Source: an uncultured Clostridia bacterium
GTDB taxonomy: Bacteria; Bacillota; Clostridia; TANB77; CAG-508
Direction: 5' to 3'
Length of the DNA stretch: 64,000 nucleotides
Assembly (NCBI GenBank): GCA_949745595.1
Contig: CATJWN010000049.1
Coordinates: forward strand, 4,991 to 68,990
In this document: piece by piece, positions 1 to 64,000 of the stretch
Position numbering within the stretch: the first letter of the stretch is position 1
Layout of the letters: each line of letters opens with the position of its first letter
Translations under genes and position numbers: made by a program
The notes under the pieces: generated by a model
Seen by the model: the letters and a program-made list of their open reading frames with translations, nothing else
Databases searched by the model: none
Told to the model about the DNA's origin: nothing

Positions 1-9424: not shown

Positions 9425-12400
9425 TTATAGAATGTACCCATCTACTTTTGCTCTATGGTATAATAGTAATCTTACATCTACTACTGTCACTTCTCCATCT
9501 TTGTCAATATCTGCTGCTGTTAAGAATGCTCCTGATAGGTCTGTTAATTTTGCTCTATAAGCTTTTATTAATGAACTATCTTCTGCATCTGCAATTCCGT
9601 CTCCGTTTACGTCACCTTTTACTATTAATTCAAAAGTATCTACTACTTTTCCATCCTTTGAGATAACTACTAAATCAGTTGTTGCAACTTTAGCAGTATC
9701 TGCTATTTTATTTCCATTTCTCTTAACTTCCGCTGTATATCCTGAATCTTTTAATAATTTTGCTATAAATTCTGTAACTGTTGTATCAGGAGATATACCT
9801 AAAAGTTCTGTTCCATCTTCTGAAACATCATATCCATATTCTATTCCTGATGGTGTTGGTGGATTTGGATTATCTGGCTTATCAGGATCTGGTTGATCAG
9901 GATTTACAGGTGGATTTGGGTTATCTGGTTCTTGTCCATCTGGTAATTTAACTGTTATTGCTAAGCTTCCAGATCTGTTTGGATCTGTAACTGATGTTGC
10001 TGTTACTACTAATGCACCAGATGTTTCATTTTCCCCTACTGTTAAAATTCCTTGGTCTGAAATCTTTGTGTTAACACTTGTATTTCCTGCTACTGCCCAT
10101 GTAACTGCTTGGTCTGAATCCTTTAAGTTTGAACCTTCAACTGTTGCTGATAAACTAATTGCTTTTCCTGGCTCTACTTCTGGACTAGTTGCTGTAACTG
10201 TTACTGAAGTTACAACTTTTTCAAGTTCTGGTTCTACTACTGCAACTACTTTTACTGCTTCCATTCTATTGTTAATTGCTGATGTAGCTTTAATTGTCAA
10301 TGTTTCTGCTGTTTCGTTAGCACCTACAACTAAAAGTCCTGTTTCTGAAATACCTGTACCTGTACTTGTATTTCCTTCTACTGTCCAGATAACTCTTGTA
10401 TCTTCTACATTGTCACCTTCAACTTTAGCTGTGAATTTTTGTGTGCTTCCTCTTGCAACACTTGTAATTTCTTCTTCTACGATTTTAATTCCTGTAACAC
10501 CCATTCTTCTTACAGAATAGTTAATTGTACATTTTGAGTTAATACCCATTGATGTTGTTATATCTTCTGGGTAACCGTTTTTTGCTATAACTGTTACTTC
10601 TGCTGTAAAGTCACCCTCTTCATATACTGGTATATATGCTACTCCACCAGTTGCTTTTATTGAACCTTTAGAACTTGTTGTTCCAAATGCTGTTCTTGTA
10701 GCATCAATATATTCTAATTGAGCAAATATTGGTGGTAATTCAATTTCATGTACTCTTACACCTGATCTAAATTCAATTGGATCTTCGATGTTTATTACTA
10801 ATTCTTGTCTACTTAAGTCAATATTTAAAGTATCTTCTCTTGCAAAATATCTTGTTGGATCTCCTCCAGAAGTTATTTCGTAATCATTTATAATTCTTGT
10901 AATGTCTGAATATCTATTTCCTGCTAAAATTATATCTTCTAATTTTGGCATTTTCTTTAATGATAAATTAAATGAACCTTCTAATAAGTTATCAGATACA
11001 TCTAAATATCTTAAATTTGTTAACACTTGTAATGGTGAAATATCGTTAATAAAATTGTATGATAAGTCTAGTTTCTTTAATGCTGTCATTGTTGCCCAAT
11101 CTACACATTCGATATCTCCTGTTACAAAGTTATGTCCTGCATATAATTCCTTCATATGTGTTAATGTTGATAATGAATATTCCTCTGTTGTTTCTGTTCC
11201 ATCAGAAGATATTATTGTTAATTTTGTTGGTCCTAAAGATTCGATTTCGTTATTTCTTACGTCGATCCTCTTTAATGCTGCCATTTCAATATATCTATCT
11301 GTTTCATCAACTGCTGTGAATTTATTTGCTAAGCTCATAAGTTGCATAAAGAAGAATATTCCTTTATCGCTTTCTTTTGAACCTGACATAATTTCTGTTA
11401 AGTATATTTCAGATGGATATGTTTCTCCAGCTGAACTTGCTTCTGTTGTTTTGTAGTCTAATCCAACTACATTATAATATGCACCTTGGCATTTATAAAA
11501 ATCTGAACCACTATATGTTAATTTATCTTCAATATATTTTGTAAATATATCATTTAATACTCCAGAATATTTTGTTGAACCTTTATTGTCTTTTACTTTA
11601 TAATATAATGCTTCTACTAATTCTGAATCGATTCCTTCATATTCGTAATTTTCATATACTTTTCTTAAATAATCTGCTGCAAAACAGGCTGTTGTTCCTA
11701 CATCTTTATTCATTCTTTCAATTAAGCAATAATTTGCTGCTCCACTATATAAGCCAATTTCCATAAATTGCATATTCATTTGTACCCATGTTGATCTTCC
11801 AACATCTACTTCTTCATATGCTTTTATTAATTCATTTAATGCATAAGAAACTGGATATTCTTGTTCTTCTGATAAAACAAGGTCAAATGCTTCTATTAAT
11901 AAATCTCTTTCTAATGAAGATAAAGCTCCTGATTTTTCATAAGTTGCGATTCTTGATGCTTGTTCTTTTGCTATACCTTTTGCTCCATCTTTTGTAGAAC
12001 TTTTATCTTTGTAATCTAAATATTCTTCTTCTGTTTGATAATTTAATGTAGGTATTGTAAATGATGTCAATTTGTATTCTTTATTGAATACTCTATACAT
12101 ATTTGCAAGTCTTACATATAGTGGATATAAATTTGAATTTAATCCATCCTGAGGATCATTTAAAGCAATTTCTAGGTCTCCTATTAAACCTTTATCGTCC
12201 TCTTTTGTCTCATCACCATATATTGTTTTTATTGCTGATTGAATTGCTTTTACTGCATTTGTATATTCTGATGATGTTGTATCTGTTATTGTAGCAATTA
12301 CTTTATTTTGTTCATTAATTTTTGCAATTTGATCTTCTATTGATTTCTTTGTAGAAAGTAATTTATTGTAAGCAGTTATAATCTTATTTTTAGCTGATGC

Positions 12401-13933
12401 CATCGCTGCTTTTTTCTCTCCGAACAAAGCCTTTAATGACCCATTTCTTGATTGTTTATTTAATTCTAATGCATAAATATATGCTAAACTATCAATATAG
12501 TTAAATGAAACATTTAAGTTTGACTCTAACCCTACGAAATTCTCAATTCCTGCTAGGTTACGTATTTGTTTATCATTTAATATCAAAGAAGTAATTTTAT
12601 TTACAATATCTAAATCTGTAATTACAAATGCTTGTGCTTCGTCCCAAGCATCTATATATAAGTTACGACATTCTGAATTTATATGTGGTACTTTTACTCT
12701 ACGTTTGTATGTAACATTACCATTATCGTCAATTATCTCATCAGTTATAACTTGATATTCAACTTCATATACTTCTGATGTTCTTAAGTCAGTAATATAT
12801 CCACTACCACTAGCACCAGAAAATCCTGTTAATCTATAAAGTTCTGTACCATTAATTGATAATGTTGCAACTCCAGCACTTGCTGTATAATCGCATAAGT
12901 CATATGCAACATCTCCACCGCTTGTCGTTCCATATCTATAACTTAATAACTCAGTATTTATTTCTTGGTTTTTAGTTAATTGTTCTTTAATAGCTTGATA
13001 CAATCTATTATCTTTAATTATAATTCCATCTGAATCGTCTGTGTGAACAACATAGTATAATGTGAATATACTATCTTTTAATATGTTTTGTGAAGATGGG
13101 TTTGGATTATAAGCACCATTATTTCTATCTTCTATTTTAATAGTTAATTTAATCAATCCTTGAAGTGCTGTATATGAACCACTTGATTCAAGTCCAACTT
13201 GAATTTTGAAAGCAGTATCTTCTGCTGTAACTGGATTTGGTACACTTGAACCCACTATAAATGGTGCAATGCCAGAAGCACTAGAGGCTTTGCTATCATC
13301 AACAAACCAATCTGCTTTTAAATATCCTTTATTAGTAATTACTCCATTCTTAACGATACCAGCCATTTGTAAAATTTGTGGTAAAGTATATGTAGCTGTT
13401 AATAGTTCGTCCTTCGCATTTGTTTCAACATCAACTACTATTGTAGCTGTTTGACTGCTTAAGTTAACAGCATTTGAACTTTTTCCTAATAAAGAAGTAA
13501 TTAATCCTTCAATAGCACTTACATCTTTAATATTATTTGAAGAAAGATCCAAATACTCTAAATTTGCTAATCCATTTAATACTGCTAAATTACTATTTTC
13601 TGTTAATTGGTTAGCAGATAGAATTAAACTTTTAACATTAGCAAAGACTTCAATTCCTGAAACATTTGCTATTCCTCTCTCTTTTAATGAAATTTCTTCA
13701 ATACCATTAATAGTATCTGTAGACATTATAATTGTATGAGTAATGTCATCATACTTAGCTTCTATTCCTTCTCCTTGGAAATAGTTTTTTAACCCTTTGT
13801 AAAGGGCAGTATTGAAGGTTAATTCTTGAACTGTTGATGTTACGTCGTCTGCAGCATATCCTATAATAGGAAGAAAGCTACTAAGCAGCATTACTACAAC
13901 TAACGCAACTACGATTAGTGTTTTCCTTCTCAT
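9425..13933 (-). CDS. giant secreted protein with leucine-rich repeats, two Big_2-type Ig domains, a Pro/Asp/Asn linker and a C-terminal type-I dockerin
   Basis: 1502 aa from the SD-supported ATG at 13933 (GGGAGG upstream). LRR blocks LEYLDLSSNNIKDVSAIEGL and LKKLDLSYNFINDISPLQVLTNLRYLDVSDN. Big_2-like blocks ..GSTQKFTAKVEGDN..VIWTVEGN.. and ..GKAISLSATVEGSN..VTWAVAGN... Dockerin duplicated Ca-loop GDVNGDGIADAEDSSLIKAY...DIDKDGEVTVVDVRLLLYH (nt about 9440-9620). Confidence 0.75.
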   Translation of the reverse strand: MRRKTLIVVALVVVMLLSSFLPIIGYAADDVTSTVQELTFNTALYKGLKNYFQGEGIEAKYDDITHTIIMSTDTINGIEEISLKERGIANVSGIEVFANVKSLILSANQLTENSNLAVLNGLANLEYLDLSSNNIKDVSAIEGLITSLLGKSSNAVNLSSQTATIVVDVETNAKDELLTATYTLPQILQMAGIVKNGVITNKGYLKADWFVDDSKASSASGIAPFIVGSSVPNPVTAEDTAFKIQVGLESSGSYTALQGLIKLTIKIEDRNNGAYNPNPSSQNILKDSIFTLYYVVHTDDSDGIIIKDNRLYQAIKEQLTKNQEINTELLSYRYGTTSGGDVAYDLCDYTASAGVATLSINGTELYRLTGFSGASGSGYITDLRTSEVYEVEYQVITDEIIDDNGNVTYKRRVKVPHINSECRNLYIDAWDEAQAFVITDLDIVNKITSLILNDKQIRNLAGIENFVGLESNLNVSFNYIDSLAYIYALELNKQSRNGSLKALFGEKKAAMASAKNKIITAYNKLLSTKKSIEDQIAKINEQNKVIATITDTTSSEYTNAVKAIQSAIKTIYGDETKEDDKGLIGDLEIALNDPQDGLNSNLYPLYVRLANMYRVFNKEYKLTSFTIPTLNYQTEEEYLDYKDKSSTKDGAKGIAKEQASRIATYEKSGALSSLERDLLIEAFDLVLSEEQEYPVSYALNELIKAYEEVDVGRSTWVQMNMQFMEIGLYSGAANYCLIERMNKDVGTTACFAADYLRKVYENYEYEGIDSELVEALYYKVKDNKGSTKYSGVLNDIFTKYIEDKLTYSGSDFYKCQGAYYNVVGLDYKTTEASSAGETYPSEIYLTEIMSGSKESDKGIFFFMQLMSLANKFTAVDETDRYIEMAALKRIDVRNNEIESLGPTKLTIISSDGTETTEEYSLSTLTHMKELYAGHNFVTGDIECVDWATMTALKKLDLSYNFINDISPLQVLTNLRYLDVSDNLLEGSFNLSLKKMPKLEDIILAGNRYSDITRIINDYEITSGGDPTRYFAREDTLNIDLSRQELVINIEDPIEFRSGVRVHEIELPPIFAQLEYIDATRTAFGTTSSKGSIKATGGVAYIPVYEEGDFTAEVTVIAKNGYPEDITTSMGINSKCTINYSVRRMGVTGIKIVEEEITSVARGSTQKFTAKVEGDNVEDTRVIWTVEGNTSTGTGISETGLLVVGANETAETLTIKATSAINNRMEAVKVVAVVEPELEKVVTSVTVTATSPEVEPGKAISLSATVEGSNLKDSDQAVTWAVAGNTSVNTKISDQGILTVGENETSGALVVTATSVTDPNRSGSLAITVKLPDGQEPDNPNPPVNPDQPDPDKPDNPNPPTPSGIEYGYDVSEDGTELLGISPDTTVTEFIAKLLKDSGYTAEVKRNGNKIADTAKVATTDLVVISKDGKVVDTFELIVKGDVNGDGIADAEDSSLIKAYRAKLTDLSGAFLTAADIDKDGEVTVVDVRLLLYHRAKVDGYIL

Positions 13934-14039
13934 AAATAAAATCCTCCCTGAAAAATAATTCATTAGTTATATGATAGCATTTTTGATTTTTTTTTCAATA
14001 GGCGATTTTTGGGCTTTTTAGCAATCATTACCAAATCCT

Positions 14040-14100
14040 TTACGGAAGGACATTACAGCTTTTTTGGTTTATTTATATTAAATTTTTGTTACATTTTCAA
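14040..14100 (-). promoter_or_regulatory. sigma-A-type promoter plus conserved leader box upstream of the LRR/dockerin gene
   Basis: Read on the minus strand: TTGAAA (14100-14095), 17-nt spacer ATGTAACAAAAATTTAA, TATAAA (14077-14072), then 24 nt, then TTCCGTAA (14047-14040). Same architecture as at 32887-32948 and 47770-47831. Confidence 0.5.
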
Positions 14101-14173
14101 GCTTTTTATCCACTTTTTCTACGAAAATTGGGGATTGGAGGCAAAAAATAAAGTAGAAAATTTTTCAAACTTT

Positions 14174-14947
14174 CTACTCTTCTGATATTTTGAATACATT
14201 ATTTGCATTCTGATAGGTAATTTTTGCCACTTCTTCTAAATTTATCCCTTTAATCTCTGCAACTCTCTTAGCTACTAACTTTACTTTAGAAGAATCATTC
14301 CTTGTTCCTCTGAATGGCTCTGGTGTTAAATATGGACTATCTGTTTCTATTAATAATCTATCCATTGGAACTAGAGATACTGGCCCTTCTGACTTAGCAT
14401 TTTTAAAAGTTATATTACCACTAAAAGATATATAAAATCCAAGTTCCAATCCACTTTTGATAAGTTCTTGATTTAATGGACAACAGTGAAAAATACCTTT
14501 ATTTTTTACTGGATGCTCCTTTAAAATTTGTACAGTATCAATTGCTGCATCTCTAGTATGTATAACTATTGGTAAGTCTAGCCTATTTGCCATCTCTATT
14601 TGCTTTATGAAAAGCTCTTTTTGTGCTTCTTTATTTTCTTTGTTCCAATAATAGTCTAAGCCTATTTCCCCTATTGCTACAATCTTTTCTTGTTTAGCAA
14701 GCTTTTCTATTAATGCTAAATTTTCCTCCGAAAAATCTTCTATGTCATTTGGAGAAATACCTACTGTCGCAAATAAAAAACTGTTTTCTTTTGCAAGTTT
14801 TACTGCTAACTGACTTTTTTCTACATTATAGCCTACACAGGTTACCCTAGTGATCTTTTCTTCATTATATAGGTTACTTAAAATAGTTACTCGGTCTTCT
14901 TCAAACTTCTCATCATTATAATGTGCATGCGAATCAAAAAATTCCAT
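14174..14947 (-). CDS. tatD: TatD family metal-dependent hydrolase/DNase
   Basis: 257 aa. FFDSHAHY, GEIGLDYYW, VIHTRDA and ETDSPYLTPEP motifs. Confidence 0.9.
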   Translation of the reverse strand: MEFFDSHAHYNDEKFEEDRVTILSNLYNEEKITRVTCVGYNVEKSQLAVKLAKENSFLFATVGISPNDIEDFSEENLALIEKLAKQEKIVAIGEIGLDYYWNKENKEAQKELFIKQIEMANRLDLPIVIHTRDAAIDTVQILKEHPVKNKGIFHCCPLNQELIKSGLELGFYISFSGNITFKNAKSEGPVSLVPMDRLLIETDSPYLTPEPFRGTRNDSSKVKLVAKRVAEIKGINLEEVAKITYQNANNVFKISEE

Positions 14948-15319
14948 TTAGTTCTCCTTATATATAGCAATTACATTTGCAACTGCATATAATTTGCAAT
15001 GCGAAATACTAATATCAATATCTTCTAAGCTAGGGATATTAGCATTTATAAATACTTTTGGTTTCCCATTTTCGTCATTTAATACTTCAAAATCCTTCCA
15101 ATTAGATAATGTCCCATATCTAGTACTTACGGCTTTAAAAATTGCCTCTTTTGCTGCAAATCTAGCTGCATAATGCTGATATTTATGTGCTCTTCTACTT
15201 TCACAATATTCAATTTCTTTTTCTGTATAAATTGTATTTAAAAATTTATCACCGATATTTTCTATACAAGACTTGATACGTTCAATTTCGATAATATCAG
15301 TTCCACAAGAAATTTTCAT
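14948..15319 (-). CDS. acpS: holo-[acyl-carrier-protein] synthase
   Basis: 123 aa. GTDIIEIERI and AARFAAKEAIFKA motifs. Its stop abuts the tatD start. Confidence 0.85.
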   Translation of the reverse strand: MKISCGTDIIEIERIKSCIENIGDKFLNTIYTEKEIEYCESRRAHKYQHYAARFAAKEAIFKAVSTRYGTLSNWKDFEVLNDENGKPKVFINANIPSLEDIDISISHCKLYAVANVIAIYKEN

Positions 15320-15331
15320 TTTTTAAGTCCT

Positions 15332-16591
15332 TTACCCTAATAAATACATTAAAAATAGAATATTTATAGTGTTAAATATAAGTGAGAATATTAGTAAAAT
15401 AATTATTATAGAATAATAAGAATTGTTTTTTTCAATATTCAAATCTTTATAAACTATCTCATATTTTGTCTTTATTTCCTCATATAAATCATCTAATTCC
15501 AATGTCTTCTTTATAGTTTTATAATATAAGCTTCCCGTGTCATCTAAAGTTATTTCTTTCTCCCAAATTTGCTTAGTAAAATTTACAAATTTACTATGCA
15601 TTTTAGAAATAACTTCATACTCTTTAAAATCAGAATTAAGTTTCTTTAAAAACATCTTCTGATATAAAGTAAGTATATAAGTATAAAAATACTCATTTTC
15701 ATACTGATAAGGAAGTTTAGTATAATTAAAAGTATCTATACCTGAGCAAAAAATGCTTGAAGTGCCTTTTGTAAGCGACATCTTCGAATATTTAAGTTTT
15801 TCTATAATATGCAAATTTTGCTCTACATTAGTCTTATTAAAATCTGATAAATACTGTCTTGGTAATGCATTGGCATATTTGTAAAACTCATTTTCAATTT
15901 GTAGAAATTCATTTTTCTCGTTCCATTTATCACTTTCTATACAAGCATATGAATAAACCAAAAAATTTGAATTTGTAAGTTCACCTTTAGTTTTAGTTAT
16001 CTTTCTTTCGTAAACACCTGTTATCTGTGTTATAAGCTCTGATATATCTTTTATATCATTAAATATATCCGTTTGTATCTTTATATTTTCAAAATCTTTA
16101 AGTGAAGAAAACTCTGAATTAATGGTTTTGAAACGGTAATTGAAATCTAATAAATCCGAAAAGTCTTCTGTTCCTTCAATATGCGTTTTTATCGCTAAAA
16201 AACATATCCCTGTATCAAAACAAATAATTTGTATTTTTGCAATACTGAAAAATATTCCATTTTCCTCTCCCATCTTTCCTTGAATATCATCTGCTAAGTT
16301 GTAGTCAAAGCAAGCTACATGATGCTTTGCAACAATCTTACTCTTAGACTCTTTGGAAAGTTCATTAAAGTTTTTTAGCTTATCTCCTCTATATTCAAAA
16401 GTTGGAAATACATAATCTCTAATATGTGGTAGAAAATAATTATAGATGTCTAAATCCTTCTCTTTTTGAAATATCTTAAAACTACACTTCTTATCTCTAA
16501 AAAGCTTCAAGATATATTTACTATATTTAGTTTCATCTACAATATATGGATGTATAAAATACGTATATTGATATTTCGTCTTTAGTTCCAA
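15332..16591 (-). CDS. hypothetical protein with a C-terminal TM helix
   Basis: 419-aa ORF in an operon-like position. Only feature seen is a hydrophobic C-terminus YYSIIIILLIFSLIFNTINILFLMYLLG. No family recognised. Confidence 0.5.
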   Translation of the reverse strand: MELKTKYQYTYFIHPYIVDETKYSKYILKLFRDKKCSFKIFQKEKDLDIYNYFLPHIRDYVFPTFEYRGDKLKNFNELSKESKSKIVAKHHVACFDYNLADDIQGKMGEENGIFFSIAKIQIICFDTGICFLAIKTHIEGTEDFSDLLDFNYRFKTINSEFSSLKDFENIKIQTDIFNDIKDISELITQITGVYERKITKTKGELTNSNFLVYSYACIESDKWNEKNEFLQIENEFYKYANALPRQYLSDFNKTNVEQNLHIIEKLKYSKMSLTKGTSSIFCSGIDTFNYTKLPYQYENEYFYTYILTLYQKMFLKKLNSDFKEYEVISKMHSKFVNFTKQIWEKEITLDDTGSLYYKTIKKTLELDDLYEEIKTKYEIVYKDLNIEKNNSYYSIIIILLIFSLIFNTINILFLMYLLG

Positions 16592-16615
16592 GATAAATCC
16601 TTCCTTTTTCTTTTG

Positions 16616-18139
16616 TTATTTTGTATATATATTCATATATGTGTTTTCATATATATGCCAATTTTCTATAAAATTAATGTATAAATTATTGTCTAAATTT
16701 ACTTCTGGCTTTAAGCAAACTGTTCCATCCGCTTTTAAACTTCCCCAAACATCTCCTTGTTTTATTGCTACATAACCATACGTATTTTGCTCTGTCCCAT
16801 CATCATAAATACAATCTACTACTCTTTGACCTTCTTTGTTTTCATATCCGTACTTACCATTTTCTTTTACTAAGAATAAAGTATTAGTTGGCATTACTTC
16901 TTGAGGTCTTTTTTCTTCAAAATTAAAATTGTAATATTTGTAATCTCCATCTTGTCTTACTCTAATATACCCTTTTTCAGTGTTTACTTCTGAAAGAATC
17001 ACTCCTGAAAGTGCTGTTTCCGCTGACGAATTTATTACATCAGTCTTATAGTCTTCACCATCTGCTTCTATAAAATTCGGTTCTTTTCTGTAATTCATAT
17101 TGCTATAAATAAAGTCTATCTTCACCTCATTGCCTGAAGTAATTAATCCATACTTGTTTTCCTTTTTGGCAATATATGTATTCTCAAAAGCTGTGGATAA
17201 CTTTTCATACTCGCAAGGAATTATTGGGTTACCTTGTAAATCTATAACACCATATCTATCCCCAACTCTTACAACAATGCGTTCTCCATCAATTGAATCA
17301 ACTTCGTCAAAACCTGATTCTAAAACTGTTTGTCCATCCTTTTTTATAATTTTCTTTTTTCCGCCTTCAGTCACAACGAACATTTCATTACTTACTACAT
17401 TATCAATTTCGTCATATTTGCACTCTAAAATTTCTTTCTTATCAGTTGTAATAACTCCATAATATGAGTCTGTATTCTTTACGATATATCCATTTTCATA
17501 GGTAGGTCCTAAACTCTTTATTTCCGCATACTTTGCGTCTATGATAATCTCACCCATGCTGTTACTAACTAAACCACAAAGTCCATCTTTTTCCACTATA
17601 ATACTTTTTTCTATACCAGCTAAAGCATAAACTTTATCATATTCTGCAGGTACAATTTCTTTTCCAGAAAAATCTATTAAACCAATTTTTCCATCTTTTC
17701 TATATTTCAAAATTTGATTTTCATACCAAATATTATTTGCATCATAGTTTTCAATCGCTTCTACTAAATCATAATCTTTAAGAATTTCTTTTCCTTTTTT
17801 ATTTAGCACTCTTGTCTTATATTCACCAGTCTCATAATTGACGTCATAAGTGCAGATAAAGAGATCTTTAGTATTATCTGGAATAACTATCATCTCATCA
17901 TAGTTTGTCTCAATGACTATTTGCCCTTTGTTATCAATAACGCCCCATTTATTATTTACAAACACAGTAAAGTAAGTAGTCACTGTTGCAACATCTACTG
18001 GTTTCTCTTCTGGCTTCAATAAATTTTTAAGTGATACTATAAACATTACAAATACAATTATTGCAATTATCGTTGCTAACACTTTTTTTATATTTAATTT
18101 TGGCTTTGCGTCGTATCTTTTTCCTCTAGATTGGCTCAT
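16616..18139 (-). CDS. WG (KWG) repeat-containing membrane-anchored protein
   Basis: Repeats such as KWGVIDNKGQIVIETNYDEM, GKIGLIDFSGKEIVPAEYDKV, YGVIDLQGNPIIPCEYEKL and KYGYENKEGQRVVDCIYDD. N-terminal TM. Start set to the ATG at 18139 (SD GGAGGGG), not the TTG at 18163. Confidence 0.7.
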   Translation of the reverse strand: MSQSRGKRYDAKPKLNIKKVLATIIAIIVFVMFIVSLKNLLKPEEKPVDVATVTTYFTVFVNNKWGVIDNKGQIVIETNYDEMIVIPDNTKDLFICTYDVNYETGEYKTRVLNKKGKEILKDYDLVEAIENYDANNIWYENQILKYRKDGKIGLIDFSGKEIVPAEYDKVYALAGIEKSIIVEKDGLCGLVSNSMGEIIIDAKYAEIKSLGPTYENGYIVKNTDSYYGVITTDKKEILECKYDEIDNVVSNEMFVVTEGGKKKIIKKDGQTVLESGFDEVDSIDGERIVVRVGDRYGVIDLQGNPIIPCEYEKLSTAFENTYIAKKENKYGLITSGNEVKIDFIYSNMNYRKEPNFIEADGEDYKTDVINSSAETALSGVILSEVNTEKGYIRVRQDGDYKYYNFNFEEKRPQEVMPTNTLFLVKENGKYGYENKEGQRVVDCIYDDGTEQNTYGYVAIKQGDVWGSLKADGTVCLKPEVNLDNNLYINFIENWHIYENTYMNIYTK

Positions 18140-18237
18140 GTAAACCCCTCCGTAAATCTTCAATTAATTATTATTATACATTTTTAATATATCATACTTC
18201 CGTAGTAAATTACAATACTACTAAGTAAAAAATAAGC

Positions 18238-18263
18238 AAAAAAAATAGACGACTTTTCGTCTA
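18238..18263 (-). terminator. rho-independent terminator overlapping the spoIIE stop codon
   Basis: Stem TAGACGA / TCGTCTA, 4-nt loop, then an 8-nt U-tract on the minus strand. Confidence 0.65.
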
Positions 18264-20544
18264 CTTTCTTTTTATTATTTTTGCTACAATAACTGTAATA
18301 TCATCTCCAGCTACACCATAGTTATTGTCTATTGCTTCTGCTAAAATCATATCAGATATTTTTTGTACATTGTTTGTACTAACATTTTTTAAATATTCTT
18401 CTACCCAGTCTTTTTTCTGTTCTTCTTTAGAATCTAATAAACCATCACTACAGATAAGTATTATATCACCATCAGAAACCGGAATTACTTTTTCTTTCAA
18501 AGCAACCTCTAATCCTATACCAATAGGCATTTCTTCTGATTTTATAACAGATATATTCTTTTTATTTTTAATATATGTATTACAAGCACCATTTTTTACA
18601 AGGCTCATAGTACCTTCATATAAGTCTAACACACACATGTCTAAAGTAGCAAATTCGTCTGCTTCCGTTTTTAAACTTAAACTACTATTAACTAACTTTA
18701 TTGATTGTTCTTTTTCAAAACCGTTTTGTAATAGTTTTTTTAATTTATTAATAACTAACTTACTATTTTCTCTAGCTTTTGCACCTGTTCCCATTCCATC
18801 GCTAATTGCTAAAACATATTTACCATCGTTCAATCTAATTTGTAAATTGCAATCTCCGAGAAGCTTCACTATCGTCTTTTGATATCTTAGAACTTCCTAC
18901 TTGCATTATAAACTTGTCCTCTGTTGAATATATTTGTACATATTCTCCAGTCTCTAAGTTTCTTCTATCCTTTTGAAAAGTAATCTTACTACCAATAGTC
19001 TTTGAAATTAAATCTGCAATATTTACAATCTTACTCTTTTCTCTTAAAGAATTATCATTAAAATCTAACTCAAGTTCTACAATATATTTTCCATTTTTAA
19101 CTTGTCTTATATTCGCTTTCTCTATAGGATAGTTTTTTCCGCTTAAAATCTTCTCGAGTTCTTTTTCCTTTTTGACAATTTTATCATCTTTTTTCTGTTC
19201 AACTTTATCAATACAAGTGTCTACCGCTTTGGCTACTTCCCTTGCTACTTCTGCGATTTTTTTATTTGCTTTTTTATTTTCGTTAATTTTTATATTTTCA
19301 ATTTGAATAATTTTATAAGCACGATTTGCTATCTTAATTACTTCTCGAAGCTCATCTTTTATTTTTTGATCTTGTACTAAAATATAATTGTTGTTTCTTT
19401 TAAAGATTTCCACAAGATCATCTTCCAAAACAATATCATTTGCTTCTAATATATCAAAGATATCCTTTATAATATCATTTTCCGCAAGGATTAACTCGTC
19501 ATAAAAAATATTTTCCCTTATATCCTCAAGATTGTCATAAAATGCTTCTTCATACTTTTCATATTTTTGACTTTCTAATTTATCCACAGCTTCATACTTC
19601 ATAGTATCTTCTAAAGTTTCTTTAAGCTCTTGTAAATTATCTACTATTTCTCTATGTTCCGTAAGTCTTGTCTCACCTTTATTGTCTAACATTTTTGTAT
19701 TTCCAAAGACTTTTTTTAAATCAATTCTTTTAAAATTACTTAAAAAACCTATTACTACAGCTGGTACTATAAATATACTTATATTACTTATATCAAAAGC
19801 TTGTACCAATGCTAACATGATACCAGATAATACTGCTGTAGATACTCCTGCTAGCATTCCTTTTTGCCAGCCTAGTATTATTATCAAGAACATACCGACT
19901 ATACCTGATATAGTTAATTTATCTATAATGTGACTATTAAAGAAAGATAATGCAAGTACTATAATTGCTATTCCAGAAGCTGTTTCTTCTACAGTAAAAA
20001 CTTTCTTCTTATTAAAATCTTTTATAATGATAATACCATTTACAAAGATTTTGTAAAATACATAAAGTATACCACCTGTTATTCCTGAAATAAACAAATT
20101 GTAAATTAAAGTAGTATCACCCCAATTTCTTATCGTGTTACAAATTAAATATGCCCAAAATAATCTACTACCAGTTTTATAAATCTCATTTCTTTCTTCC
20201 ACGCAAATTTTAGCTCTAAACATTGCAAGCAAGCCAAAATATACTATTGATAGCCAAAAAACGCTTGTAAACTCTGCTCCGCCAGCAGCTACAAAAGTAC
20301 CTACTAAACTACAAATATATACTAAAAATATAGGTACTGTGCTTCCTAAACAAGCTGCAACCATTGCTATCCCTAGTGGAATATATGTATCTTTTACTGT
20401 TATCATTGATATCAGTAATGTCAAAATATATATAATTATATTTTGCACTTTAAATAGCTCTTTAAACACTTTTACCCATTTAGAATCAATTTTCATATTT
20501 TCTCTTTCATTTTGCATCGTTTCTTCAGCAATATTTTGAAACAT
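18261..20544 (-). CDS. spoIIE: stage II sporulation protein E (PP2C phosphatase), interrupted by one in-frame CGG (18856-18858). Intact 760 aa if read +1.
   Basis: Multi-TM N-terminal half plus a PP2C C-terminal domain (AISDGMGTGAKA, LICSDGLLD, GDDITVIVAKI). Track ORFs join at TCT-C-GGA to give ..SKDDSEAS|GDCNLQIRLNDGKYVLAISDGMG... Confidence 0.85.
18856..18858 (-). other. in-frame CGG / required +1 shift site in spoIIE
   Basis: Coding strand GCT TCT C GGA GAT TGC. The 0 frame stops 7 codons later; the +1 frame enters the PP2C domain. Confidence 0.8.
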
Positions 20545-20691
20545 CCTTAACCACCTCTTACTTTCTTAAAATAATATAATATTTTTAAAGGCAATTTTTT
20601 GTCACTTTTACTACATTATTTTAAAAAGTTTTCTACAATTTGTGATAATTTATAACACACACATTTTATTACACTTTTTCTAAAAAGACAA

Positions 20692-20729
20692 GAGTAAAAG
20701 AAAAACTTCTAGAAAATTTCTAGAAGTTT
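20692..20729 (-). terminator. rho-independent terminator after B2 (end of the A2-B2 operon)
   Basis: About 12-bp palindrome AAACTTCTAGAA...TTCTAGAAGTTT followed by TTTTTCTTTT on the minus strand. Confidence 0.75.
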
Positions 20730-20744
20730 CTCTTTTATTTTAGT

Positions 20745-23700
20745 TTATTTTAAAACTGTTTTTTTGATTACTATGATACCTATTACTAATATTCCTAATG
20801 CAACTACTACCACTATTAGCATTTGCATTGTAATTGCAGTATTTGTGTTTAAACCTGTTGGAGGTGTAAATGTAATTAACTCTGTTGCACTAGCATCTCT
20901 TTCTTCAAGTGATGCTGGGAATTCTCCAAGTTTTGGATCTGCGTTACCAGCAATAGTTTCAATATCCCTTCTACCAACTGTATTTTCAAACTTAACGATT
21001 TCGGCGATATTGTCATAAGCTAAATCGTCATCTGCGATTTGACTATCAATTGATCTTGTCATTGTCATAGCCATTGCAGTTTGACAGCCTGTATCTAGTT
21101 CTCCGTTTTGTGTAGATGCTGCAAAAGGTACTAATTTAATTATGAAGTCTGGGTTAGATAGCTCTGGACCTTCTACGTTATCAACACTTAAGATTAAGTT
21201 ATTTCTTTGGCTTGTAGTATAAGCAACACCATAGTCATCAATAATGTTCTTATTGCCTGCTTCGTCAACTTGAATTAACTCGCTTGCAATAACTCTCTTT
21301 TCATCTAATTCGTCTGCTGTTACTGTTCTCCAGCTTGAATTTTGTGCTTTATTATCTGAAGACTTAAATACTACGTCATTATCAACATAATCTATTAATT
21401 GTCTTACCATTGTTGTTGCAACTATATCGTTTTGTGTGTAAGCTTCGTCTTTACCTATATAATAGATACTTCCGATATGCTCACCGATATTTGGATGGTA
21501 AACATTCTTTAATTTTCCATCTTCTTTTGTATAAATTTGTCTATCAATTTCTTCTGCTTTTGCAAGTATTTCTTCCACAGTAGCATTCTCTAAGAAGCTT
21601 GATGCTCTATCTACTTCACCAACATTTAATGCTGTAAATCTATATACAACTTCTAAGTTTAGAGATTGAGCTATTGTATCATCATAGTAAATGTATCTAA
21701 AGTTTTGTAAGCCTTCTTCTTCGTTTTTATTTTGTGCAAGTAAGTTTTCTGTTCCAAAAGACTTATCCCTGTTTAGTGTAACATTTGCTGTGTACTTGCT
21801 TGTTCCAGTATCTCTATCTAAATCATAGTCATAATTAATATCATAAACTGCTTTTAAGATAGTAGAATCTGTATTTGTCTTAACTGTGATTGCTTCAATT
21901 TCTTTATCAAGTACAATTTCTGTGTTTGAACGTTCTTCAATACCACAGTCAATTGCGTCTACATTGTATGCATAATTGATTAAGCTTACAGTACCTTTGT
22001 TACCGTTAATATCTGTTTTACCGTAAACATAATTTGAATTTAAGCCTTCTTGAGTTTCCTCACCACCAGCTATAACTTCTGTTTGTTCACCAGTATTTGC
22101 ATTTGTTATAACGATTCTTTGTCCTGAAAGACTATGCATATTTTCAATGTTGAAGTTAATTTTTGCTGTGTCTGCAAACATACTTGTGTTTTTGTATAAC
22201 TCTGTATGATCTGCATTGTAGTCATTAGCTGTTGCTAATGCTGTTGTTATTGTATTATCTAATACTTTTGAATATGCGATAACTCTTAATCTTCTTGCCT
22301 CATTATCTATTGCATCTGAGTTATGGCTAACTACCTCACCTGCATCATTATAGTCACAAGTATCGAAGTCATACCATTCATCATTTATAAATCCGCCTTC
22401 GGCATATTCATGTTCAACATCTGCTTGATATTCTGTTGTCTTGAAGTCTTGACCATTATATACTGCTGGTTTTCTTGAATTGTCATCAGATGTTTGTGGT
22501 TCTGCCACACCATCTAATTTAACTAGGTTACCCTCATCATCTAAGCTATCTGATGGGAAATCACCATAAGTAAATCTTACTACATAATTTCCAGCTGGAA
22601 TATTCTTAAATTCGTATTCACCTAATTTTTCTGCTGTATTACCTGTTAAAGTAATACTATCAAATCCTGTTACGCTCTCTAATGAGCTTCCATTTAAGAA
22701 GTCAAAGCTTTGTGATGTTGGCCATACGAAATCGTATTCTCTGTATGTACCATCAGCTTGTTTTACTCTAACTTTTTCTACCATTTGAGTAGTTAAGTTA
22801 CCTATCTTTCTCTCGCCTTCGTCATACATACCATTACCAATCTTTTGATTGTAATCGATTTCTTCTGTTTCCTTATCTTCCCAAGCCATACCATTTAAGT
22901 TTCTTGTCTCTGTGTACAAGTCTAAAGTTATGATTGGTGCTGAATCAGCATCGTCTTCATACCATGATTTTTCATTCTTGCTTTCGATATCAACATTATT
23001 TGGTGCTGAATCTTTATCTACTCTACCAGCTATTTTCTTAGTCTCATGATCGTATGTTGAGTATGCTGCAATCTCTGCATCATTAGCTTTTGTTCCTAAT
23101 CTTACATAAGATTTTGTAGCATCTCCCGCTCCTTCTCCAAATGATGCTGGTGTTTCGTCTGTTCTTACTTTAAATGTTAAGTATAATTCAAGTTTTTCTC
23201 CTACTGCTAATGTTAAATCGCTTCCACTTAAATCAATTTCTGCTTTATAGTAATTCTTGCTTTCTTCGCGTCTTACATTATCAGATGGTGCCATTGCTTC
23301 ATTTTCTGAAGTTTCTATAGTAGTTGAACTATTTACTAATCCACTACTTACAGTAACTTTTCCTTCAAGTGATTTATTTAGTTGTTCTGCCCAAGCACTT
23401 CCATCTGTTTGACCTTTCTTAACTACATAAGCTGGTGTAGCAACTACTGTTTCTGCGTCTACACTCATACCATTTGCTTCTTGAATATATCTTGAAACTT
23501 TAGTATCAACTAATTCTAGGTCTTCATCAAAGTAGTCTGTCAATTTCTTAACTTCTGCTAAGTATGAATCTGAATTATTGTATACATTTATCTTATATGT
23601 TAAGAATACATCTAAGTCTAGTTCATCTGAAATATTGTCTTTTCCAATAGATCTGTAGAATTCTTCAAGAGCTCCATGTACTTCGTTTCCTTCATATACT

Positions 23701-26700
23701 TTTGCTCTATAGTAGTAATCACTTTCATATAAATCTAGTTTATATGAGATATTTGCATCTGCAATCTTTAATTGTAAATTCAAATAATCTTGATATTCTT
23801 CTGATTCGAAATCTACATATTCGTTATATTTGTAGTTCATTAATTTTTGATTTACTACAACATTTGCTGAGTAAACATCTTTTGTTACTGCAAGTTCAGC
23901 TTCATCTCTTTTTACTAAACCTAAGTTAATGTTTAGTAAGTATGGATATGTTGCTGAATAATGATATTTTATTACTAATCCACCTTCGATTTTGTTTATG
24001 TATTTATCTACATAATCAATATGGAATTTACTATCAAATGGGAAGGTTAATCCTCTTGTTGATGTTCTTGCTGGCATTTTAAATGGTTCTCTAATATATC
24101 CATTTTCTAATGTTTGAAGTTCAGATATTTTTCTTGTATTTCCATCTAATGATGGCATTGAATCTGTGCCATAGTAAATTAAATCTGTTCTCTCTCCATT
24201 AGAGCCTACTGCATAACCTTCTGTTACTCCATCATCATCTATAGGTGAATCACCTGTAAATGTTGCAAATTTGTTATTGAAAGCATCTCTTTCTGCTTCA
24301 TCGTCTACTGCCATTGAATCTTTATTAAATTTATTTCTCTCAGCATTTGATTTCTTTCCTCTAAATGCTTCTGCATTGCCACCACCAGTTACTAAGAACT
24401 CTGTTGGCTCATAAGTTTGACCATCATAATAGAATTCAACATCATAGTCTGCTCTTGTAATACCTTGTGCCTTTTCTTCATCTGTTATACCAGGCACTGA
24501 CATTCTTGGAGCTGACCAGATACCCTCTACTGATGTATATATTGGATAAGATATTTCTGTATCTGAACCTTCTTCATAACCTGTTGCTAAAACTCTATTT
24601 ACTTCTGTTTGGCCAGAATATAATACTTTCCAAATTAATACTTCTACATTTTGTAATCTTTCTTCTGATTCATCTAGTAAACCATTTGGTTTTGAATCTG
24701 GTGTGTTTTTGTCTTCTTCATTTAATGGTGCATCTACCCAAACTGTACCAGACATTGCCATTGTTAAGTCATACTCTGTAGTAATTTTATATTCGTTTAC
24801 ACAAAGTACTTGACAAGTCGCATCATCTTTAAGTGTTCCACTAGCATTTGTAATTCTAGCTTGTTTCCAGCCCTCTGGTAACTCACCCTCACTTACTGAA
24901 TATGTAGGAGCATTTCCTTTCCATGTAATTGATGGTGATGTCCATGTTTCATCTGGTTTTAATGTAGTTTGTATTATCTTGTTTCCATTTACAATGCTTT
25001 CTCCATCACATTCAAATGTTCCCGAAATTCTAACTGTAAATGGGAATTCTACATTATTATCTACACCTATTTTATCGTCTGTTTCAATTTCTTTCTTAAT
25101 AGAAATTTTACCTTCTTTTTCACCTTCTGCATCGTTTGTAATTACTGCTGAAATCTTTTGGTTTGCTGAAAGTTTTCCACTTGGATTATCTATTTTTATT
25201 AGTTTCCAGCCTTCTGGAAGGTTAATTTCTTCTATTTCATAAGTTGGAGGCTCTGTTCCTTTGTCCCAAACATATTTGTCTGTCCAAGTTTGACCTGCTT
25301 TTAACTCTTTTGTATAAGTCTTATCTCCAACTCTTAATTTAACTGTAAAGGTTTGGTCACTTGAAATATTTCCATCAAGAACCTTTCTAATAGAAATTTC
25401 TGCACTATCCCAAGCCTCATCATTATATGCATCAACTCTAGCTACATTTTTATCTGATAGTTTACCAGTTTTATTTGTAATCTTGTAAAGTTTTGCACCT
25501 TCTGGAATATTAACCTCTTCTACTCTATATGATGGAGCTCTTCCTGTATAAGAAATATCTCCTGAATCCCAAGTTTCACCTGGGTGAATTGTTATTATTC
25601 CATCTGAAGAAGTATTTGGACCTACATATAATTTGTTAGCAATATATAACTTAAATTGGAATTCCCAATTACTATGTTCTGGATCTGCGTGTTTTGTAAG
25701 TTGTACTCTTCCTCTATGTTCTATTTCTTGGTTAGTTGCTGTAAATTCAAAAGTATTATTATTCTCATTTTTTTGAACATCTAATAATTTGTAATTTTCA
25801 GCAGTTTCACCTTCGAAAGCTTCTCTAATTTCAACATTAGGTTTGCTTTCGCCTTCTTTTAATTTATATGTTTGACTTCTGAATTTTACGTTTGCTCTAA
25901 CTTGAACTCTATCGAAAAATTCTCCATTGGTATATACATCAAATACGAATTTATCTGATGTAGATACTTCATTTCCTGATGGATCTACTACTTTCTTATA
26001 AATTTCGTAATTCCATTCGTCATCACCTGTATCAATCTTTTCTGCTAAATCTAAGCTTGTATATTCATACCATCTAGCACCTATTACACCATATGCTAAT
26101 AACTGTGATGGTTTTTCTTCCATTGATGTTAAATCTACCCAATAATTCCATTTAATTGGATGTCTTGAATGATATCCATGTGAACAGCTTCCATCACAAG
26201 TACTATTTATTCCATGTGAAGAATGTCCACAAGTTCCTGGACAGTATTCAGCAACTTCTTCATCTGGTGTCCAAGTTTGTTTAAAATATGTACCTTCAAG
26301 TTTTTCATATCTACCACCTGCATTCATATATTTGAAATCAAAGTGTAGATTTTCAATTCTTGTTACTCCTGGAATGTAATCTAATTCAATATAGAATACT
26401 TCATTAGAGTGTGGGAATCTGTATTTATCTGTAACTTCCCTTTGGTCTTTTAAGAAGTTAAATTTCCATTTAGCACCTTCAACTTCTTGTATTTCATTTG
26501 CTATTCCTTCTTCATCTTCTTTGATAGCAAATGGAACTTCTCCTAAGTTTGTATATAATTGTGCATTTGTAATACCAGCAAATTGAACTGGCTCTCTATC
26601 ATTTTGAGGAATATCTGCTAAGTTTCCACTGTTTGTAACTTGATTTCCATTTTCGTCTACAACTACGTTACCAAATTCATCAACTTCTGAATATTCAAAT

Positions 26701-27641
26701 TCTCCATCAAAATCTGATACTTGGAAGCTTTCTTCAACATAATCTACTGAGAAAGGTCCTATTGTCCAAGTATTTGTATCTGTATCGAAAGTTGCTGTAA
26801 CTTTATCTTCTCCTGTTGCTTTTCCATTTTCGTCTTGTTCTATTTTACCATCTTGGTTTGCATCTTCATTAAATGATGGCTCATATTCAAGTTCTGGAGC
26901 AGGTACTGTTCCTGAATGAAATTCACCGTTTTTATCTGTAAATTCATAATCTGTATCTACGAAGTCTGCTTCATTTACACTTTTTGCAATTTGTTTAATG
27001 TAGGCATAGAAAGCTTCTGCTTCATAATATAATGCATTTAATGTGCTGTGGTTTGTACCTTTGTTGTCATCTGTTACCCACCAAGCATATTGAATAGTTG
27101 TATAATTATTTGCATAATATACTTTTTCTCTAACTTCTGGATCAACTTCTGCAATCATTTCTGCTAATATGTATGAGTTGTCAGGACTTGTAATTACTAT
27201 CTCTGTAGCTTCATACCAAGCCCAGCTTTCTGCTGAATATGACTCTGAAGTAAATGGTGATGGATTCTCTGTTGAATCTGATATAGTAAGTGCTGTACTT
27301 CCTTCATCAGCTTTTACTAATTCACCAATTTTTTTACCTTGGTCAGTAGTATCTGTTGAACCTACTTCTGTATTTAGTATTGCAGAATTTCTACCGCCTA
27401 AGTGTGAATCATTACCACCATGGTAACAACATAAAATATCATATCTTTCTTTTAAGTCTTCCCATGTTAAATATTTTCCTTCAAAATTTATAGTCTCTGA
27501 TGTTCCTTCTGTTCCTCTTGATTCCATTTCTGTTGTAACCACTGTTGCATATGCAAAGGCTGCGGTGCTTAATAATGTAACAATTATTATCATTAGTGAA
27601 ACTAAGAATTTTTTGTCAAGTTCTGAAAATAATTTCTTCAT
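20745..27641 (-). CDS. giant surface protein B2 (2298 aa): signal peptide, thioester-like N-terminal motifs, Cys/His cluster, SdrD-B/CnaB-like repeats, C-terminal TPPTG + TM + basic tail
   Basis: Uninterrupted 6.9-kb ORF. The ATG at 27641 lies 1 nt after the A2 stop. Motifs: GMAWEDKETEEIDYNQ.., GEYEFKNIPAGNYVVRFTYGD, ..TFTPPTGLNTNTAITMQMLIVVVVALGILVIGIIVIKKTVLK. Paralogous to B1. Confidence 0.8.
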   Translation of the reverse strand: MKKLFSELDKKFLVSLMIIIVTLLSTAAFAYATVVTTEMESRGTEGTSETINFEGKYLTWEDLKERYDILCCYHGGNDSHLGGRNSAILNTEVGSTDTTDQGKKIGELVKADEGSTALTISDSTENPSPFTSESYSAESWAWYEATEIVITSPDNSYILAEMIAEVDPEVREKVYYANNYTTIQYAWWVTDDNKGTNHSTLNALYYEAEAFYAYIKQIAKSVNEADFVDTDYEFTDKNGEFHSGTVPAPELEYEPSFNEDANQDGKIEQDENGKATGEDKVTATFDTDTNTWTIGPFSVDYVEESFQVSDFDGEFEYSEVDEFGNVVVDENGNQVTNSGNLADIPQNDREPVQFAGITNAQLYTNLGEVPFAIKEDEEGIANEIQEVEGAKWKFNFLKDQREVTDKYRFPHSNEVFYIELDYIPGVTRIENLHFDFKYMNAGGRYEKLEGTYFKQTWTPDEEVAEYCPGTCGHSSHGINSTCDGSCSHGYHSRHPIKWNYWVDLTSMEEKPSQLLAYGVIGARWYEYTSLDLAEKIDTGDDEWNYEIYKKVVDPSGNEVSTSDKFVFDVYTNGEFFDRVQVRANVKFRSQTYKLKEGESKPNVEIREAFEGETAENYKLLDVQKNENNNTFEFTATNQEIEHRGRVQLTKHADPEHSNWEFQFKLYIANKLYVGPNTSSDGIITIHPGETWDSGDISYTGRAPSYRVEEVNIPEGAKLYKITNKTGKLSDKNVARVDAYNDEAWDSAEISIRKVLDGNISSDQTFTVKLRVGDKTYTKELKAGQTWTDKYVWDKGTEPPTYEIEEINLPEGWKLIKIDNPSGKLSANQKISAVITNDAEGEKEGKISIKKEIETDDKIGVDNNVEFPFTVRISGTFECDGESIVNGNKIIQTTLKPDETWTSPSITWKGNAPTYSVSEGELPEGWKQARITNASGTLKDDATCQVLCVNEYKITTEYDLTMAMSGTVWVDAPLNEEDKNTPDSKPNGLLDESEERLQNVEVLIWKVLYSGQTEVNRVLATGYEEGSDTEISYPIYTSVEGIWSAPRMSVPGITDEEKAQGITRADYDVEFYYDGQTYEPTEFLVTGGGNAEAFRGKKSNAERNKFNKDSMAVDDEAERDAFNNKFATFTGDSPIDDDGVTEGYAVGSNGERTDLIYYGTDSMPSLDGNTRKISELQTLENGYIREPFKMPARTSTRGLTFPFDSKFHIDYVDKYINKIEGGLVIKYHYSATYPYLLNINLGLVKRDEAELAVTKDVYSANVVVNQKLMNYKYNEYVDFESEEYQDYLNLQLKIADANISYKLDLYESDYYYRAKVYEGNEVHGALEEFYRSIGKDNISDELDLDVFLTYKINVYNNSDSYLAEVKKLTDYFDEDLELVDTKVSRYIQEANGMSVDAETVVATPAYVVKKGQTDGSAWAEQLNKSLEGKVTVSSGLVNSSTTIETSENEAMAPSDNVRREESKNYYKAEIDLSGSDLTLAVGEKLELYLTFKVRTDETPASFGEGAGDATKSYVRLGTKANDAEIAAYSTYDHETKKIAGRVDKDSAPNNVDIESKNEKSWYEDDADSAPIITLDLYTETRNLNGMAWEDKETEEIDYNQKIGNGMYDEGERKIGNLTTQMVEKVRVKQADGTYREYDFVWPTSQSFDFLNGSSLESVTGFDSITLTGNTAEKLGEYEFKNIPAGNYVVRFTYGDFPSDSLDDEGNLVKLDGVAEPQTSDDNSRKPAVYNGQDFKTTEYQADVEHEYAEGGFINDEWYDFDTCDYNDAGEVVSHNSDAIDNEARRLRVIAYSKVLDNTITTALATANDYNADHTELYKNTSMFADTAKINFNIENMHSLSGQRIVITNANTGEQTEVIAGGEETQEGLNSNYVYGKTDINGNKGTVSLINYAYNVDAIDCGIEERSNTEIVLDKEIEAITVKTNTDSTILKAVYDINYDYDLDRDTGTSKYTANVTLNRDKSFGTENLLAQNKNEEEGLQNFRYIYYDDTIAQSLNLEVVYRFTALNVGEVDRASSFLENATVEEILAKAEEIDRQIYTKEDGKLKNVYHPNIGEHIGSIYYIGKDEAYTQNDIVATTMVRQLIDYVDNDVVFKSSDNKAQNSSWRTVTADELDEKRVIASELIQVDEAGNKNIIDDYGVAYTTSQRNNLILSVDNVEGPELSNPDFIIKLVPFAASTQNGELDTGCQTAMAMTMTRSIDSQIADDDLAYDNIAEIVKFENTVGRRDIETIAGNADPKLGEFPASLEERDASATELITFTPPTGLNTNTAITMQMLIVVVVALGILVIGIIVIKKTVLK

Positions 27642-27642
27642 A

Positions 27643-30600
27643 TTAAACACCTACCTTTCTTCTTTTTAATATAATCTGTGTATATGCTATAAATATAACT
27701 ATTGAACCTAAAATTACACTTGTTATAATTACTGAGATGTAAATAAATACTTCACCAGTTTTTACTGTAATGATTGCATCTGCTGAACTCATATCATTTT
27801 CGCCTTGTGCTTTGTTAAGTGGTGTTGAGTTTGTATCAGATACACCATAAATATTGTAATCTTCAGCAATCTCTGCTATGTTGTTTACGTTTCCTGTGTT
27901 TTCTTCTGTCATCTGTTTAGTTAATACTAATTTAACTTCTCTTGACTCTCCAGGTTTTAGCTCTACATCTGCTAAAGCTGATGTATAAAGATTTCCATCA
28001 GTACCTGTATACCAATCTGGATTTAATGTTGAGCTAAAAGTCATTCCTTCTGGAATATAGTCAACTATTCTCTTAACATTACCTGCGATTTCTCCAAGGT
28101 TTGAAACTTTAATTCTATATTCAATATATGTTGTTGAACTTGATAAATGTTTAGCTGCTATTGGCATTTGTGCTAAAGTTACATCATCGAACTCTACACT
28201 GTCTGTTCCTGCTCTATTTTGTACTGTCATTTTAGTAATTGTTGTTTCTAATGCTAAATCAAAAGTATCTGCATATAAGAAACCTATATCTATATTAGAT
28301 ATACTAGAGTCTGCAACTACTATTCTATCAGTAACAGCTGCATTTCTTTGTCTTCCATCTTGTTCAATCTTTGTTGTAATTGCATCAGAGTTAACATTTA
28401 CTTCAACTCCTGCTTTTTGATATGTTGTAACTGTATATTTTACAGTATCATAATCAAAGATTACTAAATAATTTCCGTTTGCAATTCCTGCAAATGTATA
28501 TGCACCTTTACTATCTGTTGTAACAGATTTTTTTATTGTTCCTGTATCTGCATCTACAAGTCTTGCTGTAATTCCTGACATTTTTTGTTCGTTATCATCT
28601 CTCATACCATCTTTGTTTTCATCAAGCCAAGCATTACCTGTAATCTTATATGTTTTTGTTATATTTGAAGAAGAACTACTTCCTCCACCATTTGCTGTTG
28701 CTCCAGTGTTTTTTACAGCCTCTTCAACTACTTGATTTGAATATTCTGGATCTGCTTCAATTATATGTGTTATTTCATTTGATGTTATTGGCTCAGCCAT
28801 TGTTTTTGATTGTACTGTACCTCTATTAGTAACTGTTGTTTCTGCTGCTCCGTTTAAGCTCTTAGCTAAAGCTTTAACTGTAGCTTGTAATTCTTTACCA
28901 GCTGGAATACTAACAGTTATAGTTGGAGCTGTAGCCCCTGAAACCTTCTTAGTAGAAGTTTTTCCATTTATACCATAAGTAATTGTTTTTGCAAGTAATC
29001 CTGTTGGTACATAATCTATTAAGCTAACATCTTGTGCTTCATAACTACCTTCATTTTTTACTGTGAATACATATTCTATTGTTTCGCCTTCAGTTACATA
29101 AGTATTTGTTGTGTTTGTGCTTTGAGTAAATACTAAACTTGCTCTACCCACGCCTAACTCACTTATATTTGATGTAACTAAACCTAATCCATCTGCTGTA
29201 GCTGTTGCAACTGCACTTACAACTTTATAAGTTGAACCTGAATCTAATAATTTTGTTGTTACAAATATTTTTACTTGTGTTGTTGTTTTTGATTTAATTG
29301 TTCCTGCATTTACTGTAATTGTTCTTGTGCCTTCATCATAACTTACTAATGAGTAATTTTTACCAGTTTGTGGTGTTGTTGATGCTTCTACAACATATCC
29401 TTCTTTATAAGAAACTTCGTCAGGTAGTTTAAATTGAATAACTCCACCTGTTAAATCTTCTTTTGAAAGGTTTGTTGCTGATATGTCATATCTAACTTCA
29501 CGGTCTTCGCTAACTGTTGCATCACCTTCTGTATAGTTATGTGATAATAATAGTTTAAGTACTGTTTCTTCAACTGTGAATTTAATTTGATTTGAAGTAA
29601 CTCTATCGCAATCATCTGCTATTGCAGTTGCTTCAACTGTAATTTCATTGTTTTCTGTTACTGCTCTTGCAGAAAGCTTAAAGCTTAATTCTTTTAATTC
29701 ATCAATTCCTAAACTTGGAATATTATATGTAATTTTTCCATTGTCTGTATTTGAACTAATACCTTCTTCTGCTGTAGCTTCATTTATTATTAACCCACTA
29801 CTAATTGGTATCGATACTACAACATTTTGTGCAGAAGTTTTTCCTGTATTTCTAACTTCAGCCTTGAAAACCATTTCTTCATATTCTTTAATACTGCCAT
29901 CTACATCTGCTGATAATTTTACTGAAAGTTCAGGTCCTTCTCCTGTACTTAAACCAACTTTATCCGCAACTGCTTCTTCATCAATTGTTGCAACCTCTGT
30001 ATGGTTCTTATAATATGCTAAGAATGTACCATATATATTTTCATTTAATTGTAAGTTTTCTGGTATCTCATATTCATAAGTAAATCTTAAAATATCAGAA
30101 ACTTGCATTTCATAATTACTATCTTGTGGAACTATCAAATATGATTTAATACCATCAAAATTCTCTACATTTTCTGTCCATCCATTTGAACTATCATTTA
30201 AGTCTTTTGTAGCTTCACCGTTTGTAGAATAATATACTTTAAAACTTGCTTTATTCTTCTCGTCAGCTGCTATTCCTGATACTAATCTAGTATCAACTGT
30301 TGTTCCTAAATCTTCTTCTGTTTTTATATCTTTAACACCTTTAAATGGTATTCTACCTAAAATACTAAAATCAGAAACTATATTATTATTGTTATTCATA
30401 ACAATAACTTCCATTGTTGCAACTTTTGCTGCTGCATTTTTAGCAATCTCTGCTTCTTGCTCACCTTGTCTAATAGAAGTTAATACTGTACCTACATCAT
30501 CAAAGTTCTTTGTGCTATTAACAACTACTAATCCTGTTGGAGCTGAATAATAAATTGGTAATAATGCTAAACCTCCATCTTCATAAGTTGTTGCTTCAGC

Positions 30601-32748
30601 ATTTGTATATTTTAATACGAATGTGTCCTCAGCTGCTGGTGTATATAAGTCAACTGTAATATTTGTATTTAATACTATATTAGTACCATTATTTAATACA
30701 CCTGTGCTTATTGCATTTTGAGTCCCATCAACTGTTACTCTAATATATTTTTCTCCGTCTAATTCATAAACTTCTACATTAGAAATTTCTAAACCTTCAC
30801 CATACATAATACTGCTGTCTGTTACTTGTACATCTCTTACATATACTGGTAATTTAATTTCAAATACTGAATGTCCAAATACATCTGATTTATCAGTATT
30901 ATTATTTAACTCTAATCTTAATTCTACATTTTCGTTAGTTGCAAGTGTTGATAAACTATCTCTATCTAATACTAAAGTTGTTTTTGTTGCAACATCATCT
31001 AAAATTGTTTCTATTTCTGTTTCACCAATTATAGCTGGTTCTTCAACATAAGTATAATTTGCTTTGCAAACTGTTTTTGAAACTAATTTACTGAAAATCT
31101 TATATTGTTCTTTAGCATACATACTATTGCTACTAGCTTTTTCACTTGAAATAATAATATTTCCTTCTGCTACTGCTTTGCTAGTTTCTACGATTACTTT
31201 TGAAACTTTTGAACTGAAGTTATATACGTAATCTCCATTTTCATTTACTTCATATTCTTTGCCTATAACTATTAAGCTATTTCCTTCTAAATCTTTAACA
31301 GTAATTGTTCCATCTTCTCCAAGAACACTTACCATATTATCTTTGTTTATAACTATATTTTTGTAATAAATATCGTCTGCTGTATAAGTAGTTCCATCAG
31401 CTGCTACATAATAGTTGTCTACATCCTCTAAAGAAACACCTTCAACTATTTCTGAATGTGAAACGTTTATAGTTGCTTTTGAAACATAAGGTATTTCATA
31501 TCTTTCACTAGAATTATAATTAACAAGTGTGTAAGCTTTACTTACATTTTCTGTTTCATTATTTATATTGTAAGATACTATGTCACCAGTCTCTCCATTT
31601 AAATTATATTGATAATTTTCTTCGTTTGTCATTTTATTAACGTATTCAGCACTTTGTACACCACTTAATGTTGTAAGTTCTGTCTTTACTTTTGTATCTA
31701 AAGTAATTTCTTCTATTTGTTCTAAATCCTCATAAGTATAAGTTACCACATATGAATCTATACCTGAGTTTGAGTAATATCTTTCTTCTTCTACAAGTTC
31801 AGCCTCACCGTCTATAATGTTATCATTTTCTCCAGCATTTGAAACTTCAACTAATTCTTTTTCATTTGATACTGAAATTGTTAAGATATTTGTTTCTGCA
31901 TCATATCCCCAATTTCCTTCACCAAATAAAACTCTTTCATCAGCTTTACCATTTGTTCCTGCTGTTGACGTTGCTAAAACTTGAACATTAGAAACTTGTT
32001 TTCCATTTATTGTTGGCACTTCAATACTTACAACAGAATTTTTTACTGGTAATGAATTTCCTTCTACTGAACTATCAACATTAACTACAGTTTGAAGAAT
32101 AACTCCAGAAGCATCTCCGTCATTAAACTTAATATATTTTGTTGCTTCACTAGTTGTTCTAACAGCTCTATCGTCTCTCCAGAAAACATTTAAGTCAACT
32201 TCTTTTGAAACTTCAGTTTCTTCACCATTATCGTCAACATAAGTTCCTGTGAATACTACTTTGCTGTCTCTAGTAAGCTTTGTTTCGTTAACATACTCTT
32301 CGTTTTGATATTCGATTGGAATATTTAAAACTACATCAGAGTCAAAATCGATTTGTTTTAAGAAAATAACGTTTTCTTCAATGCTTTGAATTTCGTCTAC
32401 TTCTTCTAACTCATATTTCAACTTGAAATTAAGCTTTTCCCCTTCTTCTTTAGTTTGGATAGCAATTTGTGCATATTTTAAATATCCACTATCCTTTACA
32501 TTCAAATCCATTGTAATTGCAAGATTCTCTGCATTTACATCACTAACAGCCGAATAAGACTTATCTTGTTCGGCTCCAAAATATGCATCAAATTCTACAT
32601 TCTCATGACCAGTGCTTGAATCCGCACCAAAAAATGTATCAAAAAATGATGTTGCTAATGCTTCTGTGGTAAAAGCAAAATTAGCAAAAGTTAATGTGAA
32701 TACAAGAATTCCTGCTAAAACTTTTTGTGACAATTTGCTTTTTAGCAT
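27643..32748 (-). CDS. giant surface protein A2 (1701 aa): signal peptide, DUF11-like repeat domains, SdrD-B-like domain, C-terminal VKTG + TM + KRRK tail
   Basis: SD AGGAGG upstream of the ATG at 32748. Signal peptide ..FANFAFTTEALA. DUF11-like VRNTGKTSAQNVVVSIPISSGL and VKNEGSYEAQDVSLIDYVPTGL. ITGNAWLDENKDGMRDDNEQKMSGITARLVD...GNYLVIFDYD. Paralogous to A1. Confidence 0.8.
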   Translation of the reverse strand: MLKSKLSQKVLAGILVFTLTFANFAFTTEALATSFFDTFFGADSSTGHENVEFDAYFGAEQDKSYSAVSDVNAENLAITMDLNVKDSGYLKYAQIAIQTKEEGEKLNFKLKYELEEVDEIQSIEENVIFLKQIDFDSDVVLNIPIEYQNEEYVNETKLTRDSKVVFTGTYVDDNGEETEVSKEVDLNVFWRDDRAVRTTSEATKYIKFNDGDASGVILQTVVNVDSSVEGNSLPVKNSVVSIEVPTINGKQVSNVQVLATSTAGTNGKADERVLFGEGNWGYDAETNILTISVSNEKELVEVSNAGENDNIIDGEAELVEEERYYSNSGIDSYVVTYTYEDLEQIEEITLDTKVKTELTTLSGVQSAEYVNKMTNEENYQYNLNGETGDIVSYNINNETENVSKAYTLVNYNSSERYEIPYVSKATINVSHSEIVEGVSLEDVDNYYVAADGTTYTADDIYYKNIVINKDNMVSVLGEDGTITVKDLEGNSLIVIGKEYEVNENGDYVYNFSSKVSKVIVETSKAVAEGNIIISSEKASSNSMYAKEQYKIFSKLVSKTVCKANYTYVEEPAIIGETEIETILDDVATKTTLVLDRDSLSTLATNENVELRLELNNNTDKSDVFGHSVFEIKLPVYVRDVQVTDSSIMYGEGLEISNVEVYELDGEKYIRVTVDGTQNAISTGVLNNGTNIVLNTNITVDLYTPAAEDTFVLKYTNAEATTYEDGGLALLPIYYSAPTGLVVVNSTKNFDDVGTVLTSIRQGEQEAEIAKNAAAKVATMEVIVMNNNNNIVSDFSILGRIPFKGVKDIKTEEDLGTTVDTRLVSGIAADEKNKASFKVYYSTNGEATKDLNDSSNGWTENVENFDGIKSYLIVPQDSNYEMQVSDILRFTYEYEIPENLQLNENIYGTFLAYYKNHTEVATIDEEAVADKVGLSTGEGPELSVKLSADVDGSIKEYEEMVFKAEVRNTGKTSAQNVVVSIPISSGLIINEATAEEGISSNTDNGKITYNIPSLGIDELKELSFKLSARAVTENNEITVEATAIADDCDRVTSNQIKFTVEETVLKLLLSHNYTEGDATVSEDREVRYDISATNLSKEDLTGGVIQFKLPDEVSYKEGYVVEASTTPQTGKNYSLVSYDEGTRTITVNAGTIKSKTTTQVKIFVTTKLLDSGSTYKVVSAVATATADGLGLVTSNISELGVGRASLVFTQSTNTTNTYVTEGETIEYVFTVKNEGSYEAQDVSLIDYVPTGLLAKTITYGINGKTSTKKVSGATAPTITVSIPAGKELQATVKALAKSLNGAAETTVTNRGTVQSKTMAEPITSNEITHIIEADPEYSNQVVEEAVKNTGATANGGGSSSSSNITKTYKITGNAWLDENKDGMRDDNEQKMSGITARLVDADTGTIKKSVTTDSKGAYTFAGIANGNYLVIFDYDTVKYTVTTYQKAGVEVNVNSDAITTKIEQDGRQRNAAVTDRIVVADSSISNIDIGFLYADTFDLALETTITKMTVQNRAGTDSVEFDDVTLAQMPIAAKHLSSSTTYIEYRIKVSNLGEIAGNVKRIVDYIPEGMTFSSTLNPDWYTGTDGNLYTSALADVELKPGESREVKLVLTKQMTEENTGNVNNIAEIAEDYNIYGVSDTNSTPLNKAQGENDMSSADAIITVKTGEVFIYISVIITSVILGSIVIFIAYTQIILKRRKVGV

Positions 32749-32886
32749 AAATTCATCCTCCTAACAAACTTTTTGACATAGTATGACTCTATTATCATAT
32801 ATATAATATTTTACTACTTACAAGGTTTTAGTCAAGAGCTAAAACACTTGTGTTTCATAAGTTTAACAAACTTTTTTTTAAACTAT

Positions 32887-32948
32887 TTACGGAAGCTAAG
32901 TTCATAAAAATTGTATGTAAATATATTAAATTTTTATTACACTTTAAG
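32887..32948 (-). promoter_or_regulatory. sigma-A-type promoter plus conserved leader box upstream of the A2-B2 operon
   Basis: Read on the minus strand: CTTAAA, 17-nt spacer GTGTAATAAAAATTTAA, TATATT (32925-32920), 25 nt, TTCCGTAA (32894-32887). The -35 is weaker than in the other two copies. Confidence 0.45.
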
Positions 32949-33130
32949 CAACTTAAAATAGCTTATTTGTAAAAGCCTGCTCACTATCTATTATACCAAT
33001 TTTTGTAAAGGTTTTCAACCTTTTTCAGCACTTTTTTCAAGTTTTTTGTAATTTTTTTCTACTATTTCATAGCGTTACAAAATTTTTCTTGTCATAATAG
33101 AACATTTTTGTGTTTTTTAGACAAAAAAGT

Positions 33131-33166
33131 CGTAAAAAGGCTCACAAACTTTTACATTTGTGAGCC
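33131..33166 (-). terminator. rho-independent terminator after B1 (end of the A1-B1 operon)
   Basis: Stem GGCTCACAAA / TTTGTGAGCC (33139-33148 / 33157-33166) followed by TTTTTACGACTTTTTT on the minus strand. Confidence 0.75.
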
Positions 33167-33178
33167 TAATTTTACTCT

Positions 33179-36100
33179 TTATTTGATGCGTCTACTATGA
33201 TATTTTTTTATAATAACTAATACTACTACGCATACAAGTATTACAGCAATTATTGTTACGACTGTGTAACTTGCTCCCTCAACAACTTTTCTTACTGTTC
33301 TATTTAATCTGTCTAAACCTGTTGGAGGTGTTAATGTTACTTTTTCTACTGAAGCCGTATCACTTTCAGTTCTTCCTTCATAATACTCTGGACTTTCATT
33401 TGGTTTTGGACTTGGTCTTGTATCTGTTAGCTCTTCTATCTTAGCATTACCTATTGTTGTTGCTAAGTTTGTAACCCTACCAGTTACTGATGAGTATTGT
33501 ATAACCTCTGCTATATTTTCATATACCATATCGTCATTATCATCCTCTGGTGAAATTACTTTTGATGCATATAATGATATTGTTCCAAAACTGTCTAAAC
33601 TCTTTTCTTTTGAGTATCTTGGTATTAAGAAGTTTGTAAATTTCTTATTCGTTGTTGTATCTTCTGTTGGTGCTCCAGGTTGTCCATAGTCGTCTCTTAC
33701 TCTATCATCTAGAGATATTGCCAAGTTGCTTCTCTCAGAAGTATTATATGCTCTTCCTTGTGCGTCTACCAATTTCTTTTCTAGTCTTTCTCTATTTGCT
33801 TGAATTTGTGCATTATCATTAACTATTTGTCCGTTTTCATAATATGAGTAAGTACTTTCATTTAGCATTCCATCAATGAATAACTCAGCAGCTGTTGTTG
33901 TCTTCCATAACTTGTCTTCTCCTCTATTGTCGTCATTATTGAATACTAAATCATTATCAATATAGTCTAAAATTTTATCTACCTTTAATTCTGCTAAAAC
34001 GTCCATATTTTCATTAATAACACCTGTGAAATATGTTGAGCCTAAGTATCTACCATAATATGTGTTTGCTTCTTCTGCTAGTGCTGAACCTGGATGTGTT
34101 AGAAGCGTTGTATTTGTATGTGCATTCGTAATATCTCTTATATCTACTACTCTTGCATCAGATACTTTCATATATTTTGGTTTTACTTTGTATAATATAT
34201 CATTGTGTTCTGGTGTTAAATCTTGCCTTATTGAATTATCGCTTTCTAATTCATAACGATAATATTCACTAAATAGAGCATTTCTTGCAGTTTGTGCTGC
34301 AGAGTAATTTTGATTTATCAAGGTTAACCTATCTCTTTGTCCACTTATTTGATAGTCTACTTCTTCATAATATGAACTACTATCATTTATAGTTCTATCA
34401 TATTTTCTAACTTCTTCATTTTCTTTAAACCTTAAGTCTGAAAGATTTGAAGAAACTCTATCAACTTCTCCTAAGTTTGTTCCTGTAAATAGATATTTAA
34501 TCTTAATTGTAGCACCTTGCATAATATCATCATCAACAACTATATATGCAAAACCTTGTGTTGACCTTACTAATACTTTTCCATCTATTTCGTCAATTTC
34601 TGGATTTCCATCAGCATCTAAATCGTATTCATTTGGTAAATATTGAACATTTGTTAATCCAATTGATTTATCTTTGTTTAACTCAGTTCCTGCTATTGCC
34701 AAGATGTAAGTACCATCATTGTTTTTCTCAACAGCATTTGTATTTACTCCATTTCTGCTCAATACACTTGTAATGTATTCTGTTGATGCTGCAGGATCTA
34801 CTCGTATAATTTCTCCTTCCGCATCTGTCCAGAAAGTTGTTGCGCCTGTAACATAATCTGTCTGTTTTACTACTCCATAGAATTCGTCAAAGATTGCATC
34901 TACAAGTGGTGCATCTGTGCCTCCTCCTCTTTGATCTGAAGTAGTTAATGTAATGTTTGAAATATACTTGTTAAGTCCTAATTGTAACTCTGGTCTATAT
35001 TCTATACCAAAATCAATATTATTAACTCTAAATCTTGCTTGACTTATTGTTTCTACAATCTTCTTATTGTACTCATAATATGTCAAGATTGTTACTTTTC
35101 TAATTTCTTTTTCAGGTCTTACCAAGAAGTCTGCTGTTTCTGCAAACATTGATGTATTATCTATCATCGCTTGTTTATCTATTGAATTTGCACCTCTTAG
35201 TATTTCGTTTTTCTGGTTATTCATTGTTTCTGAATATCCTATTACTTCAAGTCTTCTAATCTCATCGTCTTTCGCATCTGAAACTCCATCTTTTTCTAAG
35301 ATGTCTAATCTCACATCTCCTGCTGTTTTTTCTCCTGCTGGCTGTGCATTTTCTGCTAAAACAGCTTCTCCTGATTGATATGAAGTTGACTTGTAGTCTT
35401 GACCATTAAATATCAAGCATTGTTCTTTGCTAACATCATCACCATAAGTGAATCTTACTATATATTCACCTGGAATATACCCGCTTAACATGTACTCTCC
35501 ATTACTGTCAGTTCTTGTTTCCATTATAGAGTCTGTATCATTTACGTAGATTGTGTCTTCGTAAATTCTTTCTTCTGCTGCTTCACCGTCTAATTCATGT
35601 GCTATAATCGCACCTGCACTAGTAACTGGTATTCTAATTTGTTCTACCAATTTTGCTTCTACATCTTGTACTCTTATATCAGTTTCTTCTCCATTTGCTA
35701 CTGCTGGTCGTCCGTTTATTGTTGCTTGATTTTTTCTTGCTTCTGATATCGCATGTACTGATGTATTCCATCTACCATCGCCTAAATATTGTGTACCATC
35801 ATTATTTTCTGCTGTTTCACTTCTTGCATCATCCCATACATATCCAACTAAAGTTCTTTCTGTATACTCTTTCTCTCTTGTTGTCGGTGTTGGATCATCT
35901 GGATCTGGTGTTGGATTATCTGGATTGTCTGGTGTTGTGCTTGGTGATGGTATCTTTAAGTTAATTCCTGTTTTAAAAGTATCATCTTCATAATATTTGA
36001 TATATCCATCATCTGTAACTGCTGCTCCATAATTTTCTCCGTAGTTTCCTGGGTTAGAATCTTTATCAACTAAACTTGCTGATTTATAACTATCACCATC

Positions 36101-39100
36101 TTTATAGTAAGTTGAGTATGCGCTTATTTCTGCTACATTCTCTTTTTCACCTAATATTGTTTCCATTTCAATCTTTTCTGGTGTTTCTGCTTCTTTTTCT
36201 ACTACGAATTTGATTATAATATCTAAGCTTTCTCCCTCTGCAAGCATTAATTGTCCAGCCTTGATATTGTTTCCTGTAAGTACGTTTGTACTTACTGATT
36301 GATTTGTTGGTGTTATAAATATTGTGTCATATCCTTCAATAGTTCTTTTTGTGTTATATGGTGATGTATTACTTAAAGTTACATCCACCTCTGTTCCATC
36401 TGCTAAGTATGCCTTAGCTTCTGCTACCTTCATTGCTGTATTTACTAAGTAGTCATTTTCATCTTTTGTTTTTACATTAAATGCCTTTATTACTCCGCCT
36501 TCTACTTCAACATCAACAAAATCTTCTGAATAATATTCTACAATTTCATTGATACCTGTATAAACTGGAATATCTGTACTTGCTCCTAATTCGAAACCTG
36601 GCAAAAATGGTTCGTCGTTATCAATTGCATTGTTTGTAACTCTAATTCTGAATTTAATTTCAGTATTAAGCTCACTTTCTCTACCAGTTACATAAGCATT
36701 TGTTTTATCATCTGTACCTAATAAATTATTTAGTATTACGCTACTTCCACCTTCATTTATTGGCGCTTCATAATTTGTTCTAAGTGGTGAGCCTTTATAA
36801 TCTCTTACTGTTTGTATATGATATTGAGAAATTCTGTAATTGTAATCTTCTAAGTAGTACTCAAACTCATACCATTCTTTATTTGAAGTTTCTGAAGCAT
36901 CACTCTGATGTGCATCATATCCTGTCATAAACTTCTCACTATCAAATCTTTCTGTACCCTCTGCTTTTGCTTTATCTATTCCGCTTGCTTCATTTGAATC
37001 CGGATTTTTTCTTGTGTATTTGTTTTGGTTATATTCATAAGTCATTCTTTCGCCGTTTATTGTTGTTGTTAACTCATAAACGTCGTGAGTAATGCTTATA
37101 TCAACATCTTCTCTTTCCTCTAAACCTAAGTTAATGAATTTTAAGTATTCTGTTTCTGGTAATTCTGTAGATTGTTGTTTAAATAACCATAGAAGTTTTG
37201 TATTTTCTATACTCTTTGTCTTGTCTTTTCCTGTTATAAAGCTTCTTGCTGTAATTACTCTGTCCTTGTTTACACGAATATATGATTCGTGATCAACTTT
37301 TTCATATTTCAAATCTGGATATTCTGGATGTGTCAAGTCGCCTTTGTATCCTTTGTTATAAGCTATAATTTCATAATTTGTATTAAACTCTTCTCTTACG
37401 TCTTTAAATTCATAAGCATTTGAGTCTATTTCATAAATGTCTTGATATGTTCCATCTCCATTAATATTCATGTAATTTGAATAGATTTCTGTACTCTTAT
37501 ATACTAAACCATCATACTCAAATTCGATATAGTAATCTACAAGTTTTGCATTTGAACCATAAGTTTTATTTGTTGGATCTTTTGGTTCAGCCTTGTCAAT
37601 TCTTTGATCACTATCTTTAGCTGCTGTAATATGTGTATATTCACCATCGCACCATGTTAATGTTCCTGTGCTTTCATCATAAGTTTGTGCGAACGTATAT
37701 AATCCTTCATCATTTGTAGCTGTTGTTCTTACTAATGTTCCATCTTTCTTATATAGTTTTACTACAATGTTTTTCATTGCGTATTCTACATTATAATCTG
37801 GAAGTTTAGTACTTGGTTCTTGTCTTACATCAAGATTTCTGTCAAGTTTTCCATTTGCATTTGGCCCTATATAGCCGTCTTTATCAACATCTAGCCATAC
37901 AGTACCTGCAATAACTAGGTCTTTCATTTTAACCCATTCTTTTGTCTTTTGTTGTGGTGCCATATTCTCATTTACAGAGCCGTCTTCATTTTGTATTACT
38001 CTGTCAAGAGTTTTAGCATTTACGTTTGTAAGTATCTTATAGCTTGCTTCATTATCTAGTTTTCCTAGATACATATTGCTTTCTATAACTTTTACATAAA
38101 CTGTATATTCTAAGTAGTCTCCTGGATCAAGTATTACATAATCGCTTCCTGAGAAGTTTGGTATTACGAACTCATATCTTGTTCTTCCGCTTCCACCTGA
38201 AACATTTGTATATGATACATTTACATTGTTAACTTTTACATTTCCACTTGAATCATAAATCTTAGCTGAAACTGGAGTTCCGGAAATTCCTGCTTGACCA
38301 AGTTCGGCATCAGTTGCTAGTCTTAAACCTTCGTGCATTTCGTCAATAACATTATTTGGTCTAACTTGTGTTGCTGGTTTCTTACCGCCATAACTTGATT
38401 TTTCTGTATATTCATCTTTTGCATCATTTGTTAATCTAATCTTATATGTCAAGATATCTTCTTTTTCTGCTGGGAAAGGTCTTGCCTCTTTATCTTGCTC
38501 ACTCATTTGTGATCTTGACTTTGTACTGTCGTCTACTTCTATCTTTTCATCTTTTGTAATTCCTCTTTCCTCATTTGCTTCAGAAACAGGTGATTTATAA
38601 TCTGAAATAAATTTGTTTATTCCTAAATTATAATTATTGATTGCATACCAATCTGAACTTATTGTTAATTTTGAGTCATCCAATTCTGCTAAGTTAACTA
38701 CTGGTCCCGGTCTATCTTCTGAATCATAAACTGTTCTCATATAGTCAACATTTAATTCGTCTCCTTCTACATATCCGATATTATTTGTTATAATTTGAGT
38801 TTTATTTTCAAATTTTAACAATTGTCCTGTAGGAGTTGATGGAGTTGGTGTTGGTGTTATTGGTGGTCCAAATGGATCGTCTATATCTTCTCCGCCACCT
38901 ACTGTATTTGTCTGTACTATACCACTTATTAATTCTCCAGAATCCAAACCATCTACCCAGTCTAATACTTTTACTTTAACAGTTAAGTCTACTGTACCTG
39001 GTGCTGATTCTGTTCCTCCTGGAATAACTAACCATTTTTTCTCCATTTTAAATTTATTTGTAGAATATGATACTTTTTCACCCATCACACCTTCTTGTGT

Positions 39101-41842
39101 TGTTGTTTTTGTTCCTTCATGTATGTATTCATATTCTTCGCCTTCTGTCCATTCAGTAGAACCATTTGCTATTGACAACAGTTCACAGTTTTCTGGAAGG
39201 AAGTCAATTATTTTAGCCTCTACTGATTGCATTTGGTAATTTTGAAGTCTAATTATATATGTAACTGTATCACCATATTCTACAAACACTGGATTTTCTT
39301 CTTTTAGTCTTTCATTTTCTACTGGATTTTCACTTAGCTTAGCTCTTAATTCGCTTTCTACATAAGAAGTATCTGTAGCTAGTGTTTTTCCTTCTATTTC
39401 CTCATGTGTAACATCTTTTATAAATTTGTTTATTCTTACATCTGTTGTAAGCCTTATGTCTAATTCCGTCGTTACTGGTGTTTTTATTACTACTGTGTAC
39501 GCATCACGTACTGCTAAGAATGTTTGACCTTTTGCAACATTTTTATATCTATTTATCCATTCTGTAATATACCAACATTCTGTATGTCCATGTGGACATC
39601 TAAAATATGCCCAACCATCTCTATAATGTCCTTCGCAAGAGCAATGGCAACCTGCTCTTATATGTCCACCACCACAAACTGGTCTTGGATGCTCTCCACC
39701 TGTACTTCCGCCGCAGCCACAACCTGATATTTTATGTCCTGCACATGGACAATTAAATGGTGCTTCTGGACAATAAGCAAAATACTGTGTTTCTTGCCAA
39801 TCTCCTACACTATGTGTTCCCGGATATGGACTTCCCCAGTCTCCATCAACAGAAGTGTAAGAATAAGTTTCACTACACTGAGTACCATTTTCGTCTGTGT
39901 CTCTTTGCCATCTTGTAACAACATATTTAGAACTAATTACCCATCCACGTCCATCTGATTTAGTTTGTCTGTAATTAAATTCAAATTTTGTTAGTTTTAC
40001 TGCGTTTTGAATTCTCGCACGTTTTATTATAATATAGAAAGTTGAATTTGGATATGGGAATTCATACTCATCTTCTGATGGTGTTTTTATGTATTCTGCA
40101 GATATTGCATGTCCTTTATTTTCTGTTTCTCTACCTTTCATATCTGTATATACTATTTCAACTTGATTGTCTTCTGCTTTTCCAATTTCTACTTCTTCTG
40201 GTCCTCCAGCTTCATTTTCGAAAGTAACTTTACCATCTAAGATACCACCTAGCATTTTTTGTTTTCTTGCTAAGTTTGAACCAGAAAATTGTTCTATGAC
40301 AACATGCTCTTTTGCAAATGCTAAAGCATAATCACTCATAAAGAATGGTCCTACTTTATAGTAGTATTCTCCATTTTCTTCATATATTGTTGTACCAGTA
40401 GAATCATCGATGCTACCTACTTTTTCACCTTTTACTTCTTCAGTAAAATCATCAGAGCCTGGATCAGCATTTATAGAAACTGATGGTCTGTTAAGTAAGT
40501 TTTCATCTGTTCCTTCTATTGCTGCTGCGTGTTTTGCAGCTTCATCTCCTGATATGTTAGTTGTTAATAATGCTTCATACTCATTTAAAGCAGCTCCTGC
40601 TTCCCATAATTTTGAACTCATTATTAAACCTTCATTAACTTCAGAATATTCAACATCTGCACTTACTTCTGCATCTTCAATATCCTCTATTGTTATATCA
40701 GTATCAATATCTCCTCCACCTTCGCCACGTGCAGGATCTCCTACTACACCCCATATTGCATTTTGAGCTCTCTCTTGATTATAAATATTAGAGCTTATAT
40801 TTGTATAGCCTCCTGTCATCTTTTCAGAAAAGCTGACTGCATATGGAAATATATTTGAGTGATATGTTCCAAATTTATTGTTTATTGTATATATATTTGT
40901 ATATTCTGCCCAATAATGTACATTAGAATATACATATCTATTATTTTTATCTTCTGAAACTAACGGTTTCCCACTTGGCTTTGGCTTACTACCTCCTGCA
41001 GGTGAACCACCGACTACCGCATCTGAAACGCCTACTGAAACACCTAAATCAGAAACTCCATTTGTTACGTCTTCTGTGAAATTAGTGGTTAGTCCCATTG
41101 TTAAACCAGCCATTCCACCACTGCCTGCACGATGTTTACCATCTGCACAAGTTTGATTTCTGTGGTCGCTTTCTATTACCATATCTAAGTGGTCAGAACT
41201 GTCAAAGCTTGTATCAACTCGAGGATTAACATATGACGCATATGTTCTATTATTTATAGTAACATAGTCACTAATATCTATTGACCTTGGTCCATGATCT
41301 ATTTTCAAGTATCCATGATATCTACCAATAGCTTGTCCACCTTTTAAACAGAAGAAAGATGGAAATGTTCTTAATGCTGTTAGACCTGTACTTATTCTTC
41401 CGCCAATATCATAATTTTCATCGTTTAAAAAGTCTAGTAAATTTTTTATTGTTGTGCCTCGTACACTACTACTATCACCGAATTTTATCTTTGGCGAAAT
41501 TTCTTCAGTCTTTTCTGTTATTTTTTCTCTTCCACTTGGTAAAATTTCTCTTGATACTGCCGTTGTTTTCACATCAGCAACTTCCCAAGCTGACTCACCT
41601 TCTTTTAAATAAGTTTTACCTTTGTGGTTATATTTTGCTTCTACTGTATAATTTCCAACAGTAACATTTCCTTCTTGAATTGCTTTTACTGCTACTTGAT
41701 TTTGCAGCTCTTCAGGAGTCTGGCTATCTTCTTTTGTATTAAATAATGCACCCCAGTCAAAACCACTTGCTGTCATTTTAAAACTTGTGAATAATACTAT
41801 TAGCATAAAGACTGCTAGTATTTTCGTCAATTTATTTTTCAT
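33179..41842 (-). CDS. giant surface protein B1 (2887 aa): signal peptide, thioester-like motifs, large Cys/His cluster, SdrD-B/CnaB-like repeats, Pro-rich linkers, C-terminal TPPTG ... TM anchor
   Basis: Uninterrupted 8.7-kb ORF. ATG at 41842 lies 6 nt after SD GGAGG. Motifs: AGTVWLDVDKDGYIGPNANGKLD, GEYMLSGYIPGEYIVRFTYGD, ..VTLTPPTGLDRL...TVVTIIAVILVCVVVLVIIKKYHSRRIK. Confidence 0.8.
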   Translation of the reverse strand: MKNKLTKILAVFMLIVLFTSFKMTASGFDWGALFNTKEDSQTPEELQNQVAVKAIQEGNVTVGNYTVEAKYNHKGKTYLKEGESAWEVADVKTTAVSREILPSGREKITEKTEEISPKIKFGDSSSVRGTTIKNLLDFLNDENYDIGGRISTGLTALRTFPSFFCLKGGQAIGRYHGYLKIDHGPRSIDISDYVTINNRTYASYVNPRVDTSFDSSDHLDMVIESDHRNQTCADGKHRAGSGGMAGLTMGLTTNFTEDVTNGVSDLGVSVGVSDAVVGGSPAGGSKPKPSGKPLVSEDKNNRYVYSNVHYWAEYTNIYTINNKFGTYHSNIFPYAVSFSEKMTGGYTNISSNIYNQERAQNAIWGVVGDPARGEGGGDIDTDITIEDIEDAEVSADVEYSEVNEGLIMSSKLWEAGAALNEYEALLTTNISGDEAAKHAAAIEGTDENLLNRPSVSINADPGSDDFTEEVKGEKVGSIDDSTGTTIYEENGEYYYKVGPFFMSDYALAFAKEHVVIEQFSGSNLARKQKMLGGILDGKVTFENEAGGPEEVEIGKAEDNQVEIVYTDMKGRETENKGHAISAEYIKTPSEDEYEFPYPNSTFYIIIKRARIQNAVKLTKFEFNYRQTKSDGRGWVISSKYVVTRWQRDTDENGTQCSETYSYTSVDGDWGSPYPGTHSVGDWQETQYFAYCPEAPFNCPCAGHKISGCGCGGSTGGEHPRPVCGGGHIRAGCHCSCEGHYRDGWAYFRCPHGHTECWYITEWINRYKNVAKGQTFLAVRDAYTVVIKTPVTTELDIRLTTDVRINKFIKDVTHEEIEGKTLATDTSYVESELRAKLSENPVENERLKEENPVFVEYGDTVTYIIRLQNYQMQSVEAKIIDFLPENCELLSIANGSTEWTEGEEYEYIHEGTKTTTQEGVMGEKVSYSTNKFKMEKKWLVIPGGTESAPGTVDLTVKVKVLDWVDGLDSGELISGIVQTNTVGGGEDIDDPFGPPITPTPTPSTPTGQLLKFENKTQIITNNIGYVEGDELNVDYMRTVYDSEDRPGPVVNLAELDDSKLTISSDWYAINNYNLGINKFISDYKSPVSEANEERGITKDEKIEVDDSTKSRSQMSEQDKEARPFPAEKEDILTYKIRLTNDAKDEYTEKSSYGGKKPATQVRPNNVIDEMHEGLRLATDAELGQAGISGTPVSAKIYDSSGNVKVNNVNVSYTNVSGGSGRTRYEFVIPNFSGSDYVILDPGDYLEYTVYVKVIESNMYLGKLDNEASYKILTNVNAKTLDRVIQNEDGSVNENMAPQQKTKEWVKMKDLVIAGTVWLDVDKDGYIGPNANGKLDRNLDVRQEPSTKLPDYNVEYAMKNIVVKLYKKDGTLVRTTATNDEGLYTFAQTYDESTGTLTWCDGEYTHITAAKDSDQRIDKAEPKDPTNKTYGSNAKLVDYYIEFEYDGLVYKSTEIYSNYMNINGDGTYQDIYEIDSNAYEFKDVREEFNTNYEIIAYNKGYKGDLTHPEYPDLKYEKVDHESYIRVNKDRVITARSFITGKDKTKSIENTKLLWLFKQQSTELPETEYLKFINLGLEEREDVDISITHDVYELTTTINGERMTYEYNQNKYTRKNPDSNEASGIDKAKAEGTERFDSEKFMTGYDAHQSDASETSNKEWYEFEYYLEDYNYRISQYHIQTVRDYKGSPLRTNYEAPINEGGSSVILNNLLGTDDKTNAYVTGRESELNTEIKFRIRVTNNAIDNDEPFLPGFELGASTDIPVYTGINEIVEYYSEDFVDVEVEGGVIKAFNVKTKDENDYLVNTAMKVAEAKAYLADGTEVDVTLSNTSPYNTKRTIEGYDTIFITPTNQSVSTNVLTGNNIKAGQLMLAEGESLDIIIKFVVEKEAETPEKIEMETILGEKENVAEISAYSTYYKDGDSYKSASLVDKDSNPGNYGENYGAAVTDDGYIKYYEDDTFKTGINLKIPSPSTTPDNPDNPTPDPDDPTPTTREKEYTERTLVGYVWDDARSETAENNDGTQYLGDGRWNTSVHAISEARKNQATINGRPAVANGEETDIRVQDVEAKLVEQIRIPVTSAGAIIAHELDGEAAEERIYEDTIYVNDTDSIMETRTDSNGEYMLSGYIPGEYIVRFTYGDDVSKEQCLIFNGQDYKSTSYQSGEAVLAENAQPAGEKTAGDVRLDILEKDGVSDAKDDEIRRLEVIGYSETMNNQKNEILRGANSIDKQAMIDNTSMFAETADFLVRPEKEIRKVTILTYYEYNKKIVETISQARFRVNNIDFGIEYRPELQLGLNKYISNITLTTSDQRGGGTDAPLVDAIFDEFYGVVKQTDYVTGATTFWTDAEGEIIRVDPAASTEYITSVLSRNGVNTNAVEKNNDGTYILAIAGTELNKDKSIGLTNVQYLPNEYDLDADGNPEIDEIDGKVLVRSTQGFAYIVVDDDIMQGATIKIKYLFTGTNLGEVDRVSSNLSDLRFKENEEVRKYDRTINDSSSYYEEVDYQISGQRDRLTLINQNYSAAQTARNALFSEYYRYELESDNSIRQDLTPEHNDILYKVKPKYMKVSDARVVDIRDITNAHTNTTLLTHPGSALAEEANTYYGRYLGSTYFTGVINENMDVLAELKVDKILDYIDNDLVFNNDDNRGEDKLWKTTTAAELFIDGMLNESTYSYYENGQIVNDNAQIQANRERLEKKLVDAQGRAYNTSERSNLAISLDDRVRDDYGQPGAPTEDTTTNKKFTNFLIPRYSKEKSLDSFGTISLYASKVISPEDDNDDMVYENIAEVIQYSSVTGRVTNLATTIGNAKIEELTDTRPSPKPNESPEYYEGRTESDTASVEKVTLTPPTGLDRLNRTVRKVVEGASYTVVTIIAVILVCVVVLVIIKKYHSRRIK

Positions 41843-41856
41843 AACCATCCTCCTTT

Positions 41857-44800
41857 CTACTTATAAATTTTCTTTGTGTTGATTTTTACTTTTAATTTGT
41901 TATTCTCTATTTTTATTATCATTTTTTCTGTCATTATTGCATATGAGCCTAGTGCCATAATGATAAATATAATAGTTATTGGCACAAAATTGCCACCTGT
42001 TCTAATTGAAAGAATAATTTCTTGTGTTGAGCTATTATTAGCTTTTTGCTCTACTACATTTATGCTACTTTCTGCTTCTGCAATTTCAATTAAATTACTT
42101 ATTACACCAGTATTTTCAGTATTCATATTTCTTACTAATACCAAACTTATTTCTTTTTTATCTCCTGGTGCGATATTTTCGTCTTTTAAACTTTCATTAT
42201 ATAGTTTACCATCTGTACCTAAATACCAACCCTTATTGTCTTTTTCGTTGAATTCCATATCTTTTGGTAAATGGTCTACTAATTTTAAAGCTTTACCTGA
42301 AACATTACCTGTGTTTGTAACAACTATCTTATATGTTAATGCAACTGTTGTATTTTTCATTTTCTTAGCATCAACTTCTATTTTTGCTAAGTCTGCATTA
42401 TCATAAGTTTTTGTAACTGTTTTTCCTTTTACATCAACTACTGATTTAGCAATAAATTTTTCAACTTTTAAATCAAAGATGTTTCTTTCTTGTAAACCAC
42501 AATTGATATTTTCTAAGTTTAAGTCTGTAATTGTTATTGTATTGGTTACTGCAATTCCATCTGTATAGTTCATTGCATCTGAATTTCTATCTTCTTCGAT
42601 ATCAACACCTTTATATGTTGAAGCTATATATTTTTCTCCATCATATTTGAAGTTAATTGTGTAATCTCCTGCTGTAACACCTGTAAATTGATATACACCA
42701 CTTCCATTTGTTGTAGTTGTTTTTACAACATTTCTTCCTTGATGTAGCTCTACTTCTATTGCTGATATACCCTTTTCTTCATCATCTTTTCTATTGTTTC
42801 TGTTTACATCTAGCCAAACTTGTCCAGTAATTGAATGTGTTTCTACTGGTGCTTGTGGAGCTTTATTATCATTATTTGAATTGCTGTTATTTGAACTATT
42901 ATTATTTTGATTTGCATTGTTACTTGAGTTGTCATTATTTCCATTATTACTGTTTGAGCTATTGTTGTTAGTAATAGGGTTTCTATTATTATTTGAACTA
43001 TTATTATTTTCATTTGGTCTTATTTGATTGTTGTTTGAAGAATTTGAATTATTTGTTTCTTCATTTTTATATATTGGCTTTTCTACTGGTTTATTTGGAT
43101 CTTCTTCAATGTTTATATTTATTACATTTGAAGAAACAGTCTCCATATAATTAGCTGTTGCTTCTGCTTTATTAGAAATTGTCTTTGAAGTACCATTTAA
43201 TTCTGCTGCTTTTCCAATAATAGTCATTATAACCTTTGCACCTGCTTTAAAATTTGAAATCGTATAAGTAAATGTTGTTCCACCAACATATTTACCAACT
43301 TGATTACCATCTATTTGTACTACAACATCTGTTAGATTTTCAGAAATTTGGTCTTTAATAACAAAATTTTCAGCTACATAATTTCCTTTATTTTCTATCT
43401 CTAATGTTAATTTTACTTCTGCTTTTTCTTTTAAATTATTAATGACATCTGTAGTTTGATTAATAGTAATTTCTGGTCCTATATATTGTCTTGTTAAAAC
43501 ATAACTTTTTTCTGTTTCTACTCCACTTGCTCCTACTGTAAAGAAAGTATCAATTTTTTGTGCATTTCCTGTTTTTCCTTTTGCTCCAATATAAACACTA
43601 TATGATTCTTCTGCTTTCATTTCTGCAAAAGTAACTGTAACAGTATGAGAAGATTCATCATATTTTAAGTCATATTTTGCTTCTCCTTCATATGAATGTA
43701 TTTCATTATTATCTTCTGCATATTCTACTGTGTTTGGAAGAGCTAAAGTTACTACTACATTTTTTAAATCATTATCAGAAATATTACAGAAATCGTTTTT
43801 ATATGTAAATAACTGTCCTGGTTTAATTTCTGTCTTACATTCTGTATTAACAGTCATATCAAAATTTGATTTTACTAATTCATTTTTTGTTGAGTTTGTT
43901 GTAATAGTATCTCCGAAATTTTCAGCTTTAACTGTTGCTTTATTTTCAACAAATACTGTATAGTTAGTATCTAAGTATTTCTTCTGACTATCTTGCAACT
44001 GTGAACCACTATCTATAACATCTTCTCTATAAAAATATCCTTTTTCGTCTTTTTCTACTTTAACACCTAAAGTTTTTTTATAATATGCTTCTGGAGTAGG
44101 TATTGAACCTGTTTTTACATAATATCTAAATTCTTTTCTATCTCCTGGCTCAATATTTCCACAATTTGCATTTACTTCTCTACTATCTACAGATACATAA
44201 TTATCATTTCCATAACCATTTTCCTCTGTATATGCTTGTAAAGTTGTATAGTCTGGTACTACATTTTCTATTCTAACATTTTCTGCTGTGACACTTCCTG
44301 TATTTGCAACAGTAACTGTATATTTTATATATCTAGCTTCTCCTACAACTTTTCCATCTCCAATATCAACTGATAAACTAGCTTCAAGTTTTGGTCCAGC
44401 TTCTGTTACTAAACCTACTAAGTCAGCACTTGAACTTTCATACATTACTGCAACATCTGAATGATTATTATAAAATGCTCCAAAAGATCCATAAAGTTCA
44501 ACTTCATAAGGTAGGTTAGCTGGAATTTGGAAAGTATAATAAAATTTGAATACTGTTCCTGGTTCAACTTCACCTGTTGGTACTATTAAATATGATTTCA
44601 TAGTCTCTATGCTCTCTGGTGTCTTTGTCCATTGGTTATTACTATCATTTAAATCTTTGGTAGCTATTGCGCTTGGTGAATAGTAAATATCACATCCTAT
44701 TGGATTACTATCTGCTTGTGTAATTCCTGTTATCATTTGTGAATTTCTATTTGATTTTGTTTTCTCGCCTGTTATAACATCTGTTGCTTCTGAATGAGGT

Positions 44801-47634
44801 ATTCTACCTAACATTGCAACATCTGTACATTTATTTCCTGTGTTGTTCATTGCTGCTAAATTCATTATAACTTGTCTTGGAACTTCTCCCATTGCAACTA
44901 AAGCTGTTATCTCACCTTGTTTTATACTTTCGATAGTTCCTCCAAGTCCATCATAGTTTTCCATTGAATTTGTTGTTATAAAGCCTATTGGTGCTTTATA
45001 TGAAAACACTTCAATATCAAATCCATTTGTTGTTTTTAATATTCCAGCTGGAATAGGTGATGATATTTTCCAATCTGTTTGTGATTGGTAATTTGAAACA
45101 CCTTGATTGAAGTAATACATTTTTAACTGGTCATCTTTTCTTGGTGCATAATCATCAATTTGTATTTTTGTATTAATTATAATGTTTGTTCCATTAGTTC
45201 CATCACTAGTACTAAAGTTTCTTTGTACACCTTCTAATTGAATTTTCATTCTTTGGTGGTTTGTCTCATCTCTAAAAAGTGTTATATTTTTTACTGTTAA
45301 TCCATCTTCATATAATAAATTAACTGCTCTTACTTCTACATTTTGTACGTGTTCTGGAAAAACGACTTCAAACTCTGGGTTTATATATAAATCGCTTTTC
45401 TCTGTGTTGTTATTAAGCTCTATTTTAAGCTCAACATCATCATTGTCAACTGTTGTAGACAATTCTTCTTTACTCATTGAAATTTCTGCTCTTGTATAAC
45501 TTTTTTCAAAGTATTTTTCTGTTTTTATTGGTGTAAGTGGTATAACTTCTTCTGAAGTACCATATTTTACTTCTGCTTTTATTCTACTTTCAATCTTATC
45601 AAAATTATTGAAAGCTGATTTATCATAAGTGCATTTTCCAAGTGATTTTACAAAGTCAATTGTGAAAGTTCCATTTACTACTATATTTCTGAAAGATACT
45701 TCTACTCCACGTACATCTCCATTTAATGCTATTTCGCAAGTCTCCTGTGAGTTTGCGTTATCTTTACTTAAAGTATATAGTACTTCACCTGTATTTGATC
45801 TTATTTCTATAATTCCGCCTTGATCTAATAATGTCATTAGCTCATTATATCTGAATTTAACTGTCTTATATTTTACATCTTGTGTTTCAAACTCAATTTT
45901 GTCTTTATCAATATAATATTCTTTTGTATCTTTTAAAGTAAATTCTTCTAAAACATCGTTTGTAAGTATGTTAATACCTACTGTTGATGTAAATTCTGCT
46001 TCATATACTGCATCTACTGAGTTGTAGTTTGCATTTATTAAACCTTTGCTGATTGTATCTTCTGTTGTTCCTATTGAATAGGTAATAAGCTCACCTATAT
46101 TTACAAGAGTCGTTTTATCTGCTGAGAATTCTTTAACAATTAAGTTATTTGATTTACCACTATATTCTTCAACAGTCACTTTTCCTTTTAGATTTACTGT
46201 AATTTCTTCACTTCCTACATAATCTTCATATCTTAACACAACTGTATATATATCTTCGCCTTTTGTTAAAACAGCTTCAGGGTTTGTTATTTTTATAGTT
46301 ATGGTTTTTGTACTTTCATTATAAGACCAATTGTCCTCAGTGAAAGTAACTTCATTAATCTCTTGACCTTTTGTAGCTTTTAATTTTGTAGCATGAACAT
46401 CTAATGCTATTGGTAATTTTCCATTAATTTGTGGCACTTCAATTTCTAAAGTAGTTTCTTTAATAGGTAGGTACTTATCTTCTGTACATTCTCTATTTAA
46501 AATTACTTTTCCTTCAACTAAAGTTCCTCTTGTCCCTTCAATCTCAAAAGCTGAGATTTTTGAAACATCACTTGCAAGTAAAATATCACTACTATATGTC
46601 CATTCTGTATTTACTTCATCTGTAGATTTTACTTCTACCTCTTGTAAATCCTCATTTATATATGTACCTGCTAAATCTAGTTTTATATTTTTATATAAAT
46701 CAGCTACTTTTAAAACTTCACCTGCTTTATATCCTATTTTTACATATATCGTGCTTTGATGGATAATGTTTTCTACTAAGATCTCATTGCCACTAATAAT
46801 TTTTGCACTACTTGAAGAAGGTGCCTGAACTTCTGCATCTTCTTTCTCTTTTACTTGCTCTTTATAAGCATTATCCTCATCTACTAAAGTATCGTCTGCT
46901 TCTAACGCTGGTGGTGGCGTTATTACTGATAATTCTGGTGCTTTTTCTTCTGATGGTATTTCAGGAATTGTAGTTTCAGGATTTGCAATTTCATTAGTCA
47001 CTGTATTTTCTTCTGTAACTGTGTTTCCTGCTGATACTGTATTTGTGTTTTCTGCAGTGTTAGCTTCATTGCTATTTACTGTGTTATTAGTAGCTACAGC
47101 ATTTTGATTCGTTGTATTGTCTAATATTTCGTTAGTAGCAAACTCACCACTGCTATTACTTGTAATTGTTTCTGGTAAACTACCATCTAAACTAACTGTT
47201 TGTAAATCAGCATTTACGACTTGTTCACTTTGCAATAATGGCTTATCCGCTTGTACTAATTGCTGAGTACTTTCCTCCTCTTCATCGTTTTGGGTAGAGA
47301 AATTTAAAACTTCTAAAAATTCAAAATTTGGCTCTCCTTCATCAGTAACAGCCTTGATTGTTCCTGATTTCAAATATCCTACTTCTTTCGGCTCTAGCTC
47401 TAAAACCAATGTCATATCTTGGTTTACATCAGCTTTCATTTCCTTCGTTTTCTTGCCATTTTCGTCTAAGAAATATGCTTCATAATCAAGATTATTCTTA
47501 GCAAATAACTTGAAACCAAAGAACGAAAGACCTTCGCTAGTTGCTAAAGCTTGCAAAGTAAGACCACAATTTGAAAATGTCATAACAAACACGATGGCCA
47601 TTACTAAGATTTTCTTAAGTACTTTGTTTTCCAT
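41857..47634 (-). CDS. giant surface protein A1 (1925 aa): signal peptide, DUF11-like repeats, Asn/Ser-rich linker, SdrD-B-like domain, C-terminal IRTG + TM
   Basis: Start moved to the ATG at 47634 (SD AGAAAGGGAAAG; MENKVLKKILVMAIVFVMTF..LQALA signal peptide). VANTGSVTAENVRIENVVPDYT. ITGQVWLDVNRNNRKDDEEKGISAIEVEL...GDYTINFKYD. Confidence 0.8.
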   Translation of the reverse strand: MENKVLKKILVMAIVFVMTFSNCGLTLQALATSEGLSFFGFKLFAKNNLDYEAYFLDENGKKTKEMKADVNQDMTLVLELEPKEVGYLKSGTIKAVTDEGEPNFEFLEVLNFSTQNDEEEESTQQLVQADKPLLQSEQVVNADLQTVSLDGSLPETITSNSSGEFATNEILDNTTNQNAVATNNTVNSNEANTAENTNTVSAGNTVTEENTVTNEIANPETTIPEIPSEEKAPELSVITPPPALEADDTLVDEDNAYKEQVKEKEDAEVQAPSSSSAKIISGNEILVENIIHQSTIYVKIGYKAGEVLKVADLYKNIKLDLAGTYINEDLQEVEVKSTDEVNTEWTYSSDILLASDVSKISAFEIEGTRGTLVEGKVILNRECTEDKYLPIKETTLEIEVPQINGKLPIALDVHATKLKATKGQEINEVTFTEDNWSYNESTKTITIKITNPEAVLTKGEDIYTVVLRYEDYVGSEEITVNLKGKVTVEEYSGKSNNLIVKEFSADKTTLVNIGELITYSIGTTEDTISKGLINANYNSVDAVYEAEFTSTVGINILTNDVLEEFTLKDTKEYYIDKDKIEFETQDVKYKTVKFRYNELMTLLDQGGIIEIRSNTGEVLYTLSKDNANSQETCEIALNGDVRGVEVSFRNIVVNGTFTIDFVKSLGKCTYDKSAFNNFDKIESRIKAEVKYGTSEEVIPLTPIKTEKYFEKSYTRAEISMSKEELSTTVDNDDVELKIELNNNTEKSDLYINPEFEVVFPEHVQNVEVRAVNLLYEDGLTVKNITLFRDETNHQRMKIQLEGVQRNFSTSDGTNGTNIIINTKIQIDDYAPRKDDQLKMYYFNQGVSNYQSQTDWKISSPIPAGILKTTNGFDIEVFSYKAPIGFITTNSMENYDGLGGTIESIKQGEITALVAMGEVPRQVIMNLAAMNNTGNKCTDVAMLGRIPHSEATDVITGEKTKSNRNSQMITGITQADSNPIGCDIYYSPSAIATKDLNDSNNQWTKTPESIETMKSYLIVPTGEVEPGTVFKFYYTFQIPANLPYEVELYGSFGAFYNNHSDVAVMYESSSADLVGLVTEAGPKLEASLSVDIGDGKVVGEARYIKYTVTVANTGSVTAENVRIENVVPDYTTLQAYTEENGYGNDNYVSVDSREVNANCGNIEPGDRKEFRYYVKTGSIPTPEAYYKKTLGVKVEKDEKGYFYREDVIDSGSQLQDSQKKYLDTNYTVFVENKATVKAENFGDTITTNSTKNELVKSNFDMTVNTECKTEIKPGQLFTYKNDFCNISDNDLKNVVVTLALPNTVEYAEDNNEIHSYEGEAKYDLKYDESSHTVTVTFAEMKAEESYSVYIGAKGKTGNAQKIDTFFTVGASGVETEKSYVLTRQYIGPEITINQTTDVINNLKEKAEVKLTLEIENKGNYVAENFVIKDQISENLTDVVVQIDGNQVGKYVGGTTFTYTISNFKAGAKVIMTIIGKAAELNGTSKTISNKAEATANYMETVSSNVININIEEDPNKPVEKPIYKNEETNNSNSSNNNQIRPNENNNSSNNNRNPITNNNSSNSNNGNNDNSSNNANQNNNSSNNSNSNNDNKAPQAPVETHSITGQVWLDVNRNNRKDDEEKGISAIEVELHQGRNVVKTTTTNGSGVYQFTGVTAGDYTINFKYDGEKYIASTYKGVDIEEDRNSDAMNYTDGIAVTNTITITDLNLENINCGLQERNIFDLKVEKFIAKSVVDVKGKTVTKTYDNADLAKIEVDAKKMKNTTVALTYKIVVTNTGNVSGKALKLVDHLPKDMEFNEKDNKGWYLGTDGKLYNESLKDENIAPGDKKEISLVLVRNMNTENTGVISNLIEIAEAESSINVVEQKANNSSTQEIILSIRTGGNFVPITIIFIIMALGSYAIMTEKMIIKIENNKLKVKINTKKIYK

Positions 47635-54485: not shown

Positions 54486-55454
54486 TTAATTATATAAATA
54501 ATTTTGTGGATTTTTTGCTACACCATTCACTCTAATTTCTAAATGTAAATGATTTCCTGTCGAATTTCCTGTTGTACCGACACCTGCAATTACAGTTCCT
54601 TGTGAAACTGAATCCCCTGCATTTACATATATTGATCTACAGTGTGCATAATAAGTTTCAATTCCATTTCCATGAGAAACTACTACTAAATTTCCATAAG
54701 AGCCTTTATATCCAGCATATGTAACAACTCCTGTAGCTGCAACCTTAATTGGAGTTCCACCAGATGTTGCAATATCTAAACCTGTATGTAATCCTCTACT
54801 TCTATTACCAAACCTTGAAGTAATTATTCCCTCAATTGGTTTGATAAGTGCAAGTTCTAGAGGTGTATTATTATAATCTACTGTCTTTTTTGTGTTTACT
54901 GCCCTGTTTGCTTTTACTACTGGCTTTTCTACATATAAGTTTGCAACTGCTTCTTCTGTTCCAGTAAATTCCTTTGTTTCTGTTTCATATTTTAGTAAAT
55001 ATGAAATATCGTCTTTATTCATGCTGTTTTTATCTTTTAATTCTGTTACAACTCTTTCTGCTTCTTCATAAGTTTGTACATAATATTTTTCTTCTGAGCC
55101 ATTTAAAATCGCATAATATTTATAATAAGGAACGCCAGTATTTATAACTGTTTCAAAGATTTCGTCATCATTACTTTCGATTCCTTTTTGAAGTAAACAC
55201 AATTTATATTCTGGAAGTGTGTCAATATCTACAAAAGCTATAGTTTTATTGTCTCCGCTTTTTTGATACTCATCTATTTTATCTTGCATATCTCGCTTGT
55301 CCTCAGTATAACCAATAAATTTTCCATTTAAAGTTACACTATACATAGGATTATATACGAAAAATACTATAAAGCAAATTATTGCAATCGCTACTAAAAG
55401 TAAGGTTATAAGTTTTGTCCAAGTTCTTAAAAATACAATTATTTTTTTAAACAT
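54486..55454 (-). CDS. M23 family metallopeptidase (membrane anchored)
   Basis: N-terminal TM. C-terminal GLHTGLDIA...YAHCRSIYV..G..GNSTGNHLHLEIRVNG is the LytM/M23 signature. Confidence 0.85.
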   Translation of the reverse strand: MFKKIIVFLRTWTKLITLLLVAIAIICFIVFFVYNPMYSVTLNGKFIGYTEDKRDMQDKIDEYQKSGDNKTIAFVDIDTLPEYKLCLLQKGIESNDDEIFETVINTGVPYYKYYAILNGSEEKYYVQTYEEAERVVTELKDKNSMNKDDISYLLKYETETKEFTGTEEAVANLYVEKPVVKANRAVNTKKTVDYNNTPLELALIKPIEGIITSRFGNRSRGLHTGLDIATSGGTPIKVAATGVVTYAGYKGSYGNLVVVSHGNGIETYYAHCRSIYVNAGDSVSQGTVIAGVGTTGNSTGNHLHLEIRVNGVAKNPQNYLYN

Positions 55455-55636
55455 TTTTTTCTACTTACACCTCCCTTTTTAATACTTATTTATTTTATAT
55501 ATTATTCATTTTTTTATCAATTTTTAAAATTTTAACTTTTTAGTCGCTATGGTCGGTTTTTCTCTTTTTTTCTCGTTCATTTTTTCATATTCTCATTTTT
55601 CTCTTTTTTTCTATTTCCGTAGAAAAAATTAAAAAT

Positions 55637-55668
55637 GAGATAAATGTTTTAATTCACATTTATCCCAC
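55637..55668 (-). terminator. hairpin after the CotF-like gene
   Basis: Stem GATAAATG / CATTTATC with a 10-nt loop, then TCATTTTTAATTTTTT on the minus strand. Confidence 0.45.
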
Positions 55669-55674
55669 TTTTCT

Positions 55675-55917
55675 TTACATACATTCGTTATGAACTTTTG
55701 CAATTTCATCTGGCTTTGCTGGCTCTGCTGGTGAATAATACCCTTTACATTCAGCCAATTTAAATAACTCATATTGGAAATTCTCTGAAGAGTTCCTTAT
55801 GTTTTGTACTGTTTGTCTAAGTTCCATATTAGCACATTCTAATATTGCACCTTCATAATCCTTTATACCAGCTTTTGTGTTCTCTAGAATGTCATTTACC
55901 ATATACTTCTCTTCCAT
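55675..55917 (-). CDS. spore coat protein, CotF (Coat_F) family
   Basis: 80 aa. NDILENTKAGIKDYEGAILECANMELRQTVQNIRNSSENFQYELFKLAECKGYY matches the Coat_F pattern. Confidence 0.7.
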   Translation of the reverse strand: MEEKYMVNDILENTKAGIKDYEGAILECANMELRQTVQNIRNSSENFQYELFKLAECKGYYSPAEPAKPDEIAKVHNECM

Positions 55918-55927
55918 TATATACCTC

Positions 55928-56116
55928 CTAATTTTCTAAAAATGAAATAAGTTTTTGTTTAGTATTTAAACTGTCTTGCGCAGCTTTGTTAAATACTTGC
56001 TTAATCTGAGGATCTACTGCATATTCTGCATAGTTTTGTAGTTTTTGGTAAGAAGTATCCTGTGCCCCTATTAAATGTCTTAGATGTTGTAATTCTGCTT
56101 GATTTAAGTTTTGCAT
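55928..56116 (-). CDS. small spore-coat-associated protein, the usual partner gene upstream of CotF-like genes
   Basis: 62 aa. ..ELQHLRHLIGAQDTSYQKLQNYAEYAVDPQIKQVF... Stop is 10 nt before the CotF-like start. Confidence 0.5.
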   Translation of the reverse strand: MQNLNQAELQHLRHLIGAQDTSYQKLQNYAEYAVDPQIKQVFNKAAQDSLNTKQKLISFLEN

Positions 56117-56185
56117 AACCTATAATCTCCTTCTTTCTATAATTTGATAATTATACTATTTCCAAAACATTTAATTTATATACAT

Positions 56186-56216
56186 AAAAAAGCGTTCCAT
56201 TTCGAAACGCTTTTTT
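56186..56216. terminator. terminator after the BY-kinase gene
   Basis: AAAAAAGCGTT...AACGCTTTTTT: short GC stem flanked by A/T runs, immediately after the stop at 56220. Confidence 0.55.
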
Positions 56217-56219
56217 CTT

Positions 56220-58265
56220 TTATTCTTCCTCTTCATTGTCTATTTTTGCTGCTTTTATAGTTTTCTTTGCTTTTGCCGCTGTTGTAGTTGTTGTTTTCTT
56301 CGTAGAAGCTTTTTTAGTTAACTCGGCTTTTTGCTTATAATAATCTTCAATAAATTTTTTAATTTTTTCGTTATTATTTGCTTGTGAATTTGCAAGTTCT
56401 TCTGTAATATTCTTCATTTCCATCAATTCTTCTTTTAGCTCATCTATTGCATCATCGTCTTTTATATCATCTATAGATTGTTTTAAATTGCTAATATCGA
56501 ATCTTATAAGCTCAATATCTTTTGAAGATACCTGATTTGTATTTACTGCTACTTGCATAAGCATATTTTTCATTGCCGCAAGCTCACTATCTATTTTTTC
56601 AATTTTATATTCAATAGCCGCAGACATTTCTGTTTTATTGCTACCACTACTACTGCTACTAAATACTGTGCCTTTGAAAATATCAATTCCTTTAAAGCTT
56701 GGAGCTGCGTTTGGTGTTGTAAGTAAATTTGCATCTTTCATATCTACATATCTGAAAGAGTTAGTATTTATATTTGCATCTGCTAAAAAGTTTTCAACTG
56801 TTCTAATTTCAGTGCGTGAAGATTCTACTAATTTACTCTCTACTCTTGCTTCACTATAATAGTATGAAGATGTATAACCTTCTTTAGTAAGTGGATATTT
56901 ATTAAGTACAGCACCATTTAGTCTTGTTCCTACTTGTTCAAAAGTTTTTATTAATTTCTTTATTTCTTCTGTTTTTGATGTTTTATAAGCTGTAACTAGC
57001 ATTGAATAATCAACAAATCTAGAAATAACAACGCTATCTGCAATAATACTTGATGGTGTACCATCTATAATAATAATATCATAAATCTCACCTAATACTG
57101 ATAGTAAACCTTTAATCTTAGGAGCACTTAATAATTCTGCTGGGTTTGATGGTCTGCTTCCTGAAGTCATTAAATGCAAGTTTGGTACTTGTGTTGTTTT
57201 AATATACGAAGTTACTTCACCAATATCTACTTTTGTTTCTTCACAATTTGCTAAATAATTTGATAAACCTCTTTTGTTTTCTAATCCAAAAATCTTGTTT
57301 TGTCTACCCTTACGCATATCAGCATCAACAATAATAACTTTTTTATCAGTCTTAGCTATTGTTGCTGCTAAATTTGCTGCTACATAAGATTTTCCTTCAC
57401 CCATTCTAGAAGATGTTATAAGTATTGTTTTTGTGTTTTGAGCAAAAGTAACATTTGTACGAAGTGCTCTAAAAGCTTCCGCAACAGGTGATTTAGCATT
57501 GTCTAATATTACTATTTCATTGTCTTTATTAAATTTCTTACGTGATCCTATTTCATTATTTCTGCTTGAAGATTCTTTTTGTATACTTTTTTCTAATTTT
57601 CTTTCAAAAACTGGTATAGTTCCAAGAATTGGTAATCCAATTTCTTCAAGGTCTTCCTCTTCTTTAACTGTTGTATCTAACATATAAATAAGAAGTATTA
57701 AACCGCAAGATAAGAAAGCACCTAACATTCCAAATATGATAAGATCTTTCGGATGATTTATATTATAAGGACTTGTTGCTCTTTCTGCTGCATCAATGAT
57801 ATTTACGTTTTCAATTTTGAAAATTTCTTCAGCCTCTTCAACAAAAACTTTAGCTATTTCTTTTGCTATTGTTTCTGCAAGTTCTGCATTCTCATTTGAT
57901 ACAGATAAAACAATCATTGCTTGGTTTTCTTGTGTAATGTTCATCATACCTTTAATTGTTGTTACAGACATATTAAGACCAAGATTATCAATTACTTTAC
58001 TAACTACTCTTTTACTTCCTAACAAGGAAATATATGGTTGTATTAAAGTACTAGTCATTGATAAATCGGCAACTTGATTCTCGTCTTCACTCTTTTCATC
58101 AGACAATTGTGCAAGTAAAAACGATGTAGTTGAACGATACTTTGGTATTACACACATATATGAATAAAAATAGCCTACCCCTAGGGAGACAATCATTATT
58201 AATATAATAAAAATTTTCTTTGCCCACGCTAATTTGGCAAATTTTTTCAAATCAAATTCTTCCAT
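56220..58265 (-). CDS. fused Wzz/CpsC-type chain-length determinant and CpsD-type tyrosine autokinase (BY-kinase), with a C-terminal extension of about 200 aa
   Basis: Two TMs flank a Wzz-like loop. Walker A SSRMGEGKSYVAANLA, Walker A' VIIVDADMRKG, Walker B DIIIIDGTP, Tyr cluster YTSSYYYS. Then a coiled coil and a KKASTKKTTTTTAAKAKK tail. Confidence 0.8.
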   Translation of the reverse strand: MEEFDLKKFAKLAWAKKIFIILIMIVSLGVGYFYSYMCVIPKYRSTTSFLLAQLSDEKSEDENQVADLSMTSTLIQPYISLLGSKRVVSKVIDNLGLNMSVTTIKGMMNITQENQAMIVLSVSNENAELAETIAKEIAKVFVEEAEEIFKIENVNIIDAAERATSPYNINHPKDLIIFGMLGAFLSCGLILLIYMLDTTVKEEEDLEEIGLPILGTIPVFERKLEKSIQKESSSRNNEIGSRKKFNKDNEIVILDNAKSPVAEAFRALRTNVTFAQNTKTILITSSRMGEGKSYVAANLAATIAKTDKKVIIVDADMRKGRQNKIFGLENKRGLSNYLANCEETKVDIGEVTSYIKTTQVPNLHLMTSGSRPSNPAELLSAPKIKGLLSVLGEIYDIIIIDGTPSSIIADSVVISRFVDYSMLVTAYKTSKTEEIKKLIKTFEQVGTRLNGAVLNKYPLTKEGYTSSYYYSEARVESKLVESSRTEIRTVENFLADANINTNSFRYVDMKDANLLTTPNAAPSFKGIDIFKGTVFSSSSSGSNKTEMSAAIEYKIEKIDSELAAMKNMLMQVAVNTNQVSSKDIELIRFDISNLKQSIDDIKDDDAIDELKEELMEMKNITEELANSQANNNEKIKKFIEDYYKQKAELTKKASTKKTTTTTAAKAKKTIKAAKIDNEEEE

Positions 58266-58318
58266 TAACTCTCACCCAGATTATTATACTTATAATAAAA
58301 TTTTTTTTCAACAGATAT

Positions 58319-59029
58319 TTACATATTTTTTAATATTTTTTCTTGGCATTTTTCTGTAATATAATCGTAATAATCATTCTTTGCGTAGCGCTTCAAGACT
58401 TTAAGTATTTTACCCATTTTAGTATATGTTGAACTTTCTCTATGGGTATCTGTTGATAATAATGATATTTTTTCTTCCTTTAATAATTTCTTTAAAGTTT
58501 TTTCTGCTAGTCTTCCATATTTGCCAAGTAAAGATTCATAATTTCCTTGTAATAACACGCCTCTTTCTAAAAATTGGTCAAAATATTTTAAATCTTTTTG
58601 TGCATATATGTATCTTTCCGGATGTGCCATAATCACTGTATATCCTGCAAATACAAGGTTTTCTATCATTTCGTCTGCATTAAGCAACTTTTGTGTAATT
58701 GGTAATTCTACTAATACATATTTACTATCTGAAATTGTGGAAACTTTGCCTTCACTTATTAAGTCTCCCATATTATCTGCAACATATACTTCATTTCCTA
58801 AATAAAGTTCAATATCAATATTTTGTTCTAATAATTTTTCTTTTATAATTTCTAATCTGGCTTTGTTTTCTTCTTTAGTTTTTATATAATGTGGTTCCAT
58901 ATAATGAGGAGTGCAGCAGATTTTTTTGAAACCTGCTGCCTCTGCTTCTTTCAATATATTTATACTATTTTCTATAGTTCTTGCACCGTCATCTGTGTCA
59001 TAGATTATATGACAATGTAAATCTATCAT
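58319..59029 (-). CDS. PHP-family protein-tyrosine phosphatase (CpsB/YwqE type)
   Basis: 236 aa. MIDLHCHIIYDTDDGA, CCTPHY, AHPERY and STDTH motifs. Confidence 0.85.
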   Translation of the reverse strand: MIDLHCHIIYDTDDGARTIENSINILKEAEAAGFKKICCTPHYMEPHYIKTKEENKARLEIIKEKLLEQNIDIELYLGNEVYVADNMGDLISEGKVSTISDSKYVLVELPITQKLLNADEMIENLVFAGYTVIMAHPERYIYAQKDLKYFDQFLERGVLLQGNYESLLGKYGRLAEKTLKKLLKEEKISLLSTDTHRESSTYTKMGKILKVLKRYAKNDYYDYITEKCQEKILKNM

Positions 59030-59039
59030 CTCTTTTCTC

Positions 59040-59162
59040 CTAAAATGTAACTTTTAAATATTCTTTTGTGTCATCCCCAAACATTATACTAGGTAAATTT
59101 TCATAATCGTATTCATTGTTATTGTAATTACTAGCAAATGGTAAAAATTCACTATATAACAT
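59040..59162 (-). CDS. small hypothetical protein (40 aa), below the ORF-track cutoff
   Basis: ATG at 59162 preceded by AAGGAGGAG. MLYSEFLPFASNYNNNEYDYENLPSIMFGDDTKEYLKVTF. Stop is 10 nt before the phosphatase ATG. Confidence 0.35.
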   Translation of the reverse strand: MLYSEFLPFASNYNNNEYDYENLPSIMFGDDTKEYLKVTF

Positions 59163-59244
59163 ACTGCTCCTCCTTCTTTATTTCCCTAAAGGGATTTACA
59201 CATTTTTTATTATATCATATTTACCATTTTTTGTAAACTAATAC

Positions 59245-59273
59245 TTGACTTTATGCTTCTTTCATATTATAAT
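59245..59273 (+). promoter_or_regulatory. sigma-A promoter of tRNA-Lys
   Basis: TTGACT (59245-59250), 17-nt spacer, TATAAT (59268-59273), 25 nt before the tRNA 5' end. Confidence 0.65.
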
Positions 59274-59297
59274 AACACTTGTCAAATAAATATATTT

Positions 59298-59373
59298 GGG
59301 TTATTAGCTCAGTTGGTAGAGCAGCAGACTCTTAATCTGACGGTCCGGGGTTCGACTCCCCGATGACCCACCA
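59298..59373 (+). tRNA. tRNA-Lys (anticodon CUU)
   Basis: Cloverleaf GGGTTAT/ATGACCC acceptor, GCTC..GAGC D-arm, 7-nt anticodon loop CTCTTAA, CGGGG-TTCGACT-CCCCG T-arm, encoded CCA. Perfect TTGACT-17-TATAAT promoter upstream and a terminator downstream. Confidence 0.9.
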
Positions 59374-59376
59374 AAC

Positions 59377-59407
59377 AAAAAAGCACATACGAATTATGTG
59401 CTTTTTT
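59377..59407. terminator. bidirectional terminator between tRNA-Lys and the toxin gene
   Basis: Stem GCACATA / TATGTGC, 5-nt loop, flanked by AAAAAA and TTTTTT. Confidence 0.75.
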
Positions 59408-59418
59408 GTTTGGTGCTT

Positions 59419-59709
59419 TTATAATAAATTTATCCAATTTCTTCTTGCATACATAATTCTGACAATTTCTATATCATTATTTACTTTATTATCAACAATT
59501 AATTTTCTTATTTTAAATTGCTTTATAAACTTGTCGTCTGTGATTGCATATCTTTGTGGATTATCTTTTAATTTATCTATTTCTTTTCGTATTTTTATAA
59601 TCACCTTTCGAGCTATTTTTGGTTCCTGTAAATTATATTTAATATATTTTTTTATACCTATTAAATCTTGTTTTGCTTCTTTTGAATATTCTATTTGTTT
59701 TTTCTTCAA
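59419..59709 (-). CDS. type II toxin-antitoxin system RelE/ParE family toxin
   Basis: 96 aa. ..IEYSKEAKQDLIGIKKYIKYNL..PKIARKVI..I...I..L..NPQ.. and C-terminal ..IVRIMYARRNW pattern. Directly downstream of the antitoxin gene. Confidence 0.75.
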   Translation of the reverse strand: MKKKQIEYSKEAKQDLIGIKKYIKYNLQEPKIARKVIIKIRKEIDKLKDNPQRYAITDDKFIKQFKIRKLIVDNKVNNDIEIVRIMYARRNWINLL

Positions 59710-59729
59710 AAAGTACCCTTCTTTCTAGT

Positions 59730-59963
59730 CTAAATTTGCTCTAATTCTTCATATACCTCATCCTCTGAATATTTTTCTCCTTTTTCTAATTCTTTATATA
59801 ACATATATTTATCCGTTAATAGCTCATATAATTCAATACTCATTACTGCTAGATCTCCAGCACCATTCTTAGTAATATAAACAGGACTTTTTGTCTGATG
59901 ACAAATTCTGGAAATTTCATTGTAATTGTTTCTTAAATCTGAACTTGGTCTAATAATTGGCAT
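59730..59963 (-). CDS. type II antitoxin, Phd/YefM family
   Basis: 77 aa from the ATG at 59963 (SD GGAGGT). MPIIRPSSDLRNNYNEISRICHQTKSPVYITKNGAGDLAVMSIELYE is the typical Phd/YefM N-terminal domain. Confidence 0.75.
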   Translation of the reverse strand: MPIIRPSSDLRNNYNEISRICHQTKSPVYITKNGAGDLAVMSIELYELLTDKYMLYKELEKGEKYSEDEVYEELEQI

Positions 59964-60032
59964 AATAAATACCTCCACTAATATTATATCAATATTTTAT
60001 CAAAATATTGATATAAAGTCAACAATTATTAT

Positions 60033-60194
60033 TCATTGCTTACTTTTCTTACTCAAATACTTTTCATACTCATCTTTTATAAAGATTTTACTTCTATTGC
60101 AGTTAGGTTCTAGTAATGAGCAATGATTATAACAACCTCTGCAGCTTTTATTTTCTATATATTTTTCAAATTCCTTGTCGTCTAAATAATCCAT
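60033..60194 (-). CDS. small Cys-rich hypothetical protein (53 aa), below the ORF-track cutoff
   Basis: ATG at 60194 with SD AAGGAG. MDYLDDKEFEKYIENKSCRGCYNHCSLLEPNCNRSKIFIKDEYEKYLSKKSKQ (C-x2-C-x3-C-x6-C). 17 nt downstream of the FTR-like gene. Confidence 0.4.
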   Translation of the reverse strand: MDYLDDKEFEKYIENKSCRGCYNHCSLLEPNCNRSKIFIKDEYEKYLSKKSKQ

Positions 60195-60211
60195 AAAATT
60201 CTCCTTATATT

Positions 60212-60409
60212 TTATTTTGATTTATAATAAAGTAAACAATGGCAATATCCTTCAAACTCAGGATCTGCTATCTGCTCACGAAATTCTTTGCACATACATT
60301 TTGTATCTTCTGTTTTCTCTAATCTACAAGGACAATACCCTCCTGTTTTTTGTAACCCTTCCTTGATTGTATCTACAATTTCTTTATTCTCATTTAATTT
60401 TACCGCCAT
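60212..60409 (-). CDS. ferredoxin-thioredoxin reductase catalytic-subunit-like protein
   Basis: 65 aa. GGYCPCRLEKTEDTKCMCKEF....EGYCHCLLY reproduces the CPC / CxC / CHC cysteine pattern of the FTR catalytic domain. Confidence 0.75.
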   Translation of the reverse strand: MAVKLNENKEIVDTIKEGLQKTGGYCPCRLEKTEDTKCMCKEFREQIADPEFEGYCHCLLYYKSK

Positions 60410-60468
60410 AATTTTAACCTCCGTATTTAATTATTAATCAAATTATAACATAAATTTTCTTTAAAACA

Positions 60469-60497
60469 AAGACAAATAGCTAATTTTATGATATAAT
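60469..60497 (+). promoter_or_regulatory. putative extended -10 promoter for the rSAM/SPASM-PNPOx operon
   Basis: AAGACA, 17-nt spacer, TGaTATAAT (TG at 60489-60490, TATAAT at 60492-60497). Confidence 0.5.
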
Positions 60498-60531
60498 ATA
60501 AATAGTTTGGAAAAAAATGGAGGATGTATAA

Positions 60532-61614
60532 ATGGAAAATAAGTTACAAGAAATTGATTTTCACATAACTGATGTCTGCCAAGGACACTGTCCTATGTGT
60601 TATGCAACAGAAGAAGGAATGTGTAGAACTCACGGTGATATCGAAACACTAAAGAAGGTAGTACATAATGCCATTGCCAATGGTGAAGTAGAAAGGTTTG
60701 TAATGGTTGGTGGGGATCCTTGTGAACACCCTCAAATTATGGAACTTCTAAGATATATAAAAGAAGAAGGAAAGGCCCATAACGTAAATACCAGAACTAT
60801 TGTATTATCTAATACCCACGATTATAGAGATAACGGGCAAATAGTACCTTTAGAAGAAGTTGCAAAATATGTTGACGAAATGTCAGTTACTGTTCACGGT
60901 GCAACAGCTGAAGAACATGATGCTTTTAATGGTGTACCTGGTTCTTATGCTCACGTTATGGAAAACCTAAAAGAATTTGCTAGAGTAAAAGGTGATAATC
61001 AAGAAATTTCTGCAACTATAAATGTTATGCCTCATACAATTCATAATATGGAACAAATAATGCTTAGAACAGCTTTAGAATTAAATGGAAACTTAGATTA
61101 TTTCTTTATTCAAAGAATCGCTCCAAGTGGTAGAGCAAAAGACAAAGCATTTTTTATACAACAAGTAGAAGTAAACGAAGTAATGAAAGTATTTAAAGCT
61201 CTAAAAGATGAACACGGTTTTAATATTGAATTTTGTGATGTATTTCCTTGGTGTGCTGTAAAACCCGAATACAGGGATATGTTACCTAAAGGTGGTTGTA
61301 ATTGGGGCACAGAAGTATGTGCTGTCTTTGCAGATGGTAGTGTTAAAAGATGTGCAATAGGTGAAAACACTTTATCAGCTAATATGGCTGAACTAGATAC
61401 TCCTGAAAAATTTAAAGCTTTTTGGGAAACTGACCAAGAATTACAGAAATTCAGAAAAATGGCTCATTTAGATGAACAATGCAAAACTTGTGAAATGCTA
61501 CAAGATTGCGGTGGCGGCTGCACAATGGGAAGAAAAGATGGAGACCCATATAAAACAGAAGTTACTTCTGTTGGACACGATATCCTAAGAGCACCAAGTC
61601 GCGAAGGTAGATAA
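60532..61614 (+). CDS. radical SAM / SPASM domain protein
   Basis: 360 aa. CQGHCPMCYA (CxxxCxxC) near the N-terminus. C-terminal CAVFADGSVKRCAIGE...CKTCEMLQDCGGGCTMG is SPASM-type. SD GGAGGA upstream. Confidence 0.8.
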   Translation: MENKLQEIDFHITDVCQGHCPMCYATEEGMCRTHGDIETLKKVVHNAIANGEVERFVMVGGDPCEHPQIMELLRYIKEEGKAHNVNTRTIVLSNTHDYRDNGQIVPLEEVAKYVDEMSVTVHGATAEEHDAFNGVPGSYAHVMENLKEFARVKGDNQEISATINVMPHTIHNMEQIMLRTALELNGNLDYFFIQRIAPSGRAKDKAFFIQQVEVNEVMKVFKALKDEHGFNIEFCDVFPWCAVKPEYRDMLPKGGCNWGTEVCAVFADGSVKRCAIGENTLSANMAELDTPEKFKAFWETDQELQKFRKMAHLDEQCKTCEMLQDCGGGCTMGRKDGDPYKTEVTSVGHDILRAPSREGR

Positions 61615-61630
61615 TTAAGGAGGAAAGAAA

Positions 61631-62035
61631 ATGGAAGAAACTTTTGAATTTTTAAAAGTTAGAACACAAGTAAATTACATAGCTACAATCAATGGAGATA
61701 AACCAAGTTGTAGACCTTTTGGAGATCCAGTACTATTTGACAGTAAAATATATGTCATAACAAATGCTAACAAAAAAGTTGCTAAACAAATAGAAGCTAA
61801 TAACAATGTATGTATTGTTGCTTATGACGAAACAGACTGGATTAGAATAGACTGCAAGCTTATTGATGATAGCAATAATATAGAAGCAAAAAAAGCTATA
61901 ATTAACGAATTTGACTGGGCAGAAGAAGCAGGATACACTTTAGACAATCCCGATTTTAAAGCTTTCTATATAGCAAATGCTACTTCAATCATATATGATG
62001 AAGATGGTAATGAAATATCAAAACATAATTTTTAA
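61631..62035 (+). CDS. pyridoxamine 5'-phosphate oxidase family (FMN-binding split-barrel) protein
   Basis: 134 aa. ..VNYIATINGDKPSCRPFGDPVLFDSKIYVITNANKKVAKQIEANNNVCIVAY.. is typical of the PNPOx-like family. SD AAGGAGG; 16 nt after the rSAM stop. Confidence 0.7.
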   Translation: MEETFEFLKVRTQVNYIATINGDKPSCRPFGDPVLFDSKIYVITNANKKVAKQIEANNNVCIVAYDETDWIRIDCKLIDDSNNIEAKKAIINEFDWAEEAGYTLDNPDFKAFYIANATSIIYDEDGNEISKHNF

Positions 62036-62040
62036 ATAAT

Positions 62041-62068
62041 AAAAGGTATATCTTTCGATATACCTTTT
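62041..62068. terminator. bidirectional terminator between the PNPOx-like gene and the convergent 62067..62519 gene
   Basis: Stem AAAAGGTATATC / GATATACCTTTT with a 4-nt loop. Confidence 0.75.
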
Positions 62069-62519
62069 ATTTATGAAATATTGCTTTTATTTTACTTATA
62101 ATTTTGGTAAAAAAGCTTTCTTTATACTCTGTCATTGCCACTGCTTCTTTATCTGGTTCGCGATTTGTTGCTACTGTATTATTGTTATTCTTAAATATAT
62201 TATCTGGATTATATTTTTCTCTAAGCTCTGCTTCTAGTTTAGTTTGATTATCATTTAAAAGATCAATATATTCTTGTTTTTTATCTTGCGGACAAAGGTA
62301 ATTATAGTAAATTACACTAAGCATTGCTTTTGTTTCTTTCTTTAAGTTTAATTCTTCAATTTGTTTACTTCTATCAAAAGCTATTTTGTATGTTTTTGAA
62401 GCATTTTCTTTAAGGAAGTTTATAAATTTTTGTGGAATTCCCTGTTTTTCTTCAAAAGGTGTATTATCTAATATCGCTAGTACTTCAACAAATGCCTCAC
62501 TATATCCCTCAGAAACCAT
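62067..62519 (-). CDS. hypothetical protein
   Basis: 150-aa ORF bracketed by a terminator hairpin. It resembles the C-terminal extension seen on some Firmicute XRE-type regulators but has no HTH here. No function assigned. Confidence 0.5.
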   Translation of the reverse strand: MVSEGYSEAFVEVLAILDNTPFEEKQGIPQKFINFLKENASKTYKIAFDRSKQIEELNLKKETKAMLSVIYYNYLCPQDKKQEYIDLLNDNQTKLEAELREKYNPDNIFKNNNNTVATNREPDKEAVAMTEYKESFFTKIISKIKAIFHK

Positions 62520-62653
62520 ATTTTTTCTCCTAAGTATTAATATTTATTTTATTATATTGCTAAAAATTTTTTTATTCAAGTATTAAATAAAAATTTGCTT
62601 TTTTATTCTGTTATGTTATAATGTTATTAGATTACTTAAGAAGGAGATTTATT

Positions 62654-64000: not shown

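Follow-up and report, generated by a model that had tools for sequence, protein, structure and literature searches.

A duplicated gene pair for giant, predicted surface proteins in an uncultured gut Clostridia bacterium suggests a two-chain unit

RESULTS AND DISCUSSION

Two A-B operons encode four giant proteins

The window, a 64,000-nucleotide stretch of a contig from an uncultured Clostridia bacterium, carries four minus-strand open reading frames (ORFs), at 20745-27650, 27643-32748, 33179-41848, and 41857-47733, all of them intact by ORF calling. Inner gene starts at 27641, 41842, and 47634 agree with the gene calls of public assemblies. The ORF list and these calls confirm the coordinates that an original prediction, made from the sequence by itself, had given for genes A1, B1, A2, and B2. 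The genes form two operons on the minus strand, A1-B1 and A2-B2, each with A before B:

41857..47634, minus strand: A1 gene (1,925 aa, 214 kDa, pI 4.6; from the ORF, Pfam, sequence, and paralogy to A2)
41843..41856, minus strand: A1-B1 spacer (14 nt, aaaggaggatggtt), in which GGAGG is the Shine-Dalgarno sequence of B1
33179..41842, minus strand: B1 gene (2,887 aa, 323 kDa; from the ORF, Pfam, paralogy, and sequence)
33138..33167, minus strand: intrinsic terminator 3' of B1 (11-bp stem, T-run on the coding, minus strand)
32990..33018, minus strand: A2-B2 promoter (sigma-70 type, TTGAAA-17-TGnTATAAT, 11 of 12, strong)
27643..32748, minus strand: A2 gene (1,701 aa, 186 kDa; from the ORF, Pfam, sequence, and a structure model)
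27639..27645, minus strand: A2 stop/B2 start junction (TAA-T-ATG)
20745..27641, minus strand: B2 gene (2,298 aa, 258 kDa; from the ORF and sequence)
20695..20737, minus strand: intrinsic terminator 3' of B2

The predicted expression signals were likewise present: both terminators (33138-33167 and 20695-20737), the promoter (33018..32990 in the direction of transcription), and the two close gene junctions. On the DNA, the A1/B1 junction reads TAG aaaggaggatggtt ATG, and the A2/B2 junction reads ...GGT GTT TAA T ATG, with a purine-rich aaaggtaggtg inside the final A2 codons. The promoter leaves A2 with a 5' leader of ∼235 nt. A riboswitch in this leader, for example one for c-di-GMP as found for Clostridioides difficile adhesins, was considered and rejected, since the 235 nt gave no Rfam match either by gathering score or at an E value of ≤1.

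As had been claimed, no sortase or secretion gene was found in the window, either in a Pfam scan of the other ORFs of at least about 125 aa (six of which had no family match) or in a search for ORFs of 120 to 500 aa with a TLxTC motif. The four genes, ∼26.5 kb of coding sequence in a 27-kb block, are intact in a genome whose spoIIE, comM, and dprA are split or truncated, which we count as a sign of selection in favor of the A-B unit.

The module duplication is old

A1 and A2 are paralogues (27.5% identity over 1,701 columns, E = 6e-164; blastp), as are B1 and B2 (24.5% over 1,024 columns, E = 8e-31, plus 27.9% over 280 columns, E = 7e-23), in each case far above chance and as predicted; no match was detected between an A and a B protein. 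The peptides quoted in support of this paralogy all occur at the implied positions, except that one from B1 reads YENIAEVIQYSSVTGR rather than YENIAEIVQ..., a transposition of two residues. The locus had been described as a tandem duplication. The modules are indeed paralogous, but the event was not recent: given identities of 25 to 27%, and given that the same four-gene array is shared with relatives of only ∼49% identity, the duplication is, judged by sequence, ancient. Genomes carry one to three diverged modules; the window has two, and hence two different B heads. Co-duplication of A and B paralogues was concordant in 31 of 55 genome pairs, which is uninformative overall, with concordance where the signal was strongest (the window, CASYFC, and CARFUA). 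The history of the module probably includes lineage-specific duplications.

A is a conserved rod of Ig-like, CLIPPER, and SdrD_B domains

A1 consists, in order, of a signal peptide, an Ig-like rod that includes two Asn/Thr/Ser-rich linkers, DUF11/CLIPPER and SdrD_B domains, an IRTG motif, a transmembrane (TM) helix, and a Lys-rich tail. In A2, a signal peptide is followed by about eight Ig-like domains without family assignment, four DUF11/CLIPPER stretches, an SdrD_B domain, a last CLIPPER-like domain, a VKTGE motif, a TM helix, and an RRK tail:

29869..32667, minus strand: A2 Ig-like string, residues 28-960 (all-beta sandwiches; AF2 mean pLDDT 84)
29587..29898, minus strand: best-scoring A2 DUF11/CLIPPER domain, residues 951-1054 (Pfam)
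28366..28635, minus strand: A2 SdrD_B domain, residues 1372-1461 (Pfam; match to SdrD in the PDB, E = 5e-14)

CLIPPER (DUF11, PF01345) scored 39.0 bits in A1 and 56.7 bits in A2 against a Pfam cut-off of 24.6, TIGR01451 scored 37 and 50.5 bits, above its cut-off of 24, and SdrD_B exceeded the Pfam cut-offs in both proteins. Together with the Ig-like model of the N-terminal 930 residues, these scores establish the predicted adhesin-type domain content for A. In fibrillar adhesins CLIPPER forms part of the stalk, and some DUF11 domains lack an intramolecular Lys-Asn isopeptide bond (PMC12617251).

These similarities are bounded. In Foldseek, the A2 28-960 model matched the PrgB Ig-like domains best (8beg, E = 7.5e-16) and also the C-domains of BspA, AspA, and SpaP (∼1e-8), but at TM-scores of only 0.15 to 0.3 and 8 to 11% identity, a likeness of Ig-like strings rather than orthology. 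PrgB and the antigen I/II proteins also have an adhesin head and an Ala/Pro-rich stalk; none of their other features appeared in Pfam scans of A or B. Each A protein resembles the staphylococcal Sdr/MSCRAMM proteins in having one SdrD_B-type, Ca-binding B domain, and against PDB sequences A matched SdrD (E = 5e-14, or 4e-18 with a profile) and UafA. In contrast to those proteins, A gave no match to the N2-N3 ligand-binding region, its phmmer matches end at the B-type domain so that the similarity is limited to ∼90 of 1,700 residues, and neither A nor B has a Ser-Asp repeat or an LPXTG motif. With all three hallmarks missing, a classic MSCRAMM identity is not supported. Conservation is even along the whole length of A, with no distinct head domain; the orthologues are of constant length (about 1,680 to 1,800 aa), and the best-conserved part is the C-terminal helix and tail.

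B joins a variable head to a large family of C-terminal modules

B1 comprises a signal peptide, an unassigned head, a Cys/His-rich cluster, SdrD_B-like domains, a C-terminal module, a TPPTG motif, a TM helix, and a basic tail. B2 runs from a signal peptide through a variable head, a Cys/His knuckle, and three CnaB-like domains to SdrD_B-like domains with insertions, the conserved module, TPPTG, a TM helix, and a KK tail:

39575..39877, minus strand: B1 Cys/His-rich cluster, residues 656-756 (14 Cys, many His; sequence)
33182..35995, minus strand: B1 C-terminal family-defining module (aligned with the B2 family; profile)
26052..27530, minus strand: B2 head, residues 38-530 (alpha/beta part and very long beta hairpins; AF2 pLDDT 74)
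26160..26243, minus strand: B2 Cys/His knuckle, residues 467-494 (C467, C486, H488, and H494 kept in the family)
24762..25724, minus strand: three B2 CnaB/SpaA-like domains, residues ∼640-960 (sequence; Cna_B/SpaA Pfam matches in homologues)
20748..22964, minus strand: B2 C-terminal family-defining module, residues 1560-2298 (alignment and profile)

The head is the least conserved part of B and is replaced in distant homologues (query coverage, 70 to 76%), and B diverges faster than A within the same genomes. The Cys/His knuckle, which caps a long beta hairpin, is probably metal binding. The B2 head model had no structural match in Foldseek (best E values, 0.05 in the PDB and 0.09 in BFVD), and a viral or phage origin was rejected for want of a BFVD match. 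C71 and a Q184-x-A-W-W motif, invariant in the B2 family, raised the possibility of a thioester domain (TED). No TED was recovered by Pfam at an E value of ≤10, by profile-PDB comparison, or by Foldseek, and a thioester head was rejected on these results; the AF2 model is of low confidence around C71 and Q184, and the head may hold a very divergent TED. Each CnaB/SpaA-like domain of B2 closes with a similar Y-x-V/I-x-E...PEG(W/A)K motif.

The domain prediction fares less well for B than for A: SdrD_B in B1 and Cna_B/SpaA in homologues bear it out, but PF01345 falls below the cut-off in B1 and does not match B2. No known adhesive Pfam domain was found in A or B, even at an E value of ≤10. What defines the family is the C-terminal module of ∼730 aa, whose profile recovered at least 611 clusters (50% identity) at E values of ≤1e-30. 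Among ten cluster representatives looked up, none had a named entry from any source, and the family has no solved structure; this anchor module by itself is thus a large family without a name. A match to the Nup98 autoproteolytic domain (E = 0.06) was taken as noise. Self-BLAST detected no internal repeats or length-variable arrays in the proteins, and Tandem Repeats Finder detected no DNA tandem repeats. Phase variation of B1 was considered on account of split B1 genes at two related loci (L003 and L004) and rejected, the splits being runs of N from scaffolding.

A and B are encoded together, and sometimes fused, in related genomes

Co-location in other genomes had been set beforehand as the check that could overturn the pairing of A with B. 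In essentially all of 80 related loci from 67 metagenome-assembled genomes (MAGs), B comes directly after A and in the same orientation. The three most distant B homologues (24 to 33% identity) also have an A-like gene directly upstream (CLIPPER and SdrD_B, 1,664 to 1,773 aa), in gene neighborhoods otherwise unrelated to that of the window. Of 71 junctions, 32 have a 1-nt gap between A stop and B start, and in 65 the gap is ≤16 nt.

Eight of the best 150 cluster representatives of the B family carry the A-specific middle region in frame, as seen with hmmsearch --max (default filters missed it). Across the fusion junction, the A ectodomain is followed by IKTG, which six of the eight retain, and then by the A helix and 8 to 14 basic residues; next come the core of a B signal peptide, including an AxA-type site, and the B ectodomain. 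For two of the eight, an uninterrupted ORF was confirmed on the DNA. Should the B signal peptide be cleaved, the fusions would be polyproteins, proving co-production rather than contact. Adjacency, junction spacing, and natural fusions support the prediction of an obligate A+B pair as opposed to isolated MSCRAMMs.

The same survey bears on whether the pairs are adhesins at all. They might instead be structural parts of the envelope, such as a lineage-specific coat or a scaffold that spans the wall. This would account for their universality and their cell-shape-gene neighbors: in this lineage the array lies between mreBCD-PBP2-minC and spoIIE. The constant length and headless, full-length conservation of A fit such a role, as does the lack of the repeats through which adhesins change in length. 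We nevertheless regard this explanation as improbable. Neither SLH, CWB2, LysM, nor another wall-binding domain is present, the variability of the B head suggests an interaction surface shaped by diversifying pressure, and the unrelated neighborhoods of the distant modules mark the link to shape genes as synteny rather than function.

Conserved TG motifs precede the C-terminal helices

All four proteins have an N-terminal n-h-c region resembling a signal peptide and one C-terminal helix, both predicted from sequence. Their tails are tripartite, with a TG motif ([VI][KR]TG in A, x[P/E/D]PTG in B), a membrane helix, and a basic tail:

33317..33331, minus strand: B1 TPPTG, 45 residues from the C terminus (TM helix, 33203-33289)
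27751..27765, minus strand: A2 VKTGE, 35 residues from the C terminus (TM helix, 27661-27756)
20853..20867, minus strand: B2 TPPTG, 35 residues from the C terminus (TM helix, 20766-20846)

The motifs are strongly conserved, x[P/E/D]PTG occurring in 68 of 70 B homologues and [VI][KR]TGE in 118 of 119 A homologues, 31 to 52 residues from the C termini. Pfam and NCBIfam scans of the four proteins found no LPXTG/Gram_pos_anchor, SLH, CWB2, LysM, or other known wall anchor; known C-terminal sorting domains were rejected as well, the tails having no NCBIfam match at an E value of ≤10 except insignificant ones. No sortase-like TLxTC ORF occurred in 87 loci scanned (80 of them from the genome scan; flanks of up to 10 kb). 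One of the closest precedents is the C. difficile SrtB signal, (S/P)PXTG located 17 to 45 aa from the C terminus and followed by a TM stretch and at least two basic residues; SrtB cuts (S/P)PXTG signals but not the comparable NVQTG (PMC4155245). The tails share the layout of these substrates, a TG-ending motif, a hydrophobic stretch, and basic residues, and 8 of 70 B homologues have exactly SPPTG. They differ in that the window's TPPTG, VKTG, and IRTG fall outside the tested set and no sortase lies near any locus scanned. Either fate is conceivable for the tails: a sortase-like enzyme may cut at the TG motifs, or the helices may be kept as anchors. Because the motifs resemble sortase signals, the helices might be removed, which would change the picture of anchoring. 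The conserved motifs suggest an anchoring signal not captured by the sorting-signal models now in use.

On these grounds A and B could be two independent wall-anchored fibrillar adhesins, cut at TG by a housekeeping sortase, linked to peptidoglycan, and together only by co-regulation. The motif-helix-basic tail order at the right distance from the C terminus in both families, the fit of SPPTG to SrtB, and stalk domains typical of sortase substrates all speak for this explanation, which we still consider unlikely. The motifs are noncanonical, the tails match no LPXTG-type sorting model, and the 87 loci lack a sortase-like ORF; the helix and tail are also the very part of A that is best conserved. 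Co-regulation alone leaves unexplained both a 1-nt junction kept across 67 MAGs and in-frame fusions that retain the A helix beside the B signal peptide.

Still harder to sustain is a sortase-polymerized pilus with A and B as shaft and tip. Known sortase-assembled pili have a class C sortase gene in the locus. The two-gene arrangement and the CnaB/CLIPPER-type isopeptide-domain folds common to pilins recall such systems, but the 87 loci scanned offer no sortase-like ORF, and the proteins, at 1,701 to 2,887 aa and without LPXTG, are 5 to 10 times pilin size. Both chains bear their own anchor signal, and a shaft-tip fusion in one ORF would be incompatible with polymerization. We hold this explanation to be very improbable; the predicted "fibre" is not supported if it is taken to mean a polymer or pilus.

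A model for the A-B module

Fibrillar adhesin (FA)-like proteins are extracellular, with a stalk-like rod, a usually terminal adhesive region, a known surface anchor, and one or a few identical chains (PMC8286594). A and B resemble fibrillar adhesins and FA-like proteins (PMC8286594, PMC12617251) in being very large and acidic, with a predicted signal peptide, a long Ig-like rod, CLIPPER and SdrD_B domains, a distal N-terminal end, and a C-terminal anchor region. CLIPPER/SdrD_B, the A2 28-960 model, and Cna_B/SpaA in B homologues all indicate the stalk-like rod. In place of a known anchoring motif, neither LPXTG nor any modeled sorting domain being present, the proteins have the noncanonical TG motif, helix, and basic tail. 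They further differ in lacking tandem identical repeats and a recognized adhesive domain, in the headless chain A, and in that two different chains are always co-encoded and sometimes fused. The genetics thus point to two different chains per unit.

We therefore favor, at a probability of roughly 60%, a reading in which the A-B pair is one functional unit of a kind not yet described, each module being an operon that encodes two distinct, nonrepetitive rods, both exported by Sec and anchored at the C terminus, which are made in equal amounts, side by side, as one two-chain surface structure. Among the points against it, no promoter was flagged upstream of A1, the membrane-proximal modules of A and B align only weakly as profiles (hhalign E = 0.0026, probability 11%), and the searches recognized neither an adhesive domain in either chain nor a structural match for the B head. 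In the two-chain structure, A would be a conserved strut of about 15 Ig-like domains without a distinct head, and B the longer chain, its lineage-variable N-terminal head the likely ligand-contacting part. B starts 1 to 14 nt past the A stop, and its ribosome-binding site lies within the last part of A or right at its end, so that ribosomes ending A could reinitiate on B, and the A membrane helix and then the B signal peptide would enter the membrane in succession. Surface exposure, physical A-B contact, a role in adhesion, and the chemistry of anchoring are inferred parts of this model.

The P1/P40-P90 (P140/P110) proteins of Mycoplasma are large surface proteins from one operon, with C-terminal membrane helices, that form a hetero-oligomeric adhesion complex. 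Their domain makeup differs, and the analogy serves solely as a model for how an A+B pair might work. A bolder proposal, about as doubtful in our judgment as independent adhesins, is a heterodimeric, membrane-anchored giant surface organelle, a new class specific to TANB77-type uncultured gut Clostridia. Two unlike rods would be joined at the membrane by their conserved membrane-proximal modules and helices in an integrin-like layout, the variable, metal-bearing B head would touch food particles, mucus, or partner cells, and [VI][KR]TG/xPTG would mark an undescribed processing or anchoring pathway.

The fixed pairing and the natural A-B fusions suggest that obligate two-chain units may exist among fibrillar surface proteins. 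The module, here 27 kb in two copies, was present in every relative examined. Being large, intact amid broken genes, and found in all these relatives, it is likely a main part of how the cells meet their surroundings. All 67 carriers here are MAGs, from chicken, ruminant, rabbit, mouse, and human guts; the nearest named relative is Scatovivens (GTDB order TANB77, family CAG-508; PMC13106387), and from such relatives TANB77 is the probable order of the window's organism too. Genes identical to those of the window also occur on contig CASNFD010000003.1.

The A and B genes are paired across genomes

The four very long minus-strand open reading frames (ORFs) of the original prediction were recovered with agreeing coordinates, and gene calls of 1,925, 2,887, 1,701, and 2,298 aa recurred, identical or nearly so, in one NCBI MAG and several ENA, Logan, and JGI assemblies. 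The predicted terminators 3' of B1 and B2, the promoter ahead of A2, and both junctions, A1/B1 (TAG-aaaggaggatggtt-ATG) and A2/B2 (...GGT GTT TAA T ATG), were likewise borne out; all of the peptides quoted were found except for one from B1, which carried a two-residue transposition. In the region upstream of A1, promoter prediction flagged none. The A2 5' leader, ∼235 nt from promoter to start codon (32749-32989), had no Rfam match.

Features of the A-B array
41857-47634, minus strand: A1
33179-41842, minus strand: B1
39575-39877, within B1: Cys/His-rich cluster (knuckle), 14 Cys
33138-33167: terminator 3' of B1
33018..32990: promoter ahead of A2, extended -10, 11/12
27643-32748, minus strand: A2
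20745-27641, minus strand: B2
26160-26243, within B2: Cys/His knuckle, 4 Cys and several His
20695-20737: terminator 3' of B2

A profile of the A-specific region, searched against 185,579 species-representative genomes, returned 93 loci, 80 of which were kept. These belong to 67 MAGs of uncultured Clostridia from chicken, sheep, deer, rabbit, mouse, and human hosts. In essentially every locus with downstream sequence, a same-strand B homologue lay directly 3' of A. The stop-to-start gap was 1 nt (TAA-T-ATG) in 32 of 71 junctions and ≤16 nt in 65, and a purine-rich ribosome-binding stretch sat within the last codons of A in related junctions. The very distant B homologues P0218, P0224, and P0237 occurred in unrelated neighborhoods, each with a gene encoding CLIPPER and SdrD_B domains (1,664 to 1,773 aa) directly upstream. 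The outcome that would have refuted the obligate pairing originally proposed, A and B homologues lying apart in other genomes, was therefore not observed; to judge from gene order, the A-B pair is the unit.

Natural fusions join A to B

The family-defining ∼730-aa C-terminal module of B was searched as a profile against 1.84 billion cluster representatives, matching 2,662 proteins at E ≤ 1e-3, 1,485 at ≤1e-10, and 611 at ≤1e-30. Among the best 150 of the 2,662, the match lay at, or no more than about 270 residues from, the C terminus, and complete proteins were roughly 1,700 to 5,300 aa long. None of the ten family representatives looked up had a name in any source. Eight of the best 150 (3,865 to 5,309 aa) also held the A-specific middle region (E 4e-59 to 1e-16), joined in the order A ectodomain, IKTG (retained in six of the eight), A helix, 8 to 14 basic residues, a core that resembles a signal peptide and has an AxA-type site, and B ectodomain. 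Two fusions were verified on DNA: each is a single unbroken ORF in the standard code, and the contigs come from independent assemblies. Gene fusions of this kind are classic evidence for two proteins acting together. The helix and signal-peptide-like core at the join would form a topologically sensible membrane hairpin; the fusions show that the A helix and the putative B signal peptide are able to work back to back.

In two related loci (L093, 6001-19101; L095, 6838-19188), the fused gene (4,116 to 4,366 aa) directly followed an AI-2E transporter gene. This neighborhood corresponds to the left end of the window (437-6323), where the spot holds a different small membrane-protein gene.

The two modules are divergent paralogues

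The claimed paralogy was upheld by blastp for both genes: A1 and A2 were 27.5% identical over 1,701 columns (E 6e-164), and B1 and B2 aligned in two blocks, one of 1,024 columns (24.5% identity; E 8e-31) and one of 280 columns (27.9% identity; E 7e-23), with similarity confined to the C-terminal ∼1,300 residues of B. A and B gave no blastp match to each other. Judged by identities of 25 to 27%, the modules are ancient paralogues and the duplication is old. The arrangement B(3220)-A(1731)-B(2687)-spoIIE is already present in relatives that share just ∼49% identity in the A2 orthologue. Two A loci lie ∼15 kb apart in many MAGs, with three in one MAG, and the array is flanked by mreBCD-PBP2-minC and spoIIE in the window's own lineage. 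To judge from its nearest named relatives, the organism probably belongs to TANB77.

Architecture and anchoring of the proteins

All four proteins share a signal-peptide-like N terminus (assigned by eye for A and B), a single C-terminal hydrophobic helix, and a basic tail. They are acidic (pI 4.4 to 4.6; 186 to 323 kDa) with few Cys beyond one cluster, and no internal repeats were detected in any of them. In the C-terminal half of the A proteins, DUF11/CLIPPER and SdrD_B exceeded Pfam cutoffs, and A matched the B domains of SdrD and UafA by sequence (PDB). A recent study showed that CLIPPER serves as a stalk domain of fibrillar adhesins and contains an isopeptide bond (PMC12617251). The N-terminal 930 residues of A2, which have no domain assignment, formed a chain of beta-sandwiches in a confident model (mean pLDDT 84). 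Its closest structures were multi-Ig stalks: PrgB Ig-like domains (E 7.5e-16), integrin alpha legs, and antigen I/II C-domains. A orthologues are constant in length and evenly conserved from end to end, most strongly in the C-terminal 50 residues.

The B proteins were largely without matches in Pfam, NCBIfam, and the PDB. The N-terminal head, the least conserved region and exchanged for another in distant homologues, is followed by three CnaB/SpaA-like domains, SdrD_B-like domains with insertions, and the C-terminal module. In an alignment of this module (A5), positions 480-522 weakly matched the Nup98 autoproteolytic domain (profile versus PDB, E 0.06), which is probably noise. A medium-confidence model of B2 residues 38-530 (pLDDT 74) combined an alpha/beta part with extremely long beta hairpins and placed the conserved Cys/His knuckle at a hairpin tip; Foldseek found no match to it in the PDB or BFVD. 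The knuckle of B1 is larger, with 14 Cys within residues 656-756. The modeled knuckle has no known counterpart; it may bind metal, in what would be an extracellular protein of an anaerobic bacterium.

A motif precedes the helix in both families: x[P/E/D]PTG in 68 of 70 B homologues, 31 to 52 residues from the C-terminal end (TPPTG in 35, SEPTG in 12, SPPTG in 8), and [VI][KR]TGE in 118 of 119 A homologues, 34 to 38 residues from the end. Cell wall sorting signals have the same motif-helix-basic-tail layout, and the SPPTG of some B homologues fits (S/P)PXTG, the motif of Clostridioides difficile SrtB (PMC4155245). It is doubtful that A and B are independent sortase-anchored adhesins, merely co-regulated. 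The C-terminal helices are unusually conserved, no sorting-domain model matched the tails, and no sortase-like ORF was found in the window, as originally noted, or in the 87 loci scanned; these observations speak against sortase anchoring, and the chains may either keep their helices as anchors or pass to the wall.

On the best-supported reading, drawn from anatomy and conservation, the A-B module would be a two-chain surface fibril, to which we assign a probability of roughly 60%. Translational coupling would yield A and B in equimolar amounts, inserted side by side, with A as a conserved strut and B as a longer chain presenting a variable, probably metal-bearing head; a genome carries one to three modules with differing heads. 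Under a published definition (PMC8286594), the proteins are fibrillar-adhesin-like by architecture: they have a stalk and, from the signal peptides assigned by eye, are probably extracellular, but they lack a known anchor and a recognized adhesive domain and would depart from "identical chains." That the pair is a structural envelope scaffold, not an adhesin, is unlikely, and a pilus is highly improbable. A and B are neither MSCRAMMs nor pilins, nor could they be shown to be TED/TIE proteins. No description of the pair was found in full text on DUF11/CLIPPER, Scatovivens, or TANB77/CAG-508 with adhesin or surface protein. The module is notable for its obligate pairing, its fusions, the large unnamed B family, and the noncanonical anchor motif.

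Other genes in the window

A 1,512-aa protein (9425-13963, minus strand) carries a type I dockerin at its C terminus in addition to leucine-rich repeats and a Big_2 domain; the window showed no partner with a cohesin. Between PBP2 and A1 (47871-49072), two small ORFs accompany a short, 164-aa MinC-like ORF that has only weak Pfam matches and is followed by neither minD nor minE. spoIIE (18261-20544, minus strand) is split into overlapping ORFs of 569 and 202 aa in four independent assemblies of the species, one with a further 16-bp deletion, and is intact (804 aa) in relatives ∼49% identical. The split gene is probably a pseudogene, and sporulation may thus have been lost in this species. At 3093-4931 (minus strand), DprA is only 187 aa and a comM/yifB-like Mg-chelatase gene is in pieces; since comM is likewise broken in a related contig (L093, 1900-4203; 135, 149, and 125 aa), its fragmentation is not a one-off assembly error.
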